The translations under genes were made by a program, and so were the position numbers. This document shows positions 1 through 64,000 of a stretch of 64,000 bases of DNA, one piece after another. Numbering within the stretch: position 1 is the first letter of the stretch; each line of letters begins with the position of its first letter. Location: the IMG/VR virus record IMGVR_UViG_3300045988_080648; one strand, written 5' to 3'. The notes under the pieces were generated by a model. It was not told where the DNA came from. It made no database searches and worked only from the letters and a program-made list of their open reading frames with translations. Source of the DNA: a virus.

Positions 1-9150: not shown

Positions 9151-11184
9151 ATGGAATACTTAGATTTTAGAAATCTTGTTACAGAAGCATGTAATAAGAT
9201 GATTAAAGAGAACAAGCATCTCTTTATTCTTGACACTCAAAAAGAGTTTTTATGGATGACTTATATGGAATCTTTCCCTGAAGGAGCCGTACGTCAAGAA
9301 TTTAACTGTGTAAATTGTAAACATTTCATTACTCGCTATGGAGCATTAGTCTCTGTGGATGAGAATTATAAAATACATTCTTATTGGGAGGATGTTCACG
9401 CTGAAGGAATGTTTGCTAAAGTTGTAGATAATATGTTACAAGTGCTTAAAAATACTAAAATTAGAAATGCATTTGTTACAGAAGAGACTACAATGGGTTG
9501 TAAATGTAATCAGCAGATACTACCTTCTAAAGAAATAATTACTTGGAACCATTTTTATGCTACTCCTACAAGTAATTTAATCATGGATAAGTCTCAGACT
9601 CCAACATTCCGTGCAGGTGCTAAATCTTCACATGATGTATGGTTAAGAACTTTATCTGAAATTAATTATGATTCTGTACAAACAGTATTAGACTTAATTG
9701 CAGATGATAATCTTTATAGAGGTGACACTTATCTGCGACAAGTAAGTGCTTTAAAGACTGCTCTTGATACAATAGAAAATAAGCACTTGGAAGGCTTTGA
9801 GTTGGATAATTATGCCTGGATATCTTCTTGTGTACTTCCTGATGCTGTAACACATATACTTAATAGTGCTATAGGTCAGCTTCTTAAAGATATAACTGAT
9901 ACTAACAATGTTGAAAGTTCAGTTAAGAAGTTTGAAGCTATGGTTGCTCCTTATAATTATAAGAGACCTAAGGGTATTATCACCAAAACTCAGGTAGAAA
10001 ATGCTTATAAAACTGTAGTAGAACTTGGCTATGAAGATTCTTTAGAGCGTCGTCATGCTAAAGTAGAAGATATATCTATTGAAGATGTTATCTTTGTAAA
10101 TAGAGAAACTCGTAAGAGAATGTTAGGAGGATTTGATTCTCTTATGAATGAAACTTCTAATACTAGTAAAACTGCTACAGATTTTGAGAAGACTGCTATC
10201 CCAACAACTATGGAAGAGTTTCTTAATAATATTGTTCCTAAGGCTAGTAAGCTTGAATTATTCTTTGACAATAAGTTAAATAATAATTTAGTAACTCTTA
10301 CTGCCCCAGTTAATAAAGAAGCTCCTTCTATGTTTAAATGGAATAATGGGTTTGCTTGGGCATATAATGGTAATATCTCTGATGCTATTAAGCAACGTGT
10401 CAAAGAGGTAGGAGGTAAGGTAGATGGTTATATGAGAATCTCTCTTCATTGGTATAATTACGATGATTTGGATTTACATATGATAAGTCCTTATGGACAT
10501 GTCTGCTATAGCAATAAACATGACTTACTTGATGTAGATATGAATGCTTGTGGAGGTAGTGCTTTAGAAGAACGTAATAATCCTAAGAAATATTCTCGTA
10601 ACGCTGTAGAAAATATCATTTTCTCAGGAATTCCTAAAGCAGGTACTTATAAAGTATTTGTTAACAACTTTGCTAAAGTTGAAAATATTGATTTAGGATT
10701 TGAAGTAGAAGTAGAGCTCAATGGAGTTATTCATACTTATGTGTATGATAAAGGCGTTCCTCATAAAAGAGATGTTTCAGTATTAGACTTTACTTCTAAT
10801 GGACATGAAGTTGTCTTTACTAAAGAGTATTTAGGTAGTACTACAGCATCTAAAGAAATTTGGGGAGTAAAGACTCAAAACTTTGTTGAAGTATCTGCTA
10901 TATGTTTATCTCCAAATTACTGGGGAAATAATAAAGTAGGTGCTAAGCACTATTTCTTTATGCTGAAGGATTGTAAGAATCCAGATGCTGTTCGTGGATA
11001 TTTTAATGAGTATCTTAAAGACGAACTCACTAAAAATCATAAGAGAGTATTTGAAGTATTAGCATCTAAAGCTTTGACTCCTTATGATGATAATCAGATG
11101 AGTGGTTTAGGATTTATAGCTACTTCTCGTAACCAAATTATGGTTAGAGTAGATTCAGGTAAAATTTATAAAGTAAATATTTAA
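9151..11184 (+). CDS. large hypothetical protein (677 aa). Cys-containing N-terminal region (CVNCKHF, GCKCNQQ) and a conserved-looking C-terminal domain. Function unknown.
   Basis: ORF track. Confidence 0.55.
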   Translation: MEYLDFRNLVTEACNKMIKENKHLFILDTQKEFLWMTYMESFPEGAVRQEFNCVNCKHFITRYGALVSVDENYKIHSYWEDVHAEGMFAKVVDNMLQVLKNTKIRNAFVTEETTMGCKCNQQILPSKEIITWNHFYATPTSNLIMDKSQTPTFRAGAKSSHDVWLRTLSEINYDSVQTVLDLIADDNLYRGDTYLRQVSALKTALDTIENKHLEGFELDNYAWISSCVLPDAVTHILNSAIGQLLKDITDTNNVESSVKKFEAMVAPYNYKRPKGIITKTQVENAYKTVVELGYEDSLERRHAKVEDISIEDVIFVNRETRKRMLGGFDSLMNETSNTSKTATDFEKTAIPTTMEEFLNNIVPKASKLELFFDNKLNNNLVTLTAPVNKEAPSMFKWNNGFAWAYNGNISDAIKQRVKEVGGKVDGYMRISLHWYNYDDLDLHMISPYGHVCYSNKHDLLDVDMNACGGSALEERNNPKKYSRNAVENIIFSGIPKAGTYKVFVNNFAKVENIDLGFEVEVELNGVIHTYVYDKGVPHKRDVSVLDFTSNGHEVVFTKEYLGSTTASKEIWGVKTQNFVEVSAICLSPNYWGNNKVGAKHYFFMLKDCKNPDAVRGYFNEYLKDELTKNHKRVFEVLASKALTPYDDNQMSGLGFIATSRNQIMVRVDSGKIYKVNI

Positions 11185-11196
11185 TAATTAACAACA

Positions 11197-11565
11197 ATGT
11201 ACAAAGAAGCATTACAGAAGAAATTACGTTTTAAGACAAACAAGGGTATGGTTACTACAGAAGATTTGTTCGACTTATCTCTGCAGAATCTTAATACTTT
11301 AGCTATTATGCTGGATAAGAAGATTAGTGAGGCTCCTAAGAAATCCTTCATTGAAGAGCTTCCAGCTGAAGAAAATGATGATGAACTTCGTTTCAGCATC
11401 GTAAAAGATGTAATTAATATTAAATTAAAGGCTCGTAAAGATAATATTGATAGAGCACAGATTGATGCTCGTAACAAACGTATTGCTGAGCTTATCGCAA
11501 AGAAAGAGGACGAAGCTCTTGAGAATAAATCTATTGAAGAGCTTCGTGCTATGATTCAGAATTAA
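11197..11565 (+). CDS. hypothetical protein (122 aa), charged/coiled-coil
   Basis: ORF track. Confidence 0.5.
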   Translation: MYKEALQKKLRFKTNKGMVTTEDLFDLSLQNLNTLAIMLDKKISEAPKKSFIEELPAEENDDELRFSIVKDVINIKLKARKDNIDRAQIDARNKRIAELIAKKEDEALENKSIEELRAMIQN

Positions 11566-11692
11566 AATTTTTAAGATTTTATTTTTAGAAAAAAAATTCA
11601 CAACTATAATAACCTCAGTAATAAGGAATACTTATTGAACGTTGTGAAACGTGAATTATAGTCGTGATAATTAAAAGGAAACTCAATCTTTT

Positions 11693-11722
11693 GAGGGGAC
11701 TCTATTTAGAGTTCCCTCTTTT
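11693..11722 (+). terminator. rho-independent terminator (GAGGGGACTCTA / TAGAGTTCCCTC hairpin, then TTTT)
   Basis: 12-bp stem with one G-U pair plus T-run. Confidence 0.7.
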
Positions 11723-11730
11723 GATTTATT

Positions 11731-11952
11731 ATGACTAGCAAATTTAAATTGTATGAAAGTATTGTCTTAGACAATATCAAATTTACAGTTAGTAATATTA
11801 GTGTAATTCCACAATGTGCTCAATATATAGATAATAAATTTGTCTATTTATTTGATTTTAATTACTCTTTAAGTTATGGGGATTACAAGATAGAACTCAC
11901 AGAAACAGAAATAAATAATTTAATTAAAAATAATAAAGTAAACAAAAATTAA
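11731..11952 (+). CDS. hypothetical protein (73 aa)
   Basis: ORF track. Confidence 0.4.
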   Translation: MTSKFKLYESIVLDNIKFTVSNISVIPQCAQYIDNKFVYLFDFNYSLSYGDYKIELTETEINNLIKNNKVNKN

Positions 11953-12113
11953 CTTTTATAATTCTTATAATTAAATTATATTTATACCACAAACGGGTTA
12001 GGACTGTTATAGTTACGAATTTCATGATTCCCAGATGTATATATCTATAAATATACTGACTTTTTTGAAGATTTCAACATGAAATTGGAAGGGTCGTACT
12101 TACCTTAGTACAC

Positions 12114-12146
12114 AGAACCGAGAATTGGGAAGTTCTCGGTTCATTT
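12114..12146 (+). terminator. rho-independent terminator (GAACCGAGAA loop TTCTCGGTTC, then ATTTTT). It may close a short non-coding transcript from about 11990-12113.
   Basis: Perfect 10-bp inverted repeat plus T-run. No ORF upstream for about 150 nt. Confidence 0.6.
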
Positions 12147-12223
12147 TTAAATTTTATTAAAATTATATTTTGAATAATAAAATTTAGATTTATAATAGTC
12201 AATACAATAAAAAAGAATAAAAA

Positions 12224-12379
12224 ATGAAGAAATTACTTGTACTTAGTGTATTATTTACACTCTTGAGTTGTTCTACTGGTTCAAATAATTCAGTAAATTC
12301 AACTTCAAATGATTCTGTTAATGTTGATACTACAGTAGTTGATACTACTGCTATTGATTCAACTGTATGTCCTGATTAA
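12224..12379 (+). CDS. small putative lipoprotein (51 aa; MKKLLVLSVLFTLLSCSTGSN, lipobox L-S-C)
   Basis: Hand translation. Signal peptide plus lipobox. Followed by the hairpin GTCCTGATTAATCAGGAC. Confidence 0.4.
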   Translation: MKKLLVLSVLFTLLSCSTGSNNSVNSTSNDSVNVDTTVVDTTAIDSTVCPD

Positions 12380-12390
12380 TCAGGACTTTC

Positions 12391-12471
12391 GTCTAGATAG
12401 CCAAGTGGTCAACGGCAGCAAGCTGTTAACTTGCCCCGAAAGGTTCCTAGGTTCGAATCCTAGTCTAGGCG
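12391..12471 (+). tRNA. tRNA with a type-II scaffold: long variable arm CCCGAAAGGTTC, Ser/Tyr-like D arm and T arm CTAGG-TTCGAAT-CCTAG. The anticodon loop CTGTTAA gives anticodon GTT (nominally Asn).
   Basis: Cloverleaf folded by hand. 7-bp acceptor stem GTCTAGA/TCTAGGC with one G-U pair. 3-bp D stem. Anticodon stem GCAAG/CTTGC. The variable arm is near-identical to the E. coli tRNA-Ser arm CGACCCGAAAGGGTTC. Confidence 0.5.
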
Positions 12472-12474
12472 CAT

Positions 12475-12545
12475 GGAGTATTAAGCCCTGTTGGTAAGGG
12501 AACTAGACTGTCACTCTAGTAAAACTAAGGGTCACTTATATTCCG
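12475..12545 (+). tRNA. degenerate tRNA-like element. Acceptor GGAGTAT/ATATTCC, D arm CCCT-GTTGGTA-AGGG and an anticodon arm CTAGA-CTGTCAC-TCTAG (GTC, Asp-like) are present. The T arm is vestigial.
   Basis: Hand folding. Three of the four arms are convincing; the T arm region AAAACTAAGGGTCACTT is not canonical. Confidence 0.2.
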
Positions 12546-12690
12546 CAAATAATGGAGAGCACCTAGCAGTTAACTAGGTAGTTGTTAGAGGTAGCGGTGG
12601 CGATCCACGAGTATGCCTGATAGCTCAATGTATTATTAGAATATGGTCATGATAGTTCGCCCGTCTAATGCCATATTCGCTTTTATTTAA

Positions 12691-12763
12691 GCTTCTATAG
12701 CACAATTGACAGTGCAGCATTTTTGTAAAATGCAGGTTATTGGTTTGAGTCCAATTAGAAGCT
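12691..12763 (+). tRNA. tRNA-Thr (anticodon TGT)
   Basis: Acceptor GCTTCTA/TAGAAGC (7 bp). D stem GCAC/GTGC. Anticodon stem GCATT/AATGC with loop TTTGTAA. T arm ATTGG-TTTGAGT-CCAAT, whose T loop is TTT rather than TTC. Confidence 0.6.
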
Positions 12764-12774
12764 CTTTATTTATA

Positions 12775-12841
12775 TTTGAGGTGAGTGAAACGGCTTACAC
12801 CTCGAACTAAACGGTCATTGGTTTGAATCCAATACCTACAA
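12775..12841 (+). tRNA. tRNA-like remnant. A 9-bp hairpin TTTGAGGTG...CACCTCGAA is followed by a canonical-looking T arm ATTGG-TTTGAAT-CCAAT. No acceptor pairing was found.
   Basis: Hand folding. Only the T arm is convincing. Confidence 0.15.
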
Positions 12842-12864
12842 CTAATTAAAAAAAAATAAATAAT

Positions 12865-13341
12865 ATGGAAAAAACTTTTAATTATCAATCTGACGCAAAT
12901 TTTTATGATAAAAAGGATTTTATTATAGCTGTATTAAAAAGAAAAATAAATAGTTTTAAAGAGTATGATGCTGAAAGAAAAAAGCATTATGCTGGACTAG
13001 AACAAAAAATCGGAGAATTAGAATCCTATATAGATGAATTAGAAGATGGACTTAATATAGACTCTTTAAATAATAAGATTCAATCTTTAGAAAAGAAAGT
13101 TGAAAAACAAAATCTTAAAATTAAAGAATTACAAGCTAAAGTTAATATATCTTTATTTGATGATACTAAGTCTTTTGAAGAATTAAAATCTATAGCAAAT
13201 AATTTAAAGAACTTTAATAGTATGAAATTGGCTGTTAAAGATCTTAGAAAACGGCTTAAAGATAATAAAAATACTATATCTGATTTAATATATAAATTAA
13301 CACAAGCTAAACTTAAAATAAAACAATTAACTGGAGAGTAA
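12865..13341 (+). CDS. coiled-coil protein (158 aa) embedded in the tRNA island
   Basis: ORF track. Heptad-rich E/K/L sequence. Confidence 0.5.
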   Translation: MEKTFNYQSDANFYDKKDFIIAVLKRKINSFKEYDAERKKHYAGLEQKIGELESYIDELEDGLNIDSLNNKIQSLEKKVEKQNLKIKELQAKVNISLFDDTKSFEELKSIANNLKNFNSMKLAVKDLRKRLKDNKNTISDLIYKLTQAKLKIKQLTGE

Positions 13342-13351
13342 TCTCCAATTT

Positions 13352-13425
13352 GGGGCGTCGGCTCAAGTGGTCAGCACCTGCTTTGCACGCAGGCATTCTT
13401 AGGAGTTCGAATCTCCTACGCTCCA
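13352..13425 (+). tRNA. tRNA-Ala (anticodon TGC)
   Basis: Acceptor GGGGCGT/ACGCTCC with the G3-U70 alanine identity pair. Anticodon arm CCTGC-TTTGCAC-GCAGG is identical to the E. coli tRNA-Ala arm. T arm AGGAG-TTCGAAT-CTCCT. Discriminator A. Confidence 0.75.
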
Positions 13426-13437
13426 CTATTAAACAAT

Positions 13438-13515
13438 GTGAGATTAGTGTAGTTGAAGGCGCACATCACACTTCCAATGTGAAGGCTTGCGTGGGTTTGA
13501 TTCCCACATCTCACA
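13438..13515 (+). tRNA. tRNA-Gly (anticodon TCC). 78 nt, slightly irregular, with extra nucleotides at the D/anticodon junction and in the variable region.
   Basis: Acceptor GTGAGAT/ATCTCAC (perfect 7 bp). Anticodon arm TCACA-CTTCCAA-TGTGA. T arm GTGGG-TTTGATT-CCCAC. Confidence 0.55.
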
Positions 13516-13914
13516 CTATGATAAAGCTCTAGAATACTAGTTACAGGAGCAACGTAACTTATAGGGTGCCTCTCAACGATGCATACTCGCCTATTAGGTG
13601 TCGTAGAACCTACGAACTGGAATGGTTTGATGTTTTTTGCATTCCTACAGAATCCTAAATAATAAAAATAGAGACCATGTCTCTGACAGGGACCATTCCT
13701 GGGATTCTTAATTTTTTAAACTCTCCTCCTAGATATTTTATAAGTTAAACTTTAAATTTGATTTATTATGATGAGAATTTTAAAAAGAACTTTAAAAGCA
13801 TTTAAGAAGGGTTGGATTTGGTATGTTACTCAGTATTCTAGATTATACATGCCTCCAATTATTTAATCTTATTATTTAATTTGTAAGTACCAAAGGGGTA
13901 CTTACTGATGTTCG

Positions 13915-13940
13915 GTCGGGCAGTGAGCTCGACTTTTTTT
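13915..13940 (+). terminator. rho-independent terminator (GTCGGGC loop AGTGA GCTCGAC, then TTTTTTT). It is preceded by a second hairpin GTAAGTACC...GGTACTTAC at 13883-13906.
   Basis: Inverted repeat plus T7 run. Confidence 0.7.
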
Positions 13941-13942
13941 GT

Positions 13943-14341
13943 TTGTATACATTTTTAAAAATTTTATATATTATGAGAATAATTAATACAGTTGAAACAA
14001 CATTAAATAATATTAATGGTGCTACCTGGATTAATAACGTTAAAATAGAAGGAGCACAAACCATTAGTATTAATAATGGTAAAATTTATGTAAATGGAAA
14101 TTTAAGAGAAGATCTTGAAAGTCCATCTATAGAAGTAAAAATAGAAGGTAATGTAGCTAGTGTACATACTGGCAGTGGTAATGTTTCAGTTACAGGAGAT
14201 GTCACAACTATTAATACAACTAGTGGTGATGTAACTTGTAAAGACGTTAAAGGTGGAGTATCAACAATGAGTGGTGATGTTACTTGTAATAATATTACAG
14301 GAAATGTTAGTACTATGAGTGGTGATATATATTATAACTAA
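13943..14341 (+). CDS. beta-strand repeat protein with about 9-10 aa periodic repeats (GNVASVHTGSGNVSVTGDVTTINTTSGDVTCKDVKGGVSTMSGDVTCNNITGNVSTMSGDI). Bactofilin-like or beta-helix fold is suspected. The likely true start is M at 13976 (MRIINTVE...).
   Basis: ORF track. Repeat pattern seen in the translation. Confidence 0.45.
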   Translation: MYTFLKILYIMRIINTVETTLNNINGATWINNVKIEGAQTISINNGKIYVNGNLREDLESPSIEVKIEGNVASVHTGSGNVSVTGDVTTINTTSGDVTCKDVKGGVSTMSGDVTCNNITGNVSTMSGDIYYN

Positions 14342-14355
14342 AAAGATTATTTATA

Positions 14356-14739
14356 ATGAGAAGATTTAAATTTATATTAATATTATTATGTTTATTATGC
14401 ACTAAAAGTATTGCTCAAACAATAACTCATGTAACTCTTACTTGTTATCAACCAGTAAAGAGTCAGTGTGACAGTAAACCATTAATTACAGCTGATGGTT
14501 CTAAAATTAATTTACATCATTTAAAACATAATAAAATCAAGTGGTGTGCTGTATCTCGTGATTTACTTTATTTATTTCCAAAGAATAAACCTAAAAAAGT
14601 ATTTATAGAAGGCTTTGGAATATATGAAGTTAGGGATGTCATGCATAAAAGACATAAACATCGTATTGATATATTAATACATCCAAAAAATTCTAAACGA
14701 ATTAGTATTAAGAACGTAAAAGTTAAAATTCTTAAATAA
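14356..14739 (+). CDS. secreted 3D-domain (MltA/YuiC-like) peptidoglycan hydrolase. It has a signal peptide and the conserved pattern T.Y...AVS.D......IEGFGIYEVRDVM...HRIDIL.
   Basis: ORF track. 3D-domain signature residues read from the translation. Confidence 0.55.
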   Translation: MRRFKFILILLCLLCTKSIAQTITHVTLTCYQPVKSQCDSKPLITADGSKINLHHLKHNKIKWCAVSRDLLYLFPKNKPKKVFIEGFGIYEVRDVMHKRHKHRIDILIHPKNSKRISIKNVKVKILK

Positions 14740-14931
14740 TATGTTATAAATATAACTATTATGCAAGTAATACTTTATAATTATTAAAAACTTTAAAAAA
14801 TGAATTTTTTAACTATATGATGACATTAAAAGAAGCTGTAGAAGCCTTTGATGGCAAGAAGAAAGGGACTAGTAGGTTTATCTTATTAGTCCCTATTTTT
14901 GTATTAGCATTACTAATATTTATTAATTTAA

Positions 14932-15132
14932 ATGGTTAAGTATAAAAAGTGTGGAGCACTACGAATTAGAATAGATGGTAATAAATGTATTGTAGTAAAT
15001 CTTAAATTACCTTCTATTACTAGTCGTAGTACTTCGTATTTAGATTTTTTAAGAGAAACTATTATAGATAGTAATAAGCAAGAGTTTAATAATGCTGTAG
15101 AAACAATTTGTACTAGAATTAAATCTTTATAG
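14932..15132 (+). CDS. hypothetical small protein
   Basis: ORF track. Confidence 0.35.
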   Translation: MVKYKKCGALRIRIDGNKCIVVNLKLPSITSRSTSYLDFLRETIIDSNKQEFNNAVETICTRIKSL

Positions 15133-15193
15133 TATTATCTTACTTATCATAACGCAGATGATTATTAGTAGAAAATTATTAATATGATTAAAT

Positions 15194-15376
15194 GTGTTTA
15201 TTGATTTAACATTAGACGATGACAATATTAATAGAAGATATTTAATAGCCGTAGATGATATTTCCTTAGTAGAAGAAGTTGGTGAAAGCTCTTACATTAT
15301 GTTAAAGAGTGGAGGCTGCTTATCTGTGAAGGAATCTATTGATTATATAAAATCTCTATTAGACAATGTCAAATGA
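15194..15376 (+). CDS. hypothetical small protein
   Basis: ORF track. Confidence 0.35.
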   Translation: MFIDLTLDDDNINRRYLIAVDDISLVEEVGESSYIMLKSGGCLSVKESIDYIKSLLDNVK

Positions 15377-15590
15377 TAAGGTAAAAATAGATTTAGGGTG
15401 TGGAACTTCACTTATCCCAGGATCTTTCCTGATTTTATTGATAGCTAAAGTTATTCTACACTCAGATATTTCTTGGTTAGTTGTTTTTAGTCCACTCTTA
15501 ATAGGAATAGGACTTATAATTATACTTTGTATTATATGGATAATTTTATATTGTATATCTAATGGAAGATCTAACAGATATTATAAGTGA
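15366..15590 (+). CDS. small membrane protein with two TM helices. Possible holin-like protein (speculative).
   Basis: ORF track. Two hydrophobic helices. Confidence 0.3.
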   Translation: MSNDKVKIDLGCGTSLIPGSFLILLIAKVILHSDISWLVVFSPLLIGIGLIIILCIIWIILYCISNGRSNRYYK

Positions 15591-15626
15591 TCTAGATGAT
15601 TATTGGAATGATCTAGAAGCGGACTA

Positions 15627-15809
15627 TTGGAATTCTTTAGAAAAAGAAGGACTATGAATTCAGATACTTATGAAATAAAAGCAAATAAAGCTTGGAAAAC
15701 ATTAATTACAAAGTCTCCTTATCTATTAATGTCTAGTAAAGAATTAGAAAAATGTAAAGGCTTTTTTATTCTAGGATATTATACAGCAATTAGAGATTTT
15801 CACTTATGA
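15627..15809 (+). CDS. hypothetical small protein
   Basis: ORF track. Confidence 0.3.
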   Translation: MEFFRKRRTMNSDTYEIKANKAWKTLITKSPYLLMSSKELEKCKGFFILGYYTAIRDFHL

Positions 15810-16033
15810 AGTATCAAAAAGCTAGTCAAGTATCTTTATTAGTAGAATTAATTAAATCTTCTGAAATAGTGTCTAAAGAATACTCTGAAGCACGTATATC
15901 AGAAGATTTAATTTCTAATATAAAGATATTGTGTATGAAAGATAATAGTTTTAGAAGAAGTTTCTATAGTATAATGCAGAAACTTGGAAAGAAATATTTA
16001 GATATTTATATAAATAAATTATCAGAGTTATGA
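15806..16033 (+). CDS. hypothetical small protein
   Basis: ORF track. Confidence 0.35.
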   Translation: MKYQKASQVSLLVELIKSSEIVSKEYSEARISEDLISNIKILCMKDNSFRRSFYSIMQKLGKKYLDIYINKLSEL

Positions 16034-16115
16034 TAAAAATCAATGGAGTAGTTTATCCTATGCTTCAAGAACTTTTTGCTAATGATTCAACAATAACTAT
16101 TTATATTTATAAATT

Positions 16116-16925
16116 ATGCAACAATTAAATTTAGTACGTCTAGAAGATAGTGATATTAAGTATTCTATCTCTAGATTTCCAGATGGGGAAGTACAAATTT
16201 CCTTAGGAGAATTCAGTCATAAGGAGCAAGTATTAGTAAAATGTAGAGTTACTAATGCTGAAGACTTATTTATACTTATGCAAGTTTTAGATATTCTTGA
16301 TAGACATGAAGTTCTATATAAATTAAATATCTATTACTTAATGAGTATGAGAATGGATCGAATAATGGATTTCAATAGACCATTCACTTTAAAAATAGTT
16401 TTAAATATATTAAAAAATTGTAATGCAGAGACTATTGAAATTCTAGAACCTCATTCTGATGTTTATTATGATCCTAGATTTGGAGTTAAATTCATGCCTC
16501 TTTATAGCGAAAAGAATCCGTCTAATAATACTTGGGCAGAATTTCAATTAGTTTTTCCAGATGCCGGAGCTGTAAAGAGAAATGAATTCAGATATAATCG
16601 CGTAGGAATTACTTGTAGTAAAATTCGAGATTTAACTACTGGAATAATCTTAGAGATTAAAATAGATAATCCTGAAAATATACAGGATAAACCTCTGTTA
16701 ATTCTTGATGATTTATGTGATGGTGGTGGAACCTTCTGTGGTATTGCTAAAGCATTTAATGCTTTAGGTATTCCTAAAGAGCGTTTAAATATTGCAGTTA
16801 CTCATATGGTAAATCCTAAGGGTATAAAGAATTTATCAGAAAACTTTAATCACGTATGGTTTACTAACTCTTATAAAGACTGGGATAATCTTCCTGAGAA
16901 TGTTACAATGTTTAAGGTTATTTAA
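16116..16925 (+). CDS. prs: ribose-phosphate pyrophosphokinase-like protein (PRPP synthetase / phosphoribosyltransferase fold)
   Basis: ORF track. PRPP-binding motif LLILDDLCDGGGTF, matching the PRTase hhhhDDhh.TGGT signature. N-terminal FPDGE box. Confidence 0.65.
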   Translation: MQQLNLVRLEDSDIKYSISRFPDGEVQISLGEFSHKEQVLVKCRVTNAEDLFILMQVLDILDRHEVLYKLNIYYLMSMRMDRIMDFNRPFTLKIVLNILKNCNAETIEILEPHSDVYYDPRFGVKFMPLYSEKNPSNNTWAEFQLVFPDAGAVKRNEFRYNRVGITCSKIRDLTTGIILEIKIDNPENIQDKPLLILDDLCDGGGTFCGIAKAFNALGIPKERLNIAVTHMVNPKGIKNLSENFNHVWFTNSYKDWDNLPENVTMFKVI

Positions 16926-17066
16926 TGTATATTTTAGGACTTATTATAACTATTATTTTGGTAATAATTATAATTGATCCAAAATTAGATATTACAGATA
17001 ATCAATGTATATTGTGGTATTCAAATTTAGAAGGAGAACGTTGTTATTTAATACTTTGGAATAAAA

Positions 17067-17393
17067 ATGATCGTTATAAATAAAAATGAATTAGATCCTA
17101 ACTTAATTCATGATATTAATTTAGAGTTAGAAGCATTATTTACAGATAATAGAACTTGGGAAATTAGTTCTAGTACTGGAGATTTAGATGATGCTTCAGA
17201 TGTACGAATTGTTATTAAAGGTGAGGGACATTGTTATATTTCCACAATAAGTGATACTGAAAAGTACATTAAGGATTTATTAGATGGTTATAGAAAAGCT
17301 CATAATTTTGATACTTTTTGTATGTCTACAACGTATTTTGATCCTGAAAAGAACGGAATAGTATTTGAATATGCAGATTACATATCTTTATAA
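17067..17393 (+). CDS. hypothetical protein (108 aa)
   Basis: ORF track. Confidence 0.45.
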   Translation: MIVINKNELDPNLIHDINLELEALFTDNRTWEISSSTGDLDDASDVRIVIKGEGHCYISTISDTEKYIKDLLDGYRKAHNFDTFCMSTTYFDPEKNGIVFEYADYISL

Positions 17394-17395
17394 TT

Positions 17396-17809
17396 ATGTT
17401 ACAGATTTATACTGATGGTGCTTATAAATCTTCTATTGACCAGGGAGGTATTGGAATAGTATGGATGAAGAATAATGAAGTATTTAAAAAGTACTCTAAA
17501 GGCTTTAAACATACTACTAATAATAAAATGGAATTAATTGCTATGCTATGTGCTTTTAAGTCTATTAAAACTCCAATGGATGAAGTAGAATTTATAAGTG
17601 ATAGTCAATATGTACTAGGATGTCTTACTATGGGTTGGAAGAAAAAGAAGAATGTAGAACTCTGGAATATTTTAGATAAAGAATATGAAAGAGTTAAATC
17701 TTTAATAAAAAATATCAAATTTACTCATGTTAGAGGACATCAAGATTGTTTTGGTAATAACTTAGCGGATGAGTTAGCTAGTAACGCTAGCTTAGAATTA
17801 CTAGAATAA
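17396..17809 (+). CDS. rnhA: ribonuclease H (RNase HI family)
   Basis: ORF track. Motifs YTDGA, MELIAM, SDSQYV and VRGHQDxxGNNLADELA match the RNase H catalytic core. Confidence 0.7.
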   Translation: MLQIYTDGAYKSSIDQGGIGIVWMKNNEVFKKYSKGFKHTTNNKMELIAMLCAFKSIKTPMDEVEFISDSQYVLGCLTMGWKKKKNVELWNILDKEYERVKSLIKNIKFTHVRGHQDCFGNNLADELASNASLELLE

Positions 17810-18024
17810 TGTGTTTAATTCTACTAATAATAATTGTTTTTGCAGGTGCAGCTATTTATATTGGATCTGCATTTTCTGTTATACATAAATGGGATGAAAA
17901 TAATGTTCCCTTTAATATAATGTCAATGCTAATATTAATATGTCCAATTATAAATACATTATTAGCGCTGTATTACCTATATCCTGAGTTAACAGAAACT
18001 TTAAGTAAAATTTTTAAAAAATAA
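17809..18024 (+). CDS. small membrane protein (2 TM)
   Basis: ORF track. Confidence 0.4.
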   Translation: MCLILLIIIVFAGAAIYIGSAFSVIHKWDENNVPFNIMSMLILICPIINTLLALYYLYPELTETLSKIFKK

Positions 18025-18029
18025 TTAAT

Positions 18030-18209
18030 TATGGCTAAAGAAATTGTAAAAGTAACAGTAGACACTATTACTACTTATCGTACTACTGGTGGTAAAATTG
18101 CGGTAAAACGTAGTGACAGATTAAAACCAAGTAGATATTTTGATAATATCAAAGATGCTCGTAAGTATACTGAGGAGCACTTTGAAGGTAATGTCTCAGA
18201 GTCTCTCTA
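18030..18209 (+). CDS. small ORF (59 aa, MAKEIVKVTVDTITTYRTTGGKIAVKRSDRLK...), followed by a hairpin plus T-run
   Basis: Hand translation. Hairpin AATGTCT...AGACATT then TTT at about 18190-18222. Confidence 0.35.
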
Positions 18210-18487
18210 AGACATTTTCATTTCTAGAGTGATAAATTGTTCATGATTATAAATTTAGAAGTTTGTAGGCTATTCTAGACGTGTCTATGACTAAATTATG
18301 GTATTTTACCTAGATAATTTTAATATTACACAGATGACTAATTTTCTTTTAATTTTCAATTCTAGTTAAAATGAAGTATAAGGCAAAACTTGAAAGACTT
18401 CGTCAGAAGCAGGTATGGTGGGATAAGCTCCCTCAGTTAGTAAAAAATGCAACAACAAGACCTGGTGGTATTGGATCAAAGTAATCT

Positions 18488-18805
18488 ATGATAATTAAAG
18501 AGTCTGATTTTGAATTAAGATCTTCAACAAATGATGAAAGTTGTCCTCATTGGGATTTATATATTATGAAAACCATTAATGCCAAATCTAAAACTAGAGA
18601 GGCTAGAGAGGAACTTACTTTAGCAGGATATGGATTAACCTTATCTGGAGCTATGGCATCAATTGCTAGATATAGAGTAGCTAGAGCTAATCCTGAAAAG
18701 GCTTTTACTATGCAACAATATTTAGATTCCTATACAAAAGAACTTCATAGATTATATGATATTGTGGGAGAAACTCCTAACAATACTACTTTGATGGAGG
18801 AATGA
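18488..18805 (+). CDS. hypothetical protein (105 aa)
   Basis: ORF track. Confidence 0.45.
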   Translation: MIIKESDFELRSSTNDESCPHWDLYIMKTINAKSKTREAREELTLAGYGLTLSGAMASIARYRVARANPEKAFTMQQYLDSYTKELHRLYDIVGETPNNTTLMEE

Positions 18806-19071
18806 TTAAGTCTATTCCTATAACTACTTGGAGAGATGAACATCATAGAGATATTACAGTTTCTAAAATGTTTGTCTATGAACTTACAGCATATGCTCAC
18901 TATAAAGATAGAGAGGAATTGCTAGGTAGTAAGTTTATATCTTCAAGTAAACCTCTTAAAGAGAGGATACAAGTTACTAAAAAGATTGGATATAGAATTA
19001 TAAAATCCATTGACTTAGTATCGGCTCCTCTAGATTATATTATTAATAATTCCAAATTTAAAAAATTATGA
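18802..19071 (+). CDS. hypothetical protein (89 aa)
   Basis: ORF track. Confidence 0.45.
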   Translation: MIKSIPITTWRDEHHRDITVSKMFVYELTAYAHYKDREELLGSKFISSSKPLKERIQVTKKIGYRIIKSIDLVSAPLDYIINNSKFKKL

Positions 19072-19490
19072 CAAATACTAAGCAGAAATTTGTAGATTAC
19101 AGAGAAGGTAGTTTTGTAGACTTTGAAGGTAAAGATCATTACTTTGTAGTATGTACTGTTCTTAGAGAAAGTGCTATGTTTGAAAATCCTACTAGAATTC
19201 TTAGTTTTGGAGTATCTTTCTGTAATCCAGTAGATAAACACAACAATGAACTTGGTAAGAAAATTGCTTATGGTAAGAGTATTAGTAATAGAAATACCAA
19301 TGTACTATTAGGTAGAGCAGGACTTCTTAATATTGAGACTGTAAAATACATACTCGATAATGAAGTTAATCACGTAAAACAATATCCTGAGCAGTATAGT
19401 GTAGCATATGCTAAAGCTAAAGATAAATATGAAAAATCTAAAGCTTTAGCTGAAAAAGCAGCTTTATATAATAAGGCAGTAGCAGATTAA
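19068..19490 (+). CDS. hypothetical protein (140 aa)
   Basis: ORF track. Confidence 0.5.
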   Translation: MTNTKQKFVDYREGSFVDFEGKDHYFVVCTVLRESAMFENPTRILSFGVSFCNPVDKHNNELGKKIAYGKSISNRNTNVLLGRAGLLNIETVKYILDNEVNHVKQYPEQYSVAYAKAKDKYEKSKALAEKAALYNKAVAD

Positions 19491-19822
19491 TGAAACTTTT
19501 AGATAGATTAATTTTAATATTAATTTTTATTACTATTATAGGGGCTACTATCTTTTTATATAGAGGATTTAAATCTACTACTGTAATACTTACAGATACC
19601 TTAGAAAGAAAAATAGATTCGTTAAATAGTAAGAAAAATTCTATTAAAGTTGATATCAATAAGTGTGATACTGCTATCTACTATAATAAAACTATCTATG
19701 TTAAAGAGAAGGACAATATTATTAAGCAGTCTCCTGATAGCGACATGCAGTTTTTCACAAACTACATTCAAGAAGTCGGGAGAAAACTTCTTATTGACAC
19801 CGTATCAATTAAAAATAACTAA
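19490..19822 (+). CDS. membrane-anchored hypothetical protein (N-terminal TM)
   Basis: ORF track. Confidence 0.45.
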   Translation: MKLLDRLILILIFITIIGATIFLYRGFKSTTVILTDTLERKIDSLNSKKNSIKVDINKCDTAIYYNKTIYVKEKDNIIKQSPDSDMQFFTNYIQEVGRKLLIDTVSIKNN

Positions 19823-20271
19823 TCTTATTTTTAATGAGCATAAATATTTACTAGTAAATGATAGTCTACAAAAAATTCAAATAAATAACTACAAATCTTT
19901 AGTAAATACAATGGATAGTACACTAACATACAAAGATTATCAAATAAAGACTCAATCTGATAAAAATAATGAATTGTATATACAAAATAAAAAATTATCA
20001 AAATTGAATTATTTATTTGGAGGTATAAGTATATTATCTATAATATGTGCTCTAATACATTAGATACTTACATAAAGGATACTGATGGTAAAAAATTTAA
20101 ATTTCCAGATAGAGATTGTAAGAATTGTAAAAGATATAAATGCTTAGTAAATATGGACATGTTAAAATGTAATTTTGCTAAGTATGGATGCAGAAATTAT
20201 AATCCTAGATAACTAAAATTACTAAAAATTGATAAATAATATTTACGCCTTGAAAAAGGATTACCATATTA

Positions 20272-20610
20272 TTGCGGAAATTTATTTATCAATTAATGGT
20301 TGTTTATAGTAAATTACTTGAGAAATTTAATGATAGCTTAGGCTATGTAATATATGTATTTGAATTGTTAGATAATGAGGATAAACTTAGAGAAAAAACT
20401 AAATATCTTATGTGCACTCAGCCTCCTAATTGGAACGCTGCTACTATAAATTATGGGGATATTGGTTATCTCGAAGTGAAACCCGTAATAGCAGGAATAG
20501 ATGAATGGTACGATGGAGACATACAACAGAAATACAGATATAATAATATCTGGTTTATTAAGTTTGTCCCTCAAAGACCTAAAAACGTAGATGATATAAT
20601 AATACAATAA
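20272..20610 (+). CDS. hypothetical protein (112 aa)
   Basis: ORF track. Confidence 0.45.
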   Translation: MRKFIYQLMVVYSKLLEKFNDSLGYVIYVFELLDNEDKLREKTKYLMCTQPPNWNAATINYGDIGYLEVKPVIAGIDEWYDGDIQQKYRYNNIWFIKFVPQRPKNVDDIIIQ

Positions 20611-20626
20611 ATAATCTTTAAGATTT

Positions 20627-21613
20627 ATGACAACAGTTTTAGGTGATAAACTCAATCAAGCTTTAGAAGCTAAGAATAATGATGTAGAAACATTTCTCTG
20701 GAAAGGTTCCAGAGAAATTGTAAATGGTGAACGCGTTCAGTCTTCCATAAAAATGGTAGATATGACTGAAGAAGAATTACGTAAGGCATATAAACATTGT
20801 GAATCAATGCTTTATAGTGATAACTATGAAAATCCTGGACGACGAGTTTTATTAGAACAGATTGAAGACCAAAGAACTCGCTGTAACGCTGAGTTGTTCT
20901 TAATTTGGTTATTATACCCAGGTGAAGGTAGTACTAGACAAGGTATTGTAAGAACTAGTTTCTTTAATATGCTTAATCAGCAGATTACTTCTCAGGCAGA
21001 ACAGTTTGCTAAAGATAATGCAGAAAGAGGTGAAGGAGAGACAAATGCTAGTGCTATTGCAGAGACTCTCTTTAAAGAATGGACTCTTAATGATATTATG
21101 AATAGTGATGAAGATTCATTTACTATGTTTGCTTCATTGCCATTATATATCGTTAGAGAAGCTTGTTTGTCTGCTTTAGGTAAATGTATTCGTAAACATA
21201 TTACTCTTACATTCATTACTGAGCTTGGATTGTGGTTTACACGTTCTGAATTATTGGAATTAAACAAGAAAAACGAGAATGGTCGTTTAGTAAATAGAAT
21301 TAAGCAAGTTGCTGAACTTCTAAATATTAAATTGAGAGACCCTAAGAATCCTGAAGACAAGAAAGGTCTTGTTTTAAAAATTGATGATAGAAAAGGCTTA
21401 ACTCTAAAAGAGTTTAGCGCAATGCTTACCTTCCGTAAGGATAAATATGATAAGCGTTATAATGATCTGACTAAAGTACAATTGGAAACCTTAAGAGATA
21501 AAGTTTTACTTCATCTTGAAAATAAGGTTAGATGGCAAGCTTCAGAGTGGGAGAAGCGTATTAAACAAATTAAAGCAGTAGCTGCTTACAATGGCTACAA
21601 GCTCTCTGATTGA
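20627..21613 (+). CDS. hypothetical protein (328 aa)
   Basis: ORF track. Confidence 0.5.
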   Translation: MTTVLGDKLNQALEAKNNDVETFLWKGSREIVNGERVQSSIKMVDMTEEELRKAYKHCESMLYSDNYENPGRRVLLEQIEDQRTRCNAELFLIWLLYPGEGSTRQGIVRTSFFNMLNQQITSQAEQFAKDNAERGEGETNASAIAETLFKEWTLNDIMNSDEDSFTMFASLPLYIVREACLSALGKCIRKHITLTFITELGLWFTRSELLELNKKNENGRLVNRIKQVAELLNIKLRDPKNPEDKKGLVLKIDDRKGLTLKEFSAMLTFRKDKYDKRYNDLTKVQLETLRDKVLLHLENKVRWQASEWEKRIKQIKAVAAYNGYKLSD

Positions 21614-21722
21614 AGGAGAATTATTTCATAAAATCACTAGAGATGAACGACAAGAAGAGTGTCGTAGAAAATGGATAAAAAATCGTTGTGTTGGGACAAT
21701 AGTCGCGTCCACTGGCTTTGGT
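21591..21722 (+). CDS. SF2 (DEAH-type) helicase, exon 1. It ends inside Walker A: ...VASTGFG then the intron.
   Basis: The translation ends ...NRCVGTIVASTGFG and then runs into non-protein-like sequence. Motif I resumes in exon 2. Confidence 0.55.
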
Positions 21723-22036
21723 ACTGTAAAAGCGGGTAATATATCTGTTAATTACAATGCCGTTCTGTTCAGGAATGGGCAGAATTATCATCGAGCAAAA
21801 TCGGTGAAAGCCCTATAGAGGGTAATACCGAGGTAATAGAAGAAATTAAAGAATCTTCTACACCGTACAGCATAGAGAATGAAACTAATAAATAGTTGAA
21901 CTAGATTATTTTCATTAGAATATAAATTCTCCACGAGTGTTCGATACCCCAACTGAAATAAGTGGGTAAAAATTTATGCGGGGCTTATTAGTAATAGTAA
22001 GAAGTATAGATAAAAAGCTATACGATAACAAGACCG
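21723..22036 (+). mobile_element. ORF-less group I-type intron (about 314 nt) interrupting the helicase Walker A codon boundary G|K. The 5' exon ends in T and the intron ends in G (omega-G) at 22036.
   Basis: Splicing in silico joins ASTGFG to KSRIGLNCIKTVLKHFPQYRVLIIVPTETLQKQW, giving GFGKS plus motif Ia. The 3' part of the intron shares blocks CACGAGTG(T/C)(T/C)CGA(T/C)AC and ATAGATAAAAAGCT(A/G)TA(C/T)GATAACAA with the introns at 45780-45909 and 48510-48625. Confidence 0.55.
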
Positions 22037-23194
22037 AAATCCAGAATAGGACTAAATTGTATTAAAACAGTGCTAAAACACTTTCCACAATATCGAGTAC
22101 TAATAATTGTGCCAACAGAAACTTTACAAAAACAATGGTGTGGTTATATAGATTCTAATGGACTAGGATTAAATTGTGATGTACAAATAATAAACACTGT
22201 AATAAAACATCCTGCCAAATATGATCTTTTAGTACTGGATGAAGCGCATAGATATGCAGCTGAGACTTTTGTAAGATTATTTGAAGTAGTAAAATACCAA
22301 TTTATCTTAGGTCTTACAGCTACTTTTGAGCGTCTTGATGGAAGAGATAAAATATTAGCAAAATACTGTCCAGTAATTGATACTATTGATATTAATACTT
22401 GTCTTGAAAATGGTTGGGTTAGCCCATATAAAGAATATCTAGTCTTAGTAAATGTTGATGATTTAGAAGAATATGAAAAAATAAATAAAGAATTCATTTC
22501 TCATTTTGAATTCTTCGGATTCTCTTGGGAGTTAGTTAATAAATTAGCTGGTCCTATGGGTTGGCGAAATAAATTGCTCCTAAGAGATTCTATGTGTAGT
22601 GACCCTGACAAGAAATCTGAAGTACTACAAAATATAAATTATCATGCTATCAGATTTTGGGCTACTATGCATGAGAAAAAAGCTTTTATTAATAATCATC
22701 CAAAGAAAATTGAAATAGTAAAGAAAATTATAGAAGCTAGAAAGGATAAAAAAATAATAACTTTTGCTAATAATATTAAAATGGCAGAAAAAATTCCTAA
22801 TGCTACTGTATATTCTAGTAGAACTTCTAAGAAAAGAAGTGCTACAGCTATTGAAGATTTTAACTCTGGAAAGATAACTTTATTATCTACAGTAAAAAAA
22901 GCTGATGAAGGACTTGATGTAAAAGGTCTTTCTGTAGCTATTATATTTGGATTAGATAGTTCAATTACTAGAGCTTGTCAACGGAGAGGAAGATCAATCC
23001 GATTTGAAAAAGGTAAGACAGCAGAGATATTCAATATAGTATTAAATAGGACTCAAGAAACTAAGTGGTTTTATGATTCTCATAAAGGAGATTCTTTTAT
23101 AACTATAGACGAATCAGAATTGGATAAAGTATTACAAGGTAAAGACTTTACTCCAGGTGAAAAGATAGTTCCTAAATTTGATTTTAGATTCTGA
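22037..23194 (+). CDS. SF2 helicase, exon 2. Motifs Ia IIVPTETL, II VLDEAHRY, III GLTATFER and VI QRRGRSIR.
   Basis: ORF track 22070-23194 extended 5' to the in-frame splice acceptor at 22037. Confidence 0.65.
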   Translation, partial: KSRIGLNCIKTVLKHFPQYRVLIIVPTETLQKQWCGYIDSNGLGLNCDVQIINTVIKHPAKYDLLVLDEAHRYAAETFVRLFEVVKYQFILGLTATFERLDGRDKILAKYCPVIDTIDINTCLENGWVSPYKEYLVLVNVDDLEEYEKINKEFISHFEFFGFSWELVNKLAGPMGWRNKLLLRDSMCSDPDKKSEVLQNINYHAIRFWATMHEKKAFINNHPKKIEIVKKIIEARKDKKIITFANNIKMAEKIPNATVYSSRTSKKRSATAIEDFNSGKITLLSTVKKADEGLDVKGLSVAIIFGLDSSITRACQRRGRSIRFEKGKTAEIFNIVLNRTQETKWFYDSHKGDSFITIDESELDKVLQGKDFTPGEKIVPKFDFRF

Positions 23195-23272
23195 ATCTAT
23201 GTATTAATATAGCTCTGAGAAGAGATTAACTTAATTACAGTATGGAAGACTTTTAATTATCTGAATTACTGT

Positions 23273-23884
23273 ATGTTTGATTTAAACATTGATGAAGAAA
23301 TAACAATTTTAGAAAAATATAATATTACTCCTACTGAATTGTTTGTTGTTAAAGCTATAAATGCTTATATAGAAGATTATTCAGAAGATTATCTTCGTAG
23401 ATATTTAGCTATTGATAAAAAGTATGTAGGAAGTTTTATAGATGTACTCAAATCTTTACAAGATAAAGGTCTTATCCTTAAAAGTTATAAAATTATTCCA
23501 GGAATGAAACTAGTTCCTGAAGAAATACCATTTAATAAAAACTTCTTAAAATGTTTAGCTAAGAGTTCTTTTGAAATGGGAAAAGAACTTAGAGAACATT
23601 ATCCTAGATTTAGAAATATTAATGGATGCTTAACTAGTATGCTAGGTGTTTCTAAAAAGTTTAATAGTCTTGAAGATGCTTATAGAACTTATGGAAAGAA
23701 AATTCATTGGAATGAAGAACTTCATAAAAAGATTATTGATTTACTAGATTGGGAAGCTAATACTGATAATGGTATTATTAATTATAGCTTAGCTACATTT
23801 ATTGTAGATGAAAAATGGGAAGATCTTGAAGCTTTAAAAAATGGAGATTCAGGTATGAATTATAATTCAATCACCACTCTGTGA
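23273..23884 (+). CDS. hypothetical protein (203 aa)
   Basis: ORF track. Confidence 0.5.
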   Translation: MFDLNIDEEITILEKYNITPTELFVVKAINAYIEDYSEDYLRRYLAIDKKYVGSFIDVLKSLQDKGLILKSYKIIPGMKLVPEEIPFNKNFLKCLAKSSFEMGKELREHYPRFRNINGCLTSMLGVSKKFNSLEDAYRTYGKKIHWNEELHKKIIDLLDWEANTDNGIINYSLATFIVDEKWEDLEALKNGDSGMNYNSITTL

Positions 23885-24963
23885 GTTTAGAAAGTTTTAA
23901 ACGTTCGGTAGAGCTTGGTAGACAAGGATTTAATCAAGGATTTAGTATGGGTCTTCCTAAATTGGAAGAATTAATAGGAGGTATTACTAAAAGTACCATG
24001 ACTCTCTTATTTGCGAGTTCAGGACAAGGTAAAAGTTCATGCGTATTATATTCTTATATATATGCTCCTTTAAAAGAGCATTTAGAAGATAATAAATTAA
24101 AAATTATTTTCTTTGCTCTTGAGATGAAAGAAGACTTTATTATAGCTAAATTATTAAGTACTTATTTATATGATATCTATCATATTGTTGTAACTGCTAA
24201 ACAAATATTATCTATAGGTAAAGATTATATTTTACCTGACGATTTATATAAGTATGTACAACTAGGATATGATTGGCTAGAAAAAGTATATAAAGTACTA
24301 ACTATATACGAAGGCTCTTTTAATTCTGATAGGCTCATAAAAGTTACAATGGAAGAGCTTAAAAAAGAAGGAGAATTTATAGAGAATAAATATATTCCGA
24401 AAGACCCTGAAAAAGTAATACTTTCAGTAACTGACCATGTTGGATTGATTCAGCCATCTAATGGAAGGAATAGAAAAGGAGAAATTGATGATTATACTAA
24501 TAAATTAGTTATTATTAGAAATAAAACAGGATTATCTCCAATTATTGTTATGCAATCCAATAGAGCAGTGGCTAACATGGAAAGAAAAAAGAATGAAGCT
24601 TTCATGGAGCCAATGGTTGAGGATATTAAGGAAACGTCCACTGTTTCAGAGAATTCTGAGATTATTTTAGCTGTATATAATCCTCAAGTTGATAAAAGAA
24701 CAACTTATAGAGGTTATCAAGTTAAAGAAATGGGTTATAGATTTCGAAGTATTCTTGTACTAAAGTCAAGATATGGAGAAAATCAAGTAGCTGATTGCTG
24801 TTTCTTTGACGGAGCAGTAAATAAGTGGATGGAAATGCCTAAGCCAGAAGAAATCTTTGATTATTCTAGATATCGAGCTACAAATAACAGTTCAACAGAT
24901 AATATAATAAAGAATGAAGATAAAGATGGAAAAGTGAAAAATAAATTAGACTATAGTTTATGA
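23881..24963 (+). CDS. DnaB-like replicative helicase, RecA-like C-terminal domain (Walker A ASSGQGKSS, H1a IFFALEM)
   Basis: ORF track. Motif spacing typical of DnaB-family C-terminal domains. Confidence 0.6.
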   Translation: MSLESFKRSVELGRQGFNQGFSMGLPKLEELIGGITKSTMTLLFASSGQGKSSCVLYSYIYAPLKEHLEDNKLKIIFFALEMKEDFIIAKLLSTYLYDIYHIVVTAKQILSIGKDYILPDDLYKYVQLGYDWLEKVYKVLTIYEGSFNSDRLIKVTMEELKKEGEFIENKYIPKDPEKVILSVTDHVGLIQPSNGRNRKGEIDDYTNKLVIIRNKTGLSPIIVMQSNRAVANMERKKNEAFMEPMVEDIKETSTVSENSEIILAVYNPQVDKRTTYRGYQVKEMGYRFRSILVLKSRYGENQVADCCFFDGAVNKWMEMPKPEEIFDYSRYRATNNSSTDNIIKNEDKDGKVKNKLDYSL

Positions 24964-25712
24964 TTATTGGTTTAGCAGGTTTGAGTGGCACCGGAAAAAG
25001 CACTTCTTTACGTTATTTAGATTATAAATCAACATTTATTATTAGTTGTACTAATAAGCAACTTCAAATTCCTGGATTTAGACGTAAGTACAAGAAAGTT
25101 GAAGTTATAAATAAGAAGCCAGTTGGAAATTGGCTTGTATCTAATGATTATACTACTATTGGTAAGTGGTTAAAGATTATTGATAAATTACGTTCTGATA
25201 TTAAGACAGTAGTTATAGATGATGCTAACTATTGTCTTTCAAATAATATAATGGATTCTGCCCTTGAAAAAGGTTGGGATAAGCACGTTGTGTTTGCTAA
25301 AAATTATTATGATTTAATCATGGAAGCTAGTGAACTGCGTGAAGATCTTAATGTAGTATTCATTAGTCATATTATTAACGCTGGTACTGATCTTGATGAA
25401 CATTGGCAATTATATTCTAGTGGTAAAATGTTGGATAGAACCGTAAATATTGATGGTTTATTTTCTTATATTTTATATACTGAACGCCAGGTTGATGATG
25501 ATGGCAATATTAGTTATTTCTTTAGAACTAAAACCAACGGTAATGATACTTGTCGTAGTGTTGATGGATGTTTTAAAGATAAATTGATTGAACCTAATAT
25601 GCAGAAGGTTTTAGATACTATCCATAACTTTGAATATGGTGAGGAAGAAGAAATCGCAGATGACAATAATGAAACCAATAATGATGACAATATTTTAAAT
25701 GAAGCTAATTAA
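24960..25712 (+). CDS. P-loop ATPase (Walker A GLSGTGKST, Walker B VVIDDANY). Possibly a Sak4/RecA-like recombination or loader ATPase.
   Basis: ORF track. Motifs read from the translation. Confidence 0.5.
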   Translation: MIIGLAGLSGTGKSTSLRYLDYKSTFIISCTNKQLQIPGFRRKYKKVEVINKKPVGNWLVSNDYTTIGKWLKIIDKLRSDIKTVVIDDANYCLSNNIMDSALEKGWDKHVVFAKNYYDLIMEASELREDLNVVFISHIINAGTDLDEHWQLYSSGKMLDRTVNIDGLFSYILYTERQVDDDGNISYFFRTKTNGNDTCRSVDGCFKDKLIEPNMQKVLDTIHNFEYGEEEEIADDNNETNNDDNILNEAN

Positions 25713-26304
25713 AATGACAATTAAGTCCGAGTGGCTTAATGAAGAAACTGGAGAAATTTTTACTGACACACGTGAATTGAAGGATGATTCTGTAAAGAAG
25801 CCGTCTGCTCGCAAGTCTTCTTCTAAAAAGAAAGACCCAGAAGTAGATGATACAAATCCTAATCCACTATTAATTCTTGAGGAAAATAAGTATATTCTTA
25901 ATAAAGCTGCTGTTGAGGCTCTTGGTGTAGAACCAGGAGATAAGGTAGATATTAAACAGCAGAAACTTAATAAGAAAGAGTGCTTAGTTATCGGAGCTGC
26001 TGAAACATTTGGTACGCAGTCAGGTAATAAATTAACTCAGAAGAATGCAGTTTCATATAGAGGAAAGAATAATCAGAACCTTGCTGAGCATGGTAATGAG
26101 TTTACTTTCACTCCACATCCTAAAATTGATGGATTGTTTATATTAACAGGTAATCGAGAACCTGAGATTAAAGAAGATGTAGTTCCTGAAGCAGAGGATA
26201 TTGCATCAGAAGATGAATTAGATGACGAAATGGCTAGTCTTATTGACGGCAACGCAGATGATACAGAAATCTCAGATAATGATTTTAATTTCGATAATCT
26301 TTAA
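25699..26304 (+). CDS. hypothetical acidic protein (201 aa)
   Basis: ORF track. Confidence 0.45.
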   Translation: MKLIKMTIKSEWLNEETGEIFTDTRELKDDSVKKPSARKSSSKKKDPEVDDTNPNPLLILEENKYILNKAAVEALGVEPGDKVDIKQQKLNKKECLVIGAAETFGTQSGNKLTQKNAVSYRGKNNQNLAEHGNEFTFTPHPKIDGLFILTGNREPEIKEDVVPEAEDIASEDELDDEMASLIDGNADDTEISDNDFNFDNL

Positions 26305-26316
26305 TAATATAGCAAT

Positions 26317-27087
26317 ATGAATTTAAATTTTGGTGGTCTTGGTGATATTAATCCTACAAGTAAGAAAGGTCTTCGTCCTTATGGAATTTATCTCGTTCAG
26401 TTAAAAAGTGTAGAAACTAAGGAGGGTCAAGGTAAGCAAGATCCTAGTACAACTTGGAAATCTCTGGTACTTCATTTTGAAGGAGAGCAAGGAACTTATC
26501 AAGAATCATTGTTTTATCCTAATGAAAGTTCTGCTAAAAGATATGAGGGTAAAAGAAAGGATTCTAATGGTGTAGAATTCCCATATGTACTTCCTTCAGC
26601 ATTTGAGCAGCTTAAGGGTTTTATGTTGCATATCATAACAGTAGTAGGTGGTGATAAAGCTAAAGAATTGTTTATAACTAAAGCTCCTACTTGTAAGAGT
26701 ACTGACCAATTCATGCAGCTTTTCCAAGCAGTATTGACTAAGTATTGTATGAATAAAAACTTTTATTTAAAGCTTAGTGGTCGTAAGGAAAAGAAAAAGG
26801 ATGAAAAGGGAATTTCAAAGGAAACTGGTAATGTATTTGCTAAGATTCCTGATATTGGAGCTATTAATAGTGATGGACAGTTCTATATCCGTGATAATTT
26901 TGCTAGCTTAGAGGAAGATAAATTGTCATTCTCTAGTTATGAAATTAAGCAGAAAGAGGATATGGAAAAGCGTAAGCCTACTGCTCCTATGCCAGCAGCT
27001 GATTCAGAAGAAGCTAAATCTATTGATTCTACTGAAGGCAAGGAGGCTCAAGATGAAGACTTCGACGCTATGCTGGCAGATATGTAG
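26317..27087 (+). CDS. putative single-stranded DNA-binding protein. Acidic C-terminal tail ...QDEDFDAMLADM, located inside the replication module.
   Basis: ORF track. The acidic C-terminal tail is typical of phage SSBs (inference). Confidence 0.4.
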   Translation: MNLNFGGLGDINPTSKKGLRPYGIYLVQLKSVETKEGQGKQDPSTTWKSLVLHFEGEQGTYQESLFYPNESSAKRYEGKRKDSNGVEFPYVLPSAFEQLKGFMLHIITVVGGDKAKELFITKAPTCKSTDQFMQLFQAVLTKYCMNKNFYLKLSGRKEKKKDEKGISKETGNVFAKIPDIGAINSDGQFYIRDNFASLEEDKLSFSSYEIKQKEDMEKRKPTAPMPAADSEEAKSIDSTEGKEAQDEDFDAMLADM

Positions 27088-27110
27088 TAATTATAAAGTA
27101 AGTAGTTTTT

Positions 27111-28121
27111 ATGGAATTAGATTTTTCTTATAAGCCAGATATTACTAAGGACTACTTACTTAAATATAACACAGAGGAAGCCTATATGGAGTATTATCTT
27201 GGCGTAAAAGTTTCAAAAAAATTAATTTGTAATCCTTTACGTAAAGATAAAAATCCTACGGCTTCCTTTTTTCGTAATTCTAAAGGAGAACTTATATTCC
27301 ATGATTTTAATGGAAGCTTTTATGGAAACTTTATATCTGTAGTTATGACTAAATATGCTTGTAAATACCATCAAGCATTAGACATTATAGCTAAAGATTT
27401 TGGATTATTAAAAGGACAAAATAATTATCATTCTGTAATACAATCAAGTACTTCTTTTGTTAAAACAAATGAACCAGCAGATATACGAGTAGAAATAAAA
27501 GATTTCTCAGAAGACGAATTAAAATGGTGGGGTAAACAAGGAGTTTCTTTAGAATTACTAAATAAATATAAAGTATATTCTTGTCGTACTGTATTTTTAA
27601 ATGGTAATATTCAAACTATAAAGACTAAAGATAACTTTATCTTCGGATATTATGGTGGAACAATGCAAAGTAAAGAGTTGTGGAGAATTTACTATCCTAA
27701 ACGCAAGGAATATAGATTTCTAACAAATTGGCCCTCTAAAAAGGTTCAGGGTTATAGTCAGTTACCTAAAAAAGGTAATTTATTAGTTATAACTAAAAGT
27801 ATGAAAGATACTATGTGTTTAAGGGGTTTAGGTGTAACAGCTTGTGCTCCAAATAGTGAAACACAATGGTTATCTGAAAATATGTTAAATGATCTAAAAA
27901 AAAGATTTACTTATATAGTAACTTTTTATGATAATGATAGACCTGGAATGTTTAATATGGCTAAAATAAGAAGAAATCATCCAGAATTACTTTATTTCTT
28001 TATACCTCATAAATTCAAAGTAAAAGATATAAGTGATTTTTATAAAAAATATGGTCGACAGAATACTTTAAAGTTTATAAAGTATTATATAAAAAAATTA
28101 AGTAACTATGTCAAAAAGTAA
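27111..28121 (+). CDS. DnaG-like primase (TOPRIM-like LLVITKSMKDTMCL ... FYDNDRPG; degenerate CHC2-like N-terminus CNPLRKDKNPTASFF)
   Basis: ORF track. Motif resemblance only. Confidence 0.45.
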   Translation: MELDFSYKPDITKDYLLKYNTEEAYMEYYLGVKVSKKLICNPLRKDKNPTASFFRNSKGELIFHDFNGSFYGNFISVVMTKYACKYHQALDIIAKDFGLLKGQNNYHSVIQSSTSFVKTNEPADIRVEIKDFSEDELKWWGKQGVSLELLNKYKVYSCRTVFLNGNIQTIKTKDNFIFGYYGGTMQSKELWRIYYPKRKEYRFLTNWPSKKVQGYSQLPKKGNLLVITKSMKDTMCLRGLGVTACAPNSETQWLSENMLNDLKKRFTYIVTFYDNDRPGMFNMAKIRRNHPELLYFFIPHKFKVKDISDFYKKYGRQNTLKFIKYYIKKLSNYVKK

Positions 28122-28167
28122 TTAGAATCTGAACACTGCTATTAGAATAACATATAAAAACGGCGAT

Positions 28168-28677
28168 GTGCACGATTATTCATCTATAGAAGAATGTTCT
28201 GAGAAAACTAAAATAAGTCAAGCAGCTCTTAAAATTAGATGTAATAAATCTGGAAAAATGGCTGATGGCACTTTATATGAATGGATAGATAGCCATACTA
28301 AGAAGAGTTATCAAGCTAAAAAATCTAGAAATAAAGGAAGTGCATGGGAAGCAGATATAATTCATCATCTTAGAGATATGGGGTATACTGAGTGTGTAAG
28401 TGCTAGAGGAGAAAGTAAGTTTACAGATAATAATAAAGTTGATATAATTGATAAGTCTGGAAAATTACCTATAAATATTCAAGCAAAACATACTGCTAAT
28501 ACTCCAGCATATTTTAAGATAGAAAATTCTTGCCCATACAAGGACAAGTCATTCGTACTATGCTGGAAGAAGGCTCCAACAGAAGGCAGTGTTAGTCCAG
28601 GAGCAATAGCAATGGTTCCTATGGATTTCTTCTATACTTTATTAGAATGTTATTCTAAAAGTAATAATTTAATATGA
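28168..28677 (+). CDS. hypothetical protein (169 aa)
   Basis: ORF track. Confidence 0.45.
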   Translation: MHDYSSIEECSEKTKISQAALKIRCNKSGKMADGTLYEWIDSHTKKSYQAKKSRNKGSAWEADIIHHLRDMGYTECVSARGESKFTDNNKVDIIDKSGKLPINIQAKHTANTPAYFKIENSCPYKDKSFVLCWKKAPTEGSVSPGAIAMVPMDFFYTLLECYSKSNNLI

Positions 28678-28862
28678 GGGAATTATTAATCTTAGGAGTA
28701 ATAGATTTTATAATAAGTATAATATTAATTTTACTTAAGATCTTTGGAATATTATTATGGAGTTGGATAACATTAGCAGTGGTAATATTTTTATCACTTC
28801 CAATTACCATAATGATATTATTTATTATTATAATGATAATTATATATAACAATACCAAATGA
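28674..28862 (+). CDS. small membrane protein
   Basis: ORF track. Hydrophobic. Confidence 0.35.
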   Translation: MRELLILGVIDFIISIILILLKIFGILLWSWITLAVVIFLSLPITIMILFIIIMIIIYNNTK

Positions 28863-29104
28863 ATAATTATATTTTTGCAATTTGTCAGAGTAATAAAAAT
28901 AAACTTCATAAGTTAACTGCATCTTCATATGAGGAAGCTGTTGAAAAGGCTAAAGAAGAAATTGATAAGTACTTAAATTTAGACGATGATACATATGCTA
29001 TTCTTGATAACAATGATAGCTGGATAAATATCAGAGCTGAACTGGCTAAGAAAGGTATTGGGGTAACATATATAAGAGATATTGAGGAATTATTTAATCT
29101 ATGA
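28859..29104 (+). CDS. hypothetical protein (81 aa)
   Basis: ORF track. Confidence 0.45.
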   Translation: MNNYIFAICQSNKNKLHKLTASSYEEAVEKAKEEIDKYLNLDDDTYAILDNNDSWINIRAELAKKGIGVTYIRDIEELFNL

Positions 29105-29637
29105 AATTAAGAATTGGTTTAGATTTAGATGATACATTAAATGAGTTTATGAATCCATATTTAAAAAGATTTGGATATCCTAAGTCTGATGGAGAAATAA
29201 CAAAAAATGTACAACAAGTTTTAATAAAAGACAGAGAATGGTGGATAAATCTTCCAGTAAAAAATAAAATAAACTTTATACCTGAATTATATTGTACTAA
29301 AAGAGTATGCAATAAAGACTATAGTAAAACATGGTTAAAGAATAATGGTTATCCTAGTAAACCTGTTTATCAAGTCTTGTGTCAGCGTGCTAATAAAGCT
29401 AGGTATATAAAAGGTAGAGTTGATATTTTTATTGATGATTCTGTTAATAATTTTATTCAGATGAATCTAGCAGGGTTGCCTTGCTTATTAATAGCTTCTG
29501 AATCTAATGAAAAATGGGGTCCTTATGGTAAGATTTATAGTTTAGATAAAGAAGAGATAGAATATGGATATGAATGTATAAAAGAGTCGGAAGACTTTAA
29601 TAATTATTTACGTGAAATTAAGTCAAATTTCTATTAA
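29101..29637 (+). CDS. HAD-superfamily 5'(3')-deoxyribonucleotidase-like protein (motif I GLDLDDTL, motif III-IV FIDDSVNN)
   Basis: ORF track. HAD DxDxT motif. Confidence 0.55.
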   Translation: MKLRIGLDLDDTLNEFMNPYLKRFGYPKSDGEITKNVQQVLIKDREWWINLPVKNKINFIPELYCTKRVCNKDYSKTWLKNNGYPSKPVYQVLCQRANKARYIKGRVDIFIDDSVNNFIQMNLAGLPCLLIASESNEKWGPYGKIYSLDKEEIEYGYECIKESEDFNNYLREIKSNFY

Positions 29638-30658
29638 ACCTCTGATAGAGACTTTAAGAGTTGAAGATATTGATGATAATACTTATTTCTCAGAAAAGTA
29701 TAATAATTATATCTCAAACTCTAGATTATCTAAGATAAATCCAGATCAAGATGGTTCTCCAACAGAGTTCTTTGATAATTGGGGTAAGACTAAATTAAAT
29801 ACAACTAGCCTGGAATTTGGTAGTTGGTTACATACTTTAGTTTTACAACCTAATGACTTCTTTTTAACAGACGTTAGCAGACCTACTGCTAAAATGGGAT
29901 CAATGGCAGATTATATTTATAAGAAAACACAAGGTATCAATGTTACTAATGATATTATATTAGAAGCATCTGATAAATGTGATTACTATAAAGATAAAAT
30001 GTCAGATAAAAAGATAGAAAAAGTATTAGCAGACTGCATTCAATACTGGTGTGATAGAAAAGCTTTTGAAAAAGAAAATAATGATACTAGAACACCAATA
30101 TTCACAGACCCTAAGAATCATGCTAAACTAAAAATCTGTCTAGAATCTTTAAATAGTGATACACAAATTCAATCTCTACTAAATCCTGAAGGATTACTAG
30201 AACAACCAATTATTGGTAATGAGATAGCTTTTCTTATAGATGTTTTAGTAGAGGCTCCAGAGCATAAACCTTTTATACTAAAAATTAAGTCTAAACTTGA
30301 TAATTATAGTATAAATAAAGAAGAAGGAGTAATCACTGTAAATGATTTAAAAACCACAGGAGATTTAATAAATAACTTTGCTAAAGGAGCTCTTATTAAA
30401 TATCACTATTATAGAGAAATGGCTTTATATAGTTGGTTATTAACTATGGCTGCTAAGAAGAATTATAACATTGAGAATCCTAAAATTAGAAGTAATTTCT
30501 TAGTAGTAGAAACTATTCCAAATTTTAATACTAAAGTAGTTCCTATGACTAGAGAACTTTTTAATAAAGGATTTAAAGAGTTTACTCACCTTCTTAAATT
30601 AGTAGCATTTTATTGTATGCATGGTTATGAGGGATTCGGAATTACTCAAGAGACCTAA
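29612..30658 (+). CDS. hypothetical protein (348 aa). Possibly a PD-(D/E)xK-type nuclease (weak: DLKTTGD ... KYHYYREMALY).
   Basis: ORF track. Weak motif resemblance only. Confidence 0.45.
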   Translation: MKLSQISIKPLIETLRVEDIDDNTYFSEKYNNYISNSRLSKINPDQDGSPTEFFDNWGKTKLNTTSLEFGSWLHTLVLQPNDFFLTDVSRPTAKMGSMADYIYKKTQGINVTNDIILEASDKCDYYKDKMSDKKIEKVLADCIQYWCDRKAFEKENNDTRTPIFTDPKNHAKLKICLESLNSDTQIQSLLNPEGLLEQPIIGNEIAFLIDVLVEAPEHKPFILKIKSKLDNYSINKEEGVITVNDLKTTGDLINNFAKGALIKYHYYREMALYSWLLTMAAKKNYNIENPKIRSNFLVVETIPNFNTKVVPMTRELFNKGFKEFTHLLKLVAFYCMHGYEGFGITQET

Positions 30659-31072
30659 TTATACTAAACTTTCCGATTTATATCGTAAATACTTTAGTTT
30701 AGGGTCTTTAGGGAAAAATATAAATTTAAAATTTGCACTTATATCGTTACTTGGATATATGGTAAATTCTATGAAGAAGAAAAAACCTGGAGTTACTTAT
30801 TATGAAGTAACTGCTAAACTAGCAGAAAAAACAGGTCTTGATGAAGATACAATACAAGCTATTGCTATCATCACTGAGGATTTTTCATATGGATGTACCG
30901 ATTTTCCAACATTTGGCGTGCAACCAAAAGATATGCCAACAAAAATAAGAGAATTAATGGGAAAATTTCTCCCATTCTAAAAAAATTAATTTTTTTATAA
31001 TTTTCTTTTTGGAGGCAAAAAATATAGATTATATTAGCATTACAAAGATAAAGAAAAAACATCGCAGATGAT

Positions 31073-31753
31073 TTGATAATAAGAATTAATGTTAATATAT
31101 TTTTGAAAATGAGTGAAATTTTTAATTTTAAGAGTTTTGAAGTAAGTGCAGAAACAAAGGAAGCAGCAGTAGCACAGGTAGAGAAAGAGAATTTCCATAT
31201 TAATGGTGATGCAACACAGGCATGGAAGAAGTTCCATGAGAAGAATGCTAAAGTAACTTCTAATGATGAGAAGGAATTTAAGCTGGAGTATTTGAAGAAA
31301 AAGACTAAGAATGCTCCTGGTAGTGGTTTTATTGTAACTCTTTCTAGTGCTGTTGTAAGTACACGTGAGCGTCCTTGGAAGGTTGTTGATATTAAGACTG
31401 AGGGTAAGCGTGATACTCAGAAGAAGTTTGATTTGGTAGACCACGATACAAAGGAAGTACTGAAGACTTTGAAGTCTGAGCGTGTAAAGAACGAGAAGGC
31501 TGGTAAGCCAATTCTTGATAAGGATGGTAACGATACTGGTCGTGTTGAGCCAGATACAAAGGTTATTCGTCCTACTAAGACCGCAGCTAAGGAAATGGCT
31601 AAAGAGCTTATTAAGAAGGGCTTTAAGGGTCAGATCGATATCGTTCAGGGTAAGGAGTCTATTGGTGCTGACCCAGTAGTAGCTACCGTAACTTATACTC
31701 CATCTAAGAGTGCTAAGAATGGTCGCTTCATGTTCTTTGGTTTGGAATTTTAA
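31073..31753 (+). CDS. lysine-rich hypothetical protein with distinct, GC-richer codon usage. The true start is probably M at 31111 (MSEIFNF).
   Basis: ORF track. Codon bias resembles the flotillin gene. Followed by a terminator-like hairpin. Confidence 0.5.
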   Translation: MIIRINVNIFLKMSEIFNFKSFEVSAETKEAAVAQVEKENFHINGDATQAWKKFHEKNAKVTSNDEKEFKLEYLKKKTKNAPGSGFIVTLSSAVVSTRERPWKVVDIKTEGKRDTQKKFDLVDHDTKEVLKTLKSERVKNEKAGKPILDKDGNDTGRVEPDTKVIRPTKTAAKEMAKELIKKGFKGQIDIVQGKESIGADPVVATVTYTPSKSAKNGRFMFFGLEF

Positions 31754-31776
31754 TTTAACAATATAATTAGTAAGTA

Positions 31777-31809
31777 AGGCAGGTGCTCGTGAGAGTATCT
31801 GCCTTTTTT
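31777..31809 (+). terminator. terminator-like hairpin (AGGCAG...CTGCCT, then TTTTT)
   Basis: Inverted repeat plus T5 run. Confidence 0.5.
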
Positions 31810-31883
31810 AATTTAGATACCTTTTATTTTACTAGATACTTTTATTTATAAAGGCGTAACAGCTATCTAATTTTTAAAAAAGT

Positions 31884-33410
31884 ATGAAACAAGCAACAAA
31901 ATCTTCTTATATTAAGTTATTTAATGATGCAATTAATAATAATCGTTCTTTAAAAGTTCAGTGTGTTATATCAGGAAAAAATGTAAACACTGTATATATG
32001 ACAATAAGAAATCTTAGAAAGAAAGAAAATAAAGATGACGATGATAAGAAGATATTGGAATTATATGACAGACTAAAGAATATTAAGAAAAAAGAAGTAA
32101 AAAAAGATACAGATGATGCTTCTAATACTTGGGAAATAAGAGACGAAGAAACTGGTAAAATTACTGGATATAAGTTTGAGATTTTCAGAAGAAATAAGCC
32201 CGCAATCACAGGAGTCTTTACTAGAAACGAAATGAATAGTGTATATAGAATGTATACCTATTACGGTTCTGGTTTAACCCAGCAGATTGTCAGCAGATAT
32301 TTCCCAGACTATTCTCTTATTGACTTTAAAAGAATTTTACGAGCTTTTAATATTACTAAAGCATCCTCTCCATTTGCTCCTCATATGTATGAAGAATATA
32401 CTGAGGATGAATTAAAAGAAATGCATCTTAGAGAAAAAGAGAATGATTTCTTAAAAAGAATAGAGAAAGATGAAGTAAAAGATTTACGAGCTTTAGTTAC
32501 TAAGTTAACTAAGGAAACTTCTAAGTCTTTAAATAAGGAGTTTATAGAAACTACTATTAAAAATACAGTAAAGGATTATAAAGAACTTCCAGTAAATATT
32601 AATAATAAAGAAGCGAAATATCCTGATTTAATTATATGGTTATCTGATTTACATATCGGAGCTTATAATGCTAAGTATAGTAGTTTTGTACAGTTACCTT
32701 CTTATGATGTTCCAGAAATTAAATCTAGATTATCTAGAATTGTAGAATCTTTTGTAGGACAAGAATATCATTCTGTATATGTAGTTAATCTTGGAGATTC
32801 TATTGATGGATTTAATAAAGAAACTACTAGAGGAGGTCATGAACTTCCTGAGATTCTTGATAATAAAGAAATTAGTGAAGCATTTATAGAGTGTATGATG
32901 GAGTTCTTTGCTACTCTTACAGTAAAAGTAAAAAGTGAAGATTTTAATTATCTCTCTATAGGAGAATCTAATCATGGTGGTGATTTTGAATGGTTAAATC
33001 AAAAACTTTTAGCGGCGTATTTAACTAAATATAATGTTAAAAGTTATATTAGTAACTATCCTATTGATAATTTTATTATTGGAGATCATCAATTCCTGTA
33101 TGTTCACGGAAAAGACTCGGGAAATCAAACTAGACAATTTCCTCTTACTTTAAATCCTCAGACTGAATTATTCTTTGCTAATTATATAGCAGAAAAAGGT
33201 ATATGTAGTCCTCATATTTATGTAGTAAAAGGCGATTTACATAATTATGCTTATACTACTGGTAAGCAGTTTGACTATATATCAGTAGGTAGTATGTATG
33301 GTAGTAGTAATTATATTACTGCTAACTTTGGACATACTAAGTGGAGTATTAATTATACTATTGTAAAAAATAAAGATATTTTGATGGGAACTATTAAAGG
33401 AAATAATTAA
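31884..33410 (+). CDS. calcineurin-like metallophosphoesterase with an N-terminal extension (motifs SDLHIG, LGDSIDG, SNHGGDFEW)
   Basis: ORF track. MPE motifs I-III. Confidence 0.5.
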   Translation: MKQATKSSYIKLFNDAINNNRSLKVQCVISGKNVNTVYMTIRNLRKKENKDDDDKKILELYDRLKNIKKKEVKKDTDDASNTWEIRDEETGKITGYKFEIFRRNKPAITGVFTRNEMNSVYRMYTYYGSGLTQQIVSRYFPDYSLIDFKRILRAFNITKASSPFAPHMYEEYTEDELKEMHLREKENDFLKRIEKDEVKDLRALVTKLTKETSKSLNKEFIETTIKNTVKDYKELPVNINNKEAKYPDLIIWLSDLHIGAYNAKYSSFVQLPSYDVPEIKSRLSRIVESFVGQEYHSVYVVNLGDSIDGFNKETTRGGHELPEILDNKEISEAFIECMMEFFATLTVKVKSEDFNYLSIGESNHGGDFEWLNQKLLAAYLTKYNVKSYISNYPIDNFIIGDHQFLYVHGKDSGNQTRQFPLTLNPQTELFFANYIAEKGICSPHIYVVKGDLHNYAYTTGKQFDYISVGSMYGSSNYITANFGHTKWSINYTIVKNKDILMGTIKGNN

Positions 33411-33676
33411 TGAGGGACATAAGACTTCCGGAAACATCCGATAAATCTATAGACATCTCTGCTATAGATACAAATACTGAAGGTATTATTTTAGCATACA
33501 AAGGTAATAAACCAATAGGATTTATTGGATATGACGATGATAATAATGAATGGGTATACTTAGATGATATTACTATAAACTGTAGTTACAAACGAGATGA
33601 AAATTTATTAGCTTTACTAAGAAACGTAATAGCTAGTAATCATGCCGATAGTTTTAAATTAGTTGATTTTAAATAA
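33410..33676 (+). CDS. small protein, member of a 3-gene paralog family (with 33676 and 34567)
   Basis: ORF track. Shared pattern (I/L)IAYK.....G.I.Y.....W.Y.D.I. Confidence 0.45.
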   Translation: MRDIRLPETSDKSIDISAIDTNTEGIILAYKGNKPIGFIGYDDDNNEWVYLDDITINCSYKRDENLLALLRNVIASNHADSFKLVDFK

Positions 33677-33960
33677 TGAAATATATTATTATTCCTAAAA
33701 GTAGTGATACTACTATAGATTTAGCAGCTATTACTAATAATTATAAAGGTATAATTATCGCTTATAAAGAAGGTATGGCTGTAGGAAGCATTTCATATTG
33801 TTCAGATACTAAAATGTGGTATTTTTGCGATAATATAGATGATGCTCAAATTGATACATTTAAAGATACATTATTAGAATTAATCAATGAGTTAGTAGAT
33901 ATTAAACATATAGCAGATAATTTTAGATTATTAGAATTTTATACTAACAACGATGATTAG
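33676..33960 (+). CDS. small protein, paralog of 33410
   Basis: ORF track. Confidence 0.45.
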   Translation: MKYIIIPKSSDTTIDLAAITNNYKGIIIAYKEGMAVGSISYCSDTKMWYFCDNIDDAQIDTFKDTLLELINELVDIKHIADNFRLLEFYTNNDD

Positions 33961-34573
33961 TAGAGAAGACGTTTTACAGGAAGCTTTACATAAGTGTTTT
34001 GTAGAAATGTATAGATGGGCTCAGCCTTCTATAGATTTGGATGAGCTTATTAAGAATGGATTTAAAGATAGTGAGAAAGATCCTTTATATGCTAGACATT
34101 ATTTATCTCAAGATAATTTTAACTATATAAGAGATACTTATATGTATGCATATGGTATTAAGGATACTTGGGATGATACTTTTGAAATATTAATTAAGCA
34201 ACTCTTAGAAGGAGGTGTAGAAGATGACTATAAAGAAGCTACTCCTGATAAACCTGCTTATAGAGATTATAAAAAAGTTCTCCCACTAAAAGAAGTTCTT
34301 ACTTGTCCAGGAGAAGTTAATACTATTATTGACTATATAAAGAAATGTCAAAACTTTTATAAAGGGCATTGCTATGAAACTAATAAATTTTCTTGTAGTA
34401 TTGCATTAGGTCCTAGTCCTAATTGTAATGCAAAACATGTTACAGAATATTGGCATAGCCATGGTAAACCAGAGTTTAAAATAGTAGAATATAATATCTC
34501 AGATGTTATTTACGGAGATGGAGACTTTGAAGAAGTATCTGATGAAGAATTTCTCGCTACATTAAAATGGTAA
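33953..34573 (+). CDS. hypothetical protein (206 aa)
   Basis: ORF track. Confidence 0.5.
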   Translation: MISREDVLQEALHKCFVEMYRWAQPSIDLDELIKNGFKDSEKDPLYARHYLSQDNFNYIRDTYMYAYGIKDTWDDTFEILIKQLLEGGVEDDYKEATPDKPAYRDYKKVLPLKEVLTCPGEVNTIIDYIKKCQNFYKGHCYETNKFSCSIALGPSPNCNAKHVTEYWHSHGKPEFKIVEYNISDVIYGDGDFEEVSDEEFLATLKW

Positions 34574-34791
34574 CTAATGAAATTACTAAAGATAACAAAA
34601 CACTACTTATCTGCTATAAAAATTCATATCCCTGTGGACAAATATTATACAACGGGAGTAAGTGGATATATATTACTAGTGTAGATATAAATAAAGTTAA
34701 TTATGCGGAAGATACTCCTCATAATTTAGTACAAAAATTATTAGATAAAGAAATTATTGATAATATAATGTTTTTTACATATAATGGATAG
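34567..34791 (+). CDS. small protein, third paralog of the 33410 family
   Basis: ORF track. Confidence 0.4.
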   Translation: MVTNEITKDNKTLLICYKNSYPCGQILYNGSKWIYITSVDINKVNYAEDTPHNLVQKLLDKEIIDNIMFFTYNG

Positions 34792-35578
34792 AATGTCAAC
34801 TGAATTTACTTTAGAAGAAGTATTAAAAGGAAAAGCTACTAGTATTAAAGGTAAAGATTATCTTCCTACTAGAGGATATGTTGAGCCTTTTCTAGAAAGA
34901 GTTCAAAAATTAACTTCTGATATTAGAGTACATGTAAAATTACCTGATCAAATCACTTATAATAAAAATGGTGATATAGATACTGCTGATTTAACTTTTA
35001 ATAGAGTATTGTTGGAAGCAGTATTGCCAAATGAATATCAATATGCTAATCATCAGCAAGTAATTGGTATGGTATATGGTCTAGATACTAGAAAAGCTGT
35101 TGTAAAAATGTTCTCAGGTGCCATAAATTCTGCTTGCACTAACCTTTGTGTGTTTAATCCAGACAGTTTAGTAGTTAATGAGATAGAACCAGAGACTCCG
35201 ATTAACTTTAAACCAATTACAAGACTTGTAGAGCAAACCACAGAGATAGGAGTTACTCTCAGACGTTTTGCAGACACAGATTTTGATTATACCAATAAAA
35301 GTTTTGTAAATGAATGTTTAGGTAGATGGGTTCGTAACTGTATGTCTGAATCTATTGATAATGGTTTTGGTAAAGTGAAATTAGCCACATCAACTCCTAT
35401 TGATGCTTATAAATTATTGTTTGATAAAAAAGATAGCCCATATCTTATATCAGATAATAACGCAAATATGTTTACTGTATATAATGCATTCACTCAAATT
35501 ATAACTGACTCTATGAAAAAGGATATTATGAATCAGGTTGAGAAAACTTTACTAGTAAACAGCATTTTAACTTTGTAA
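34784..35578 (+). CDS. hypothetical protein (264 aa)
   Basis: ORF track. Confidence 0.5.
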   Translation: MDRMSTEFTLEEVLKGKATSIKGKDYLPTRGYVEPFLERVQKLTSDIRVHVKLPDQITYNKNGDIDTADLTFNRVLLEAVLPNEYQYANHQQVIGMVYGLDTRKAVVKMFSGAINSACTNLCVFNPDSLVVNEIEPETPINFKPITRLVEQTTEIGVTLRRFADTDFDYTNKSFVNECLGRWVRNCMSESIDNGFGKVKLATSTPIDAYKLLFDKKDSPYLISDNNANMFTVYNAFTQIITDSMKKDIMNQVEKTLLVNSILTL

Positions 35579-35675
35579 ATAATATTTTGAAATAACTATA
35601 TAAGCACTATATTATTAGTTCAGTACTAGTATTATAGTGCTTATTTCGTAGATGATTTAAAATGTTAATTTATAA

Positions 35676-37445
35676 ATGTTATTTATGGTAATAAAGAGAG
35701 ACGGAAGTAAAGAAGAATTTAACAGAAACAAAATTAGAGATGCTGTACTAAAGGCTTTTGGAGTTACTCAAAACTCTAGTAAGACAATGGATGAAGATAT
35801 TTACAGAGCAGTTACTGAGATAACTAATTCTGTAGTAGAGACTGAAGATCAATCTATTGAGGATATTCAAGATCAAATTGAAGAACTCTTAATGGATTTA
35901 GGATATTATAGCGTGGCTAAAAAATATATTCTATATCGTAAAGAACGTGAAGATATTAGAAATCATGCTACTAGGGATATTGAATTTATTCATAATTTTG
36001 TAAAATCTGATAATACTGCTAATGCTACTATTGATGATAATAGTAATGTAGGAACTAAAGGTATTGGAGTATTAAACGCTGAAATACATAAAGTCGATAA
36101 TAAACTTACTAATACAGAATGGTGGGAAAGTTTTGTAAAGAAGAGAGATCCTAACTTTAATATAAAAGTTATGAGGAATGACTTTAAAACTATTTTGTAT
36201 CCTCATGACTCATCTTCTCAAGTAGGAGAACCATATTGTATGGCAGCTTCTATGTATCCTTTCTTATTGTCTGGATTAGAGAAATTAGGAGGTAAATCAG
36301 CCGTCCCAAAGAACCTTGATTCATTCTGTGGTATTTATGTAAATCTAAATTTTGCATTAGCCTCTGAAATTAAAGGAGCAGTAGCTACTCCTGAGTTTCT
36401 GATGTATATGGATTATTTCTGTAGAAAAGAATGGGGAAATAATTATTATCTCAAACCAAGTGTAAAAATAACTACAGACTATTGTATAAAACAGAAAACT
36501 ATTGGTAGTCAAATTGATCAGTATTTCCAACAGGTAACCTATTCCATTAATCAAATAGCGGGATCTAGAGGAATGCAGTCTCCATTTACAAATTTTTCAT
36601 TCTTCGATAAATATTTCTTTGAAGGTATGTTTGGAGAATTTGTATTTCCAGACGGGACAAAGCCAGAGTGGAATTCTACTAATTGGTTACAAAAGCGTTA
36701 TTTACATTGGTTAAATCAAGAAAGATTAAAATGTATCTTAACATTTCCTGTATGTAGCTATGCTTGCTTAACAGATGAGGAAGGTAATTTTAAAGATTTA
36801 GATACTTTCAATTTTATATGCAGTGAATATGCTCAAGGAAATTCTTTCTTTACTTATCTATCTCGTAGTGTAGATAGCTTAAGTTCATGTTGCCGTTTAC
36901 AAAATGCAGTACAAGAAAATACATTTAATACTACTAATGGTCAAATAGGTGTAATGACTGGTAGTAAGAATGTAATCACTCTTAATTTAAATAGAATTAT
37001 TCAGGATTGGCAGCATACTTGGTCTGATTATAAAGACCATATTGATGTTAACACCAATAAGTGTTGTTTCCCAGTAGATTGGATTACACATAAAGACTTC
37101 CAAGAAGGAATTAAGAAATATCTAGAAAATATTCTTGAAAGAGTTTATTTGTATCAGTATGCTTATAACGACTTAATGCATTGGTGCAAAGACCATCATT
37201 TATATGCTGCTTATGATGCTGGTTTTATTAATCTTGATAAACAGTATTTAACTATTGGAATTAATGGCTTAAATCAAGCTGCTGAATACTTAGGAATGGA
37301 ATGTAATAATAATATTTATTATAAGACATTCTGTAGATTGATATTCAGCACTATAAAAGAACAGAATAAGAAACATAAAACTAAAACAGCTCAATTTAAT
37401 ACTGAACAAGTGCCTAGACGTGTGGGCACTATAAATCTCTTTTAA
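35676..37445 (+). CDS. nrdD: anaerobic ribonucleoside-triphosphate reductase NrdD, exon 1. It has an ATP-cone at the N-terminus (VIKRDGSKEEFNRNKIRDAVLKAFG). The 3' boundary is uncertain because the ORF reads into intron 1 until the TAA at 37443-37445.
   Basis: ORF track. ATP-cone signature. The continuation with a Zn-ribbon is in exons 2 and 3. Confidence 0.7.
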   Translation: MLFMVIKRDGSKEEFNRNKIRDAVLKAFGVTQNSSKTMDEDIYRAVTEITNSVVETEDQSIEDIQDQIEELLMDLGYYSVAKKYILYRKEREDIRNHATRDIEFIHNFVKSDNTANATIDDNSNVGTKGIGVLNAEIHKVDNKLTNTEWWESFVKKRDPNFNIKVMRNDFKTILYPHDSSSQVGEPYCMAASMYPFLLSGLEKLGGKSAVPKNLDSFCGIYVNLNFALASEIKGAVATPEFLMYMDYFCRKEWGNNYYLKPSVKITTDYCIKQKTIGSQIDQYFQQVTYSINQIAGSRGMQSPFTNFSFFDKYFFEGMFGEFVFPDGTKPEWNSTNWLQKRYLHWLNQERLKCILTFPVCSYACLTDEEGNFKDLDTFNFICSEYAQGNSFFTYLSRSVDSLSSCCRLQNAVQENTFNTTNGQIGVMTGSKNVITLNLNRIIQDWQHTWSDYKDHIDVNTNKCCFPVDWITHKDFQEGIKKYLENILERVYLYQYAYNDLMHWCKDHHLYAAYDAGFINLDKQYLTIGINGLNQAAEYLGMECNNNIYYKTFCRLIFSTIKEQNKKHKTKTAQFNTEQVPRRVGTINLF

Positions 37446-37753
37446 TTGACTCGAAACTCCTTAAATTAAGGACAACGAGGGGCAAGCAATAATTATTATA
37501 ATTATGGGCAGCCTGAGAGACTAAATAAAGAGAATTTTAAATAAATTTATTTAAAATATGCAATAGTCCGAACTCTATGGTAACATAGAGAGAGAAAATC
37601 GAAGAATTTTCTCCGTTAATAATATAATATACAAAATAATTTTGATTCCTAAGAATTATTTTACAAATATAGTTCATAAAGATTTATATTATATTATTAA
37701 TCATCCTTCGCCAATAGAGGAATTAAATAAAATATTAGAAATTCCTTCTATAG
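37431..37753 (+). mobile_element. ORF-less group I-type intron 1 in nrdD. Boundaries are approximate (plus or minus 40 nt). The proposed omega-G is the G of TAG at 37753.
   Basis: The coding potential is lost for about 320 nt between two nrdD reading-frame segments. It contains AGTCCGAAC / TATGGTAACATAGAG blocks that also occur in the polA introns at 57517 and 58843. Confidence 0.45.
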
Positions 37754-38159
37754 AAGGAGCGTAACAGAATGGCAGAAAGCGCTTCAGTAAAACTTTATAA
37801 TAGAGATAAAGCTGATGGTTATTGGATTCCTACAGATACTAATCTGTATGCTAGTTATATATTTAAACCTAATGATACACATATAAGTATACTTGATAAA
37901 ATTATACTTCATAGTTCTGAGTTCGCTGCTGATGAATTAGATGGAGGTTCTGCTTGTCATCTTAATTTATCTGAACATTTAAGTCAGAAACAATATGAGT
38001 ATTTACTTAAATTTATGGCTAAAGTAGGTTGTAAATATGTTACTTTTAATATTCCTAATTGTGAATGTGATGAGTGTCATTTTATAGCAAAACAGCCATT
38101 TAGTAAATGTCCTAAATGTGGTAGTACTCATGTAAGTCTATGGGATAGGATTATTGGGT
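37754..38159 (+). CDS. nrdD: NrdD exon 2 (Zn-ribbon CECDEC...CPKCG; ends ...LWDRIIG plus the first T of the glycyl-radical Tyr codon)
   Basis: ORF track 37769-38161, with the frame open from 37754. Splicing at 38159 and 39215 restores RIIGY. Confidence 0.6.
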
Positions 38160-39214
38160 GAATATAAACGCCCCACATAATAGTAATATTATGTAGTAAA
38201 CGCAGAATATGCTGGAAACCCCTTAGAGCCTAAGTATACTTGAAATATTTTCAAGGATGAACAAGTCTTAGGATTGGGCAATCAGCAGACATATAAATTG
38301 TTAATTTATGTTAAAGTGTTAAGATTTATACAAGTCTTGTATATACTTAACATATATAAAATTTATGGGTCTCAGAGACTACCAATGCGCAACCTATGGG
38401 TTGATAGTATAGTCCACTCCCTTATTATTAACATAATTATTTAACAATATGAGAAAAATAACAGAAGAACGCTTTTGTGAAGTATGTGGAGTATCATCAA
38501 AATTTAAAAAAGTTAGTTTTAATAAACTTTCTGGAAAAATACTATGTGAAAAACATAGGGAACAATTTAGAAGATTTGGGGAATTTAAAGATACTAATTC
38601 AAGAGGAGTATTTGATGATAATGAAATTAGATTAAAAGATAATTTTGCGGAAATAGATACTTATGATTCCCATGGAAATATTATGGAAACATTTATTCTA
38701 GATATAGATGATGTTCCAAAATTAAAGGGTCATAAATGGAGAACTGTTTATAAAAATAATAAACCTTATTTATTTACAGGAAACCAGAAAAAAGAACGTA
38801 TCTATTTTCATAGGTTGGTACTTCCTACTGATAAACAAGTTGACCATATTAGTGGAGATACTCATGATAATAGAAAATGTAATCTTAGAGAAGTAACTAT
38901 TCAAGAAAATATGTTAAACCTACAAAAGAAATCTAATAATACTTCGGGTATTCGAGGTGTATCTTTTGATAAAAAACGGAATAGGTGGAAAACTGATTTT
39001 ACTTTTCAGAAACAACGTTATTATTTAATGAATAGAGACTTAAAAGAAGAAGCCGTTTATCAAAGGTATCTTTGTGAGAAATTAGTATTAAAAAATTTTC
39101 GGAATGATGCTCTATATAATTCTTATATTGATAAAATTTCAGAGGAACGTAAAGCTGAAATAAAAGAATATGTTATTAATAAATTAAATATCTCGAAAGA
39201 GAGGGTATAAAAGG
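38160..39214 (+). mobile_element. group I-type intron 2 in nrdD (about 1055 nt) carrying an HNH-AP2 homing endonuclease gene. The 5' exon ends in T and the intron ends in G.
   Basis: A GC-richer structured 5' part (AAACGCCCCACATAA...) is followed by the HEG. The exon 2 / exon 3 junction reconstitutes the glycyl-radical motif RIIGY. Confidence 0.55.
38449..39210 (+). CDS. intron-encoded HNH homing endonuclease with a C-terminal AP2 DNA-binding domain
   Basis: ORF track. HNH motif VDHISGDTHDNRKCNLREVTIQENM. AP2-like SGIRGVSFDKKRNRWKTDFTFQKQRYY. Confidence 0.7.
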   Translation: MRKITEERFCEVCGVSSKFKKVSFNKLSGKILCEKHREQFRRFGEFKDTNSRGVFDDNEIRLKDNFAEIDTYDSHGNIMETFILDIDDVPKLKGHKWRTVYKNNKPYLFTGNQKKERIYFHRLVLPTDKQVDHISGDTHDNRKCNLREVTIQENMLNLQKKSNNTSGIRGVSFDKKRNRWKTDFTFQKQRYYLMNRDLKEEAVYQRYLCEKLVLKNFRNDALYNSYIDKISEERKAEIKEYVINKLNISKERV

Positions 39215-39315
39215 ATTTAACTAAGATTTCTAACTGGAGTGCTGCCAGACAACTAGAAGGTAGTACTAGAAGTAGAAAAAATGAATTAGAAATTAGTATA
39301 GAATTAGCACAATGA
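39215..39315 (+). CDS. nrdD: NrdD exon 3 (short C-terminal exon -YLTKISNWSAARQLEGSTRSRKNELEISIELAQ, carrying the glycyl-radical region). The stop TGA overlaps the trx ATG.
   Basis: Hand translation in the frame set by the splice junction. Loose similarity to NrdD C-termini (GYL.....N...RQ.E). Confidence 0.4.
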
Positions 39316-39575
39316 AAAGAATATTAAAATTTGAAGCAGAATGGTGTGGACAATGTAAAGCTTTAGCACCTATTTTAAAAAGAGTATTAGAAAATCATAC
39401 TGATATTACTTTAACTACAGTAGATATAGAAACAGAGGAAGAGACTACTCTTAAATATAATATTAGAAATCTTCCAACTCTTGTATTTATAAAAGATGAT
39501 ATAGAAGTAGGAAGAACTTCTGGAGTTTTAACTGCCGATATGCTTGAGAATAAAATTAAAGAGTTCTATGCTTAA
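39312..39575 (+). CDS. thioredoxin/glutaredoxin-like protein (active site WCGQC)
   Basis: ORF track. CxxC redox motif. Adjacent to nrdD and nrdG. Confidence 0.65.
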   Translation: MKRILKFEAEWCGQCKALAPILKRVLENHTDITLTTVDIETEEETTLKYNIRNLPTLVFIKDDIEVGRTSGVLTADMLENKIKEFYA

Positions 39576-40044
39576 ATATGTTGATACAGCTGTTACTTTT
39601 GCAGAATTTCCTAATGAAATTTCTCTATGTATTAATATTAGTAACTGCAATTGTTTCTGTAATGGTTGCCACTCACCTTATTTGTCAAAAGATATTGGAG
39701 AAATACTATCATTGGAACGACTCCAAGGATTAATTGAATCTAATAAAGGAATTACATTAGTAGGATTTATGGGAGGAGATTCTGATCCAAAAGAAGTAAA
39801 TAAATTAGCTAAATGGGTTAGAGAAAATTATCCTGAATTACATGTAGGATGGTATAGTGGTAAGCAAGAATTAGCTGATAGTGTTATAGATATTAATAAT
39901 TTTGATTTTATTAAACTGGGTTCTTATATGAAACAATTTGGACCATTAAATAATCCGAATACTAATCAAAAATTTTATAAGATAGATAGAAATGCTCATA
40001 CAATGATATGGTGTACTAATATATTTTGGAAGGAGGCTGAATAA
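39544..40044 (+). CDS. nrdG: anaerobic RNR activating enzyme NrdG, radical-SAM (Cys cluster NCNCFCNGC). The likely start is M at about 39567 (MLKYVDTAV...).
   Basis: ORF track. Cysteine motif and size. Follows nrdD. Confidence 0.65.
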   Translation: MRIKLKSSMLKYVDTAVTFAEFPNEISLCINISNCNCFCNGCHSPYLSKDIGEILSLERLQGLIESNKGITLVGFMGGDSDPKEVNKLAKWVRENYPELHVGWYSGKQELADSVIDINNFDFIKLGSYMKQFGPLNNPNTNQKFYKIDRNAHTMIWCTNIFWKEAE

Positions 40045-40056
40045 GCCTCCTTTTTT
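40032..40056 (+). terminator. rho-independent terminator (GGAGGCT loop GAATA AGCCTCC, then TTTTTT)
   Basis: Perfect 7-bp inverted repeat plus T6, directly after the nrdG stop. Confidence 0.75.
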
Positions 40057-40218
40057 GTTTTATGGAGTGTGCAATTTTAAATTATGGTGTAGGAAGTGTT
40101 GATTTAATAACAGTTCCAGATGATATTAATGATGTAGAAGTTTATTTATGTGATGTTCTTGGTTACAGAGAAGATGAAATAGAATTTATGATTAAAGAGG
40201 GTAAAATTAATGTAGAAG

Positions 40219-40614
40219 ATGATAGAGACTAAACGAATAAATAATTTAGAATTTAGGGTCGCTACCTATCTTTTAAAAAATCCTCCTGAAATTAAAGCCT
40301 ATCATATAAATAGATATATGCCTAATTGTTATTATGGTCATGAGTCTGATTTTATAAAAATAGATAATGATTGGTACAGAGACCCAAACTTTTCTTGGCA
40401 TAAAATACATAAAAGCTGCTTTAAAAATTCTGAAACTTGTTATGCTATAGCAAGTTTTGAGTATAATAAACATGAAGGAGTTTATGAGTTTATATGGATA
40501 GGTGAAAGACCTTTAGATTTAACAGAACAAGAAGAAAAAGATTTTAAAGAATTAATTATTTATGGTTTTAATAAATTAAATCATGGAAGTAACGAAGGTA
40601 AGTCAGATTACTGA
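40219..40614 (+). CDS. hypothetical protein (131 aa)
   Basis: ORF track. Confidence 0.45.
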   Translation: MIETKRINNLEFRVATYLLKNPPEIKAYHINRYMPNCYYGHESDFIKIDNDWYRDPNFSWHKIHKSCFKNSETCYAIASFEYNKHEGVYEFIWIGERPLDLTEQEEKDFKELIIYGFNKLNHGSNEGKSDY

Positions 40615-40798
40615 TAGTCTTAAAAAATACACATATAGTGGTAAAGACTCTGACTATATAACTCTTACGGAATGGACTAATGGAGAAGGGTATGACATTG
40701 ATATTAATGGTAAATTAATAACTTTATCTTATGATGAACTAGAAGCCATTAACTATTTAGTTCTAGTAATGCGCTTCGAAAACAAAAATAATGGATGA
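40583..40798 (+). CDS. hypothetical protein (71 aa)
   Basis: ORF track. Confidence 0.35.
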   Translation: MEVTKVSQITDSLKKYTYSGKDSDYITLTEWTNGEGYDIDINGKLITLSYDELEAINYLVLVMRFENKNNG

Positions 40799-40950
40799 CA
40801 TAATCGTGTTAGATTATTCCAATGGTAAAGTTTATATTTATACTTTACCTAGATTAAATATGTATGATAGTGAGATAGAAGATTGGTTAGATTCTATGAG
40901 TTTTGATCTAAGCAATATAAATTGGATGGTTAATAAAAATATCACAATTA

Positions 40951-41409
40951 ATGATGAAAGAAAGTAAAATAGAATCAGAAAATAGAACTGAGTTAGAGCA
41001 GAATATTGATGAAATTATTGAGAAGGCTAGAAAAACTTCTAATACTTTTATTTTAGATACTGCAAAATTAATTAAATCTGAATTATCTCGCAATAAGTAT
41101 TCTGAGAAACCAATTTCTGAATTGGAGGTTCTACAACAAATGGCTAAGACACGTGCAAAAACTATAGCTATATATGATAAAGCAGGTCGTTATGATTTAA
41201 GAGATAAAGACGCCGCAGAATTGGGTTTTATTCAAGAATTTATACCTAAAGAACCTTCAGAGCAGGAGATTGAAGAACTTATTGCTGAATTAATGGAAGC
41301 AACAACTCTTACTATTAAAGATACTAAAGGTGTTATTGAAGATGTTCAGAGTGCATTTCCTACTGCTCAGAAAAGTACTATTGTTAAAATATTTAAATCT
41401 TTACTGTAA
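40951..41409 (+). CDS. GatB/YqeY-domain protein
   Basis: ORF track. C-terminal region resembles the YqeY/GatB C-terminal domain. Confidence 0.5.
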   Translation: MMKESKIESENRTELEQNIDEIIEKARKTSNTFILDTAKLIKSELSRNKYSEKPISELEVLQQMAKTRAKTIAIYDKAGRYDLRDKDAAELGFIQEFIPKEPSEQEIEELIAELMEATTLTIKDTKGVIEDVQSAFPTAQKSTIVKIFKSLL

Positions 41410-41723
41410 TGAAGTTATACGGAAAATTTGATGGTGAGGCTATTACTAATATCTCTTATAATTTGAAAGCTTTTGAAGAGTATAATGATGTTTACTATAC
41501 TATTAAAGAAGCTGTATCAATATATGATATTTACATACCTTTTGAAGAAAACTTAGATGCAGATTGGCTTCCTTATAATTGTACTATCGTAGAAGATGAA
41601 ATATTTTTAAAAGATGGTGAATACTATTATGAAGGAGAGGAGCCTGATGATTCAGTAAGAGGAAAACGAACATTTGAATATAAAGAAGGTAAGTTAGTAA
41701 AACAAGAGTTTAAGCCATATTAA
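41409..41723 (+). CDS. hypothetical protein (104 aa)
   Basis: ORF track. Confidence 0.45.
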   Translation: MKLYGKFDGEAITNISYNLKAFEEYNDVYYTIKEAVSIYDIYIPFEENLDADWLPYNCTIVEDEIFLKDGEYYYEGEEPDDSVRGKRTFEYKEGKLVKQEFKPY

Positions 41724-41724
41724 T

Positions 41725-42060
41725 ATGTATTTTATATATCAAAAGAATATAAATGTAGCTAGTGAATATAGTTATAATATAGACTCTATAGTTGAATGGT
41801 TAAAAGATTATATCGATCTAGATGATATTATAGAGGCACATGGAGGAGTAGGAGAAGTCACTGCTAAAGATATAGTAGACGATATTTTCTATGAATCCGA
41901 TTCTTGGTATAATGATTTTATACAAAAATTTGATATAGAATCAGATGTTGTAGAGAATATGTGTTCTGATGATATTGCTGAACAGATAAAAGAAGTAGCA
42001 GAAGATAAATTAATAGATTACTATACTAAATATTTAGAAAAACTAAAATTTAAAGAATGA
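41725..42060 (+). CDS. hypothetical acidic protein (111 aa)
   Basis: ORF track. Confidence 0.45.
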   Translation: MYFIYQKNINVASEYSYNIDSIVEWLKDYIDLDDIIEAHGGVGEVTAKDIVDDIFYESDSWYNDFIQKFDIESDVVENMCSDDIAEQIKEVAEDKLIDYYTKYLEKLKFKE

Positions 42061-43037
42061 TAGACTTAACATGGAGTGAAATTCGACAAGTATCTGTTGA
42101 TGAAGGTACCCTTTATTCAGCTTTACTTTATGTATATCGTACTTATATAGGAGATGAAGACGATGGTATAGATGAGACTATTGATGGAATACGAGATTAC
42201 ATAGAAGATTATATAGAAGAGTTAATTGAAGAAGCTTCTCCTTATGATTATTCTAAGGGAGATATAGATGCTGAAGATATTACAGAATTAGTTACCAAAG
42301 ATGAATTCTTAGAAAAGTTTAAAAGTGGTATTTGGGTGAGTAAAATATTAGTAATTCCGGATACGCATGGTCGTAGTTTTTGGAAAGAACCATGCAATAA
42401 TTGGGAAGGTAAAATTATATTCTTAGGAGATTATCATGACCCTTATGGAGAATATATAGTAGGAGAACCTGATAAAGAAGAATCTTTAATCAATCTTAGA
42501 GAATTAGTTGCTTTTGTAGAGAATAGACGTAAGATTTCTGATGTTATATGTTTATTAGGTAACCACGATCTGGTTTATTTCAATGGAGTTGGAAAGTGTC
42601 GTTTTGATTCTCATAAACAAATTGAAGTAAGGTTTTTAATTAGAACTTTAAATCCCCAAGTATATTACATATATGAAGATTTAACTACTAAAGAGCCTAA
42701 TAAATATTTATTCTCTCATGCAGGTATTACTAAAGATTGGATGGATTATAATTATATGGAGTTAGAGGATTTAAATGATGTAAATTTAAATAATCTTAGT
42801 GCTCTTGATCATATTCCTTACTCTAGAGGAGGTTATAATAAATATGGTTCTTGTATTTGGAATGATTTAGAAGATTTTCAAGTACAAACTCCATATAAAG
42901 ATTATTACCAAATATTTGGACACTCTTGGGGAGGTAGAACTGAACCTGTAATCACAGATAAATATGCTATGTTAGATTGTTGTAAACCATTTATATTAAA
43001 TACAGAAACTAAACAAATTGTACCATGGATATTATAA
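42057..43037 (+). CDS. Ser/Thr protein-phosphatase-like metallophosphoesterase (motifs IPDTHG, GDYHD, LLGNHD)
   Basis: ORF track. PPP-family motifs. Confidence 0.6.
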   Translation: MIDLTWSEIRQVSVDEGTLYSALLYVYRTYIGDEDDGIDETIDGIRDYIEDYIEELIEEASPYDYSKGDIDAEDITELVTKDEFLEKFKSGIWVSKILVIPDTHGRSFWKEPCNNWEGKIIFLGDYHDPYGEYIVGEPDKEESLINLRELVAFVENRRKISDVICLLGNHDLVYFNGVGKCRFDSHKQIEVRFLIRTLNPQVYYIYEDLTTKEPNKYLFSHAGITKDWMDYNYMELEDLNDVNLNNLSALDHIPYSRGGYNKYGSCIWNDLEDFQVQTPYKDYYQIFGHSWGGRTEPVITDKYAMLDCCKPFILNTETKQIVPWIL

Positions 43038-43276
43038 AACTTCCATACACTTCTTATCTTGAACTTAGTGTAAAAGATTTTTCAGAGTTTATACAAAATG
43101 AACTCTTAGAAGAAAATGTTCCTAGAGATAATTGGCATGATGATATAGGTGATAATATTTATTATTACTTAGAAAGATACTTTATAAAAAAAGATATAAA
43201 ATATGATGAGCATATTAATGAAGAATTGCTAGATTTATTATGTGAAAGTATTTGGGAATATTTAAAGTTACTTTAA
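43025..43276 (+). CDS. hypothetical protein (83 aa)
   Basis: ORF track. Confidence 0.4.
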   Translation: MDIIKLPYTSYLELSVKDFSEFIQNELLEENVPRDNWHDDIGDNIYYYLERYFIKKDIKYDEHINEELLDLLCESIWEYLKLL

Positions 43277-43522
43277 TGAAAATTAAATTCATAGAAACTT
43301 TAGAGATAAGTACTTCTGAATATTGGAATTGGATTAAGAGTTTATTTCCTTCAACATTATCTAATAAAGAAAGTATTTGATAAATGGATGCCAAAAAGCT
43401 AATGTTTATACTTATAGATTTTTAAAATTACGAGGTTATAAAAACAATAATCCTTTAGATTTTAGTCTAAGAGAAGTTATAAACGACGTAGCACAATACA
43501 TAATTAAATTATCTTTAAAATT

Positions 43523-43792
43523 ATGAAAATTTCATACCAATATCTTACAACAGATGAATTAGATGTAAGTATTAAAGATATATTTGATTATATAAAATTC
43601 TTACATACTGATTCAGATATGTCTATTAAGTCTCCTCTATCTTATGTGGAAGAATGGGAGTTAAATAAAGAAGAAATTATCCAAGCTTTATATGGTACTC
43701 AAGTATATGAGGAAGTTTGTCCACGTTTTTATAGAACACTAGAAGAAAAGTTATTACCTTATTTAAAACGTGCTGATGGAGAACCCTCTTAG
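43523..43792 (+). CDS. hypothetical protein (89 aa)
   Basis: ORF track. Confidence 0.4.
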   Translation: MKISYQYLTTDELDVSIKDIFDYIKFLHTDSDMSIKSPLSYVEEWELNKEEIIQALYGTQVYEEVCPRFYRTLEEKLLPYLKRADGEPS

Positions 43793-44186
43793 AACATGGT
43801 GGAAGGTTAGGAAATGGTTTAAAATTCCTAAACCTTCCATTTATTTTGGACACATAATATCAGGGCTACCTTGTAGACTTCCTAATAAATGGATTAAGTT
43901 ATATAGTTATGACGTTACTTGGAAAGATAAATATGATAGTCCTAGATTTGAATTTGTTCCTCAAATAAATTTAGAATTATTTAAGATATATCAGTTATTA
44001 TTAACTTTTCAAACTAATAATAATGATATATATTGGGAGACAATCTTAGATATAATTTATTATAATAAATCTCTTAAAGAAGCTATAAATAAAAATACTT
44101 GGGAGAATTATAATAAAGAAAAAATAAACGCTTTTACTAAGGGATTTCTTACTCCTAAAGGAGAAAGATTATATTTATATGAGTAA
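43770..44186 (+). CDS. hypothetical protein (138 aa)
   Basis: ORF track. Confidence 0.45.
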   Translation: MLMENPLRTWWKVRKWFKIPKPSIYFGHIISGLPCRLPNKWIKLYSYDVTWKDKYDSPRFEFVPQINLELFKIYQLLLTFQTNNNDIYWETILDIIYYNKSLKEAINKNTWENYNKEKINAFTKGFLTPKGERLYLYE

Positions 44187-44418
44187 TGAATTAAATTATA
44201 TAGATAATTTCGATGGGTCTCCAGAAAGACCTAATATGATAGATAATCCTTTTGTAAAAGGAAATAATTGGTTAAGATTTATTGAAGAAGAGAAACAGAT
44301 AACATTAGGAGAGGAGCAATTACAAGTATTGCATGATATAGTTGATATTATATTAAATAATTTCAAACAAAAGGACTTTTTAAATCCTATAAATTTAGGA
44401 GGAGCTGCTGGTTGTGGT
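44179..44418 (+). CDS. Dda/RecD-like SF1 helicase, exon 1. It ends inside Walker A: ...INLGGAAGCG then the intron.
   Basis: ORF track 44179-44424. Walker A is completed by exon 2 (GCG|KS). Confidence 0.55.
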
Positions 44419-45909
44419 AATTAATAAAAATACTCTATTATAAAATATCTTTTAAAAAATTTTGATTTATAGGTGGGCATATATAATAGCTATACATAAA
44501 ATGTATAGTAAAATGAGTAAAATTACAGTACCTGAATCAGATTTAATTCTTATAAAAAAATATTATGAGGAAGATAATAAAAAAGTATCAGAGATAGTAA
44601 GATTATTAAATAATAAATATTCTTCCGGAGTAATTATTACTAGATTAAAAAATCTAGGAATATATCAAAGTACTAGAGGTAAAATACCAGATAATATTGG
44701 TAATAATATTATAGCAGAATATAATAAGGGCAATAGTATAGTAAGTTTGTCTAAACAATTTGGATATTCTACTACTAAAATATCTACATATTTAAAAAAT
44801 AATGATATTATTGTTATAAATAGACAAAATATTATAAATTATGATTTGGATAAAGATATTATACCCTTATATAATCAAGGATATAGCCTTACTAAATTAG
44901 CCGAGATATTTCATACTAATAGAAATAATTTAGCTAAAAAATTAAAAGCTAGAGGAATTGAAATAATCAATCATCAAAATGAAACTAAATTTAATGAACA
45001 TATCTTCGATGTTATAGATACAGAAGATAAGGCTTATTGGTTAGGTTTTATATTTGCTGATGGTTATATTGACAGTAGTCCTTTAGAAAAAAATAAAAAA
45101 TCTAGATACGGTTTTGAAATATCTTTAAAAGGTTCTGATGCTGAGCATCTACATAAATTTAATGAATTTATGGGTCATAATAAAGATAATGTAAAAATTG
45201 GTTATGTAAATTGTAATGGTAAACGTTGTGTTAGATGTAGATGGTATGTAGCGAATAAACACTTATGGAATACCTTAAATAGTCTAGGATGTACTCCTAG
45301 AAAAAGTTTAACACTAAAATTTCCAGAAAAAAGAATTTTTCAAGATATTTCTCTTATAAGACATTTTATTAGAGGATACTTTGATGGTGATGGATGTTTA
45401 AGTTATTGTAAAAGTATTAAAACTTTTTCTCCAATTTGTACATTTTTAGGTACTAAAGAATTTTTATAGGTACTATGTAGTTATTGTGAATTACTAACAG
45501 ATAGAACTATAAATCATAAAAGTAATGAAAATGTATATGAGGTATCTTGTACTCACAATATAGCCAGTAAATTATTACATTATTTATATGATGATGCAAA
45601 TATTTATTTACAAAGAAAATATAATAGAGCAATATTTTTATGGAATGGTTGCCGGTCACTTGAGAAATTAAGTGAATTTTTACAAACCAATATCGGTGAA
45701 GGCTGTGATGCTAATACCGAGATAACTACAGAAACTAAAGAGTCTGTAGCATCGTAGAGCGTAGAACTTGAACCTGAGAAATCAGAATAAAATAGTTCCA
45801 AGAGTGGTTTGCCCTCAGCACATAAAGGTGGAGGTGAATATGTACGCCGAGCTATAGCAAATAAGAAACTATAGAAATACAGATAAAAAGCTGTATGATA
45901 ACAAAACTG
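44419..45909 (+). mobile_element. group I-type intron (about 1.49 kb) in the Dda-like helicase, carrying a LAGLIDADG homing endonuclease gene. The 5' exon ends in T and the intron ends in G (45909).
   Basis: Splicing joins LGGAAGCG to KSLCTSFLLEWINTKGFPVKLCAPTHKAA (Walker A plus motif Ia). The 3' intron blocks are shared with the introns at 21921-22036 and 48510-48625. Confidence 0.6.
44462..45469 (+). CDS. intron-encoded LAGLIDADG homing endonuclease (two LAGLIDADG motifs: LGFIFADGYI and GYFDGDGCL). It ends at an in-frame TAG, and the same frame stays open to 45757 with homologous C-terminal sequence. It may therefore be decaying or need read-through.
   Basis: ORF track. The post-TAG continuation VLCSYCELLTDRTINHKSNENVYEVSCTHNIASKLLHYLYDDANIYLQRKYNRAIF... 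aligns with the C-terminus of the LAGLIDADG protein at 56423. Confidence 0.6.
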   Translation: MIYRWAYIIAIHKMYSKMSKITVPESDLILIKKYYEEDNKKVSEIVRLLNNKYSSGVIITRLKNLGIYQSTRGKIPDNIGNNIIAEYNKGNSIVSLSKQFGYSTTKISTYLKNNDIIVINRQNIINYDLDKDIIPLYNQGYSLTKLAEIFHTNRNNLAKKLKARGIEIINHQNETKFNEHIFDVIDTEDKAYWLGFIFADGYIDSSPLEKNKKSRYGFEISLKGSDAEHLHKFNEFMGHNKDNVKIGYVNCNGKRCVRCRWYVANKHLWNTLNSLGCTPRKSLTLKFPEKRIFQDISLIRHFIRGYFDGDGCLSYCKSIKTFSPICTFLGTKEFL

Positions 45910-47139
45910 AAGTCGCTTTGCACTAGCTTCCTTTTAGAGTGGATAAATACCAAAGGCTTCCCAGTTAAGTTATGTGCTCCTACTCATAAAGCAGCTTTAG
46001 TACTTAAAAAGTATAATAATTACGATGCAACTACTCTTCATAGTATGTTAGCATTATCTCCTAAAGTAGATATTCTTAAACTGGATATCAGAGAATTAAG
46101 ATTCTTTGCTACTAATGATAAAAAAATGTCTATACCATATGATGGAATTGTCATTTGTGATGAAGCATCTATGGTAAGTAGTGATTTATATGATTTATTA
46201 GTAGAAAAATGTAGCTTAATGGGTACTATGATTATCTTTTGTGATGATTATGCTCAGTTAAACCCAGTGAAAGAAGATGAACAATCAAAAGTCTTTAGAT
46301 GTAAACATCAATTTAGATTGACTAAAATATACAGACAATCTGAAAAAAGTGGTCTTAAAGGCATTTTACAGACGCTTAGAGAGTCTCCAATACAACAGTG
46401 GGATAACTGTGAAGGTGAGGATGGAAGTCTCTTTGTAGAGTCTAAATTAGAAAATTTTTGTAGAAAAGCAGTTTCGGAATTTAAATACGAGATAGAAGCT
46501 AAGGATATATTACATACTAAAATTCTAGCTTATACTAATGCTCGTGTAAATAACTATAATAAAGCTATTCATAAACTTTTATGGAATGATAATAATTTTC
46601 TTCATAAAGGAGAAATTTTAATGGCTTATGAGAATTTCAAAAAAGATGGTTATGAAATAACTAATTCTATGGATTATATAGTAGAGGAATTTACTCCTAC
46701 TATTATTGATGTTCCATATTATACTAAGTGTAAAGGATACTTAGTTAAACTATATGATGAATATAATAACATATCTTTTGAAATTCCACTATTAGCTCCA
46801 GAAGAATGTAATGAAGATTTAGCTATAGTTATAGAAACTATAAGAACTGAAGCAATAAATTCTCAAGGATACGATAGAAAAAAGAAGTGGGGAATATATT
46901 ATGCTTTAATGGGAAGTTTTTGTACATCTAAAGATCTATTTACTGATGGTAGATGTATAAGAAAAGCTACTTTTAAATACGGATATGCTATTACTACTCA
47001 TCGTTCTCAAGGGTCTTCTTATGATAATGTATTTATAGATATGAAAGATATCTTTAGAGCTAAAGATAAAGAGACTCTTAGGCAATTACAATATGTAAGT
47101 ATGTCTAGAACTAGAAGCGATATAACTATGCTATTATGA
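45910..47139 (+). CDS. Dda/RecD-like SF1 helicase, exon 2 (motif Ia LCAPTHKAA, Walker B IVICDEASMV, C-terminal motif TTHRSQGSSYDNVFID)
   Basis: ORF track 45895-47139, trimmed to the splice acceptor. Confidence 0.65.
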   Translation, partial: KSLCTSFLLEWINTKGFPVKLCAPTHKAALVLKKYNNYDATTLHSMLALSPKVDILKLDIRELRFFATNDKKMSIPYDGIVICDEASMVSSDLYDLLVEKCSLMGTMIIFCDDYAQLNPVKEDEQSKVFRCKHQFRLTKIYRQSEKSGLKGILQTLRESPIQQWDNCEGEDGSLFVESKLENFCRKAVSEFKYEIEAKDILHTKILAYTNARVNNYNKAIHKLLWNDNNFLHKGEILMAYENFKKDGYEITNSMDYIVEEFTPTIIDVPYYTKCKGYLVKLYDEYNNISFEIPLLAPEECNEDLAIVIETIRTEAINSQGYDRKKKWGIYYALMGSFCTSKDLFTDGRCIRKATFKYGYAITTHRSQGSSYDNVFIDMKDIFRAKDKETLRQLQYVSMSRTRSDITMLL

Positions 47140-47405
47140 TTGATGTATTATTGATTCATAATAATCCAGCATTAGTAGAATTGTTTAAAAACTCCTATAA
47201 TGGAGAAGCTTTTTTACAATTCTTAGATAGAGGTTCTAAAGTAGAACGTAGTAAAGCTTATAAGATACAGCAAGAATGGGGTAGTAGTCAAACCCCATTT
47301 GCACTAGTGAAAAAAGATGATAAGGTTATTAAAGCCTTTTATGCAGAAGATAAAAACAATGTAATTTCTAAATTAATATCTTATTTAAATGAGCACAATT
47401 ATTAA
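47136..47405 (+). CDS. hypothetical protein (89 aa)
   Basis: ORF track. Confidence 0.45.
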
Positions 47406-47691
47406 TGTTCCAGTAATTAACAATTCTAAAAATCCACTTCCTAAGTATGAAACAACTGAAGCTGCTGGTATGGATTTACGAGCTAGTTTAACTAATCTTT
47501 CCCCTAAATTTTTATTTAATGCTTATATAGAAAGTGGTAAAGTAATCATTGAGCCTAGAGGTAGAGCATTAATTCCTACAGATTTACATATGTCTATCCC
47601 AGAAGGTTATGAACTACAGATTAGACCAAGAAGTGGACTGGCATTAAAATATGGTATTACAGTATTGAATACTCCTGGAACTATTGACGCT
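47389..47691 (+). CDS. dut: dUTPase, exon 1 (ends ...LNTPGTIDA inside motif III)
   Basis: ORF track 47389-47706. dUTPase motifs AAGMDLRA and [10 protein letters not shown]. Confidence 0.65.
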
Positions 47692-48625
47692 GAAAAATAT
47701 TTTTAAAATTCCTTGGGACAATCGATAAAATAGCTATATTATAAAATATAATTATCAGATAATTTTATTAATTAATAATTATAATATAGTTATGAGTGAA
47801 TGTAAATATTGTAAAAAAGAATTTATTCCAAATGAGTCTGCTAGACAATTTCCTAAAACATTTTGTTCTTATTCTTGTTATGAACATTGGTTGAAAGAAA
47901 ATAAAGAACCAAATTGTGTATGTGCTTATTGTAAAATTCCTATGTATAGAAAGCCTTCCCAAATTAAAAGAGCTGTGCATGGAGTAACTTGCTCTAAAGA
48001 GTGTGCTAATAAATTAAAAGCTATTTATTATTCTGGAAAAGGTAATCCTCAATATGGATTAATAGGAGATAAAAATGCTTCATTTAAAGGTATAGAAATA
48101 CTAAGTAATTATGGGTATATTCTTGAGTATGCCCCAAATCATCCTTTTCCTCATAATAAAAGCGTAAAGGGTACTAGAGTGCTTCAACATAGATTAATAA
48201 TAGAGCGAAATGCTGATAAATTTGATGATAAGTATTTCATAATCATAAATAATAAGAAATATTTAAAATTAGAATATGAAGTACATCATAAAAACGAAAT
48301 TAAAACAGATAATCGCTTAGAAAATTTACAAATAGTAACAGCTAATGAACATAGGAAAATTCATAATAATACTAAGAAAATTATAAGAGATGAAAAAGGT
48401 CAAATAATCGGCGTCAAAAAATCGGACAAAATCGGGGAAGGCTGTGATGCTAATCCCGAGCTAACTAATTAAATTACGAAAGGTTAATTAGTAGTGTAAC
48501 GCATAGTAGTTGAATAAATATAATACTACCACGAGTGCCCGACACTTATGTGAAAAGATATGCTGAACTATAGCAAATAAGAAGCTATAGAACTATAGGA
48601 TAAAAAGCCTATAGGGTAACAAATG
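47692..48625 (+). mobile_element. group I-type intron in dut (about 930 nt) carrying an HNH endonuclease gene. The 5' exon ends in T and the intron ends in G.
   Basis: Splicing restores motif III as [15 protein letters not shown]. Confidence 0.6.
47792..48472 (+). CDS. intron-encoded HNH endonuclease (Cys-rich Zn-binding N-terminus; HNH motif EVHHKNEIKTDNRLENLQIVTANEHRKIH)
   Basis: ORF track. HNH motif. Confidence 0.65.
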   Translation: MSECKYCKKEFIPNESARQFPKTFCSYSCYEHWLKENKEPNCVCAYCKIPMYRKPSQIKRAVHGVTCSKECANKLKAIYYSGKGNPQYGLIGDKNASFKGIEILSNYGYILEYAPNHPFPHNKSVKGTRVLQHRLIIERNADKFDDKYFIIINNKKYLKLEYEVHHKNEIKTDNRLENLQIVTANEHRKIHNNTKKIIRDEKGQIIGVKKSDKIGEGCDANPELTN

Positions 48626-48811
48626 GATTATACAGGAAATATAGGAATTATTCTCATAAATCATGGAGAAAAACCGTTTATGGTAGAAAATGGAGACAGA
48701 ATTGCACAAGGAGTATTTGCTAAAATAGTTAATGCTGAATTTCAGTCAGTAGATTCTTTAGAAAAAACTGAAAGAGGTGATGGAGGTTTTGGACATACTG
48801 ATGTAAAATGA
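48626..48811 (+). CDS. dut: dUTPase, exon 2 ([28 protein letters not shown]...)
   Basis: ORF track 48623-48811 minus the ATG that belongs to the intron 3' end. Confidence 0.6.
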
Positions 48812-49263
48812 TAAGTAAAAAATCTTTTTTAGAGAAATTAAGAGTATTAGGTAATCAATACGCTAATAACATAGTACTTAATTCTAAGAATAAAGATGCT
48901 AAAGATATTATAATATCTGATTACTTACAAGGAGCATCAGATTCTTATGCTACTTTCAGAACTTATGATAAAAAAAGATTTTGTGATTCCTTAAGAGATA
49001 TTTTACATTATCAGAGAGAACTAAATAAACTCGAAGATACCTTAGGTTGTGAAATATGTGAATCATCTATATGTGAGTCTGTAACTTTTATTATAACTAG
49101 TTTAATAAGAGCTTTAGCTAATGATGATTCTGAAACTAGGGATGATATTGAATGGTGGCTATATGAAGATGTAGAAAAAGAATGGGTTATAGATGGAGAA
49201 CTTGTAAAAGTAGAAACTCCTGAACAATTTTATGATGCTTTAAAGAAATTGAATCGTGTCTGA
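48808..49263 (+). CDS. hypothetical protein (151 aa)
   Basis: ORF track. Confidence 0.45.
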
Positions 49264-50497
49264 CTTATTTGAAAAAGAATTTCAAACAAATGCTTATTTA
49301 GTATCTAAAGATGCTAAAGGTAAAGTTAGATGTGTAAGACTATGGTATGAGTGGAGTGATTCCGCTCATGCCTATCTTATTAAAAGACAGTCTTGGCAAT
49401 TAAATGGTAAAAGACTGGACCATCCAGATATTCCTATAAAGAAAGGATTAGTCAGTAGAACTCTTAGGGAACAAACTCAACTTCAGTTTAACTCTAAACT
49501 TAAAGAATATAAGGATAAAGGTTATAAAGAAGTTGAAGAAGATCCTGATAATAAAGATGAGAAAATAATTTTAAACTTTCTTCCTGAGTATAATACTGAT
49601 TCTTATAACCATATTAAACCTATGTTGGCTAAACAGGAGAAAAAAGTTATTAAACGAGAAATATTTGATAATGAATGGTTAGCTAGTAGGAAAATTAATG
49701 GATTAAGATGTTGTTTTTATTGGGATGGTAAACATATTAAAACTTACTCAAGAGGTGGGGAAAATTATGATTTATCTACCCAACATTTAACTAAACATCC
49801 AATTTTAATAGAAATTTTTAAAAAATTTCCAACATTAGTATTAGATTCAGAATTATATAAACACGGAAAATCTTTGCAACAAATATCTGGAGCAGCTAGA
49901 TTAGAAAGAAATGCAGTGGATTGTGATTGGTTAGAAATTTATTGTTATGATTGTTTCTTTACTAATAAAATGGGAGTTCCTGCAAAACAACGTGAATTAT
50001 TTCTTATAAAGCTATTTAAAAGTTATAACATATATGGATTTAATCCTATTAGAGAATGGCAACAAGGAGAACTTCAAATACAATTAGTACCCCAAGTAAA
50101 AGTATCAGGTTGGGAAAACATTGAAAAATTACATAATAAATATGTTTCTGAAGGATTTGAGGGTGTTGTATTAAGAGATCCTGATAAGCCTTATAAGCCA
50201 AACTCTAGGGGTAATCAAATGATAAAAGTAAAACATTACTTAGATGCTACTTATAAAGTTATCGACTATGAATTAGGGTTACGAGGTTCAGAGGATATGA
50301 CTTTTATTTTACAAATGCCTAATGGTCAAACTTTTAAAGCAAGTCCAATGGGAGATAGAGCTACAAAAGCTGATTATGTCGAAAATTTTGACAAAAAATA
50401 TAAAAATCATTTAGGGGATTGTAAATATTTTGAAATATCCGATAGTGGAATTCCTTGTCAACCAAAATTCACAGTATTTCGGTTTGATTTAGAGTAA
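49256..50497 (+). CDS. ATP-dependent polynucleotide ligase (nucleotidyltransferase motifs I KINGLR, III LDSELY, IV FEGVVLRD, V MIKVK). Unusually, motif I has Asn in place of the Asp of the KxDGxR consensus.
   Basis: ORF track. Ligase/capping-enzyme superfamily motifs in the canonical order. Confidence 0.6.
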   Translation: MSDLFEKEFQTNAYLVSKDAKGKVRCVRLWYEWSDSAHAYLIKRQSWQLNGKRLDHPDIPIKKGLVSRTLREQTQLQFNSKLKEYKDKGYKEVEEDPDNKDEKIILNFLPEYNTDSYNHIKPMLAKQEKKVIKREIFDNEWLASRKINGLRCCFYWDGKHIKTYSRGGENYDLSTQHLTKHPILIEIFKKFPTLVLDSELYKHGKSLQQISGAARLERNAVDCDWLEIYCYDCFFTNKMGVPAKQRELFLIKLFKSYNIYGFNPIREWQQGELQIQLVPQVKVSGWENIEKLHNKYVSEGFEGVVLRDPDKPYKPNSRGNQMIKVKHYLDATYKVIDYELGLRGSEDMTFILQMPNGQTFKASPMGDRATKADYVENFDKKYKNHLGDCKYFEISDSGIPCQPKFTVFRFDLE

Positions 50498-50586
50498 TAC
50501 TAAAATTTTACTAAAAATATCTAGACTAATTATTTTTAATAGACTATATTGATACTATTAATTAAAATGTTAAAATATTTTTAGTA

Positions 50587-51795
50587 ATGACAAAAAAGGA
50601 AAAATTTATTACTCAATCAATTGAAAAATTTGGTGACAAATTTGATTATTCTAAAGTAACAGATATTAATAATAAAGAAATAGATAAAATTACAATTATA
50701 TGTCCTATACATGGTGAATTTGAGACTACTCCTAAATCATTTTTAATATCTAAATATGGTTGTAAAAAATGTGCTAACCAACAAAAAGGAAAACATTATC
50801 GAACAGATAAAAATAATTTAAGTTCTGTTGATACACATATCCCACATATAGAAAATCCTATTATATCAAAATCTTTAGTTGTGGGTACTGTATACTGTTT
50901 TATTAATAGTATTAATGGTAAAAAATATATTGGAGAAACAGTAAAGAAAGATTATACTGTTAGATTTAATGAACATAGAAGTAAAAGTGAAAGAGGAGTA
51001 GTAACTTATTTCTATAATGCTATCCGAAAATATGGATGGGATGCTTTTAATAAATATATCATATATCAAACTGAACCATATGAAGATACTGAGGAGAATA
51101 GAAAAAAATTAAATGATATTGTAAATAAAAAAGAAATTGAGTTTATTAATAAATACAATACTACAAATCCTAATTTTGGCTATAATTTAACAAAAGGAGG
51201 AGACGGAGTTTTAGGTTACCATTTTTCTAAAGAAACCAAAGAAAAAATGAGTAAATCTCATCAAGGAGAAAAACATTGGAATTATGGTAAAAGAAATGAA
51301 GGTAAATCTAGAGCAATTTTACAATTTGATTTAGATGGAAATTATATAGCAGAGTTCCCATCTATGGCAGAAATTACACGACAATTAGGATATAAAGCTA
51401 ATAATGTATGCAGATGTTGTGATAATTTAATAGGTTCTTATATGGGATATATTTGGGTACGAAAAGATGATTATTATGAAGGCTATATTCAAAAATACAA
51501 ATCAAGAGTAAAATGTAAATCTAATGATAAGGAAGTTTTACAATATACTTTTTTAGGAGATTATGTAGCTTCCTATATAAGCTGTGCAGAAGCAAAAAGA
51601 ACTTTAAAAATGGGATATAGCCCTTCAGGAGCTGCCTCTGGAACTGATTTTTCAGCAGGAGGTTATATATGGATATATAAAAAAGATTTTACAGAAGATT
51701 TATTAAAAGAAAAATTAGAGCTTGTAAAAAGTAGTCGTAATTATAAAAAAATTGTGAGTAATCTTAGACAGGCAGCTTTAATTAATCGTAATTAA
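50587..51795 (+). CDS. free-standing GIY-YIG homing endonuclease (GIY-YIG core VYCFINSINGKKYIGET ... YFYNAIRKYG; NUMOD3-like repeats KEKMSKSHQGEKHW)
   Basis: ORF track. GIY-YIG and NUMOD motifs. Confidence 0.65.
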   Translation: MTKKEKFITQSIEKFGDKFDYSKVTDINNKEIDKITIICPIHGEFETTPKSFLISKYGCKKCANQQKGKHYRTDKNNLSSVDTHIPHIENPIISKSLVVGTVYCFINSINGKKYIGETVKKDYTVRFNEHRSKSERGVVTYFYNAIRKYGWDAFNKYIIYQTEPYEDTEENRKKLNDIVNKKEIEFINKYNTTNPNFGYNLTKGGDGVLGYHFSKETKEKMSKSHQGEKHWNYGKRNEGKSRAILQFDLDGNYIAEFPSMAEITRQLGYKANNVCRCCDNLIGSYMGYIWVRKDDYYEGYIQKYKSRVKCKSNDKEVLQYTFLGDYVASYISCAEAKRTLKMGYSPSGAASGTDFSAGGYIWIYKKDFTEDLLKEKLELVKSSRNYKKIVSNLRQAALINRN

Positions 51796-51807
51796 ACAAT
51801 TATATTA

Positions 51808-52122
51808 ATGAGTTCTACAGCTGATAGAAGTAATGGTAAAATACTTAGGAATTATATATATGCTAATATATCTTTACATAAATTAGCTAAAATTCTTATA
51901 GAAGATTGGCAAATAGCAGATAGACAAAGATTTCCTAGTATTTATAAATTATTTTCACTTAATTGCCCCCGATATGGAGCTCAAATAAACGCTTTTATAG
52001 ATATTTTGGATATTAAATATTATTGGTATATTTTATATCCTATTATAAAAGAAATAAATTCAGAAGTATTAAGTGAATATGATGAGCATTTGTATAATGA
52101 AATAAAAAATTCTTTATTATAA
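51808..52122 (+). CDS. hypothetical protein (104 aa)
   Basis: ORF track. Confidence 0.4.
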   Translation: MSSTADRSNGKILRNYIYANISLHKLAKILIEDWQIADRQRFPSIYKLFSLNCPRYGAQINAFIDILDIKYYWYILYPIIKEINSEVLSEYDEHLYNEIKNSLL

Positions 52123-52811
52123 TGGCTAAAATTTGCGTACTAAGTGACCTACATGGTCATCTACCAAGAATTGAACCTTGTGAGTTAGTATTAATAGCAG
52201 GAGATATAGTTCCTTTAAATATTCAATTTGATAATGCTGAATCTACTTTATGGTTTTTAGATGAATTTACAAAATGGATTGATTCTCTTCCTTGTGATGA
52301 AGTTATTATGGTTGCAGGTAATCACGATAAGCTTATAGAAAGAGCCTCTTTCATAATTCATGCAGTAGAATCTAAAACTGATTTTAAACTTACATATTTG
52401 TCAGGAACTACTTATGAATATATAGCTAGGAATCTTAAACATTATAAAATATACGGCTCTCCTTTCTGTCATAAGTTTGGTAACTGGTCATTTATGCAAA
52501 GTGAGGAATGGTTAAAAGATTATTATAATAATATTCCAGAAGATACTGATATAATTTTAACTCACGATACTCCAATGTTAGGTGATTTAGATTTATTACC
52601 TCCTAATCAATGGAATCCAAAAGCTGTTCACGCTGGAGGTAAATCTTTAGCAGATGCTATTTGTAGAGTACAACCTAGATATGTATTTTGTGGGCATTTA
52701 CATACTTGCAAAGACAAATATTTAAAATTAAATAATACTGAAATATATAACGTATCTATATTAGATAATAATTATAAAGAGATTTATAAACCATTATACT
52801 TGGATATTTAA
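52122..52811 (+). CDS. metallophosphoesterase (motifs SDLHGH, AGDIV, AGNHD)
   Basis: ORF track. MPE motifs. Confidence 0.6.
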   Translation: MAKICVLSDLHGHLPRIEPCELVLIAGDIVPLNIQFDNAESTLWFLDEFTKWIDSLPCDEVIMVAGNHDKLIERASFIIHAVESKTDFKLTYLSGTTYEYIARNLKHYKIYGSPFCHKFGNWSFMQSEEWLKDYYNNIPEDTDIILTHDTPMLGDLDLLPPNQWNPKAVHAGGKSLADAICRVQPRYVFCGHLHTCKDKYLKLNNTEIYNVSILDNNYKEIYKPLYLDI

Positions 52812-52812
52812 A

Positions 52813-53148
52813 ATGAAAGACGTAGTAGCTAATGAAAAATTACCATACATTCCGGAGACCTTTACTCTCGGATGTCACACCTTCAAAGTACAATTATACG
52901 AAGAATTATACGATGGCAACGACCCATTATATGGACAATTCGATTATGATGAGCAGGTCATTAGACTTAGAATATTTAAAGATAATGGTGAGCCTTTATC
53001 AAGGGAATGTGTTCTTAACACATATTATCATGAGCTTTTCCACGCCTTTAACTATTTGTGGAATACTGGAGGCGATGAATCGCTTGCTAGTACTTTTGCA
53101 ATGTTAATGTGCGAGTACGAAACATCTAGAAAATATGCCAAAGAATAA
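52813..53148 (+). CDS. hypothetical protein (111 aa)
   Basis: ORF track. Confidence 0.45.
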   Translation: MKDVVANEKLPYIPETFTLGCHTFKVQLYEELYDGNDPLYGQFDYDEQVIRLRIFKDNGEPLSRECVLNTYYHELFHAFNYLWNTGGDESLASTFAMLMCEYETSRKYAKE

Positions 53149-53449
53149 AATAAAAGTTCCGAAAGTATTAATAGAAAAGAAACCTAAAGTTAAATATGTT
53201 TCTCCTATTAAAGATTATTCAGTATCTTATGATGCAGTTATTAAGATTAGACAAACAAGTCTTCAACCAGTAATACCTGCTAAAATTAGAACTGATAAAA
53301 GAAACTTCGTTGGAAAACTTCCTGAAGAAGTTCTTAATCAATTATCTAAAATTATATCAGAAGCTATTAAATCATCGTGCTCTTTCTGCACAGAAGTAGT
53401 TTCTGTAGATAATATAAAATTTGATCAAACTTTAATAAAAGAAGACTAA
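53135..53449 (+). CDS. hypothetical protein (104 aa)
   Basis: ORF track. Confidence 0.45.
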   Translation: MPKNKIKVPKVLIEKKPKVKYVSPIKDYSVSYDAVIKIRQTSLQPVIPAKIRTDKRNFVGKLPEEVLNQLSKIISEAIKSSCSFCTEVVSVDNIKFDQTLIKED

Positions 53450-53793
53450 TGATTTATTTTATTATAGAGGATTCTCATTTTGGCTCTCATGTAGAACAAA
53501 TATCTACTGACTTTAATAAATTACGGGAAAATTTTCCTGATAAAGTAATCTATACTACAGATTATATGAATGTAGATGATACTTTATATAATATAGTAGA
53601 TTATTCTAATATGCCGTATAAACCTTATGATGGTACTGAAATAACTAATTGTTACTTATATCGTAATAATTTTTATGAGTGTGATGAAGATTTGCCAGAA
53701 GAATTAGATCCAGATGAATATATGTGTACCTATTATAGAACTTACACAAAAGGTTCTCTAACTTCAACATGGCATAAAGATGGCTGGGAATAA
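53449..53793 (+). CDS. hypothetical protein (114 aa)
   Basis: ORF track. Confidence 0.45.
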   Translation: MIYFIIEDSHFGSHVEQISTDFNKLRENFPDKVIYTTDYMNVDDTLYNIVDYSNMPYKPYDGTEITNCYLYRNNFYECDEDLPEELDPDEYMCTYYRTYTKGSLTSTWHKDGWE

Positions 53794-54604
53794 TTTAATT
53801 ACAGACGATAGTGAAGCACTACAAGCTTATCTAAATAACATTACTTATTCTACCCCATTATCTTTAGAGGAAGAGAAAGAATGTGCTGATACTGGAAATT
53901 GGGAGAAATTAGTAAATGCTAATTTAAAGTTTGTAGTAACTGTAGCTAAAAAGTTTCAGAATAAAGGATTACCTTTATCTGATTTAATAGCTGAAGGAAA
54001 TATAGGTCTTATTCATGCTAGCCATTTATATAAAAGTGAGTATAATGTTAAATTTATAACTTATGCTGTATGGCATATAAGTGAAGCTATTCGTAGAGCT
54101 ATTCATTATAAAGCAGATACTGTTAGAGTTCCTGTAAGTCAAAAGCTTACTTATAATAAGGCTGCTAAAGTTATAAATAAATACTGGCAAACTGAAGATA
54201 GACCTCCATCAGATGATGAATTAGAGGAAGCTACTGGTAAAACCATGAAACAAATTAATGGAGCTATAAATGCTAAAAAAATATGTATGTCTTTAGATAC
54301 TCCATTAGGTAGTAATGGTGATGATGATGATTCTACTTTAGTAGATATTGTTAAAAATAATAATAGTCCTCTAGCAGATAATAATATAGAACAAGCTTAT
54401 AAGACTAATGTCATTAACAAAGTTTTAAATGGACTTTCTAATAAAGAACATGACATAATAATTTTATGCTATGGATTTACTGGGCAAGAATACACTCCTG
54501 AACTTATATCTCCTTTATTTGGATGTACGCCAGAACGTATTAGACAAATTAGGAAAGAAGCAATCAAAAAACTTAGAAAAAGAAAAATTCTTAAAAACAT
54601 TTAA
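53780..54604 (+). CDS. sigma-70 family RNA polymerase sigma factor (region 2 LVNANLKFVVTVAKKF...DLIAEGNIGLIHA; region 4 near the C-terminus)
   Basis: ORF track. Conserved sigma-70 region 2.1-2.4 pattern. Confidence 0.65.
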   Translation: MAGNNLITDDSEALQAYLNNITYSTPLSLEEEKECADTGNWEKLVNANLKFVVTVAKKFQNKGLPLSDLIAEGNIGLIHASHLYKSEYNVKFITYAVWHISEAIRRAIHYKADTVRVPVSQKLTYNKAAKVINKYWQTEDRPPSDDELEEATGKTMKQINGAINAKKICMSLDTPLGSNGDDDDSTLVDIVKNNNSPLADNNIEQAYKTNVINKVLNGLSNKEHDIIILCYGFTGQEYTPELISPLFGCTPERIRQIRKEAIKKLRKRKILKNI

Positions 54605-55825
54605 ATGATTTATTTAGTTACCAAGGTTAAAGCTTTATTCAAATCTTCTAAATATGAATGTATTTCTGTAGAAAAAAGTAAAGAAATTATTAATTCTATG
54701 AAAAAAATTAGAGGATTAGATACTGAGACTATGGGATTAAATCCTCATACTAAAGCATTATTAACAGTTCAGATAGGTACTAAAGAAAATCAAGTAGTAA
54801 TTGATTGCACTACTATAAATATTTGGGAATATAAAGATATATTAGAAGATTCCAATATTTTATATATCTTAGCTAATGCTAAATTTGATATCCAATTCTT
54901 CTTTAAACATAACATTATATTATCTAAAGTATGGGATGTAATGTTAGCTGAAAAGATTAGATATTTAGGATATCCTAAAGGTAGTTTCCATGCTGACTTA
55001 AAGACCCTTGAATACAAATACCTTAATAAATATATGGATAAAACTGTTCGAGGTAAAATTACTAAAGTTGGTCTAACTGAAGAAGTAATAGTTTATGCAG
55101 CTAATGATGTAGTAGATTTGGAAGATTTAATGAATGCCCAAATAAAAGCTTTAGAAAAAGAAGAGTTGGTAAAGGCAGTACAATTAGAGAATAGATTTGT
55201 TATTCCATTAGCTTATATGGAATGGTGTGGAGTAAAATTAGACGTAAAAAAATGGAAAGCTAAAATGGTAAAAGATGCTAAACGTTTAAAGATTGCTCTA
55301 ACTAAATTAAATGATTGGGTAGTAAAACATTATGGAAAAGACTCTAGATTTACTAAAGTAGATTTACAAGGAGATTTATTTTTAGGATTTAATACTGACC
55401 CACAGTGTGCTATAAATTGGAATAGTGCAGCTCAAGTAATTCCATTATTCAAAGCTATTGGAATAAATACTTCTACTATAGATAGTAAAACAAGGAAATT
55501 AAAAGATTCTGTAGATGCTAAATTATTAGAGCCTCAGGCTAAGGATTTTGAAATTCTTCCTATTTATCTAGATTATAAAGAAGCTCAAAAAGTATGCTCT
55601 ACTTATGGACAAAACTGGCTAGACCAAATAAATCCTGAAACTGGTAGAATATATACTAAATTTAATCAGTTAGGCACTAATACTGCCAGAATATCTAGTG
55701 GTGGAAAAGATAAAAATGCTCAAATAGAATATGTAAATTTTCTTAATCTTCCAGCAGATCCAGAAACTAGAAGTTGTTTTATCGCAGAGAAAGGTAACTC
55801 TTGGATTTCCATAGACTACTCGGGT
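54605..55825 (+). CDS. polA: family-A DNA polymerase, exon 1 (3'-5' exonuclease motifs LDTETMGL, ANAKFDIQFF, YAANDV; polymerase motif TGRIYTKFNQLGTNTARISS; ends in motif A ...ISIDYSG)
   Basis: ORF track 54605-55834, trimmed to the inferred splice donor. Confidence 0.65.
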
Positions 55826-56146
55826 AAAAAATAAACATATAAACTATAACATTTTTATAGTATATTTTGAATAATCTATCCGTAAATAAATCAGAGGATG
55901 TGTTAAAAATGTTTTATAGTTTATATCATAATGCTCATTATTTTCTAAAAAGAAAATATGAAAAATTTGGCCCCCTTGTAAGGAAACTTACAGGTGAAAA
56001 CCTCGTAAATTCAGTTAATGAACGGGCATTATCAAAGACTGAGCCAAGCCTTATAATAAAGGAAGGTGCAGAGACTAGAAACGAGGAGCCTAAAATAAAT
56101 GATTAAATTTATCATGGCTGAGGTATAGTCCAGCGTGTTTACGTAG
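55826..56146 (+). mobile_element. group I-type intron 1 in polA (about 320 nt). It contains only a 79-aa ORF (55867-56106) with no recognisable endonuclease motif. The 5' exon ends in T and the intron ends in G (the G of TAG).
   Basis: Splicing joins DYSG to QESFIMASISNDKALIHELMEGSGDLHSLTA, which is motif A and its continuation. Confidence 0.5.
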
Positions 56147-56343
56147 CAAGAAAGTTTCATTATGGCTTCTATCTCTAATGATAAAGCTTTAATACATGAA
56201 TTAATGGAAGGAAGTGGAGATCTACATTCTCTAACTGCCTATATGAGTTATCCTGATCAAATACCTAGAGATACAAAAATAACAGAAATTAAAGAAAAGT
56301 ATCACCATCTTAGACAAGAAGCCAAAGGAATAGAATTTGCCAT
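56147..56343 (+). CDS. polA: polA exon 2 (motif B region ...RQEAKGIEFAI)
   Basis: ORF track 56162-56353, with boundaries re-set from the splice-site reasoning. Confidence 0.5.
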
Positions 56344-57606
56344 TAATCCTTAAATTATTGCAATTTTTATTTTGATATAATTCGCTATAAACTATATTAC
56401 TATTAATAAATATTTTAGTAATATGGATATAGAAAAAGAATTAAAAATCAAAAGCTTGTATGAAAAAGATACAAAGATTAGTGAAATTTTAAAGATTTGT
56501 AAATGTAGTAGTGCTACAGTAAATAAAGTAAGAGAAAAATATAATTTACCTAAAAGAAGGAATTCCCCCTCAAAGATTCCTATAAATGAATCTTTAGTAG
56601 TAAAATTATATACCGAAGGAGTAATATTAACTGAAATTACAAAAACTTGTCATTGCAGTACCAACACTGTCTCAGCAATACTAGATAAATATAATATTCC
56701 AAAACGTTCTCAGAGAATAAATAAAAAACCTAATAAGGATTTAAGTAAATTTATGGATTTAACTTCTCCAGAAACTCAATATTGGATAGGATTTATATGT
56801 GCCGATGGCAATATAAATTATAATCCAGAAAAAAGAGCTTATAAAGTTTCTCTATTTAGTAAGGATGAAGAAGTCATAATTAAATTTATAAAATATTTTG
56901 GAGAAAATACAGTTTGTAGAAGTGACAGACCTACAGGTATAAAAGAAGCCTATATATGCTCTAAAGAACTTTGTGAATATTTTATTAATGTATTAAATAT
57001 TACTCCTAATAAGTCTCTTACATTAAATCCTAATATTGAGTATACTAACAATTTTATTTTAGGCTATTTTGATGGAGACGGAAGCATTAGAAACAGTTCA
57101 GAAAAACAAATTAGATACGAGTGTAATATTACTTGTGCTAGTAAAATATTTTTGGATAAAATAAAAACTATACTTGATAAAAATGGTATTTATTCTATTA
57201 TTTATCAACATACTGATTGTAATGCTTACAAAATTAGAATAGATAGAAAAAGTGAATCTGAAAAATTTTATCATTTTTTATACAAAGATGCAGTAGTTTG
57301 TTTATCAAGAAAATTGAAAAACTTTGTGGCACTCTATGGAAACATAGAGAATGAAAAATTGGGTGAATTGCAGGAACTTAAGGAAAATCTGCAGCCAAGC
57401 CAACCTTTAACAAAGTTGGAAGGTTCAACGACTAACTCTTGAAACTTCGTAAGAAGAATATAATAGAGACACGAGTGCCCAACACCTAAACTATAAAGCA
57501 AGGTGATGAAATAGTCTAGCCTATATGGTAACATATAGAGTCTCAGATAAAGAGCTGAGAGTTAATACAAGCGAAATTATGGTGGTGATTTTAACACTAT
57601 TCATCG
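56344..57606 (+). mobile_element. group I-type intron 2 in polA (about 1.26 kb) carrying a LAGLIDADG endonuclease gene. The 5' exon ends in T and the intron ends in G (57606).
   Basis: Splicing yields EFAINKGISIEEAKKIYENYMSGFSGLAKYQEY, the canonical motif B plus downstream helix. The 3' part contains ACACGAGTGCCCAACAC and TATGGTAACATATAGAG blocks shared with other introns. Confidence 0.5.
56423..57442 (+). CDS. intron-encoded LAGLIDADG homing endonuclease (motifs IGFICADGNI and GYFDGDGSI)
   Basis: ORF track. Confidence 0.7.
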   Translation: MDIEKELKIKSLYEKDTKISEILKICKCSSATVNKVREKYNLPKRRNSPSKIPINESLVVKLYTEGVILTEITKTCHCSTNTVSAILDKYNIPKRSQRINKKPNKDLSKFMDLTSPETQYWIGFICADGNINYNPEKRAYKVSLFSKDEEVIIKFIKYFGENTVCRSDRPTGIKEAYICSKELCEYFINVLNITPNKSLTLNPNIEYTNNFILGYFDGDGSIRNSSEKQIRYECNITCASKIFLDKIKTILDKNGIYSIIYQHTDCNAYKIRIDRKSESEKFYHFLYKDAVVCLSRKLKNFVALYGNIENEKLGELQELKENLQPSQPLTKLEGSTTNS

Positions 57607-58042
57607 AAACAAAGGTATCTCTATAGAAGAAGCTAAAAAAATATATGAAAATTATATGTCTGGTTTTTCAGGATTAGCTAAATATCAAGAGTATTGTAGA
57701 AAGATAGTGATGGAAAAAGGCTATATACTTTTAAATCCTATAAGCAAATATAGAGCACATATATATGACTTTGAATCTCTACGTTCAATGCAAGAAAAAA
57801 TGCAAGATAGGGAATTTTGGAAGTATTATAGAGAAATGAAACGAGAATCTCCTAACTGTGATACAGTACAAGAAGTACGAGATTTCTTTAAGAAAAAAGG
57901 TGAATGTGAAAGGAATAGTATAAATTATAGAATACAACACACTGGAGCTTTATGTTATAAAGTAAGTATGATTTATTTCTTTAAATGGATAGTAGAAAAT
58001 AATCTTTTTAATAAGGTTTTAATTACTATTACTCCCTACGAT
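57607..58042 (+). CDS. polA: polA exon 3 (GYILLNP...ERNSINYRIQHTGA...; ends ...ITITPYD immediately before the Glu of motif C)
   Basis: ORF track 57656-58048, with the frame open from 57590. Confidence 0.5.
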
Positions 58043-58898
58043 AAATAATCTTGTCGTAGTAAAACGATGTTAATTGCTTGGAACTCCTAAAGATTTAATT
58101 ACTAAATTATTGAAATAATAAACTAGTAAAAATATTAAATATGATTTTACCTCAGTTAAAAGAAATGGACAATAAGCAGCTTTATAATTTTACAAGAGAA
58201 CAAACTCAAGTATTTTTAACAGGATTGCTAGGTGATGGATGTATATCCACTACAAATAGTGGTAGTTATATTTATACCACAAATTGTAAACATCTTGAAT
58301 ATTTAGAATTTAAAAAGAAATTATTAGGTAAAGGAAATATTAAACTTCAAAAAAGAAATGGCTATCCTATATATACTATGTATGGAGGAGCTTACCCAGA
58401 ATTATATGAGTTTAAAGAATTTACTGTTCAAGATGTTATTGAAAACTTAGATTTACTTGGGTTAGCATTATGGTTTTATGATGATGGCAGCCTTCATAAA
58501 AGAGATTTATATTATAATTTAAATACTCAAAAGTTCCCAAAATATATACAAGAAGGAATTTTTATTCCATGGTTTAATTCCTTAGGCATTAAAGCTAATT
58601 TAAGACATGATACAAAAAGAGGAAAAGAATTGTATTATTTAGGAATTAATAAATATGAAGGAGCTAATATTATTAGTGAAATACTATCACGTTATCCATT
58701 AGATTGTTACTCTTATAAATTATGGAGTTCAGAGACTATCCTTAAATGGAGTAAGCTGCAAGAGCAGGTGAAAAGCATCGATGAAAATCTTACTAATAGG
58801 CAGTTAGCTTATAAGTGGAGATTTTTATAAGATATAGTCCGAACCTATATGAAAGTATAGGAGAATATATGGAATCGATATATTCGTAACAATATATG
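58043..58898 (+). mobile_element. group I-type intron 3 in polA (about 856 nt) carrying a LAGLIDADG endonuclease gene. The 5' exon ends in T and the intron ends in the G of ATG (58898).
   Basis: Splicing yields ...VLITITPYDEINCEVPIEIAEKV..., which aligns to motif C LLQVHDELVLEVP with Tyr in place of His. It contains the ATAGTCCGAACCTATATGAAAGTATAGG block. Confidence 0.5.
58141..58830 (+). CDS. intron-encoded LAGLIDADG homing endonuclease (motifs LTGLLGDGCIS and LWFYDDGSL)
   Basis: ORF track. Confidence 0.65.
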   Translation: MILPQLKEMDNKQLYNFTREQTQVFLTGLLGDGCISTTNSGSYIYTTNCKHLEYLEFKKKLLGKGNIKLQKRNGYPIYTMYGGAYPELYEFKEFTVQDVIENLDLLGLALWFYDDGSLHKRDLYYNLNTQKFPKYIQEGIFIPWFNSLGIKANLRHDTKRGKELYYLGINKYEGANIISEILSRYPLDCYSYKLWSSETILKWSKLQEQVKSIDENLTNRQLAYKWRFL

Positions 58899-59060
58899 GA
58901 GATTAATTGCGAAGTACCTATAGAAATAGCTGAAAAAGTGGCTACTAGACTTCATGCTATTATGGTTAGAGCAGGAGAAATATTTTGTACTAGATGTAAG
59001 TTGGATGCAGATATTTCTAGATGTAAAGATGGAACATTACCTAATTATTGGATTCATTAA
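58899..59060 (+). CDS. polA: polA exon 4 (EINCEVPIEIAEKVATRLHAIMVRAGEIFCTRCKLDADISRCKDGTLPNYWIH; C-terminal pol-A tail)
   Basis: Hand translation. It aligns to the family-A polymerase C-terminus (EVP...VPL.VD...G.NW..H). Confidence 0.5.
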   Translation, partial: EINCEVPIEIAEKVATRLHAIMVRAGEIFCTRCKLDADISRCKDGTLPNYWIH

Positions 59061-59061
59061 A

Positions 59062-59295
59062 ATGGAAATAACTTACATTTGTAACGACTATTCACTATAT
59101 ATCGACGGCAAAGAATTCGTTGATATAGATTACGACAAACAGAAAGAAATTTGTCATAAATTAGTAGATAAAGTTTCCGAAGGAATTTTACAAAGATTTA
59201 TAGAAGTTGCTTGCATTGGAATGGGCGAGTATGAACAAGTAGATTATTGTGAAACTCATGGAGATTTTGTTGATAAATACGTAATAAATATATGA
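59062..59295 (+). CDS. hypothetical protein (77 aa, MEITYICNDYSLYIDGKEF...). The track's ORF 58954-59295 is this gene with a spurious 5' extension in the polA exon 4 region.
   Basis: TAAAATGG junction after the polA stop. Confidence 0.45.
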   Translation: MEITYICNDYSLYIDGKEFVDIDYDKQKEICHKLVDKVSEGILQRFIEVACIGMGEYEQVDYCETHGDFVDKYVINI

Positions 59296-59437
59296 TTTTT
59301 ATTATAACTAATAAAGATGGTTCTAGAACTCAGTATTCTAACCATTATGACGAAGATGACGAAATGGAAGTAGATGCTGCATGGGATGATGTATATGCAA
59401 AATTCCCTGAAGCTGATTATATTGAGCGATTTTAATT

Positions 59438-59656
59438 ATGGCTAGTAATTCACCAACGTTAATGCAATCTGAAGAGAGATTTTTAGATAATCTTAACACA
59501 GATATTCCTTTGAAAGAAGAAGATTATACAATATGTTTTTGTATAAGTAAACAAATTTCTACAACTAATATTGAAGATGTTTGTAAATCTTTGCAAAATC
59601 GTTTTTTAAGTGAAGGATGGAGCATTGATGATTTTGATTCAGAAAAGAATGAGTAA
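59438..59656 (+). CDS. hypothetical protein (72 aa)
   Basis: ORF track. Confidence 0.4.
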   Translation: MASNSPTLMQSEERFLDNLNTDIPLKEEDYTICFCISKQISTTNIEDVCKSLQNRFLSEGWSIDDFDSEKNE

Positions 59657-60083
59657 ATTAATTATAACAAGGGGTATACCTTCATCGGGTAAAACCTTTT
59701 GGGCTAAGCAATGGGTTCTTGAAGACCCTGAACATAGAGTTAGAATTAATCAAGATGATATTCGACTTATGCTTGGTAAATATTGGGTTCCAAGTAGAGA
59801 GAAATTAGTACAAGAAATACAATTCGATGCAATGATTGAAGCATTAAATAGAGAATTTGATGTAGTTATTGATAATACTAATTTAAATAAAAAAGTCTTA
59901 GAAGGATTTGACCGTTTAATTAAAACTTTTGAAGATTGCGAAATAGAATATAAAGATTTTTTCGACACTCCTTTATCTGTATGTATCGAACGTGATAAAA
60001 ATAGAGATTTGCAGGTTACAGAGAAAGTTATTAGAAATTTTTATAACAATTATAAAGATATATATCCTTTAAATGGTAGATAA
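59649..60083 (+). CDS. polynucleotide 5'-kinase, P-loop kinase domain only (Walker A ITRGIPSSGKT; similar to the T4 Pnk N-terminal domain). Likely start MSKLIITRG...
   Basis: ORF track 59610-60083. P-loop plus downstream RINQDDIR pattern typical of Pnk/adenylate-kinase-like folds. Confidence 0.55.
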   Translation: MSKLIITRGIPSSGKTFWAKQWVLEDPEHRVRINQDDIRLMLGKYWVPSREKLVQEIQFDAMIEALNREFDVVIDNTNLNKKVLEGFDRLIKTFEDCEIEYKDFFDTPLSVCIERDKNRDLQVTEKVIRNFYNNYKDIYPLNGR

Positions 60084-60681
60084 TTTTAATATATTTACTC
60101 CTTGGTTTGATAATCTCTCAGACCAAGGAGATTTTTACTTTGTACAAGTAATACAAAGAAAAAAAGAATGTAATATAGGTAGTAATAATAATGTAATTAA
60201 AGATTATCATTTCTTTGATAAGAAATCTTTTTTAAATAAAAAAGAAGAAATAGTTACATTATGTAAAACTTTTAATGCTCGGGCATATTTTTGGGTAAAT
60301 CCCAGAAATTGTAAACAAGTACAATACGAGATAATTAGAGAAGCTCTAGAAGCTATAGAATGTAATTCTAAGAAGTTATTTAAATGTGTCTCTAAAGCAA
60401 TAGGTCAAAGAAGAAATACTAATTATAAATCTAAATGGGTATTAGATTTTGATACTAAAGATTGGAGTCTTATAAATAAATATTTAGATTTAGTTAGGAA
60501 ATGTAGACCTAATGTAAATAAAATATTATACTATGTTCCTACAGTAAATGGCATTCATGTAATTACTCTAGGATTTGATTTAGGGCAATTTAAGCAAAAG
60601 GTAGCTATAGCTAAATTAGATAATATAGATATACACAAAGATAATCCATCAGTACTTTATTATGATGCTTTTAATAATTGA
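60073..60681 (+). CDS. hypothetical protein (202 aa)
   Basis: ORF track. Confidence 0.5.
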   Translation: MVDNFNIFTPWFDNLSDQGDFYFVQVIQRKKECNIGSNNNVIKDYHFFDKKSFLNKKEEIVTLCKTFNARAYFWVNPRNCKQVQYEIIREALEAIECNSKKLFKCVSKAIGQRRNTNYKSKWVLDFDTKDWSLINKYLDLVRKCRPNVNKILYYVPTVNGIHVITLGFDLGQFKQKVAIAKLDNIDIHKDNPSVLYYDAFNN

Positions 60682-60857
60682 TATAATTATTGTAATTATC
60701 TATGGCATAGCTTTAATAGCTATGCTAATTACAAAAGCTTCTTCAGATGAAATTATAGCAACTACTGCAATATATTGTATAGCAGCTACTATAGTGAATG
60801 GAATAATACATCTATATCCTTAGATAAATTGTTTTTATAATTTTAATAATATTTGTT

Positions 60858-61064
60858 ATGTTTTTTAATAAAACTTTTACTGACGAACTTTCTAGTATTA
60901 AATCTACTCACGATAAAACTACTTCCCTTATAGAGAGAATGAATACTAAAATCACATCTAAAGAAAGTTCTATTAAAGAATTACAGAATGAAATTAAGGA
61001 TATTGAAAATATTAAAGCTCAAGCAGATAATTTCGTAGTTAATCTTAAAAATATTCTTGCTTAA
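60858..61064 (+). CDS. hypothetical coiled-coil protein (68 aa)
   Basis: ORF track. Confidence 0.4.
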   Translation: MFFNKTFTDELSSIKSTHDKTTSLIERMNTKITSKESSIKELQNEIKDIENIKAQADNFVVNLKNILA

Positions 61065-61429
61065 TGTATAAAATAAAAGAAACTTTTGAGTATCTTGTAA
61101 ACGATCCAAATAACTTTTGCTCAGTACATGATGCCTTAGAAATGGATACAAGTATACCTTGCCCTTGTTGGGAGGGAAGTAAAGTTCCTGTAAATGAAAA
61201 AGGAGAAGTAGAGTATATTCCGTGGGGTAATAGTAAAGTATCTATTACTGATATAGATAATACTGTAAAAATTGATAAGGACACTCTTTTAAAGCTAATT
61301 AGAAACTCTGAAAAATTATTAACATTAGAAGAGAATGGAGTGGATAATTGGATAAATTATGGTGAAGCCATGCAATATTTAGATGATTCATCTGATGAAG
61401 TATTACTTAAACAATATTTAGATGATTAA
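61064..61429 (+). CDS. hypothetical protein (121 aa)
   Basis: ORF track. Confidence 0.45.
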   Translation: MYKIKETFEYLVNDPNNFCSVHDALEMDTSIPCPCWEGSKVPVNEKGEVEYIPWGNSKVSITDIDNTVKIDKDTLLKLIRNSEKLLTLEENGVDNWINYGEAMQYLDDSSDEVLLKQYLDD

Positions 61430-62306
61430 TTTTGAAAATAAAAAAGTACTGTTCATTGATTTAGACGGTACTTTAATTAAGACTATTTCAGGTAAAACAT
61501 TTCCTGAAGACATTACTGATTTTAGAGTACAACTTCCTGTATTGGATAAAATTAAAGAGAAGATGCCTAATCTTAGGCATTTCTATATAGTATCTAATCA
61601 AGGTGGTATAGGTAAATTTATATCTGAGGCGGATTTTAAGACTAAAATAGGAGCCATTAGTGATTTATGTTTTTACTATTTAAATAAACGTAAATTACTT
61701 ATGTATTATGATTATATATATTGTGCTTCTAATGATAAGAATGACCCTAATAGAAAGCCTAATACTGGAATGCTAGAGAAGTTATGTTATGATCATAATC
61801 TTTCTTACAATAAACAAGAAATGATTATGATAGGAGATGCTTCTGGTAAACCTGGAGATTTTTCAGATTCAGATAAAAAATGTGCTGAGAATTTTGGCAT
61901 AGATTATATTGACGTTAGAGACTTTTTAAAAATGAAATTAAGACTAGACGAATATTATTATATACTTAATGAAAATTATGGATTGGAAGAAATAGAAGAC
62001 TATATGCCTGAGGATATGGCAGACAAATATTTAGAATTTTGTAAATCCCATAACTCAGATGAAGTAGATGATTATTTAAAAAGATTATATTCGTATATAG
62101 AGGTAGTAAACCTTGAATATACTATTCTTGATATTGACTTAGAAAAAGGTTATGCTGAATATAAGGCGATTATAAAAGTTAATAATAAGTATTATTCTTT
62201 TGATTATTATCAAAGTCCATATTGGGGTTTTAAAGACAGAGTAGATGAAGATATAGATTTAACAGAAATATTTCCAAAAGAGATAACTACAGTTATATAT
62301 GTATAA
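61422..62306 (+). CDS. HAD-superfamily polynucleotide 3'-phosphatase-like protein (motif I FIDLDGTLI, motif II SNQ, motif III-IV GDASGKPGDFSDSD) with a C-terminal extension
   Basis: ORF track. HAD motifs in the order typical of the Pnk phosphatase domain. Confidence 0.55.
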   Translation: MINFENKKVLFIDLDGTLIKTISGKTFPEDITDFRVQLPVLDKIKEKMPNLRHFYIVSNQGGIGKFISEADFKTKIGAISDLCFYYLNKRKLLMYYDYIYCASNDKNDPNRKPNTGMLEKLCYDHNLSYNKQEMIMIGDASGKPGDFSDSDKKCAENFGIDYIDVRDFLKMKLRLDEYYYILNENYGLEEIEDYMPEDMADKYLEFCKSHNSDEVDDYLKRLYSYIEVVNLEYTILDIDLEKGYAEYKAIIKVNNKYYSFDYYQSPYWGFKDRVDEDIDLTEIFPKEITTVIYV

Positions 62307-62320
62307 ATAATTAAGTAATA

Positions 62321-62436
62321 TGAAATTAATTAAACAGTCATTTGAATTTATTAATCAAACAGATTTCTCTTTAGTAGGAATCAAGAAGCATATTGAAAGA
62401 TGTGCACGAGTTATAGATAAAAAATATAATTATTAA
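62321..62436 (+). pseudogene. 38-codon duplicated and diverged copy of the thyX 5' end (MKLIKQSFEFINQTDFSLVGIKKHIERCARVIDKKYNY*)
   Basis: Hand translation. About 60% identical to the N-terminus of the ORF starting at 63062 (MKLIKQSFQFVNQKGFTLKDIYKHIEYCARISYKSQDKI). Confidence 0.5.
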
Positions 62437-62448
62437 ACTAAAACTAAG

Positions 62449-63076
62449 TTGAAGTATTGTTGTGTATGTAATAGTTCTAATAAGGTTTGTAATACCCCTA
62501 TAGGTCTATTATGTGGAAAACATTATATGCAATATCGAAGATATGGCAAGGTATTAAATAGAACTAAATATGATCCTAATGAAATTATATTAGAATCGGA
62601 TATGGCTAAAATAGTTCTATACAATAAAAATGGAGATAAAATTGCAGAAGCTTTAATAGATACTAAAGATATAGGAAAAATATCTTCAAACAAATGGTGT
62701 ATAGATAAAAATAACTATGTAAAAAATTCAAAACAAGAATATTTACATAGAGTTATTGGGAGCACCTAAAGATATGTGTGTAGACCATATTAATGGAAAT
62801 ACCCTAGATAACAGGAAAAATAATCTTAGAATTTGTACAAATAGAGAAAATATAAGTAATAGAACTAAATTAGGAACTAATAATACTTCAGGAATATTAG
62901 GAGTAAGGTTTGATAATAGAAGAAATAAATGGTATGCAGATATTCAGTATAAAGGTAAATGTATATTTCTTGGATATTTTAATATAAAGGAAGATGCTAT
63001 AAAAGCTAGAATAGATGCTGAGAAATTATATTTTAAGGAATTTAAATCAAAAATATTAAACAATGAAATTAATTAA
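62449..63076 (+). pseudogene. free-standing HNH-AP2 homing endonuclease gene split by a frameshift into two overlapping ORFs (62449-62769 and 62756-63076)
   Basis: The first ORF ends ...EYLHRVIGST. The second starts MGAPKDMCVDHINGNTLDNRKNNLRICTNRENISN (HNH) followed by an AP2 domain. The intact homolog at 38449 shows these are one protein. Confidence 0.55.
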
Positions 63077-64000
63077 ACAAAGTTTTCAATTTGTAAATCA
63101 GAAAGGATTCACTTTAAAAGATATTTATAAACATATTGAGTATTGTGCCCGTATTAGTTACAAAAGTCAAGATAAAATTACAGATACCTCTTATGAGAAG
63201 TTTGTAAATATGCTAGAATCTAGGGGGCATAATAGACCTCTTGAATTTGGTACTGTTTACCTTACATTACGTGGAGATGATAAAAATGCATTACGTAATA
63301 TTTTCACATATACAGAAAATCCTTGGACTAAAATACGTAAACAAGTTATTAAAGCAGAATATGATCCTAATACACGTGTTATATTGAATCATATTACCAC
63401 TAATTATAGGGTTATAGTAGAAAATCATTTAGAAGAAGATTTAAAGTATCTTTGTGAGCCTACTGAATATCATTATAAAAGATACACAATTCACATGATT
63501 CTCGATCGCGGAGTTATGGACGAGTTCAGAACTCATGTAGGATTGTCCCATTTAGCCGAAAGCACAAGATTCGTGAATTATTCTAAGGAAAAATTTGGTA
63601 GTGAGATTACTTTTATTAAGCCATGTTGGCTAGATGTACCAGAAGGAAAGTATAACCACTGTATTATGGTTAGCAAAAATTCTCCAGATATTAGAGTGGA
63701 ATGTGTAGGAAGTGATGAAATAGGTAAATACTATAATATAGAGGAAGAGGAAGGTTTATTTCTAAATAGTCTAGTTCAATCAGAACTAACTTATTTGAAT
63801 TTAATTAATAATAAAAAATGGACACCTCAGCAGGCTCGTTCTGTACTTCCTTTAGGTATTAAATCTGAACTTATCTCTTGCGGATTTGAAGATTCCTGGG
63901 AAAACTTTTTTTATCGTAGAGATGCTTCTGATGCACACCCAATGGCACAAGAAATAGCTAAACCAATGCATCAAAAATTTATTGAATTAACTGAAATGAA
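63062..64000 (+). CDS. thyX: flavin-dependent thymidylate synthase ThyX-like protein, 3' end truncated by the window edge (RTH....S...ES.RF region instead of a perfect RHR motif)
   Basis: Hand translation to the window end. Overall ThyX-like pattern and neighbourhood of nucleotide-metabolism genes. Confidence 0.45.

Follow-up and report, generated by a model that had tools for sequence, protein, structure and literature searches.

A stretch of viral DNA of 64,000 nucleotides (IMG/VR record IMGVR_UViG_3300045988_080648; hereafter the window) encodes on its plus strand, at positions 12391-12471, a tRNA with the anticodon GUU that, judging from its sequence and those of its homologues, is a real phage tRNA-Asn, conserved among relatives and built on a long-arm scaffold of tyrosine type. 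In textbooks and reviews long variable arms are assigned to the Leu, Ser, Tyr (in bacteria) and Sec tRNAs, where they help the synthetases to discriminate among substrates. From its letters we infer how the window tRNA is charged, processed and modified, and consider it likely that it receives Asn from the host enzyme and reads AAU and AAC in the normal way. We propose that the long arm would leave the inserted amino acid unchanged.

ARAGORN calls a tRNA-Asn(gtt) of 82 nt at 12391-12472 (+), and the Rfam model RF00005 (gathering score 29 bits) matches 12391-12471 over its whole length (model positions 1-71 of 71) with 51.8 bits and, for the whole window, E = 3e-8. The gene, on which ARAGORN, Rfam RF00005, RNAalifold and the covariation in 14 homologues agree, measures 81 nt up to the discriminator base; CCA is not encoded at its 3′ end, where CAU comes next. 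Its acceptor stem pairs GUCUAGA (12391-12397) with UCUAGGC (12464-12470), a pairing backed by covariation, with six of the seven pairs changing on both sides across relatives. U8 and A9, read directly from the sequence, lead into a D arm of class-II type (12400-12416), in which a 3-bp stem GCC/GGC (G10-C25, C11-G24 and C12-G23) carries the loop AGUGGUCAA, with A13 and C22 unpaired. Pair 11-24 covaries among the relatives, from C-G to U-A, and the layout of the arm matches E. coli tyrU and other tRNA-Tyr. The anticodon arm GCAAG-CUGUUAA-CUUGC (12418-12434; ARAGORN and Rfam) holds GUU at 12425-12427, flanked by U33 and A37; two of its stem pairs covary in relatives and the loop CUGUUAA is invariant. 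The variable region CCCGAAAGGUUC (12435-12446) has 12 nt, is invariant in all family members and consists of a 2-bp stem (two C-G pairs) capped by GAAA, then an unpaired UUC. It is followed by the T arm CUAGG-UUCGAAU-CCUAG (12447-12463), three of whose five pairs change on both sides, and, after the acceptor strand, by the discriminator G73 (12471), which is invariant in the family and is an Asn identity element (PMC9976931). Acceptor stem and T stem, of 7 and 5 bp, give a 7/5 branch.

Both features that define class II are present, namely a variable region of at least 10 nt with a stem-loop and a 3-bp D stem with an enlarged D loop. The first-pass annotation of this DNA had described a type-II scaffold with a 3-bp D stem, a 12-nt arm and a GUU anticodon, and ARAGORN, Rfam and direct reading confirm all of it. 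The ARAGORN run that it had proposed returns tRNA-Asn(gtt), and the covariance model, from which it had conceded that a class-I tRNA-Asn or another anticodon might emerge, gives GUU and a variable region holding a 10-nt insertion. Its remark that the anticodon loop lies one base from a Tyr loop is also correct, CUGUAAA being present in tRNA-Tyr genes of relatives of the phage. When the 82 nt are folded as a single sequence the minimum-energy structure is not the cloverleaf (z = -1.5), and the fold is settled by covariation.

Pattern scans of viral contigs yielded 13 distinct sequences of the 82-nt tRNA-Asn. In an alignment of 14 homologues 99.3% of the pair cells are paired and 12 of the 22 pairs have changed on both sides; none of 500 shuffles was as good, and sliding the partners abolishes the signal. 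RNAalifold independently recovered the cloverleaf from the homologues, together with the 2-bp variable stem and its GAAA loop; since this stem never varies, it draws no support from covariation. Compensatory changes occur in all four main stems: the acceptor strands diverge (GUCUAGA, GCUUAGG, GUAACCG), the D, anticodon and T stems vary too, and no stem is broken in any of the 13 distinct family sequences. Fixed in the family are the anticodon loop, the variable region, G1-C72 and G73; the D loop varies at two central positions only, and pair 2-71 is U-G, C-G or U-A, never G-C. The invariance of CCCGAAAGGUUC extends to two members (L099 and L138) that were retrieved without the variable region as a search key. 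Compensatory pair changes combined with fixed loops, variable region, G1-C72 and G73 mean that the gene is neither a recent mutant nor a relic, and on this comparative evidence we regard it as an old lineage under purifying selection. It is extremely improbable that the gene is a tRNA-Tyr pseudogene in decay or a false call by the tRNA finder: although the array does hold decayed and chimeric tRNA genes (the tRNA-Asp of the window and the chimeras in two relatives, both described below), such a reading is contradicted by the covariation, with compensatory changes at 12 pairs and intact stems in 13 distinct sequences, and by a score of 51.8 bits against the Rfam tRNA model. Hence, of the earlier suggestion of a recently mutated Tyr or Ser tRNA, the Tyr-type body stands, but not the recency, against which speak the compensatory changes in four stems and the tRNA's own G73.

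The tRNA-Asn gene stands first in an array, on the plus strand, with the order Asn, decayed Asp, Thr, Ala, Gly. A scan for terminator-like elements located, 4 nt upstream of it, the conserved hairpin GUCCUGAUUAAUCAGGAC (12369-12386, +), which contains the stop codon of a small ORF (12224-12379) and is identical in relatives even when other tRNA alleles occupy the locus; it is possibly a terminator or a processing element. Downstream lie a decayed tRNA-Asp(GUC) (12476-12544; Rfam 18.1 bits), with a 6-nt T-arm deletion relative to intact copies in relatives, and three genes found by both ARAGORN and Rfam: tRNA-Thr(UGU) (12691-12764), tRNA-Ala(UGC) (13352-13426) and tRNA-Gly(UCC) (13438-13516), the last with an 8-nt variable loop. 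For the 140-nt element after the tRNA-Asp neither an Rfam match nor covariation was found.

Relatives were also collected by anchoring on a neighbouring ORF of 677 aa and not on the tRNA, and among the 16 close relatives so obtained 13 have the long-arm tRNA-Asn. A fourteenth, the near-identical phage L317, carries at the identical position, with both flanks identical, a 74-nt class-I tRNA-Asn(GUU) with G73, and two others (L314 and L324) carry at the locus chimeras with the tRNA-Tyr of the array. Comparison with homologous phage tRNA islands, as recommended in the first-pass annotation, has thus revealed a tRNA shared by most relatives and a natural class-I swap in one of them. In none of the fetched loci carrying the long-arm version was a further tRNA-Asn called. 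Asn makes up 7.0% of codon use in the window, with AAT at 61 and AAC at 9 per 1000; the link of the tRNA-Asn to codon supply is a correlation.

The window has 29% G+C, with nearly all long ORFs on the plus strand, and encodes functions of phage replication, with helicases, a primase, exonucleases, NrdD, a ligase and homing endonucleases. It is 94% identical to MT835492.1, an unannotated 121.6-kb human-faecal phage record and the only GenBank phage in which the tRNA-Asn was found, and its close IMG/VR relatives are contigs of 94-181 kb. A BLAST search of E. coli genomes with the tRNA gave no match, and a family-specific pattern gave 0 matches in 185,579 species genomes. Membership of the Crassvirales was considered and is not established; because the sole link is one 83-nt match of 81% identity to phage cr116_1, the phage is not assigned to a family. 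Synteny with phage L164, whose tRNA-Tyr enters the comparison below, is weak evidence of relatedness, given that the anchoring ORF occurs in 531 very diverse phages.

The scaffold finds its closest counterpart in bacterial class-II tRNA-Tyr. They have in common with the window tRNA the 7-bp acceptor stem, U8 and A9, the 3-bp D stem with positions 13 and 22 unpaired, the D loop AGYGGYCAA and G1-C72, as well as a variable region of 12-13 nt composed of a C, a short hairpin and UUC, which in some of them is identical letter for letter. Thus CCCGAAAGGUUC is found in 17 bacterial tRNA-Tyr loci, and occurs unchanged in tRNA-Tyr(GUA) with A73 of Furfurilactobacillus, a Lactobacillus genome, Gemella and several phages. 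The window tRNA aligns without gaps to the tRNA-Tyr of phage L164 (75% identity) and of Furfurilactobacillus (69%), and with one gap to E. coli tyrU (59%). Since the variable region is common to genuine tRNA-Tyr and the molecule aligns gaplessly to them, the body is of Tyr type and not of Ser type, and its architecture, as far as primary and covariation-supported secondary structure can tell, is that of a tyrosine-type class-II tRNA.

A near-identity to the arm of E. coli tRNA-Ser had been emphasized before, and the arm then quoted is real: all 5426 genomes of E. coli contain, at 100% identity, the tRNA-Ser(UGA) sequence with CGACCCGAAAGGGTTC. The description of the scaffold as Ser/Tyr-like nevertheless holds for Tyr only. 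The window arm is Tyr-type in that it opens with one C at the 5′ end, continues with a short hairpin and closes with UUC unpaired on the 3′ side, whereas the UU of the tRNA-Ser arm is paired within a 5-bp stem and the arm of E. coli serT is 16 nt long. In our phage sample variable regions span 14-25 nt in tRNA-Ser (one 4-nt outlier call aside) and 10-17 nt in tRNA-Tyr, so that the 12 nt of the window tRNA fall below every long-arm phage tRNA-Ser sampled, the minimum being 14 nt. Length and orientation of a Ser arm, the conserved G2-C71 (G1-C72 is present) and a Ser anticodon are all missing.

As to the origin of the gene, it is likely that a Tyr-type tRNA underwent the changes A36 to U and A73 to G, or that tRNA genes of the array recombined. 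Nearest-neighbour identities were computed against about 1850 phage tRNAs, in reference sets picked by shared strings; if the comparison excludes the T loop, the anticodon and the variable region, the similarity maxima to tRNA-Tyr and to tRNA-Asn are equal (0.73-0.76). As this trimmed similarity cannot tell a Tyr ancestor from an Asn ancestor, we do not claim a proven Tyr origin. Four other long-arm tRNA-Asn (L207, L213, L225 and L271) have the D arm of the window tRNA, but arms of 16-18 nt.

Bacterial tRNA-Tyr combine GUA with A73, and the window tRNA combines GUU with G73; it has the Tyr-type variable arm and the G1-C72 of a tRNA-Tyr but neither its anticodon nor its discriminator. These are exactly the positions that separate Asn from Tyr identity. 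The anticodon GUU and G73 suffice to transplant Asn identity into another tRNA, while Tyr identity depends critically on A73 and U35, and G73 acts as an anti-determinant against both TyrRS and LeuRS (PMC9976931). The same source gives for bacterial tRNA-Ser the conserved pairs G1-C72 and G2-C71 and a dependence on the long arm, and lists G1-C72 as an anti-determinant for the amidotransferase of the indirect Asp-tRNA-Asn route (PMC9976931). The window tRNA has G34, U35, U36 and G73, invariant in the 14 homologues. Among sampled tRNAs, A73 is present in 104 of 110 tRNA-Tyr and G73 in 65 of 102 tRNA-Ser. The window tRNA and class-I tRNA-Asn(GUU) have G73 and the loop CUGUUAA in common and presumably both decode AAU and AAC, and the entire anticodon arm of the window tRNA, GCAAG-CUGUUAA-CUUGC, recurs in many class-I tRNA-Asn of phages; the window tRNA departs from them in having a 3-bp D stem, a 12-nt variable region and 81 nt, compared with their 4-bp D stem, 4-5-nt variable loop and 72-77 nt.

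We envisage that the tRNA would be transcribed with its neighbours in the array, trimmed, and completed with CCA by host enzymes, that the host asparaginyl-tRNA synthetase would charge it through G34-U35-U36 and G73, following established identity rules, and that it would then decode AAU and AAC, codons which the counts given above show to be heavily used by the phage. The rules in question were established mainly in E. coli, and if the host uses the indirect amidation route, G1-C72 would count against the action of the amidotransferase. Class IIb synthetases approach the tRNA from the side of the variable loop, and the hairpin of the variable region might hinder AsnRS.

A mis-charging tRNA was among the explanations mentioned in the first-pass annotation. 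On such a reading the tRNA would be loaded by SerRS, through the long arm and G73, or by TyrRS, through the Tyr-type body, G34 and U35, and a share of the Asn codons would be translated as Ser or Tyr. The tRNA does have the body and variable region of a tRNA-Tyr, and a long arm with G73 is the core of Ser identity. For TyrRS, however, G73 is an anti-determinant and A73 a conserved determinant; for SerRS, the conserved bacterial pair G2-C71 is never seen in the family, and the arm is shorter than the 14-nt minimum of the sampled long-arm tRNA-Ser. Conversion of tRNA-Tyr into a Ser acceptor reportedly needed a lengthened arm in addition to G73 (Himeno et al. 1990), which also counts against mis-charging. 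Moreover, the gene is the sole Asn tRNA found in the fetched loci and is exchangeable with a class-I tRNA-Asn, and a misreading that affected 7% of all codons would carry a heavy cost. Precedents for class-II bodies with unexpected anticodons do exist. Nematode nev-tRNAs bear anticodons for Gly or Ile but receive Leu by way of their class-II body. Hamashima et al. (2012, PMC3333845) describe these eukaryotic tRNAs as of class II with anticodons that are neither Leu nor Ser; there the class-II body overrides the anticodon, whereas in the window tRNA the identity elements match the anticodon. The other precedent, that of the allo-tRNAs (Mukai et al. 2017, PMC5389517), concerns predicted Ser acceptors with an 8/4 or 9/3 branch and Sec-like D arms; the window tRNA has a 7/5 acceptor/T branch and therefore does not belong to the allo-tRNAs, and its D arm is of Tyr type and its Asn identity set complete. 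A further point in favour of mis-charging, an amber suppressor derived from a related long-arm Asn body by an anticodon swap, is taken up below. Taking into account (i) the full and invariant AsnRS set, (ii) G73, acting against TyrRS and LeuRS, (iii) the absence of the Ser features and (iv) the class-I swap in a sister phage, we do not retain this explanation and judge it quite unlikely.

The window tRNA appears, from a survey of viral sequences, to be one lineage among many long-arm tRNA-Asn genes of phages. A scan of viral contigs looked for CUGUUAA with GGUUCGAAUCC downstream at the distance that a long arm entails, and ARAGORN, applied to the scan matches listed, called at least 113 phage tRNA-Asn(GUU) with variable regions of 11-20 nt. 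Among the matches listed their sequences are very diverse, with at least three body types, and G73 is present in 96 of the 116 distinct long-arm Asn sequences sampled in all, the window family included. The phenomenon extends to other isotypes: among the class-I isotypes at loci not selected for the feature, about 5% of the tRNAs have a variable region of 10 nt or more. The discriminator of the long-arm tRNAs in the phage sample is U in 14 of 14 Cys and 11 of 13 Thr, G in all five Trp, and A in 14 of 15 Ile, 13 of 16 Met and six of seven Lys. Because they keep the discriminator typical of their isotype, these tRNAs would seem to retain their cognate identities and not to share a common Ser, Tyr or Leu identity. 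In a very small sample of bacterial tRNAs of class-I isotypes, none of 22 had a long arm. No description of a class-II tRNA-Asn in phages was found in the searchable literature, and the widespread pattern appears to have gone undescribed so far.

Outside the window family, a tRNA-Asn with a 13-nt arm occurs in 291 GenBank genomes of T5-like phages and is annotated plainly as tRNA-Asn. The T5-like form (Salmonella phage 5, AJ604531; Escherichia phage SP15) resembles the window tRNA in GUU, G73 and the GAAA-capped hairpin of its variable region, here of 13 nt, and differs in its D arm, which is like that of class I, with 4 bp and a small loop, in G2-C71 and in an encoded CCA; it has probably acquired its arm independently, to judge from these sequence differences. 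According to the GenBank note of Salmonella phage 5 (AJ604531), a version of its 83-nt long-arm tRNA-Asn with the anticodon CUA is an amber suppressor. It follows that this long-arm Asn body works in translation, which by analogy is indirect evidence that long-arm tRNA-Asn are competent in translation; it follows equally that some synthetase charges the body in the absence of an Asn anticodon.

Why a phage should give an arm to its tRNA-Asn may be connected with host defences that cleave tRNA. A candidate selective rationale, which we put forward tentatively and hold to be possible though unlikely, is that the tRNA is a nuclease-resistant replacement, still inserting Asn, whose arm blocks the nucleases of such systems, so that Asn codons could still be decoded once the tRNA-Asn of the host has been destroyed. 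This reading adds to charging and decoding as tRNA-Asn and does not exclude them. Host tRNA-Asn(GUU) is a target of AriB, the PARIS nuclease, whose cut falls in the anticodon stem, between positions 40 and 41 (PMC12409363), not far in sequence from position 44, where the variable arm starts, and the tRNA-Lys, tRNA-Thr and tRNA-Asn of phage T5 jointly neutralize PARIS (PMC12409363). Consistent with a role in resistance, phages have many and diverse long-arm tRNA-Asn genes, arms occur on several isotypes with the identity bases kept, the long-arm type of the window is unmatched in the 185,579 species genomes and, in the very small bacterial sample, 0 of 22 tRNAs of class-I isotypes are long-armed. 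Published phage tRNAs that evade tRNA-targeting defences (PMC12409363, PMC10264068), tRNA-Asn(GUU) included, are likewise phage copies that differ from the host version; their evasion, however, relies on substitutions in the anticodon stem-loop, and a role of the variable arm is not reported. The tRNA-Asn of T5 itself is an ordinary class-I tRNA, and since it was this armless molecule that served in the PARIS rescue experiments, escape from AriB needs no arm. Sister phage L317 also does without one.

A broader form of the same idea, to which we give a low probability, is that phages repeatedly turn short-arm tRNAs into long-armed ones as a general counter-defence that keeps their identity, the window tRNA being an instance with a Tyr-type body. 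The isotypes concerned would be Asn above all, and also Cys, Ile, Met, Thr, Lys, Asp and Trp, and the arm would shield the anticodon stem with charging and decoding undisturbed. The first-pass annotation had alternatively thought of a decoy for an anticodon nuclease. Such a decoy would be a non-translating tRNA or tRNA-like RNA that binds and sequesters the nuclease or some other factor of the host. The authors of the PARIS study raise over-expressed viral tRNAs as possible competitive inhibitors (PMC12409363), and arrays of T5 type also hold tRNA-like stable RNAs of unknown function. A decoy would nonetheless have no need of a complete AsnRS identity set and would hardly be replaceable by a normal tRNA-Asn; the conserved 7/5 branch, G18-G19, the T loop UUCGAAU, U33, A37 and G73 also speak against it, and we consider it highly unlikely. 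A translating, nuclease-resistant substitute would agree better than a decoy with published work on phage tRNAs.

From the window alone the conclusion is modest: an ordinary function is most likely, and it is the form that is unusual. In its wider setting, a Tyr-type arm joined to a complete Asn identity set and conserved by selection, together with over a hundred other long-arm tRNA-Asn of phages, challenges the textbook assignment of long arms. If the tRNA is charged with Asn as predicted, then AsnRS, EF-Tu and the ribosome tolerate an arm on a non-canonical isotype. Something in phage biology favours long arms. The natural long-arm and short-arm alleles, together with the T5-like phages of E. 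coli and Salmonella that carry a long-arm tRNA-Asn, would allow the role of the arm to be tested directly.

At the locus of the 82-nt long-arm tRNA-Asn(GUU), the close relative L317 carries in exactly the same place (3250-3323) a 74-nt class-I tRNA-Asn(GUU) with G73, bounded by flanks identical to those around the 82-nt tRNA. The L317 counterpart of the 677-aa protein, which adjoins the tRNA locus, shows 96% identity to that of the window. The tRNAs of L317 and the window constitute a natural long-arm/short-arm allele pair. Two further close relatives present chimeric tRNA genes at this locus. In L314 (9674-9758) the 5′ part of the long-arm tRNA-Asn is fused to the 3′ part of the array's tRNA-Tyr at the D-loop string AAGTGGTCAA, common to the Asn and Tyr tRNAs, and the intervening DNA is deleted. 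In L324 (10248-10322) it is a class-I Asn 5′ part that continues into the Tyr 3′ part, with the junction within the T arm. Stems are broken in both chimeras. Recombination takes place among the tRNA genes of the array.

Alignment with the relatives and Rfam identified a decayed tRNA-Asp(GUC) at 12476-12544 (+ strand), whose T arm is 6 nt shorter than that of the intact 78-nt copies of relatives and which scores only 18.1 bits with the Rfam tRNA model; the tRNA-Asp of the viral locus L013 has the identical T-arm deletion. Some relatives (L001, about 3983-4050; L009; L025) contain between tRNA-Asn and tRNA-Asp a 61-nt insert with a long hairpin, GCCUCUU...AAGAGGC, that is absent from the window. 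The stretch from the tRNA-Asp remnant to tRNA-Thr (about 12545-12690, + strand) is a 140-nt element highly conserved among the relatives, without a match in Rfam, and with copies too conserved for covariation to be shown. It includes the hairpin CCUAG-CAGUUAA-CUAGG, the loop of which resembles an Asn anticodon loop and in L009 is exactly CUGUUAA. By analogy with the T5 arrays, the element may be a stable tRNA-like RNA. Variable loops in the window's array are often moderately enlarged, reaching 7 nt in tRNA-Ala(UGC) (13352-13426, + strand) and 8 nt in tRNA-Gly(UCC) (13438-13516, + strand; only 33.7 bits with the Rfam model).

Among the neighbouring protein genes, the 677-aa ORF (9151-11184, + strand) had no sequence match in Pfam, NCBIfam or PDB. 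Sequence comparison showed that its product is widespread in phages: homologues matching over the full length, with about 37% identity, are encoded by 531 phage genomes in GenBank, from hosts as diverse as Salmonella, Klebsiella, Bacillus, Caulobacter and Pseudomonas, among others. Upstream of it lies an SPFH/flotillin-like ORF (7535-9088, + strand). An ORF a few kb away from the tRNA array (16116-16925, + strand) resembles ribose-phosphate diphosphokinase (PRPP synthetase), with matches that all fall under the curated cut-offs; it may function in the salvage of nucleotides or NAD.

Non-canonical long-arm tRNAs occur in other viruses as well. On unrelated viral contigs (L153, L155, L156, L157, L161, L163, L166 and L171), the variable region of the window's tRNA-Asn, CCCGAAAGGUUC, is found on class-II-like tRNAs with the Glu anticodon UUC, a discriminator A or U and, in some, C at position 33; they are a further case of a Tyr-type body with a non-canonical anticodon. 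Many phage arrays (for example L006, L012, L035, L226, L256 and L269) hold long-arm Cys, Ile, Met, Thr, Lys, Asp, Trp and His tRNAs, frequently adjoining a copy of normal length and each having the discriminator usual for its isotype; no long-arm Phe or Val tRNAs were seen among the viral-locus arrays sampled. According to the GenBank notes, the long-arm tRNA-Asn of Salmonella phage 5 (L311, AJ604531, 3001-3083) with a CUA anticodon is an amber suppressor, whereas the class-I tRNA-Asn of T5 (L310, 6953-7030) with the same anticodon is not. This difference suggests that the long-arm body of the phage 5 tRNA-Asn can be charged without the Asn anticodon.

Follow-up and report, generated by a model that had tools for sequence, protein, structure and literature searches.

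The group IA introns of phage T4 interrupt conserved motifs of td, nrdB and nrdD (sunY), genes of nucleotide and DNA metabolism. They have an additional helical region between P7 and P3′, and the endonuclease gene may be intact (I-TevI), defective (I-TevIII in nrdB, according to the annotation) or absent. In Streptococcus thermophilus phages, ORF-containing, ORF-less and intron-less alleles of a group I intron are found at one site in the lysin gene. Inteins occupy the P-loops of DnaB, RecA, terminase and other ATPases, where the homing endonuclease targets Walker A DNA. Among human-gut phages, crAss-like (Delta, Zeta) and Jug phages carry many group I introns per genome, in core replication and structural genes; for Jug phages, metatranscriptome reads confirmed the splicing of 37 out of 76 (PMC7886860; PMC12880540). 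The surveys concerned found their introns through endonuclease domains or published subtype models.

Here we describe an insertion in the Walker A motif of an SF2 helicase gene of an uncultured human-gut phage, within a stretch of 64,000 nucleotides of its DNA (the window). We read positions 21723-22036, at a probability of roughly 90%, as an ORF-less self-splicing group I intron that is IA-like and has one extra helix between P7 and P3′. It resembles the T4 introns in lying at a conserved motif of a phage DNA metabolism gene, in its extra helix and in the varied state of the endonuclease gene, but the host gene is different, the relative's endonuclease is of the LAGLIDADG type rather than GIY-YIG or HNH, and the relative's endonuclease ORF is placed in the P1 loop and reads through P2-P7. 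The mix of alleles is like that of the S. thermophilus lysin intron, whereas gene and host differ. With P-loop inteins the intron family shares the character of a selfish element with a homing endonuclease at Walker A DNA; however, inteins are in-frame and removed from the protein, whereas this insert has stops in all frames, forms a structured RNA and would be removed at the RNA level.

The introns of crAss-like and Jug phages come from the same habitat and fragment gene calls in the same way, and no helicase Walker A site is described in the portions of the survey text available (PMC7886860; PMC12880540). Partial matches to the intron family were found in the crAss-like records cr118_1 and cr6_1. 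A tblastn search of a phage collection with the helicase returned two unclassified 'Bacteriophage sp.' records only, which gave no assignment to the crAss-like or Jug groups; PHROGs matches were to generic replication functions. In the open-access literature searched, neither this intron nor a hot spot for group I introns at Walker A was described.

The divided helicase gene and its uninterrupted alleles

The two coding parts of the gene are as follows.

21591-21722, + strand: exon 1 of the SF2 helicase gene, 44 codons, ending ...IVASTGFG, last codon GGT
22037-23194, + strand: exon 2 of the SF2 helicase gene, KSRIGL... to the stop, 385 codons plus stop

An earlier note on this DNA had placed an SF2 helicase at 21591-23194, split between Gly and Lys of Walker A, with exon 1 ending ASTGFG and the frame resuming at KSRIGL after a gap of 314 nt; the split proved exact to the base, and all coordinates and sequences held. 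Exon 1 translates to MATSS...IVASTGFG and exon 2 to KSRIGLNCIKTVLKHFPQYRVLIIVPTETLQKQW..., and joining them gives a 429-aa SF2 helicase (approximately 49 kDa) that matches the ResIII, DEAD and Helicase_C domains. In Walker A, the insert follows the last Gly codon (GGT) and precedes the Lys codon (AAA), so that the predicted spliced junction, marked by a slash, is GGT/AAATCC or, in longer form, ...GGCTTTGGT/AAATCCAGA.... Formally, moving the junction by 1 nt to the right, across an A that is repeated at both boundaries, yields an identical mRNA. The original position is preferred because it alone has a U at -1 and a G ending the intron, and the note's claim that a U at the 5′ exon end and an omega-G fit one junction alone holds against this shifted alternative.

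Within the mechanical ORF list the gene is represented by a 75-aa ORF (21591-21818), in which exon 1 runs on into the intron, and by a 374-aa ORF starting at a GTG at 22070, which is 33 nt downstream of the true start of exon 2 and 11 codons past the Walker A Lys, a residue that this ORF lacks. Both the spurious short ORF and the late GTG start are thus present as had been described. The description of the insert as ORF-less was likewise borne out, with stops in 3/3 forward frames of its 314 nt.

A continuous TGFGK[ST]R occurs in many homologues of 429 aa, which match the fused protein over 100% of its length at 86-98% identity, and exon 1 aligns with intron-less 429-aa homologues residue for residue. 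In the intron-less 429-aa alleles that are 96-98% identical TGFGKS is uninterrupted, and the DNA of six intron-less loci lacks exactly these 314 nt. The comparison with intron-less homologues proposed in the earlier note therefore returned both an intact GFGKS junction and the precise absence of the insert. Judged from the homologues and the intron-less DNA, the insertion signal is far above chance. The exon codons themselves follow the presence of the intron (AAA TCC versus AAG AGC and others), the site DNA being GGTAAATCC in intron-plus exons and GGTAAGAGC, GGTAAAAGT or GGTAAAACG in intron-less alleles.

Predicted splice sites and ribozyme fold

By its sequence, the insert is a member of a widespread phage RNA family, whose profile matches 21723-22036 with E=1e-54 (nhmmer profile). 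Two further family introns lie in the window, both in conserved motifs of other replication genes: one is in an SF1 helicase gene (again between Gly and Lys of Walker A) and one in the dUTPase gene. The elements assigned to the helicase intron are listed below; pair counts refer to the window copy, and compensatory counts to the family.

21723-22036, + strand: predicted group I intron, 314 nt, no intact ORF, omega-G at 22036
21719-21729, + strand: P1 5′ strand, exon UGGU (21719-21722) and intron ACUGUAA (21723-21729), splice-site U at 21722
21752-21762, + strand: P1 3′ strand, UUACAAU and the internal guide sequence GCCG (21759-21762), pairing with 21719-21729
21764-21783, + strand: P2 hairpin, 21764-21771 with 21776-21783; 8/8 pairs, 8/8 compensatory
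21791-21797, + strand: P3 5′ strand, UCGAGCA, followed by J3/4 AAA; long-range pairing with 21938-21944; 7/7 pairs
21801-21831, + strand: P4 (21801-21806 with 21826-21831) and P5 (21810-21814 with 21819-21823), A-rich J4/5 and J5/4
21832-21864, + strand: P6 extended hairpin; 10/11 pairs, 10/11 compensatory
21870-21874, + strand: P7 5′ strand, GCAUA, pairing with UAUGC at 21975-21979 and forming a pseudoknot with P3
21875-21931, + strand: P7.1-like extra helix between P7 and P3′, GAGAAU (21875-21880) with AUUCUC (21926-21931)
21885-21918, + strand: optional inner hairpin enclosed by the P7.1-like helix; many family members do without it
21938-21944, + strand: P3 3′ strand, UGUUCGA, with the conserved CCAMGAGUG just before it
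21945-21968, + strand: P8 hairpin; 5/5 pairs, 5/5 compensatory
21969-21979, + strand: J8/7 (AAAAUU) and P7 3′ strand (UAUGC, 21975-21979)
21984-22023, + strand: P9 (21984-21989 with 21996-22001) and P9.1 (22004-22009 with 22018-22023) hairpins

The single-sequence MFE fold (z-score -5.2 for the intron) recovers P1-P8; in P1, G21759 pairs with the splice-site U21722. The guide sequence and the 5′ exon covary over nine insertion sites of the family, pairing GGU with GCC (five sites), GGGGU with GCCCU, GAU with GUC, UGUU with GACA and GACGCU with GGCGUC. The U.G was present at the splice site in every family insertion site examined, and the intron-terminal G in 10/10 family junctions examined; 9/10 of the predicted splices yield one open frame with sensible motif continuity. 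The weak points of P1 are an exon part of 4 bp with two G.U pairs and a C.A mismatch at intron position +2. A search for P10, pairing the start of exon 2 with the 5′ part of the guide region, gave nothing convincing.

The fold was modelled from an alignment of 16 family members using RNAalifold, with P7 added manually as a pseudoknot. RNAalifold returned P2, long-range P3, P4, P5, P6, the P7.1-like helix, P8, P9 and P9.1, and 49/59 pairs in this structure are compensatory. With the P7 pseudoknot included, 95.8% of cells are paired, compared with 32-41% in slid controls, and 51/64 pairs show compensatory double changes; the covariation score is 0.697 compared with approximately 0.1 in controls, and the observed values were reached by 0/500 shuffles. 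All cells (100%) are paired in P3 (6/7 pairs compensatory), in P7 (variants GCAUA with UAUGC, GCGUA with UACGC, and GAGUA with UACUC) and in P9 plus P9.1 (13/14 pairs compensatory). P4 is invariant in this alignment because the retrieval pattern fixed TCGGT with ACCGA; outside the alignment it shows double compensatory variants, TCGGG with CCCGA in the third window intron and ACGGG with CCCGT in the related phage MT835492. The joining segment J8/7 is of the GAAAAU type and invariant among the 16 members. The modelled structure is thus a group I core (P3/P7 pseudoknot, P4-P6, P8 and P9) in canonical order, backed by covariation, and the window copy has every helix intact. Subgroup IA is defined by extra helices (P7.1, P7.2 or P7.1a) between P7 and P3′ (PMC3984707); here this interval holds one covarying helix with its optional inner hairpin, and no second helix was identified.

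The Rfam covariance model Intron_gpI (RF00028) had been proposed in the earlier note as a check, and on this point the proposal was disappointed. At the gathering score, Rfam found four tRNAs only in the whole window. RF00028 matched none of the three window introns either at that score or at E<=10, and Rfam matches at E<=10 on the three intron regions were at chance level and to unrelated families only. However, the model is also weak on proven T4 introns: T4 td scored 40.3 bits on RF00028 against a threshold of 50, and nothing was found for T4 nrdB at E<=1. The miss is therefore not evidence against an intron. The insert has no detectable sequence similarity to the T4 introns, and on RF00028 td reaches 40 bits where the window yields nothing. 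RF00028 is a similarity test against one model, not a defining property of group I introns. The group I reading is instead supported by the exact junction, the covarying core, a P1 with both U.G and guide covariation, and the terminal G.

Splicing would begin with pairing of the guide GCCG to the exon UGGU to form P1 with the U.G at the splice site, followed by folding of the core from P3 to P9. An external guanosine would then attack after U21722, and the freed exon 1 would attack after the terminal G22036. The ligated mRNA would encode the 429-aa helicase with an intact GFGKS P-loop, while RNA left unspliced would yield no more than the 75-aa peptide and perhaps a protein that is truncated at its N terminus and lacks the P-loop. 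Both catalysis and in vivo splicing are predictions from sequence and modelled structure. As an element, the intron is of a kind ordinary among phages.

Allele states and alternative explanations

In MT835492, a 96%-identical phage, the P1 loop of the same intron contains a 319-aa LAGLIDADG endonuclease ORF (LAGLIDADG_3 match, 33.5 bits), and homology between the window and this genome is interrupted exactly after 21722. An intact endonuclease ORF, the mark of a mobile intron, is present in MT835492 and absent from the window copy, where one related reading frame can be traced.

21761-21895, + strand: frame matching the final 45 codons of the MT835492 LAGLIDADG ORF, RSVQEWAELSSSKIGESPIEGNTEV...NK*, without a start codon

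This frame matches the endonuclease tail because the relative's ORF reads through the ribozyme core (from the P1 3′ strand to P7.1), its stop (TAG 21893-21895) falling in the inner hairpin of the P7.1-like helix. Interpretation of the tail as a deletion remnant was accordingly rejected, the tail being the ribozyme core itself. Derivation by simple deletion from the relative's intron was also dropped as a reading, the first 36 nt of the window insert having nothing in common with the first 104 nt of the relative's; in contrast to the S. thermophilus lysin intron, whose ORF-less forms are deletion derivatives, the 5′ loop of the ORF-less form here has no sequence in common with that of the ORF-containing form, and the endonuclease gene may have been either gained or lost. 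The ORF-less form (321-322 nt) was found in four independent metagenome assemblies. Together, the intron-less, endonuclease-carrying and ORF-less alleles represent three states of the homing cycle in the population. The window copy would spread only by means of an endonuclease supplied by a co-infecting relative.

It is unlikely that the insert is instead a decayed, non-splicing intron, leaving the helicase a pseudogene in a phage that uses other helicases or is itself defective. Such decay would fit the missing endonuclease gene, the short P1 and the loss of 7 nt, relative to sister alleles, from a peripheral hairpin, the inner one of the P7.1-like helix; in addition, two family copies in AAA ATPase genes of MT835492 break off half-way through the ribozyme and suggest that dead copies may exist in the lineage. 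However, the core helices are all intact in the window copy, the shortened hairpin is absent from many family members anyway, and both exons are free of stops and frameshifts, encoding a protein 98% identical to intron-less alleles. The recurrence of the ORF-less form in four other assemblies also argues against decay, as does compensatory replacement of P2, which in two alleles (L124 and L130) is swapped for a different sequence that still pairs.

Genes split by endonuclease insertion are known in phages, and the 75-aa and 374-aa ORFs of the mechanical list could be taken to mean that the helicase works in pieces, with products of 44-75 aa and 374 aa assembling non-covalently as in the endonuclease-split nrdA of phage Aeh1. 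We regard this as highly improbable, because the break separates Gly from the catalytic Lys within the P-loop, the 374-aa ORF lacks that Lys, and the inserted RNA has a conserved structure and bears splice-site signatures. An assembly artefact or chimeric contig, in which repeated intron copies caused a false insertion, might be suspected from the at least three related copies in the genome and from MT835492, a record flagged UNVERIFIED with odd half-copies, but can be given almost no weight given that at least seven assemblies, made independently from different samples, show the insertion at the same base, in ORF-less and endonuclease-carrying forms. An in-frame intein with a Hint domain is ruled out by stops in every frame, the read-through from exon 1 ending after 31 codons, and translational bypass of the T4 gene 60 type was rejected on the gap (314 nt versus approximately 50) and the take-off codon (GGT versus CCG before exon 2).

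Intron copies in other P-loop genes

Returning to the group I intron, its family falls exactly between Gly and Lys in the SF2 helicase, the SF1 helicase, a DnaB-like helicase, a classical AAA ATPase (L116), an AAA_24 gene (L115) and L110. In MT835492, an insert starts directly after GGT in an AAA ATPase homologous to window 6302-7456. The junction lies in or beside the motif in a terminase ATPase (L036), in L117 and in a second AAA ATPase of MT835492 (...GTGK/TSL). Between the SF1 and DnaB sites the copies share 82% identity, and two 95%-identical genomes occupy different subsets of the P-loop sites. Rfam detects no member of the family. We tentatively suggest, at slightly less than even odds, that the family is a 'P-loop hopper', in which a guide GCC (pairing with GGU) and LAGLIDADG endonucleases tuned to Gly-Lys DNA (GGT/AAR-WCN) would move the element from one P-loop NTPase gene to another, unrelated one, in the same phage genome or in a different one.

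For annotation, the consequence is that gene callers break an essential helicase into ORFs of 75 aa and 374 aa, the larger lacking the P-loop, and the same error affects at least two further genes in the window. None of the three introns is detected with the standard Rfam model; a family profile would recover many broken gut-phage genes. The coexistence of three allele states at one site, with exon codons that track the intron, provides a clean natural example of the homing cycle. If the hopping proposal is true, tuning of guide and endonuclease would let the element travel among P-loop NTPase genes. The repeated occupation of the Walker A Gly-Lys site in ATPase genes unrelated to one another points to a way in which an intron lineage may enter new genes.

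The interrupted SF2 helicase gene and its intron-less alleles

The SF2 helicase gene lies in two parts separated by an insert:

21591-21722, + strand, exon 1 ORF, ATG 21591 to GGT 21720-21722, MATSS...CVGTIVASTGFG
21723-22036, insert of 314 nt, first base A, last base G
22037-23194, + strand, exon 2 frame KSRIGLNCIKTVLKHFPQYRVLIIVPTETLQKQW..., open throughout

The insert contains stops in all three forward frames, and the gene is split at GFG|KS by 314 non-coding nt, as an earlier note had claimed. Joining 21722 to 22037 yielded a 429-aa protein in which ResIII, DEAD and Helicase_C domains were recognized and Walker A reads TGFGKS. Shifting the junction 1 nt to the right gives the same mRNA but places A at both critical positions, confirming the claim that a U at -1 together with a terminal G is unique to this junction. 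The two annotation errors suspected in the earlier note were also seen in the mechanical ORF list: past GGT the exon 1 frame runs on for 31 further codons to TAG 21816-21818, creating a 75-aa ORF, and exon 2 is called 33 nt late, from GTG 22070, while its frame opens at 22037. Because the resulting 374-aa ORF lacks the Walker A Lys, there would be no P-loop without splicing. Conservation of the exons equals that seen in intron-less alleles, an argument for expression of the gene.

The comparison with intron-less homologues that the earlier note had suggested was made at both protein and DNA level. When the joined product was searched against a large protein collection, many 429-aa proteins were found at 86-98% identity and 100% query coverage, while remoter homologues (53-68% identity) were of nearly equal length; all homologues, near and remote, carried an uninterrupted TGFGK[ST]R. 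The commonest clusters were intron-less alleles, and clusters of 374-aa proteins (95-98% identity) corresponded to intron-containing alleles for which the GTG had been taken as the start. In the DNA of six intron-less loci, drawn from different samples, ...GGATTTGGT was joined directly to the downstream codons with nothing between. These codons were AAGAGC, AAGAGT, AAAACG or AAAAGT, whereas all seven intron-containing loci (among L122-L135) carried the insert at the identical base, GGT|...|AAATCC (window 22037-22042). Thus, the Ser codon past the junction tracks intron presence, a linkage that fits exon co-conversion during homing, intron-less variants resistant to cleavage, or a combination of the two.

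Predicted splice-site recognition and group I fold

A short guide element conserved in the family lies 5′ of P2 and reads GCCG in the window (21759-21762). Its pairing with UGGU at the end of the exon places G21759 opposite U21722, and the intron start ACUGUAA pairs with UUACAAU, which adjoins GCCG on its 5′ side; together these pairings constitute the P1 helix, with a U.G wobble at the cleavage site. Comparison of ten family members with placeable junctions revealed that the guide element varies together with the exon end.

Exon ends and guide elements of family members
GGU, guide GCC, five sites
GGGGU, guide GCCCU, ClpX-like gene
GAU, guide GUC, terminase
UGUU, guide GACA, second terminase
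GACGCU, guide GGCGUC, dUTPase intron of the window, six pairs

The predicted splice produced a single open frame and a sensible motif over the junction in nine of the ten members, and all ten introns ended in G. Under the standard and most likely working, the SF2 helicase gene would be transcribed together with its intron, the intron RNA would fold, an external guanosine would cleave after U21722, exon 1 would attack after G22036, and the resulting mRNA would code for the full helicase.

A conserved hairpin of the insert supplied a search pattern; 120 viral contigs were retrieved, about 40 of which contained clear homologues. Sixteen compact members made up alignment A3, in which they aligned well over the whole stretch between guide sequence and 3′ end. 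RNAalifold on A3 predicted a P2 hairpin, a long-range P3 enclosing a P4-P5 stem whose internal loops are A-rich, P6 as a long hairpin and a further helix, then P8 and two hairpins, P9 and P9.1, with compensatory changes in 49 of 59 pairs. A five-pair helix, P7, joins GCRUA (5′ of the extra helix) with UAYGC (after P8), and in this model its crossing of P3 completes the group I pseudoknot. With P7 added, standard pairs filled 95.8% of 1003 cells, compared with 32-41% when partners were slid by 1-3 columns; both sides had changed in 51 of 64 pairs, and the covariation score was 0.697 against about 0.1, the observed values being reached by none of 500 shuffles. P4 is invariant in A3 because the retrieval pattern fixed it, and copies found later contained TCGGG/CCCGA and ACGGG/CCCGT. 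All helices are intact in the 314-nt copy, which folded on its own 5.2 standard deviations better than shuffles, with P1 to P8 recovered. The features found here are the defining sequence and structure traits of group I introns (summarized in PMC3984707). Subgroup IA is suggested, short of an assignment, by the predicted helix that lies between P7 and P3′.

Endonuclease ORFs and further introns in the window

In MT835492.1, a relative from human faeces about 95-96% identical to the window, homology ends exactly after 21722 and resumes at 21759, with 927 nt between these breaks versus 36 nt in the window. Its insert encodes a 319-aa ORF in which LAGLIDADG motifs occur twice (LAGLIDADG_3, 33.5 bits). 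This ORF extends through the equivalent of 21761-21895, and its last 45 codons are therefore still present as sequence in the window. Sharing the 36-nt 5′ segment of the window, the ORF-less form was present in four further assemblies (321-322 nt), two of which had P2 exchanged for a different, still pairing sequence, and the endonuclease-carrying form (1212 nt) was present in two. The two forms have no common sequence in the P1 loop; either the ORF-less form arose via deletion or an endonuclease gene entered an ORF-less intron. Such coexisting alleles match the pattern expected of a homing cycle in which an intron invades, loses its endonuclease and is then lost itself.

Searching the window with the family profile identified two copies besides the SF2 intron:

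44419-45909, + strand, second intron, 1491 nt (exon 1 44179-44418, exon 2 45910-47139)
45651-45654, guide GCCG of the second intron
47692-48625, + strand, third intron, 934 nt (exon 1 47389-47691, exon 2 48626-48811)
47792-48472, HNH endonuclease ORF of the third intron
48410-48415, guide GGCGUC of the third intron, perfect six-pair partner of exon end GACGCU

The second intron interrupts a Dda/RecD-like SF1 helicase (AAA_30, UvrD_C_2) and again separates the Gly from the Lys of Walker A (...GGAAGCG|KSLCTSF...). The LAGLIDADG ORF inside it has an in-frame TAG at 45467-45469 (...GTKEFL*VLCSY...), past which the same frame continues without a stop across the ribozyme core as far as ...TETKESVAS*; either the endonuclease gene is decaying or the stop codon is read through, and no suppressor tRNA was found among the four tRNA genes of the window. 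The third intron splits a dUTPase at ...GTIDA|DYTGNIG..., has the double compensatory P4 variant TCGGG/CCCGA and is without P2. The LAGLIDADG and HNH ORFs, of unrelated families, both extend into the ribozyme, where they read P3-P6 in one shared frame, and a peptide tail, ...KIGEGCDANTE(I/V)..., is common to both types (window 21801-21831, 45682-45720, 48422-48460; A3).

The Rfam group I model, proposed as a check in the earlier note, did not bear out the assignment: RF00028 matched none of the three window introns, even when short stretches were scanned at E<=10. In the same search on phage T4 (L139, 137955-145112), the td intron scored 40.3 bits, under the gathering score of 50, and at E<=1 the nrdB intron was missed. 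As both introns are textbook examples of self-splicing, the miss in the window reflects the model and not the sequence.

Site occupancy and Walker A junctions

Comparing the window with the whole of MT835492 revealed that different sites are occupied. MT835492 is without introns at the SF1-helicase and dUTPase sites, and its DnaB-like helicase gene has an ORF-less intron of 381 nt at GIG|KS of Walker A (locus L001, 5033-5413); the window gene (23881-24963) is intron-less, the equivalent site being 24030|24031. The DnaB-like intron retains a LAGLIDADG C-terminus remnant upstream of the guide sequence and is 82% identical to the SF1-helicase intron of the window, suggesting transfer from one Walker A site to another. 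AAATCA stands directly 3′ of both this intron and that of viral contig L116.

MT835492 also has half-length family copies at Walker A of two AAA ATPase genes:

L136 4815-5973 and MT835492 61663-62095, half-copies; window equivalent of one of the sites, 6568|6569 (AAA ATPase 6302-7456)

The half-copies are 92% identical, end at the same ribozyme position, after a P7.1-like helix, and are without P3′, P8, P7′ and P9; in the first, exon 2 is also short by 18-24 nt. Dead elements are one possible reading, and collapsed repeats in this UNVERIFIED assembly are another.

On other viral contigs the 3′ exon likewise starts with K[ST], or the junction falls inside a terminase-type P-loop:

L115, AAA_24 protein, ...FGRPKAG|KSTL...
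L116, classical AAA protein, |KSVDAK...
L110, unassigned gene, |KTSLIQ...
L117 and L036, junctions inside terminase-type P-loops, G|IGKSHL and QGKTW

As a raw share, Walker A would account for about one in four of the observed sites; the retrieval pattern lay within the ribozyme, so host genes were not selected for. No description of Walker A Gly|Lys as a recurrent intron site was found in the open-access literature.

Intron-core-like sequences were also observed in cultured phages (phage collection, H3-H30): Clostridioides phiCD211 and phiCDIF1296T, several Staphylococcus and Streptococcus phages, one Bacillus phage and the crAss-like cr118_1 and cr6_1. The features over them are a hypothetical protein, a terminator, a homing endonuclease or none, and in no case an annotated intron. 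Within the window, three places (35676-37445, 49822-51795, 54605-55834) show signs of more mobile elements: NrdD-like and DNA polymerase ORFs match profiles in part only, a 402-aa GIY-YIG/HNH-type endonuclease ORF (50587-51795) lies in a stretch missing from MT835492, and at window ~36890, within the nrdD-like gene, the MT835492 sequence is about 1 kb longer. The family profile had no match at the NrdD-like, DNA polymerase or 402-aa endonuclease places.

Since T4, group I introns have been familiar from phage genes for replication and nucleotide metabolism, with endonuclease genes intact, decayed or absent, and the SF2-helicase intron resembles those of T4 in group, host-gene type and variable endonuclease state. 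In gut phages, high intron density has been documented and splicing proven by reads in one lineage (PMC7886860, PMC12880540). The SF2-helicase intron thus belongs to an already known kind of element. Less expected are the invisibility of the family to Rfam, the endonuclease ORFs of two families reading through one ribozyme core, and the repeated use of the Walker A Gly|Lys junction in unrelated ATPases.

Follow-up and report, generated by a model that had tools for sequence, protein, structure and literature searches.

Eight predicted group I introns of mixed type in the replication module of a crAss-like phage

Five genes of a gut crAss-like phage (order Crassvirales) are interrupted by eight insertions that are, as judged from sequence and predicted structure, self-splicing group I introns. 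The window, a stretch of 64,000 nucleotides from a viral record (IMGVR_UViG_3300045988_080648), holds a replication and nucleotide-metabolism module, in which polA is interrupted three times, nrdD twice, and the SF2 helicase, Dda-like helicase and dut genes once each. Boundaries, intron-less alleles or homologs and restored reading frames all bear out the original prediction of eight group I-type introns. We consider it very probable that they are bona fide and heterogeneous, that the sequence blocks they share are ribozyme elements and that acquisition was mostly independent. The set appears to be a mixture drawn from widespread phage intron families and not a single lineage multiplied in the genome, and most members were probably acquired separately through homing from other phages.

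The span from the start of the SF2 intron (21723) to the end of polA-3 (58898) coincides exactly with the predicted limits, and introns occupy 17.6% of it. The density described as exceptional is indeed high, but intron crowding in crAss-like phages has been known since a 2021 study (PMC7886860) that described an 'unprecedented density' of group I introns, with as many as 14 in one genome. By sequence comparison polA is nearest to those of IAS virus and crAss001, and PolA places the genome nearest to Beta-group/Steigviridae phages.

Table 1. Predicted introns and free-standing homing endonuclease genes in the window
Feature	Position	Strand	Description
SF2 helicase intron	21723..22036	+	class A (Twort-like IA2, predicted), 314 nt, without ORF; Walker A split GFG|KS
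nrdD-1 intron	37416..37771	+	356 nt, without ORF; site EQVP|AES
nrdD-2 intron	38160..39214	+	1055 nt; glycyl-radical motif, site RIIG|Y
Dda-like SF1 helicase intron	44419..45909	+	class A, 1491 nt; Walker A split GCG|KS
dut intron	47692..48625	+	class A, 934 nt; site GTIDA|DY
polA-1 intron	55826..56146	+	321 nt, not class A; polymerase motif A, DYSG|QE
polA-2 intron	56344..57573	+	class A, 1230 nt; polymerase motif B, AI|NYG
polA-3 intron	58043..58898	+	856 nt; polymerase motif C, PYD|E
GIY-YIG/NUMOD homing endonuclease gene, free-standing	50587..51795	+	outside introns; Pfam NUMOD3, NUMOD1, weak GIY-YIG match
HNH endonuclease gene, frameshifted	62449..63076	+	two overlapping ORFs, one frameshift; HNH_3 match in second ORF

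Splice junctions and predicted splicing

In all eight introns T is the final exon base and G the final intron base, and reading the sequence gave a P1 pairing with a U-G in each. Guide sequences are GCCG in the SF2 (21759-21762) and Dda (45651-45654) introns, GGCGUC in dut (48410-48415) and GUGGCA in polA-2 (57326-57331), the last inside the LAGLIDADG ORF. The P1 of nrdD-1 pairs GUGCCU with GGGCAC (37424-37429), that of polA-3 CUACGAU with GUCGUAG (58053-58059). Reading frames are restored in eight of eight spliced products, and Pfam matches run uninterrupted through all of them. A survey for intron-less alleles found these, or intron-less homologs, at or across every junction. Five junctions (nrdD-1, Dda, dut, polA-1 and polA-2) are confirmed by MT835492, a related phage genome 94% identical to the window, in which these introns are precisely absent. 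Contiguous tblastn alignments cover the others: SF2 to intron-less MT836666, where frame, motif and homology with the 3' end of the Dda intron lend further support; both nrdD sites to intron-less homologs, nrdD-2 to the Lak-A and cr116_1 genes; and polA-3 to intron-less polA of crAss001 and IAS virus.

The genes might instead be fragmented pseudogenes, split genes with separate polypeptides or assembly artefacts, without any splicing. Indeed, GenBank flags MT835492 as UNVERIFIED, and public annotation gives the pieces as separate CDSs in related genomes (e.g. cr116_1 polA). Such a reading is highly improbable given the group I boundaries, P1 pairing and conserved catalytic core of every insertion, and given that independent assemblies repeat the same elements in the same places. 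Moreover, every insertion splits an indispensable catalytic or conserved motif (Walker A twice, dUTPase motif 3, the EQVP|AES region and the glycyl-radical motif of NrdD, and motifs A, B and C of PolA), and separate functional polypeptides are therefore implausible. Under the proposed group I splicing, the guide sequence would pair with the final 4-7 exon bases, leaving a U-G wobble at the splice site, where an exogenous G would attack. The terminal intron G would then dock in P7, and ligation of the exons would restore the reading frame.

Class A introns and the other four

The SF2, Dda, dut and polA-2 introns form, on sequence and predicted structure, one family, which we named class A. A covariance model of the class A 3' domain, built from IMG/VR sequences of other viral contigs only, picked exactly these four in the window (SF2 110.9 bits, Dda 111.9, dut 124.5 and polA-2 71.6; next best match 14 bits). 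The matches end on the predicted 3' splice site for SF2 (22036), Dda (45909) and polA-2 (57573); the dut match runs two bases past it. With nhmmer the SF2 intron gave E = 9.5e-22. When 25 diverse class A sequences were aligned, 86.5% of cells were paired in the fold, and the covariation score was 0.556 compared with 0.163 after shuffling (0 of 500 shuffles reached 0.556) and at most 0.155 with slid partners. P3, P6 and P7.1 are ~99% paired, most of their pairs showing compensatory changes, and P7 covaries between A-U and G-C (13:12). P8 and P9 are only about 50% paired in the MAFFT alignment, which we attribute to length variation. The covarying pairs point to a group I fold for class A that includes a P7.1 stem and, between P3 and P7, a pseudoknot.

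The class A architecture appears to match that of the IA2 introns of Staphylococcus phage Twort, and IA2 is a reasonable subgroup for these four. The Twort orf142-I2 ribozyme has been crystallised. In both, the order of elements is guide, P2, P3-P6, P7, an extra stem, P3', P8 and P7', followed by a GNRA-capped P9, P9.1 and a GUAACAnnnnG tail, and polA-2 and orf142-I2 have nearly superimposable 3' domains that align at almost every base. Twort orf142-I1, I2 and I3 (subgroup IA2) also sit in a single gene, as the three polA introns do here. However, overall sequence identity is just 37-51%, and the class A model hits orf142-I2 and I3 weakly (23-27 bits; E = 0.014 and 0.0019), with exact 3' ends. 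P7 is mostly GCRUA/UAYGC in class A and GACUA/UAGUC in Twort; polA-2, although class A, has the canonical GACUA/UAGUC. Unlike Twort, class A has one conserved P7.1 hairpin with loop UGAAUAAAUAUAAU. The hosts differ as well: Twort is a Herelleviridae phage of Firmicutes, whereas the present phage is crAss-like, with Bacteroidota-type hosts.

The remaining introns (nrdD-1, nrdD-2, polA-1 and polA-3) appear to be of types other than class A. With filters off they scored at most 11 bits against the class A model, which is noise level, and BLAST between them and class A was not significant. Thus, the predicted family of eight shrinks to four, and the others match Rfam's group I intron model, RF00028, instead. 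A whole-window Rfam scan at the gathering threshold, and one at E ≤ 10 over 39 kb, gave no group I intron match; RF00028 matches appear only in searches of short stretches, and only nrdD-1 exceeds the gathering score of 50. Such searches gave 54.3 bits (E = 8.4e-13) for nrdD-1, 40.0 bits (E = 5.7e-9) for polA-1 and 31.1 bits (E = 1.8e-6) for the 3' part of polA-3. For nrdD-2, with its ribozyme core at 38160-38440, the score was 19.8 bits in the window and 40.6 bits (E = 3.6e-9) on the ORF-less MT835492 allele. The nrdD-1 core, which is followed by a ~180 nt extension beyond P9, has a counterpart of 82% identity in Prevotella Lak-B phages. No additional stem lies between P7 and P3' in nrdD-1, nrdD-2 and polA-1. 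In polA-3 there are two hairpins at this position, without sequence kinship to class A; a canonical R element (58727), an S element (58830) and P3 are recognised, and the P4-P6 domain is not confidently assignable because an ORF occupies it.

Shared blocks, homing endonucleases and origin

The sequence blocks named in the original prediction are real shared intron sequence, confined to introns, all on the + strand and above chance; they are neither exonic nor low-complexity. Each is common to two to four introns and none to all eight. They seem to be structural elements (P3', P7, P9, P9.1 and 3' tail) common to the family or to group I introns at large, and not traces of recent duplication. 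Among the IMG/VR matches listed, more than 119 other viral contigs carry an exact copy of the class A core signature (J7.1/3 to P7'), and most of them also have the P9.1 and 3'-tail blocks. As core and peripheral ribozyme elements the blocks are conserved in phages of several bacterial phyla; over the whole class A core, identity is ~70-75% with phages of Bacillus, Clostridioides, Staphylococcus and Prevotella.

These data bear on the proposal that one lineage diversified its homing sites within the genome to give eight copies, with the blocks as dispersed repeats driving deletions or inversions. Four introns do form one family. In addition, the Dda intron and a DnaB intron of the sister genome MT835492 are reciprocal best matches among those listed (78% overall, 88% over conserved columns), and the LAGLIDADG ORFs of the Dda intron and of the SF2 and AAA insertions of MT835492 share 65-74% DNA identity. 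The other half of the set, however, is not detectable as class A. Ranked by simple identity or BLAST among the IMG/VR matches listed, three of the four class A introns are closest to an intron of another contig, at an orthologous site in two cases, while in-genome paralogs rank ~45th, behind introns from unrelated contigs, which argues against diversification in the genome. The closest matches listed for the dut intron, for example, occupy the same dUTPase site in two viral contigs (L057 and L050; 78-79% identity). Nor is a role as recombination substrates supported. No two introns have an exact word of more than 18 nt in common, and extended similarity reaches 84% over 50 nt at best, making them poor substrates. 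All copies are direct repeats within essential genes, so that deletion between any two would be lethal, and the window is collinear with MT835492, with no intron-bounded rearrangement in this comparison. The single-lineage reading for all eight is largely refuted, and together with its recombination component it is very unlikely.

Separate acquisition would rely on the endonucleases, which presumably cut intron-less alleles of co-infecting relatives, repair then copying the intron in. Five introns have an endonuclease gene (two HNH, three LAGLIDADG), one has a remnant and two have none, SF2, nrdD-1 and polA-1 being without an intact ORF; the domains were confirmed by Pfam. The HNH ORF of nrdD-2 (38449-39210; HNH_3 match) lies in the 3' peripheral region, and that of dut (47792-48472) extends into P1'-P5. 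The LAGLIDADG ORF of Dda (44462-45469) is within the P1 loop, and its frame remains open into the core beyond an in-frame TAG (45467-45469). In polA-2 the LAGLIDADG ORF spans 56423-57442 (LAGLIDADG_3, E = 8e-16); the LAGLIDADG_2 ORF of polA-3 (58141-58830) overlaps the R element and stops inside the S element. The polA-1 remnant is a LAGLIDADG C-terminus (55867-56106, repeat family D2). The predicted free GIY-YIG gene and decaying HNH gene are both present, the latter a paralog of the nrdD-2 ORF (repeat family D6 ties it to 38933-39000). MT835492 lacks both genes entirely. It shares the polA-3 intron, an ORF-less nrdD-2 intron and the SF2 intron, there enlarged by a LAGLIDADG insertion of 928 nt within the P1 loop, and has in addition the DnaB intron, an AAA-gene insertion and an intein in nrdD.

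The crAss-like phages of PMC7886860 belong to the same order and likewise have introns in core replication genes and LAGLIDADG, HNH and GIY-YIG endonucleases. There, introns were found via endonuclease protein domains, with emphasis on the Delta and Zeta groups; here, RNA cores, exact predicted splice sites and three introns without an intact endonuclease ORF are defined, in a genome closest by PolA to the Beta group/Steigviridae. The td, nrdB and nrdD introns of T4 and those of Bastillevirinae (PMC11878797) are also group I introns in nucleotide-metabolism or replication genes of virulent phages, with homing via intron-encoded endonucleases, presence/absence polymorphism among close relatives and mostly IA-type cores often broken by endonuclease ORFs. 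Insertion sites and endonuclease families differ, and T4 has three introns per 169 kb compared with eight per 37 kb here, several in one gene.

Insertions at Walker A codons

A modest new lead is that related class A introns appear at one G|K Walker A codon boundary in different ATPase genes. A LAGLIDADG-carrying class A subset may have hopped from one Walker A site to another among non-homologous ATPase genes. Each insertion would fall at GGU|AAR, separating the G from the K of GxxGxGK[S/T], and the invariant nucleotides of the motif would serve as a portable homing site. If so, part of the intron load would stem from ectopic spread within the phage lineage. Insertion point and phase are the same in SF2 (GFG|KS), Dda (GCG|KS) and the DnaB-like gene of MT835492 (GIG|KS), and each of the three introns has, directly ahead of P2, a guide (GCCG or GCCA) whose complement is (U)GGU. 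Among the IMG/VR matches listed, at least eight class A members have a 3' exon beginning K[ST], with 5' exons ending G.G in three of them (L108, L051 and L072), and at least eight further members lie two codons upstream, at G|xGK[ST]. The Dda and DnaB cores are each other's top matches among those listed. The AAA ATPase of MT835492 has a related insertion directly after the GGT of GTG|KT; it lacks the 3' half and is therefore not a working intron. We nevertheless regard such hopping as tentative and somewhat doubtful. The Walker A intron cores do not form one cluster but are interspersed with introns of other sites, and a guide pairing of four nucleotides is too short for site specificity.

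The recurrence could also be a mere general bias of homing elements to conserved motifs, a bias known from inteins. According to Novikova et al. (2016, PMC4760082), inteins cluster in the P-loop and other ATP-binding motifs of replication proteins. Both are thus selfish homing elements recurring in Walker A of non-orthologous ATPases, inteins splicing as protein and the present elements, as predicted group I introns, as RNA. In a separate observation, the nrdD gene of MT835492 carries an intein as well.

Splice junctions and group I character of the interruptions

The original prediction had placed eight interruptions in genes of the window, and the ORF list splits these genes at exactly the places claimed. 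At 28.8% G+C the window is rich in AT, and almost all of its long ORFs lie on the plus strand. The closest GenBank record, MT835492.1, is an unannotated 121.6-kb phage contig from human faeces, flagged 'UNVERIFIED', with ~94% identity across most of the region. The spliced PolA shares 54-57% identity with its counterparts in IAS virus and Bacteroides phage crAss001, which identifies the window as a crAss-like phage module for replication and nucleotide metabolism.

Intron-less alleles, for which a survey had been proposed, were found in MT835492 (the sister genome). It precisely lacks five of the eight introns (nrdD-1, Dda, dut, polA-1 and polA-2, numbered 5' to 3' per gene), the flanks at these conserved sites being 91-96% identical, and thereby provides base-exact junctions for them. 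The SF2 splice site was set by 3'-end homology to the Dda intron, after which the Walker A motif reads GFG|KS. For nrdD-2 and polA-3, continuity of frame and motif gave the sites RIIG|Y and PYD|E, respectively. The predicted ligated junctions are GGCTTTGGT|AAATCCAGA for SF2 and TACGAT|GAGATTAAT for polA-3. In tblastn searches, spliced polA aligned in one piece to the intron-less IAS virus and crAss001, spliced SF2 aligned contiguously to the intron-less MT836666, and the NrdD C-terminus spanned both intron sites contiguously against Lak-A phages and cr116_1. With the intron-less alleles and these alignments, every one of the eight junctions is confirmed. Pfam matches run unbroken across the spliced proteins. 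All eight introns follow a T as final exon base and end on a G; the junctions at which this terminal omega-G was seen had been set independently, from intron-less alleles or homologs. Together the introns amount to 6557 nt, or 17.6% of the span from the first to the last.

A guide with G opposite the exon-end U, forming the U-G wobble of P1, could be read from the sequence of every intron. The four-base pairings of SF2, Dda, nrdD-2 and polA-1 are short and may be due to chance. From boundaries, P1 and conserved catalytic core, all eight are predicted to be self-splicing group I introns, and the type originally claimed is borne out. Boundaries, size and core structure of the interruptions speak against group II introns, inteins and translational bypass, all three of which were considered and rejected.

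Properties of the eight introns. P1 is given as exon/guide; RF00028 is the Rfam group I intron model; the last two columns refer to the class A covariance model and to endonuclease ORFs.
Intron	P1	RF00028	Class A model (bits)	Endonuclease ORF
SF2	UGGU/GCCG		110.9	none in window
nrdD-1	GUGCCU/GGGCAC	54.3 bits, E = 8.4e-13 (full-length alignment)		none in window
nrdD-2	GGGU/GCCC	19.8 bits in window; ORF-less allele of MT835492 40.6 bits, E = 3.6e-9 (full-length alignment)		HNH_3
Dda	UGGU/GCCG		111.9	LAGLIDADG_3, weak (E = 1e-3)
dut	GACGCU/GGCGUC		124.5	HNH_3
polA-1	GGGU/GCCC	40.0 bits, E = 5.7e-9 (full-length alignment)		remnant
polA-2	UGCCAU/GUGGCA		71.6	LAGLIDADG_3
polA-3	CUACGAU/GUCGUAG	31.1 bits, E = 1.8e-6 (3' part only)		LAGLIDADG_2

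Rfam reported no group I intron in the whole window at the gathering threshold, nor at E <= 10 on 21000-60000. The whole-window blank is a filter effect, because short stretches, searched with laxer filters, do give matches to RF00028. The gathering score of 50 is exceeded by nrdD-1 only, and the SF2 intron gave no match to RF00028 even as a short stretch. Classical R (CAGAGACUA) and S (AUAGUCC) elements are present in nrdD-1, nrdD-2, polA-1 and polA-3. P3' follows directly after P7 in the first three; in polA-3 two hairpins lie between P7 and P3', and minimum-free-energy folding of ORF-deleted constructs gave no settled assignment of its P4-P6 domain. BLAST against GenBank phages returned almost no relatives of nrdD-2 and polA-1. 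The nrdD-2 copy of MT835492 is nearly identical except for two deletions.

None of the eight introns is picked up by standard annotation, and in related RefSeq genomes the exon fragments appear as genes of their own. With exact splice sites, five essential replication proteins of this abundant lineage of gut phages can be put together again.

Class A, a family of four introns

Because the SF2 intron gave no Rfam match, the SF2, Dda, dut and polA-2 introns were analyzed apart. The four can be aligned with one another and with an additional intron in a DnaB-like gene of MT835492; read by eye, this alignment extends from P1' through P9.1 and contains compensatory changes. Relatives were gathered by a degenerate pattern from >119 viral contigs, a lower bound. 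Across 25 diverse sequences, pairing in the proposed structure reaches 86.5%, with a covariation score of 0.556 versus 0.163 in shuffles (0 of 500 reach 0.556) and <= 0.155 with partners slid. P3, P4, P6, P7 and P7.1 are 99-100% paired in these 25 sequences, most pairs of P3, P6 and P7.1 show double changes, and P3 and P7 cross as the group I pseudoknot. Of the extra helices (P7.1, P7.2) that mark subgroup IA2 between P7 and the 3' strand of P3, one stem directly after P7 has strong support, being 99.2% paired, with four of its five pairs covarying; some members carry a second hairpin nested in it. P8 and P9 are only about 50% paired, which we attribute to misaligned hairpins of variable length.

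The 3' domains of 79 contigs other than the window were made into an nhmmer profile, which gave exactly four window matches (E from 3e-23 to 4.5e-11). A covariance model of 148 positions of this domain, built solely from 22 IMG/VR sequences, recovered the four introns; three of the matches end on the predicted 3' splice site and that in dut runs two bases past it. The next-best match in the window reached 14 bits with filters off. Under these settings nrdD-1 scored 10.9 and polA-3 9.3 bits, and nrdD-2 and polA-1 were absent at E <= 10. Aside from ORF-to-ORF similarity, all-against-all BLAST joins only SF2, Dda, dut and polA-2. Since these three independent tests agree, the four introns form one family, here called class A, and the other four differ. 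The proposed family of eight thus holds for half of its members and fails for nrdD-1, nrdD-2, polA-1 and polA-3. Despite its two post-P7 hairpins, polA-3 has no detectable kinship to class A. The model offers a means of finding such introns where Rfam fails.

The shared sequence blocks on which the original prediction relied are real and above chance, but none is common to all eight introns. They occur in introns only and on the plus strand only, and so are neither exon sequence nor low-complexity coincidence. CACGAGTG...CGAYAC (SF2, dut, polA-2) covers P3' together with the junction that follows P7.1, and CTATAGCAAATAAGAA (Dda, dut) forms P9. ATAGATAAAAAGCT...GATAACAA (SF2 and Dda, with variants in dut and polA-2) corresponds to P9.1 and the 3' tail, and was found again in most sampled contigs whose 3' end is recognizable. 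AGTCCGAAC (nrdD-1, polA-3) comprises the 3' strand of P7 and the following junction and lies within the Rfam consensus. TATGGTAACATAGAG folds as a hairpin with a GNRA cap and occurs once in nrdD-1 (P9) and twice in polA-2 (P2 and P9); the P9 of phage Twort is almost identical to it. Mosaicism between the dut intron and the DnaB intron of MT835492 (89% over 72 nt) was considered and rejected, the P9.1/tail variant being the family consensus.

Cores ~70-75% identical to class A occur in other crAss-like phages, in Prevotella Lak megaphages and in phages of Bacillus, Clostridioides, Staphylococcus and Streptococcus. In the crAss-like RefSeq genome cr116_1, a class A intron occupies a fourth polA site, SINYP|xQ, and is annotated merely as 'endonuclease' between two 'DNA polymerase I' CDSs. 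Twort introns are textbook IA2 ribozymes, and three introns in one gene are known from this phage. The element order of its orf142 introns is identical to that of class A in the alignment, and polA-2 is nearly superimposable on Twort from J8/7 through P7, P9 and P9.1 to the tail. The covariance model matched Twort orf142-I3 (26.6 bits, E = 0.0019) and orf142-I2 (22.8 bits, E = 0.014), both matches ending on the annotated 3' end. Because the sequence-only nhmmer profile found no match in Twort 1-50000, this kinship is distant. The IA2 subgroup guessed originally is a reasonable label for the four class A introns.

Origin of the introns and recurrence at Walker A sites

The idea of one lineage that diversified inside this genome is not supported, as the nearest relatives of class A introns are mostly in other contigs. 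Among the matches listed within the sampled contigs, the dut intron is closest (78-79%) to same-codon dUTPase introns of two viral contigs, L057 and L050. The SF2 intron is itself also present in the sister genome and in contig L066, and is otherwise closest, among the matches listed, to an intron at the same Walker A site of the orthologous helicase in contig L072. Paralogs within this genome rank about 45th among the matches listed. The Dda intron departs from this pattern: its top match, at 78% overall and 88% across conserved columns, is the DnaB intron in the sister genome. GenBank relatives of nrdD-1 were found only in Lak-B phages, the core being 82% identical to a Lak-B element. NrdD alignments of Lak-B3, B5 and B6 end near query residue 135, close to RIIG|Y, which suggests an intron near this site in these phages. 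Because the nearest relatives lie elsewhere and in-genome paralogs rank so low among the matches listed, independent acquisition via homing would be the better explanation for most of the introns.

A role as recombination substrates likewise finds no support. Exact words common to two introns are at most 18 nt long, and extended similarity peaks at 84% across 50 nt. Every copy is a direct repeat within an essential gene, and the window and MT835492 are collinear except for clean insertions and deletions.

The initial observation is sound; its interpretation is half correct, and the phenomenon belongs to a known kind. In crAss-like phages, chiefly those of the Delta and Zeta groups, introns have been located via endonuclease domains (PMC7886860), and phage introns as a rule have IA-type cores that are interrupted by endonuclease ORFs (PMC11878797). 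Our data add an intron-rich genome near the Beta/Steigviridae crAss-like phages.

The findings leave the current understanding of group I introns unchanged; the sole lead of broader interest is that related introns recur at one Walker A codon boundary in different ATPases. The SF2, Dda and sister-genome DnaB introns share the insertion point GGT|AAR, between G and K of GxxGxGK[S/T], and carry GCCG or GCCA, complementary to (U)GGU, before P2. In the sampled contigs, at least eight class A members have 3' exons starting with K[ST], and at least eight further members sit two codons upstream, at G|xGK[ST]. MT835492 also has a class A/LAGLIDADG insertion in an AAA ATPase gene, directly after the GGT of GTG|KT. 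It breaks off within P7.1, its 3' domain is absent, ~20 nt of downstream exon including the K-T codons are missing, and no working 3' splice site could be reconstructed. It is either a decayed, gene-disrupting intron or a misassembly.

It is conceivable, though we lean against it, that a LAGLIDADG-bearing branch of class A uses the invariant Walker A nucleotides GGU|AAR as a portable homing site and jumps between unrelated ATPase genes. Such jumps, both inside crAss-like phage genomes and from one to another, would link SF1 Dda-like, SF2 and DnaB-like helicases, the AAA ATPase and further P-loop NTPases. If true, this would be an RNA-intron counterpart of the clustering of inteins in P-loops, and a case of motif-guided ectopic intron transposition. 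However, the cores of Walker A-site introns form no joint cluster, so that motif-guided transposition is put forward as no more than a hypothesis. A literature search on group I introns inserted in P-loops or Walker A motifs yielded intein papers only.

Endonuclease ORFs and turnover between the two genomes

Coordinates of features in the window and in related records (L001, MT835492; L123, cr116_1).
Feature	Window	Other record
First and last intron base	21723, 58898	
nrdD-1 core and Lak-B element	37468-37592	e.g. MK250020 160977-161098
ORF-core overlaps	48410-48472, 45650-45720, 57326-57442, 58700-58830	
AAA ATPase insertion	equivalent 6570-6590, inside ORF 6302-7456	L001 4815-5972
nrdD intein	empty equivalent ~36890	L001 39483-40538
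Class A intron in polA of cr116_1		L123 (NC_055882) 2098-3006
Low-identity segment, dut exon 2 to ligase gene	48628-50426	
In-frame TAG, Dda LAGLIDADG ORF	45467-45469	
In-frame TAG, AAA-insertion ORF		L001 ~5585-5590
tRNA cluster	12391-13516 (four genes: Asn, Thr, Ala, Gly)	L001 11783-13885 (Asn, Asp, Met, Tyr, Ala)

HNH and LAGLIDADG ORFs, although of unrelated families, both extend into the ribozyme core. Their common peptide tail ...NIGEGCDAN... is translated P3-P4-P5. In polA-3, the R element is covered by the ORF, whose stop codon lies within the S element.

Besides the five introns, MT835492 lacks the GIY-YIG gene, the frameshifted HNH gene and most of the nrdD-2 HNH ORF. Conversely, it has a LAGLIDADG ORF inside the SF2 intron, and the DnaB-like site occupied there by a class A intron is empty in the window. 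Its nrdD gene also contains an intein at SSCC|RLQN, reading from CFSKDT... to ...THN, then C. The two genomes together count ten intron sites plus one intein site, of which they share just three. This documents fast intron turnover between two genomes that are 94% identical.

At the polA-1 and polA-2 sites, the adjoining 30 nt are 60-83% identical to the sister genome, compared to 93-100% at greater distance. A segment that reaches from dut exon 2 to the ligase gene, with the dut intron at one end and the free GIY-YIG gene at the other, shows only 76% identity versus 91-96% elsewhere. Judged by these identity profiles, both regions would fit co-conversion or target-site divergence; for the 76% segment, endonuclease-driven gene conversion or a module swap is possible.

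The LAGLIDADG ORF of the Dda intron contains one in-frame TAG, after which homologous sequence continues in the same frame, and the related ORF of the AAA insertion in MT835492 also has one. TAG terminates only 3 of 60 long ORFs of the window. Neither the window nor 100 kb of MT835492 yielded a suppressor tRNA. Stop-codon recoding or readthrough has been described for some crAss-like phages and may account for the in-frame TAGs, as may early ORF decay. The tRNA clusters of the window and MT835492 are unlike, with intergenic insertions and deletions.

Follow-up and report, generated by a model that had tools for sequence, protein, structure and literature searches.

A stretch of 64,000 nucleotides from a gut phage (IMG/VR record IMGVR_UViG_3300045988_080648; the whole stretch is called the window below) carries a helicase gene that is split inside its Walker A motif. 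The insert is very probably a mobile group I intron with a LAGLIDADG gene, belonging to a lineage fitted to the Gly|Lys junction of that motif. The family is large, occurs in phages of the gut and elsewhere, and is apparently undescribed, as we found no earlier description of it. Coordinates of the features are collected in Table 1.

Table 1. Split genes, intron elements and encoded endonucleases in the window
Feature	Coordinates	Strand	Remarks
SF2 helicase exon 1	21591..21722	+	3' end ..ACT GGC TTT GGT (ASTGFG)
ORF-less group I intron (predicted), SF2 site	21723..22036	+	314 nt; P1 UGGU ACUGUAA / UUACAAU GCCG; guide GCCG from 21759
SF2 helicase exon 2	22037..23194	+	opens AAA TCC AGA (KSR; KSRIG..)
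SF1 helicase exon 1	44179..44418	+	ORF and sequence; match of the collinear uninterrupted allele (MT835492/L001) stops here
P1 5' strand	44415..44425	+	exon UGGU + intron AAUUAAU; pairs with 45644-45654, U.G wobble at splice site
Group I intron (predicted), SF1 site	44419..45909	+	1491 nt; bounds from empty-site alleles; core covariation-supported
LAGLIDADG homing endonuclease ORF (predicted), P1 loop of SF1 intron	44513..45757	+	414 codons; stop TAG in J6/7
In-frame TAG, codon 319	45467..45469	+	inside helix 315-324, second LAGLIDADG domain (AF2 model)
Internal guide region	45644..45654	+	AAUGGUU (P1 distal strand / P10), then GCCG (45651-45654; pairs with exon UGGU)
Ribozyme core, SF1 intron	45656..45909	+	covariation model; terminal G at 45909
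P2; P3; P4; P5	45656-63/45668-75; 45683-89/45805-11; 45693-98/45715-20; 45701-03/45710-12	+	
P6; P6a; P7; P7.1	45721-23/45751-53; 45726-33/45742-49; 45759-63/45843-47; 45764-68/45794-98	+	
P8; P9; P9.1	45814-16/45832-34; 45852-58/45868-74; 45877-82/45891-96	+	
SF1 helicase exon 2	45910..47139	+	opens AAG TCG, Walker A Lys-Ser (KSLCTSF..LCAPTHKAA)
Third ribozyme-family member, dUTPase gene	47692..48625	+	junction GTIDA|DYTGN; non-P-loop site
HNH ORF in dUTPase intron	47792-48472	+	
Retargeted guide, dUTPase intron	~48410-48417	+	8 nt, GGCGUCAA

The initial annotation placed the break in the SF1 helicase gene at the Walker A motif, and its exact position is now fixed by 14 uninterrupted alleles, found in MT835492.1 and in 13 IMG/VR contigs (protein identity 95–98%). 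Since the alignment to these alleles breaks precisely at 44418|45910, the junction is more than an inference. Exon 1 ends GGA GGA GCT GCT GGT TGT GGT, which encodes the opening of Walker A (GGAAGCG), and the intact allele of MT835492, a 97%-identical phage, reads across GGAAGCG|KSL. The intron is predicted to splice as RNA, which would restore GxxxxGK[ST], here GGAAGCGKS. The spliced product has AAA_30 (E 6e-20) and AAA_19 at its N-terminal side, UvrD_C_2 (E 4e-9) and a match to PIF1, consistent with a Dda/RecD-like SF1 helicase. Two other kinds of insert were considered and rejected. An intein is contradicted by a stop two codons past exon 1 (GGT AAT TAA) and, beyond the endonuclease ORF, by stops in every frame. 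A group II intron is contradicted by the boundaries (AAUUAA..ACUG, not GUGYG..AY), by the LAGLIDADG nature of the ORF and by an ORF-less form of just 314 nt; Rfam group II models gave no match to the introns.

A second helicase gene of the window (SF2; Pfam ResIII and Helicase_C) is interrupted at the equivalent Gly|Lys junction, ASTGFG (ending at 21722) | KSRIG (from 22037), and is uninterrupted in 12 relatives. The two helicases had been called non-homologous, and indeed no similarity between them is detectable (best BLASTP E 0.79). When their insertion sites are aligned, 13 of 16 nt are common at –11..+5 (CTGGyTkTGGT|AArTC); downstream, at +1..+15, the sites agree at 4 of 15 nt. The kinship claimed for the two introns stands for their 3' parts, which align over 259 nt at 64.9% identity (including a 76-nt block at 71% and a 42-nt block at 83%) and share a 24-mer that was reached in 0 of 100 shuffles. 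It does not stand as a special affinity of the cores, as the SF1 core has about the same identity with the dUTPase intron (62.8%) and with the SF2 intron (64.9%). The dUTPase intron lies at a non-P-loop site, so the ribozyme family itself is not limited to P-loops. The DNA polymerase gene of this intron-rich phage is also split. The SF2 intron of the window is without an endonuclease gene; in sister phages the same site holds a LAGLIDADG gene whose product is 51% identical (E 2e–94) to that of the SF1 site.

Judging from covariation, the intervening sequence is an IA-like group I ribozyme in which a P7.1 hairpin separates P7 from P3'. Across 44 diverse copies, P2–P9.1 and the P3/P7 pseudoknot are supported by covariation. 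RNAalifold recovered P2–P6a, P7.1, P8 and P9 from these copies, with compensatory changes at 42 of 50 pairs. In the full model including the pseudoknot (44 sequences), 95.0% of cells are paired versus 32–41% with slid partners, and double changes occur at 49 of 61 pairs; 0 of 500 shuffles reached the observed values. P7 is 100% paired, with a GC<->AU swap (27/17). For the SF2 copy, which has no ORF, the MFE fold has a z-score of –5.6, and folding this single sequence yields the same P1 and core. Rfam group I models (RF00028 and related) gave no match, whether the gathering threshold or E <= 10 was applied, and this 314-nt copy was no exception; given the covariation result, we read this as limited sensitivity of the models for this lineage. 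T is the last base of the 5' exon and G that of the intron (..CTG at the helicase sites) at every junction fixed without a pattern search (SF1, SF2, DnaB-like, dUTPase). The guide ..TTGCCG.. is nearly invariant across the family, and its (UU)GCC can pair with the GGU|AA of the ligated exons. Base changes in P1 of the SF1 site are compensatory relative to both forms of the SF2 intron, and distal P1 pairing is 62% versus 49% with shuffled partners. Guanosine-dependent self-splicing is predicted.

The 1491-nt insert had also been said to encode a LAGLIDADG homing endonuclease, and motifs, relatives and structural matches all agree with this. The predicted protein consists of three N-terminal HTH modules (HTH_7-type), two LAGLIDADG domains (motifs LGFIFADGYI and IRGYFDGDGC) and a disordered C-terminal tail encoded, in frame, by P2–P6 of the ribozyme. 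Across 39 homologues, columns G178..D183 G184 and G288..D291 G292 D293 G294 do not vary. The Pfam LAGLIDADG score of the window protein (20.1 bits) is below the cut-off of 22.5, and close relatives exceed the LAGLIDADG_3/_1 cut-offs (P0002, 25.4; the SF2-site enzyme, 33.5; P0014 with both models). In the AF2 model (pLDDT 83.6) the alpha-beta-beta-alpha-beta-beta-alpha fold occurs twice, as in a monomeric two-domain LAGLIDADG homing endonuclease. Foldseek against the PDB matched the model to bI3 maturase, I-AniI and I-OnuI (2ab5, 1p8k and the I-OnuI family; E 3.5e–9 to 5e–7, probability 1.00). The SF1- and SF2-site enzymes are 64% identical in the N-terminal part versus 28% in the C-terminal domain; for SF2-site enzymes from distant phages the values are 65% and 56%. 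An enzyme 73% identical to the SF1 one (P0004) sits in the P-loop of an AAA ATPase. The tree of these enzymes is a rough NJ tree.

Four P-loop genes of the phage lineage are polymorphic for the intron, with alleles of both kinds present in a single phage population. We found 14 empty and 3 occupied alleles at the SF1 site; 12 empty, 3 long-form and 6 short-form alleles at the SF2 site; and 14 empty and 4 occupied alleles at a DnaB-like site. In an AAA gene the intron is present in 3 contigs. ORF-less copies occur at the SF2 and DnaB sites, and intron states at different sites are independent of one another. Flanking codons differ with occupancy. The SF2 site continues with AAA TCC in 9/9 occupied alleles versus AAG AGC or AAG ACG in 11/11 empty alleles listed, and the DnaB-like site reads AAA TCA AGT in 4/4 occupied alleles versus AAR AGT in 13 empty alleles of a close phage population. 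In both genes, then, empty alleles have AGY serine codons and occupied ones TCN. Synonymous serine-codon switching is thus a possible route of resistance to homing, although AGY is not a universal block, being tolerated in some other lineages (L084, L115).

The endonuclease ORF of the SF1 intron contains an in-frame TAG at codon 319, and activity of the enzyme would therefore be conditional on decoding or read-through of TAG. One could take this codon as nonsense and the enzyme as dead, leaving an immobile, decaying SF1 intron that is vertically inherited and spliced. With the standard code the ORF ends at 45469, and the second domain would lose beta3-beta4 and its C-terminal helices; in the homologue P0002 this codon is GAG (Glu), a single substitution from TAG; the intron is present in just 3 of 17 SF1 alleles, and four empty alleles with a permissive GGT persist. 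A search for a suppressor tRNA in the window and in MT835492 found none. However, the late-gene block of MT835492 (63.7–121 kb, minus strand), with ORFs of up to 3401 codons, is open only if TAG is sense. Moreover, all three copies of the SF1 intron keep both the TAG and an intact frame beyond it, and a public gene caller translated the ORF through both TAGs as Gln (P0001, cluster of 344 members). Hence, a dead enzyme is possible but doubtful; the lineage decodes TAG as sense in late genes, and the endonuclease TAG is probably decoded as well.

A wider sample, drawn from relatives of the endonuclease, bears on the idea that the intron homes into the P-loop motif and not into one gene. Of 80 such relatives, 76 have the same ribozyme directly behind them. 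The 3' exons mostly open AAR-(A/T)CN, the codons for Lys-Ser/Thr in Walker A. The first residue is Lys in 65 of the 82 cores with a defined 3' end and K[ST] follows the junction in 48; among 61 distinct sites the numbers are 44 and 34. These shares describe the closest relatives of P-loop-site enzymes and do not carry over to LAGLIDADG introns at large. Roughly one in four of the sites sampled is something other than Gly|Lys, and several Gly|Lys sites fall outside Walker A (KD.., KK.., KY.., and in AAA_24 a second G|K). Hosts include SF1, SF2 and DnaB-like ATPases and represent at least six Pfam-distinct families (ResIII/Helicase_C, DnaB_C, AAA, AAA_5, AAA_24, AAA_30); the proposed survey for Walker A introns in other ATPases thus yielded AAA, AAA_5, AAA_24 and DnaB-like genes. 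In an independent ENA/Logan sample, 6/6 relatives were at Walker A (3 SF1, 2 AAA, 1 DnaB_C). Some family members sit on contigs of 358–366 kb. With 51%-identical enzymes at both helicase sites and the same enzyme–ribozyme pair at Walker A of these families, motif-level homing is supported. What ties the P-loop sites together is specifically the LAGLIDADG lineage and the GCC guide, not the ribozyme core.

We suggest the following mechanism. The intron sits in phase 0, where it separates the last Gly codon (GGU) of Walker A from the Lys codon (AAR). The ribozyme would need GGU upstream (guide GCC, U.G wobble) and AA downstream (P10 with UU), the remainder of P1 coming from the intron's own 5' end; with such minimal exon needs it should splice at any GGU|AAR junction with its guide unchanged. 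The endonuclease lineage probably reads approximately GGnnn(T)GGT|AAR(A/T)C, DNA for G-x-G-K-S/T. Within one gene, co-infection, a cut of the empty allele and repair from the occupied one would amount to ordinary homing. Now and then the element may jump to the P-loop of another ATPase gene, after which one endonuclease domain would re-specialise for the gene-specific half-site.

Could the RNA find these sites by itself, with the endonuclease a passenger? Reverse splicing into GGU|AA of mRNAs, guided by (UU)GCC, would fit the nearly invariant guide, its complementarity to the ligated junction and the ORF-less copies at the SF2 and DnaB sites. However, 5 nt are too few to restrict insertion to Walker A: GGTAA occurs 125 times in the window, and P-loop sites alone are used. 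The longer consensus GGnnnnGGTAAR[AT]C, which both split helicase sites fit when rejoined, occurs uninterrupted once in the window, at Walker A of an AAA gene whose site is occupied in relatives. Conserved positions also lie beyond the guide's reach (–9/–8 GG, +4 A/T, +5 C). The GGT of the site logo is partly imposed: outside this phage lineage, 5' splice sites were located by a pattern-guided search in which T at –1 and a Gly motif were prerequisites. Divergence of the C-terminal endonuclease domain follows the host gene, as it should if the site is read by the protein, and no reverse transcriptase was noticed, incidentally, in the loci examined. Targeting by RNA is therefore very unlikely. 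Homing endonucleases generally prefer conserved sites. Independent arrivals of a common ribozyme family in conserved coding sequence, with no targeting of a motif, would agree with this preference, with the similarity of the SF1 core to the dUTPase intron and with the other split genes of the phage, but are scarcely credible given that the SF1- and SF2-site endonucleases are homologous while the dUTPase intron enzyme is an unrelated HNH, that P0004 sits in an AAA P-loop, that the GCC guide is conserved and that enzyme and ribozyme recur together at the identical Gly|Lys position in the ATPase families above.

Returning to the lineage fitted to the Gly|Lys junction, we lean, by a modest degree, towards a bolder form in which it is co-adapted to a protein motif: the guide is cut down to the Gly-Lys codons, the intron itself provides what remains of P1, and of the two endonuclease domains one reads the P-loop half-site while its partner can be exchanged. 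If true, the element could spread to practically any phage gene for a Walker A ATPase; an arms race over synonymous codons would follow, at the Gly wobble base and, as TCN against AGY, at the serine of Walker A; and in TAG-recoding phages the in-frame TAG would restrict full-length endonuclease to late infection. Mobile introns are usually seen as gene-specific parasites; here the recognition unit appears to be a two-codon junction in biology's most widespread nucleotide-binding motif, to which RNA and protein components are both fitted. Many "fragmented ATPase genes" in gut-phage metagenomes, missed by Rfam-based annotation, would be accounted for. The enzymes form a natural LAGLIDADG series with one half-site conserved and one re-specialised, useful both for engineering meganuclease specificity and for understanding it.

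Known phage group I introns of the T4, SPO1 and Twort type are each bound to one gene and site, with guides complementary to gene-specific exon sequence. In contrast, the guide here is only GCC (+UU), one motif position is used in many ATPase genes, and the P1 loop holds the ORF, which continues in frame through P2–P6. Features in common with the T4 td/I-TevI, nrdB and nrdD, SPO1 I-HmuI, Twort and Bastillevirinae introns are an IA-type ribozyme in an essential DNA-metabolism gene, an encoded endonuclease, presence/absence polymorphism among related phages and co-conversion-like flanks (see also PMC11878797). I-AniI, bI3 maturase and I-OnuI-type enzymes, the best Foldseek matches, are likewise two-domain and encoded by group I introns, but identity to them is 12–21%, and the HTH_7-type N-terminal modules and the ribozyme-encoded disordered tail are extra here. 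Crass-like phages of the Delta/Zeta groups and Jug jumbo phages from the human gut carry numerous group I introns in their core genes and recode stops in late genes; the papers count introns and host genes, and a motif-level insertion rule is not reported there (PMC7886860, PMC12880540). In the literature searched we found no P-loop statement for group I introns comparable to that for inteins. By analogy, P-loop inteins are the closest counterpart, being selfish, often LAGLIDADG-bearing and recurrent in Walker A of non-orthologous ATPases (PMC5050341, PMC4760082). The 'classic' ones (TerL, DnaB, MCM, RFC and others) lie between Lys and Ser/Thr, one codon downstream of G|K, and splice as protein, whereas the element here, with a stop right after exon 1, is predicted to splice as RNA. 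It would thus be the RNA-splicing counterpart to the long-known, poorly explained P-loop clustering of inteins, in a phage system whose natural empty, occupied and putatively resistant alleles would let the competing accounts of that clustering, ease of ectopic homing or selective retention, be put to the test.

At the SF1 helicase locus, joining 44179-44418 to 45910-47139 yields a 489-aa protein with a whole Walker A motif (GGAAGCGKS). Since this protein matches Pfam AAA_30, AAA_19, UvrD_C_2 and PIF1, the host gene is an SF1 Dda/RecD-like helicase. The junction is fixed by an existing allele, independently of inference: in the human-gut phage MT835492.1, ~97% identical here, the gene is uninterrupted and the alignment breaks exactly at 44418/45910 (slashes mark insertion points), with 1491 nt absent. 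Thirteen further near-identical IMG/VR contigs also have the uninterrupted gene, and two others (L013, L016) have the same insert. The junction proposed in the initial annotation, with exon 1 ending in GGAAGCG and exon 2 beginning with KSLCTSF, is thus borne out by the uninterrupted alleles. Other readings of the locus fail. A group II intron is ruled out by boundaries that do not fit, an intein by in-frame stops, and a split gene without splicing because a Walker A severed between Gly and Lys cannot function as two peptides.

The SF2 helicase (ResIII and Helicase_C in Pfam) is interrupted at the equivalent point, Walker A Gly/Lys at 21722/21723, as first proposed. Similarity between the SF1 and SF2 helicase proteins is not detectable (BLASTP, best E 0.79). 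The SF2 gene is uninterrupted in twelve related contigs; six carry a short, window-like insert lacking an ORF (314-386 nt), and three (MT835492, L028, L029) a 1212-nt insert with an intact LAGLIDADG ORF. This ORF and that of the window SF1 insert share 51% identity across 293 aa (E 2e-94). Short and long SF2 introns are 97.6% identical from the guide onward. The short intron is no simple deletion of the long form, because the two have unrelated 5' ends (21723-21758 in the window versus 724-1650 in L002), which make separate P1 extensions.

P-loop introns, host genes and other features of the window (ellipses, peptide continues)
Feature	Position	Details
SF1 helicase locus	44179-47139	short ORF ending ..NLGGAAGCGN and stop; 335-codon ORF with LAGLIDADG motifs; 414-codon ORF with ..KSLCTSFLLEW..LCAPTHKAA
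LAGLIDADG ORF, SF1 intron	44513-45757	three N-terminal HTH modules, two LAGLIDADG domains
SF2 helicase exon 1	21591-21722	ends ..ASTGFG, GGT
SF2 insert	21723-22036	between last Gly and Lys of Walker A, as in SF1
SF2 helicase exon 2	22037-23194	begins KSRIG.., AAA TCC
dUTPase intron	47692-48625	gene 47389-48811; 934 nt; GTIDA/DYTGN; HNH ORF 47792-48472
AAA gene	6302-7456	empty in window; occupied in L056, L058, L097
DnaB-like gene	23881-24963	empty in window; occupied in four contigs, one ORF-less
Distal P1 pairing, SF1 intron		AAUUAAU / AAUGGUU
Distal P1 pairing, SF2 long form		UUCAAUU / AAUGGAA
Distal P1 pairing, SF2 short form		ACUGUAA / UUACAAU
Small P-loop gene	59610-60083	GIPSSG/KTF, GGT/AAAACC; uninterrupted
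Family A DNA polymerase gene	54605-58830	at least three pieces: 54605-55834, 56162-56353, 57656-58048
LAGLIDADG ORFs or fragments	55867-56106, 56423-57442, 58141-58830	between or after polymerase pieces
tRNA cluster, window	12391-13516	Asn, Thr, Ala, Gly
tRNA cluster, MT835492	11783-13885 (MT835492)	Asn, Asp, Met, Tyr, Ala
68-nt repeat	38933-39000, 62877-62944	71% identity; within ORFs 38449-39210 and ~62756-63076

Rfam searches of both helicase inserts, including the 314-nt copy, gave only noise at the gathering threshold and at E<=10; the ribozyme was therefore built by hand and then tested by covariation. The 3' halves of the two helicase introns had been described as related. They are, and the dUTPase insert shares them too. 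Helices P3, P4, P5, P6/P6a, P7, the P7.1 hairpin, P8, P9 and P9.1 were derived from these three window inserts; in all three, the intron closes with G and the last base of the 5' exon is U. Alignment A3, with 44 diverse copies, served to test the model. RNAalifold independently gave P2-P6a, P7.1, P8 and P9, with compensatory changes in 42 of 50 pairs. In the full model, including the P3/P7 pseudoknot, 95.0% of cells were paired versus 32-41% with the 3' partners slid by 1-3 columns; 49/61 pairs changed on both sides, and the observed pairing values were reached by none of 500 shuffles. On this covariation we assign the inserts to the group I introns.

We used the dUTPase intron, a member of the same ribozyme family whose host gene is uninterrupted in the relative L124, to locate P1. 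Its exon UUGACGCU pairs perfectly with the 8-nt guide GGCGUCAA, downstream of the ORF and directly upstream of P3; because of this position of the guide strand, the ORF is placed inside the P1 loop. In the helicase introns the corresponding position is occupied by GCCG, paired to exon UGGU; directly 5' of it, seven bases form pairs with the seven that open the intron, with compensatory changes between forms (see table). The MFE fold of an ORF-less copy has the same P1 and core (z-score -5.6). Candidate P1 strands close to the start of the SF1 intron (e.g. GCUAUA at ~44490) were dropped in view of the perfect 8-bp dUTPase P1, whose guide directly precedes P3, and of the helicase GCCG found at the equivalent position with compensatory distal pairs. 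The guide region is almost always (TT)GCC(G), complementary to the ligated junction GGU/AA, that is, P1 plus a 2-bp P10.

The SF1-intron ORF belongs to a large family: at E<=1e-10 there are 3675 database proteins, many of which have precomputed hits to LAGLIDADG_1/_3 and HTH_7. Its close relatives score above the Pfam LAGLIDADG cut-offs. A profile search against PDB sequences found nothing meaningful, and a fold search was therefore needed. The AF2 model (pLDDT 83.6) has a double alpha-beta-beta-alpha-beta-beta-alpha fold, for which the fold search gave bI3 maturase, I-AniI and the I-OnuI family at probability 1.00. Judged by its relatives' Pfam scores and the modeled fold, the product is a LAGLIDADG family member. 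Its C-terminal ~35 residues are encoded by P2-P6, with the stop codon in J6/7; this tail is disordered in the AF2 model. The LAGLIDADG (45690-45757) and HNH (48430-48472) ORFs, which are unrelated, both enter the ribozyme core in frame, and their core-encoded ends are nearly alike (..IGEGCDANTE.. and ..IGEGCDANPE..).

All three copies of the SF1 endonuclease have TAG at codon 319, followed by an intact frame. As this codon sits in a helix of the second LAGLIDADG domain in the AF2 model, a truncated enzyme would lose half of that domain and might be dead. The 89% identical homologue P0002, likewise inserted at an SF1 Walker A, encodes Glu instead of the TAG, in an open frame of 414 codons. The late-gene block of MT835492 (63.7-121 kb, L122 and L123, minus strand) has long ORFs (3401, 1781 and 1558 codons among others) only with TAG as sense, and the public gene call of the SF1-intron ORF (P0001) translates both TAGs as Gln. 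On this evidence, and despite ARAGORN finding no TAG suppressor tRNA in the window or the entire MT835492, we rank a putative endonuclease that is active when TAG is decoded, as we infer it to be, somewhat above a dead one. The tRNA clusters of the two phages are unlike despite 97% identity.

An IMG/VR search with an alignment of three P-loop-intron endonucleases returned >553 relatives, and the same ribozyme lies directly downstream in 76 of the best 80 loci. With the splice site set at the ribozyme 3' end, 65/82 3' exons start with Lys and 48/82 with Lys-Ser/Thr (44/61 and 34/61, respectively, when non-redundant). Where a 5' exon could be found, the junction has G-x-G before the insertion and K-S/T after it. 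Joined host proteins match ResIII/DEAD/Helicase_C (several distinct helicases, one of them on jumbo-phage contigs), DnaB_C, AAA, AAA_5 (+CbbQ_C) and AAA_24, six ATPase families counting AAA_30 of the SF1 helicase. The six further relatives from ENA/Logan interrupt Walker A motifs without exception (SF1 in three, AAA in two and DnaB_C in one). Some Gly/Lys sites are not Walker A (e.g. ..GETVRG/KDSDSQF.. and the second G/K of AAA_24 proteins), and about a quarter of sampled insertion sites are not Gly/Lys at all. The initial annotation, which had related introns homing into the P-loop of two non-homologous helicases and called for a survey of other ATPases, is supported and generalizes to these families.

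The logo of 30 curated junctions has GG at -9/-8, T at -4, GGT/AA, R at +3, A/T at +4 and C at +5. The guide alone cannot confer specificity, because the window contains 125 GGTAA pentamers. GGnnnnGGTAAR[AT]C occurs uninterrupted once, at the Walker A of the AAA gene, which is occupied in sister phages; both split helicase sites, rejoined, also fit it. These data support a match of both ribozyme guide and endonuclease to the Walker A Gly/Lys codon junction as the unusual feature of the family; its splicing and cleavage specificity are predicted. The small P-loop gene of the window fits the core of the site consensus and is a candidate naive target.

Four P-loop genes (AAA, SF2, DnaB-like, SF1) are polymorphic for the intron family in this phage lineage, and occupancy is perfectly associated with synonymous differences directly beside the site. 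At SF2, 9/9 occupied alleles read AAA TCC, and the listed empty alleles (n=11) AAG AGC or AAG ACG. At the DnaB-like site, 4/4 occupied alleles read AAA TCA AGT and 13/13 close-population empty ones AAR AGT; the more distant contig L034 is empty although it has AAA TCA. Most empty SF1 alleles have GGC in place of GGT at -1. Remaining flanking polymorphisms are mixed across both classes. The pattern fits co-conversion, endonuclease-resistant alleles, or both. P10 was rejected as the cause of the TCC-versus-AGC difference, as only AA/UU can pair, and so was a general rule that AGY serine is always resistant, since L084 and L115 are occupied with AGC/AGT.

SF1- and SF2-site enzymes are 64% identical N-terminally, up to the second LAGLIDADG motif, versus 28% in the C-terminal domain; for two SF2-site enzymes of distant phages the values are 65% and 56%. 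The target sites are divided in a matching way: both have the P-loop half in common (10 of 15 positions on the upstream side, and AA.TC), and each has its own gene-specific downstream half. An AAA ATPase is the host of P0004, one of the ENA/Logan relatives, even though this enzyme has 73% identity to that of SF1. Host-gene classes interleave in a rough NJ tree, on which we do not lean, and which suggests that the endonucleases may have switched host genes several times. Two loci, L054 and L055 (IMG/VR 3300029720_000001 and 3300045988_161452), do not differ in 5' exon or intron, but continue into different 3' exons, of an SF2 helicase (KTRVAIIAIK) in the one and of an AAA_5-like ATPase (KTSLIEQIAS) in the other; the cause is either recombination between copies of the intron or an assembly chimera formed across this repeat.

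Elsewhere in the window, the inserts of the DNA polymerase gene do not match the P-loop-intron ribozyme family, and the ORF starting at 56423 shares 27% identity with the enzyme of the SF1 intron. The ORFs sharing the 68-nt repeat are candidates for additional nuclease genes, either free-standing or carried by introns.

Assignment of the phage to the crAss-like group failed: the sole link is an 84-nt match within an endonuclease gene, and a 677-aa ORF tested for placement has matches in unrelated phage groups. Gut phages dense in group I introns are known from the crAss-like Delta/Zeta groups and Jug phages; the respective papers list host genes but do not give a motif rule (PMC7886860, PMC12880540). 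For inteins, P-loop insertion in non-orthologous ATPases has been called classic (PMC5050341, PMC4760082). P-loop-targeting group I introns are undescribed in the literature searched, including intron-database and Bastillevirinae work, which is not proof of novelty. Overall, the element is a mobile group I intron with a LAGLIDADG endonuclease, a kind already known, and its match to the Walker A junction is unusual.

Follow-up and report, generated by a model that had tools for sequence, protein, structure and literature searches.

The window, a 64,000-nt stretch of DNA from a gut crAss-like phage, encodes an ATP-dependent DNA ligase similar to the African swine fever virus (ASFV) enzyme (49256..50497, + strand), a stand-alone polynucleotide 5'-kinase of the T4 Pnk type (59649..60083, +) and a PNK3P/HAD-IIIA 3'-phosphatase domain (61422..61934, +). 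All three genes were present with intact catalytic motifs, and the matches of each were well above the chance level. The stop codon of the kinase gene is overlapped by 11 nt by orf202 (60073..60681, +), whose small product has a primase-polymerase (AEP)-like fold. Throughout the crAss-like phages, orf202 was syntenic with the kinase or with Pnkp. Four tRNA genes (Asn, Thr, Ala and Gly; 12391..13516, +) were found by ARAGORN and Rfam. They precede the ligase by ca. 36 kb and show no linkage to the repair genes. These searches gave no further tRNA-like elements in the window, even at E ≤ 1, and the tRNA set of the nearest relative differed from that of the window. An earlier reading made from the sequence alone (the sequence-only reading) had described an RNA-repair toolkit alongside an island of several tRNAs and pseudo-tRNAs. 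The three genes were borne out, but not the adjoining tRNAs, nor, as described below, the 294-aa ORF as a single phosphatase or the intermediate character of motif I of the ligase.

The ligase ORF encodes 413 aa from a GTG start and is laid out as an N-terminal domain, an adenylation domain and an OB domain. It matched Pfam DNA_ligase_A_M (E 1e-23) and phrog_114, and its sequence-profile matches in the PDB were all DNA ligases (24/24), with 6imj as the best (E 1.5e-21). When the AF2 model (pLDDT 89) was compared using Foldseek, the ASFV ligase was the top match (E 2e-27, ca. 435 aligned columns), and the top 50 fold matches were all DNA ligases, with no RNA ligase among them. Motifs I, III, IIIa, IV, V and VI, the last of which lies in the OB domain, were kept in the ligase family (120 homologues). 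The grouping of the ligase with DNA ligases is firm, and this is one half of the evidence that the sequence-only reading had named as able to overturn it. The enzyme would serve as a phage replication or repair DNA ligase and would seal nicks in duplex DNA via the usual lysine-AMP mechanism.

The closest solved relative of the crAss-phage ligase family is the ASFV DNA ligase (AsfvLIG, NP419L; PDB 6imj/6imk/6iml/6imn), which was both the best sequence match and the best fold match of the window ligase. The two are of similar length (413 and 419 aa), have the three-domain layout in common and were aligned over their full length including the N-terminal domain, although the N-terminal domains did not align at the sequence-profile level and the identity was ca. 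21% in the structure-based alignment. N148, L207 and Q402 of the window ligase correspond to Asn153, Leu211 and Gln403 of AsfvLIG, which are among its nick-site residues (Chen et al. 2019, PMC6344480). At the position of AsfvLIG Leu402, the window ligase has Cys, while the consensus of the phage family is Leu.

Motif I of the window ligase reads K146-I-N148-G-L-R151, and this had been taken as intermediate between the DNA-ligase and Rnl2 signatures. Among the 120 homologues, 56 have Asn at this position and 64 have Asp; about half of the phage family thus carries the canonical Asp, unlike AsfvLIG. Judging from this alignment, KINGLR is motif I of a DNA ligase in which Asn has replaced Asp, as is common within the family, and the Asn is a lineage polymorphism. 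Two loci (L050 and L051) have an Asn-type ligase as well as a dedicated RNA ligase, and Asp was found in 12 of the 15 typed loci of clade A, the clade of the window, all of them without an RNA ligase. Since Asn occurs beside an RNA ligase, and since most phages without this enzyme have Asp, the presence of Asn does not follow the loss of the RNA ligase and is no adaptation to a role on both DNA and RNA.

These observations bear on the proposal that the window encodes a working, non-canonical tRNA-repair counter-defence, with the KINGLR ligase joining nicked DNA as well as cleaved tRNAs whose ends the kinase and the phosphatase have healed. The kinase and phosphatase genes are indeed intact, the ligase gave a weak secondary match to Pfam RNA_ligase (E 1e-6, 29.6 bits), and there is, as had been stated, no second ligase among the larger ORFs of the window, nor another ligase in the nearest complete relative. 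However, the OB domain with motif VI, the DNA-binding-type, ASFV-like N-terminal domain, the fold matches, the distribution of Asn and Asp and the distance of the tRNA genes all argue against this proposal, and the repeated deletion of the kinase in the clade, described below, would be unexpected for a complete and useful pathway. We consider it very improbable, and a ligase serving both replication and RNA repair was not supported.

The true start of the kinase is the ATG at 59649, and its length of 144 aa was the same in 120 homologues and in gp61 of phage crAss001. It matched Pfam AAA_33 and phrog_505, and its only matches among solved structures were T4 Pnk (1ly1, E 1.5e-9) and the RNA-repair enzyme Pnkp1 (4xrp), in agreement with its previous identification as a stand-alone Pnk kinase. 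K15, S16 (Thr in the window), D35, R38, E57 and R126 of T4 Pnk, whose roles have been described (PMC2831316), were conserved in the alignment. In the T4 enzyme, Arg38 and Glu57 make up a tunnel that takes single-stranded termini; mammalian PNKP, which is specific for DNA nicks, lacks them (PMC2831316). The window kinase was also 54% identical to residues 6-143 of a fused Pnkp (306 aa) found in other crAss-like phages, a protein with AAA_33 and HAD_PNKP domains encoded in distant crAss-like loci, while the HAD_PNKP domain was not found in the window, in its nearest relative MT835492.1, in clade A or in the sister phages (clade B). By homology, the kinase is the N-terminal half of a T4-type bifunctional Pnkp.

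The phosphatase, whose DxDGT motif reads F-I-D-L-D-G-T, matched Pfam PNK3P (E 1.8e-24) and the phosphatase of mammalian PNKP (1yj5, E 3e-9). In NCBIfam, the match to HAD-SF-IIIA was above the cut-off and that to DNA-3'-Pase (E 2e-19) was under it; the best family matches were DNA 3'-phosphatase/PNKP. Its nearest family comprises the DNA 3'-phosphatases of mammalian PNKP, yeast Tpp1 and plant ZDP (Pfam PNK3P, TIGR01664), and it could be aligned with mouse PNKP across HAD motifs I to IV. Unlike these enzymes, the window protein has neither an FHA nor a kinase domain, stays under the NCBIfam equivalog cut-off and is fused to an unrelated 124-aa protein. Homologous phosphatases are separate genes of 166-172 aa ending in ...DFLEL and a stop codon. 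The window has lost this stop codon through a 2-bp deletion, by which the downstream 124-aa gene (61932..62306, +; ATG at 61932) is fused in frame, resulting in a 294-aa ORF. The 124-aa gene, which was delimited by alignment with MT835492.1 and the C-termini of the homologues, gave no family match. The fusion is real, since it is also present in an independent assembly (ERR4563048, 99.75% identity). The sequence-only reading was thus right in placing a Pnk-like 3'-phosphatase at 61422 as a gene separate from the kinase, but the phosphatase ends at 61934, and the remainder of the ORF to 62306 is the extra fused gene.

The AEP-like fold of orf202 resembles LigD-Pol and PrimPol, and the kinase is translationally coupled to orf202. 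Given the DNA-family matches of the phosphatase and this coupling, a role at DNA ends fits as well as a role on RNA. By analogy with eukaryotic PNKP acting with a polymerase and a ligase, or with bacterial LigD, the kinase, orf202, the PNK3P phosphatase and the ASFV-type ligase could clean, fill and seal damaged DNA ends with 5'-OH and 3'-phosphate groups, protecting the phage genome from host nucleases. A gene for a T7 gp5.9-like RecBCD inhibitor directly upstream of the phosphatase, the similarity of the ligase to the ASFV repair ligase and the retention of the phosphatase and orf202 in clade A, where the RNA ligase was not found, are consistent with such a function. On the other hand, the kinase retains the counterparts of T4 Arg38 and Glu57, every phage with the RNA ligase keeps the kinase while most of those without the RNA ligase have it deleted, and the position upstream of orf202 is occupied in related phages by RNA enzymes, namely a Thg1-like or fused Pnkp gene beside a CCA-adding-type enzyme. 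DNA end repair is, in our estimation, a possible but rather doubtful function of these genes.

The phages of clade B encode a dedicated 457-aa RNA ligase with the motif KIHGMS. This protein matched phrog_968 'RNA ligase' over its full length (E 2e-30) and Pfam RNA_ligase (E 1e-5), is homologous to mycobacteriophage genes annotated as 'RNA ligase' and showed a weak DraRnl/Rnl5-type match (DRB0094 family) in its N-terminal part only. In clade B, the RNA ligase and the kinase were each found in 24/24 and PNK3P in 21/23, while clade A had the RNA ligase in 0/18, an intact kinase in 4/18 and PNK3P in 12/16. When the sister-clade RNA ligase was used in tblastn, no match was obtained in the window or in the 121.6-kb MT835492.1, so that no second ligase beyond the window came to light in the nearest complete relative. 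Clade A genomes other than those with an intact kinase carry deletion scars of the gene; there are three different internal deletions, all retaining the 5' and 3' ends of the gene, which may be nested and hence reflect fewer than three independent events. The correlation between the kinase and the RNA ligase rests on essentially two clades and is not phylogenetically independent. From synteny with one more distant group only, we infer that the RNA ligase was lost rather than gained.

The kinase would convert 5'-OH to 5'-phosphate and the phosphatase 3'-phosphate to 3'-OH, and in related crAss-like phages these two end-healing activities and the dedicated RNA ligase would mend cleaved RNA in the manner of T4 Pnkp and Rnl. 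In distant crAss-like phages, fused T4-type Pnkp, CCA-adding-type and Thg1-like genes lie in one module. Since a T4-Pnk-like kinase and RNA-repair genes occur in sister and distant phages, RNA repair is a real theme within the crAss-like phage group; the RNA-repair reading thus holds at the family level but not for the window itself. In the lineage of the window, an ancestral fused Pnkp would have been reduced to its kinase half, the unrelated PNK3P-type enzyme would serve as the phosphatase instead, the RNA ligase is missing and the kinase has been deleted from most sister genomes. On these grounds, we lean towards the view that the kinase and phosphatase of the window phage form an incomplete, probably decaying end-healing module, presumably for RNA, beside an orthodox DNA ligase, and that they do not constitute a complete counter-defence system. 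Both genes are nevertheless intact, with catalytic residues kept and high conservation (the kinase is 90% identical to the clade B alleles), which suggests that they are still under selection and that the term 'remnant' may understate their current use. The two enzymes probably remain active.

Phage T4 Pnkp (PseT) and RNA ligase 1 repair tRNA cut by an anticodon nuclease. The kinase domain of T4 Pnkp is homologous to the window kinase, in which counterparts of the P-loop, Asp35, Arg38, Glu57 and Arg126 are kept; the window also encodes a HAD-superfamily 3'-phosphatase with a DxDGT motif, to which a dedicated RNA ligase is added in the sister phages. In contrast to T4, the window kinase forms a protein of its own (144 aa) that lacks a HAD_PNKP domain of the T4 type, the phosphatase is from another HAD family (PNK3P/HAD-IIIA) and is encoded 1.3 kb from the kinase, an RNA ligase was not found in the window or MT835492.1, and that of the sister clade is not Rnl1-like. 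In Bacteroides phage crAss001, gp61 ('polynucleotide kinase', 144 aa) is an ortholog of the window kinase with 58% identity and, as in the window, is located downstream of PolA. The split between kinase and phosphatase is already annotated in crAss001 (gp61 and gp60, the latter as 'polynucleotide kinase/phosphatase'). Unlike the window phosphatase, gp60 adjoins the kinase; it belongs to the BT0820 type of HAD phosphatases, and no similarity between it and the window PNK3P could be detected. No annotated ligase was found in the half of the crAss001 genome examined, which holds the replication module.

T4 Pnkp can also act on mononucleotides in vitro, and the kinase and phosphatase genes of the window sit among those for dUTPase (47389-48811), NrdD (35676-37445) and ThyX, the last just downstream; NUDIX genes are also part of the nucleotide-metabolism set of this phage. 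The kinase and phosphatase might act on 3'-NMPs or 3'-dNMPs released by breakdown of host nucleic acids and, with these enzymes, feed the nucleotide pool of the phage. The tight co-occurrence with the RNA ligase in clade B and the descent of the kinase from a bifunctional Pnkp speak against salvage, and we know of no established salvage role for this kinase/phosphatase family; we regard it as unlikely.

The Deinococcus radiodurans locus DRB0094-DRB0100 (cf. PMC1997131) encodes the RNA ligase DraRnl (Rnl5-type), a Pnkp (kinase/phosphatase) and an ATP-dependent DNA-ligase-like gene. These three kinds of gene are also combined in the sister-clade phages, whereas the locus is bacterial, damage-induced and of another domain organisation, and the window has no RNA ligase. 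A context gene of the window encodes a calcineurin-type metallophosphoesterase (52122..52811, +; Pfam Metallophos, E 3e-13), whose closest solved relative is MPPED2; in clade B, the metallophosphoesterase gene lies two genes downstream of the RNA ligase.

The window is from a human-gut crAss-like phage (Crassvirales). The region containing the ligase, kinase and phosphatase genes shared ca. 93% identity with the unannotated 121.6-kb genome MT835492.1 across the 69% that aligns, and the remaining matches in the phage collection were crAss-like phages. The plus strand of the window carries a replication and nucleotide-metabolism module, which includes genes for a DnaB-like helicase, primase, NrdD, a Dda-like helicase, dUTPase, DNA ligase, a metallophosphoesterase, a sigma factor, PolA and ThyX. 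Homing endonuclease genes were frequent in the window and interrupted several module genes: the dUTPase gene (47389-48811) was split by an HNH gene, and two LAGLIDADG genes (56423-57442 and 58141-58830) cut the PolA gene (54605-59060) into pieces. A GIY-YIG gene (50587-51795) that is missing from MT835492.1 adjoined the ligase gene, and ligase alleles just 67% identical were found in genomes that were elsewhere 93-97% identical. The late genes of MT835492.1 (63.7-120 kb; loci L003 and L004) lie on the minus strand, and their long ORFs need TAG as a sense codon; the number of late ORFs of at least 250 aa rose from 2 under the standard code to 18 when TAG was read as sense. TAG recoding is already known in crAss-like phages (PMC7886860). 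No suppressor tRNA was found in MT835492.1 or in the window with ARAGORN.

Four tRNA genes (Asn, Thr, Ala and Gly) were located at 12391-13516, 36 kb from the ligase gene, and a search for further tRNA-like elements, hidden tRNAs or pseudo-tRNAs near this island gave none even at E ≤ 1. The sequence-only reading had described several pseudo-tRNAs and a tRNA island alongside the repair genes, and neither description held. The tRNA set of MT835492.1 (11783-13885; Asn, Asp, Met, Tyr and Ala) differed from that of the window despite the ca. 93% identity. An SPFH/flotillin-like protein of 517 aa is encoded at 7535-9088, followed at 9151-11184 by a 677-aa protein of phrog_1735, a conserved family with no assigned function (E 3e-202).

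The ligase (49256-50497) is, by its sequence, an orthodox ATP-dependent DNA ligase and is predicted to seal nicked duplex DNA. Among its 120 closest homologues (51-100% identical, all but one covering at least 96% of the query), K146 and G149 of motif I (K146-I-N-G-L-R151) were invariant and R151 was present in 119, with position 148 occupied by Asp in 64 homologues and by Asn in the other 56. Motifs III, IIIa, IV and V (L196-D-x-E199-L-Y, Y231-D232, E302-G-x-V-x-R307 and K324-x-K326) were invariant or nearly so. The Pfam DNA_ligase_A_M model matched over its entire length (positions 1-204 of 204) with 84.6 bits against a cut-off of 26.2, as compared to 29.6 bits for the Pfam RNA_ligase model. 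Residues 329-408 formed a beta-rich C-terminal domain in the AF2 model that aligned with the OB domains of the African swine fever virus (ASFV), Chlorella virus, T4 and T7 ligases, and P400, Q402, P403 and R409 of motif VI were conserved. With KINGLR in place of KxHGxN as motif I, an OB domain and motif VI, the protein does not fit the Rnl2-type or any other RNA ligase class. A profile of the family matched 24 solved structures, every one a DNA ligase, and the top-50 fold matches of the AF2 model (pLDDT 89) were likewise DNA ligases only, with no RNA ligase in either set.

AsfvLIG, the ASFV DNA ligase, ranked first in the sequence comparison (E 1.5e-21) as well as in the fold comparison (E 2e-27). 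The Foldseek alignments of the whole protein extended over ca. 435 columns (targets of 403-412 residues; TM 0.62-0.65) and spanned its full length with the N-terminal domain included. Chen et al. (2019; PMC6344480) reported the N-terminal domain of AsfvLIG as a completely novel fold and gave Asn153, Leu211, Leu402 and Gln403 as residues of the nick site that only this enzyme has. At these positions the window ligase has N148, L207, C401 and Q402, and the family consensus at C401 is Leu; both its N-terminal domain and its nick-site residues thus place it in the ASFV-type subfamily. From this match and the aligned nick-site residues, KINGLR is an ASFV-type variant of the DNA-ligase motif I and no step towards Rnl2, the motif I Asn being common to the window ligase and the biochemically proven ASFV enzyme. 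The earlier placement of KINGLR between DNA ligases and Rnl2 was rejected on the basis of the motif conservation and of the profile and fold matches. The same reading had proposed a dual-use ligase that completes a non-canonical tRNA-repair system; all three enzymes turned out to belong to known families, the proposal found no support, and dual use now appears very improbable. The ASFV DNA ligase has been proposed as a drug target, and its supposedly unique active-site residues and N-terminal domain recur in the ligases of crAss-like phages, which make up a large family. A 2009 paper (PMC2806865) put forward a bacterial or phage source for the ASFV ligase, and no published tie between this ligase and crAss-like phages specifically was found.

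The kinase starts at 59649 (59649-60083; 144 aa), as read previously. Its only solved relatives were T4 Pnk (E 1.5e-9) and the Capnocytophaga RNA-repair enzyme Pnkp1. The P-loop G-x-x-x-x-G-K-T, Asp36 and Arg39 were present, as were a Glu and an Arg at the positions of Glu57 and Arg126, so that the counterparts of T4 Lys15, Ser16 (Thr in the window), Asp35, Arg38, Glu57 and Arg126 are all kept. Lys15, Ser16, Asp35, Arg38 and Arg126, and also Asp85, are essential in T4 Pnkp, and Arg38 and Glu57 are T4-specific, mammalian PNKP lacking both (PMC2831316). The position of Asp85 is occupied by Asn, with an Asp one residue before (V-V-I-D-N-T-N-L-N versus V-I-I-S-D-T-N-L-N in T4), and the same I-D-N arrangement is seen in gp61 of crAss001. 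The polypeptide stops after the kinase domain, without the C-terminal HAD_PNKP that T4-type enzymes carry on the same chain. A canonical fused Pnkp of 306 aa, composed of an AAA_33 kinase and Pfam HAD_PNKP, is present in distant crAss-like phages; its residues 6-143 shared 54% identity with the window kinase, and its HAD_PNKP domain gave no tblastn match in the window, MT835492.1 or 42 related loci. On this evidence the stand-alone kinase is a truncated Pnkp. In other crAss-like lineages, the same module contains more RNA-end enzymes (locus L120, 11-787 and 1418-2338; locus L048, 14083-14850), namely the fused 306-aa T4-type Pnkp, a CCA-adding-type nucleotidyltransferase (Pfam PolyA_pol head domain) and a Thg1-like protein.

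That the kinase and phosphatase are separate genes was borne out, and crAss001 is annotated likewise with a split pair, gp61 (kinase) and gp60 (phosphatase). The gp61 protein shared 58% identity with the window kinase, but gp60 belongs to a HAD family different from that of the window phosphatase. Orthology of gp60 to the window phosphatase, or to orf202, the gene downstream of the kinase, was considered and rejected, as there was no similarity to either. Neither a Thg1-like gene nor a gp60-type gene was found in the window.

Residues 8-163 of the phosphatase (61422-61934) matched Pfam PNK3P (E 1.8e-24; 86.8 bits against a cut-off of 22), and its HAD motifs (F-I-D-L-D-G-T, S-N-Q, R-K-P and G-D-A) aligned with those of mouse PNKP, the nearest solved structures being the mammalian PNKP phosphatase domain. 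NCBIfam HAD-SF-IIIA scored 55.2 against a cut-off of 44.6. The closest family was the DNA 3'-phosphatase equivalog TIGR01664; since its score of 69.9 bits was under the curated cut-off of 107.65, DNA specificity is not established. The protein is a PNK3P/HAD-IIIA member whose substrate is not readable from the sequence. Although all three ORFs of the previous reading are real, its 294-aa phosphatase proved to be two fused genes. Among the 120 best homologues, 119 were 162-174 aa long and matched the N-terminal 58% of the 294-aa ORF only; they end in DFLEL, with the stop codon overlapped by the ATG of the next gene. In the window, a 2-bp deletion unites the phosphatase frame with that of the downstream 124-aa gene (61932-62306). 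An assembly artefact was rejected because the same fusion occurred in an independent assembly of 99.75% identity.

For the comparison, 38 loci were retrieved by way of the gene that directly follows the kinase, and four context loci and MT835492.1 were added. The loci sorted into two clades, clade A containing the window and clade B its sister phages, and the truncated loci L025 and L043 were assigned to neither. Clade B phages have larger genomes and encode a 457-aa protein, its motif I being KIHGMS, from a gene located between those of the DNA ligase and the metallophosphoesterase. The protein matched phrog_968 'RNA ligase' over the full length (E 2e-30) and Pfam RNA_ligase (E 1e-5), and was homologous to mycobacteriophage genes annotated 'RNA ligase'; 'RNA ligase' genes of Lak phages were also related, and there was a weak DraRnl-type N-terminal match. 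The gene lies at 2962-4335 of locus L007 and is also found in L006, L008, L009, L027-L047, L050 and L051. A search of the window for a second ligase (Pfam on the 19 ORFs that reach 250 aa and on several smaller ones, PHROGs on unassigned ORFs, and tblastn with the 457-aa RNA ligase) gave none, in agreement with the previous statement that the ligase is the only one. An RNA ligase beside the healing enzymes was likewise absent from MT835492.1, whose TAG-recoded late proteins were covered by tblastn only.

All 24 clade B loci had the RNA ligase and the kinase, and 21 of 23 had PNK3P, whereas in clade A the RNA ligase was present in 0 of 18, the kinase in 4 of 18 and PNK3P in 12 of 16. Kinase presence differed by clade (Fisher test, 6e-8), the two clades not being independent samples. 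In the clade A genomes without the kinase, internal deletions left the first 22-43 nt and last 20-50 nt of the gene; these scars took three distinct forms, which may be nested rather than independent. Since a more distant group (L050 and L051) keeps the RNA ligase at the same position together with the kinase and an orf202 homologue, loss of the RNA ligase in clade A is the more parsimonious course. Of 15 clade A loci typed at ligase position 148, all without the RNA ligase, 12 had Asp, and L050 and L051 combine an Asn-type DNA ligase with the RNA ligase. The motif I Asn thus bears no relation to whether the RNA ligase is present, and the idea that it compensates for an absent RNA ligase was rejected.

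The window kinase allele was 90% identical to clade B as compared to 78-79% to its clade A peers, and the phosphatase allele 85-88% as compared to 66-74%, yet the genes flanking both are of clade A type. The kinase and phosphatase genes have thus been exchanged as cassettes, the phosphatase cassette having the 2-bp fusion at its 3' boundary.

The healing enzymes are kept with the RNA ligase and the kinase is eroding without it; this co-retention therefore supports the enzymes working together. Our preferred reading, which we hold to be somewhat better than even, is that the ligase is the phage DNA ligase, with the kinase and phosphatase as the healing half of a pathway for RNA repair; the sister phages have this pathway complete, and in the window lineage, without the RNA ligase, it is being lost. 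A nucleotide-salvage role of the kinase and phosphatase seems improbable. The main rival is a role of the kinase, phosphatase and ligase in DNA-end repair. The family affinity of the phosphatase and the resemblance of the ligase to the ASFV repair ligase favour it, as do the overlap of orf202 with the kinase stop codon and the RecBCD-inhibitor-like gene adjoining the phosphatase; we regard it as possible, at about one chance in several. The latter gene (61064-61429; 121 aa), of which the C-terminal 41 residues match the T7 gp5.9 RecBCD-inhibitor family (Pfam PF25708, E 4e-9), is directly upstream of the phosphatase in both clades.

The pattern of joint retention in clade B and kinase erosion in clade A provides a natural experiment within one abundant human-gut phage group and identifies phage pairs suited to a test of RNA-repair counter-defence. 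We found no papers treating Pnk or RNA ligase in crAss-like phages, the RNA ligase search covering the open-access literature. The window has two calcineurin-type metallophosphoesterases (52122-52811 and 42057-43037). The former is nearest to MPPED2-type phosphodiesterases and in clade B is placed two genes downstream of the RNA ligase; because of this position it could serve to open 2',3'-cyclic phosphate ends, degradation of nucleotide signals being another possible role.

The orf202 gene (60073-60681) has an 11-nt overlap with the kinase stop codon, and the two genes are translationally coupled. Pfam and NCBIfam gave no match to it, nor did any named PHROG. A primase-polymerase (AEP)-like fold was predicted for the protein (pLDDT 96), in which DxD and GxH motifs are conserved. 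A sequence-profile search against the PDB and a Pfam search on longer family members gave no matches, and a fold search against viral structures returned uncharacterised proteins only. At 50% identity the unannotated family falls into about 1,360 clusters, and it travels with Pnkp: a Pnkp or kinase ORF was present within 3 kb upstream of the orf202 homologue in 49 of 55 distant crAss-like loci. The family might, though this is doubtful, be an undescribed partner of end-healing enzymes; if so, a new phage-encoded heal-fill-seal pathway for DNA or RNA ends would consist of the kinase, orf202, PNK3P and the ligase of ASFV type. The Asn-type ligase might also share the low fidelity of the ASFV enzyme. 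All component families are already known, as is the split pair of crAss001; what is new, at a modest level, is the pattern of erosion, the link between crAss-like and ASFV ligases and the association of orf202 with Pnkp, and these amount to no new kind of system. In loci L048 and L049, a Thg1-like gene fills the slot directly upstream of the orf202 homologue.
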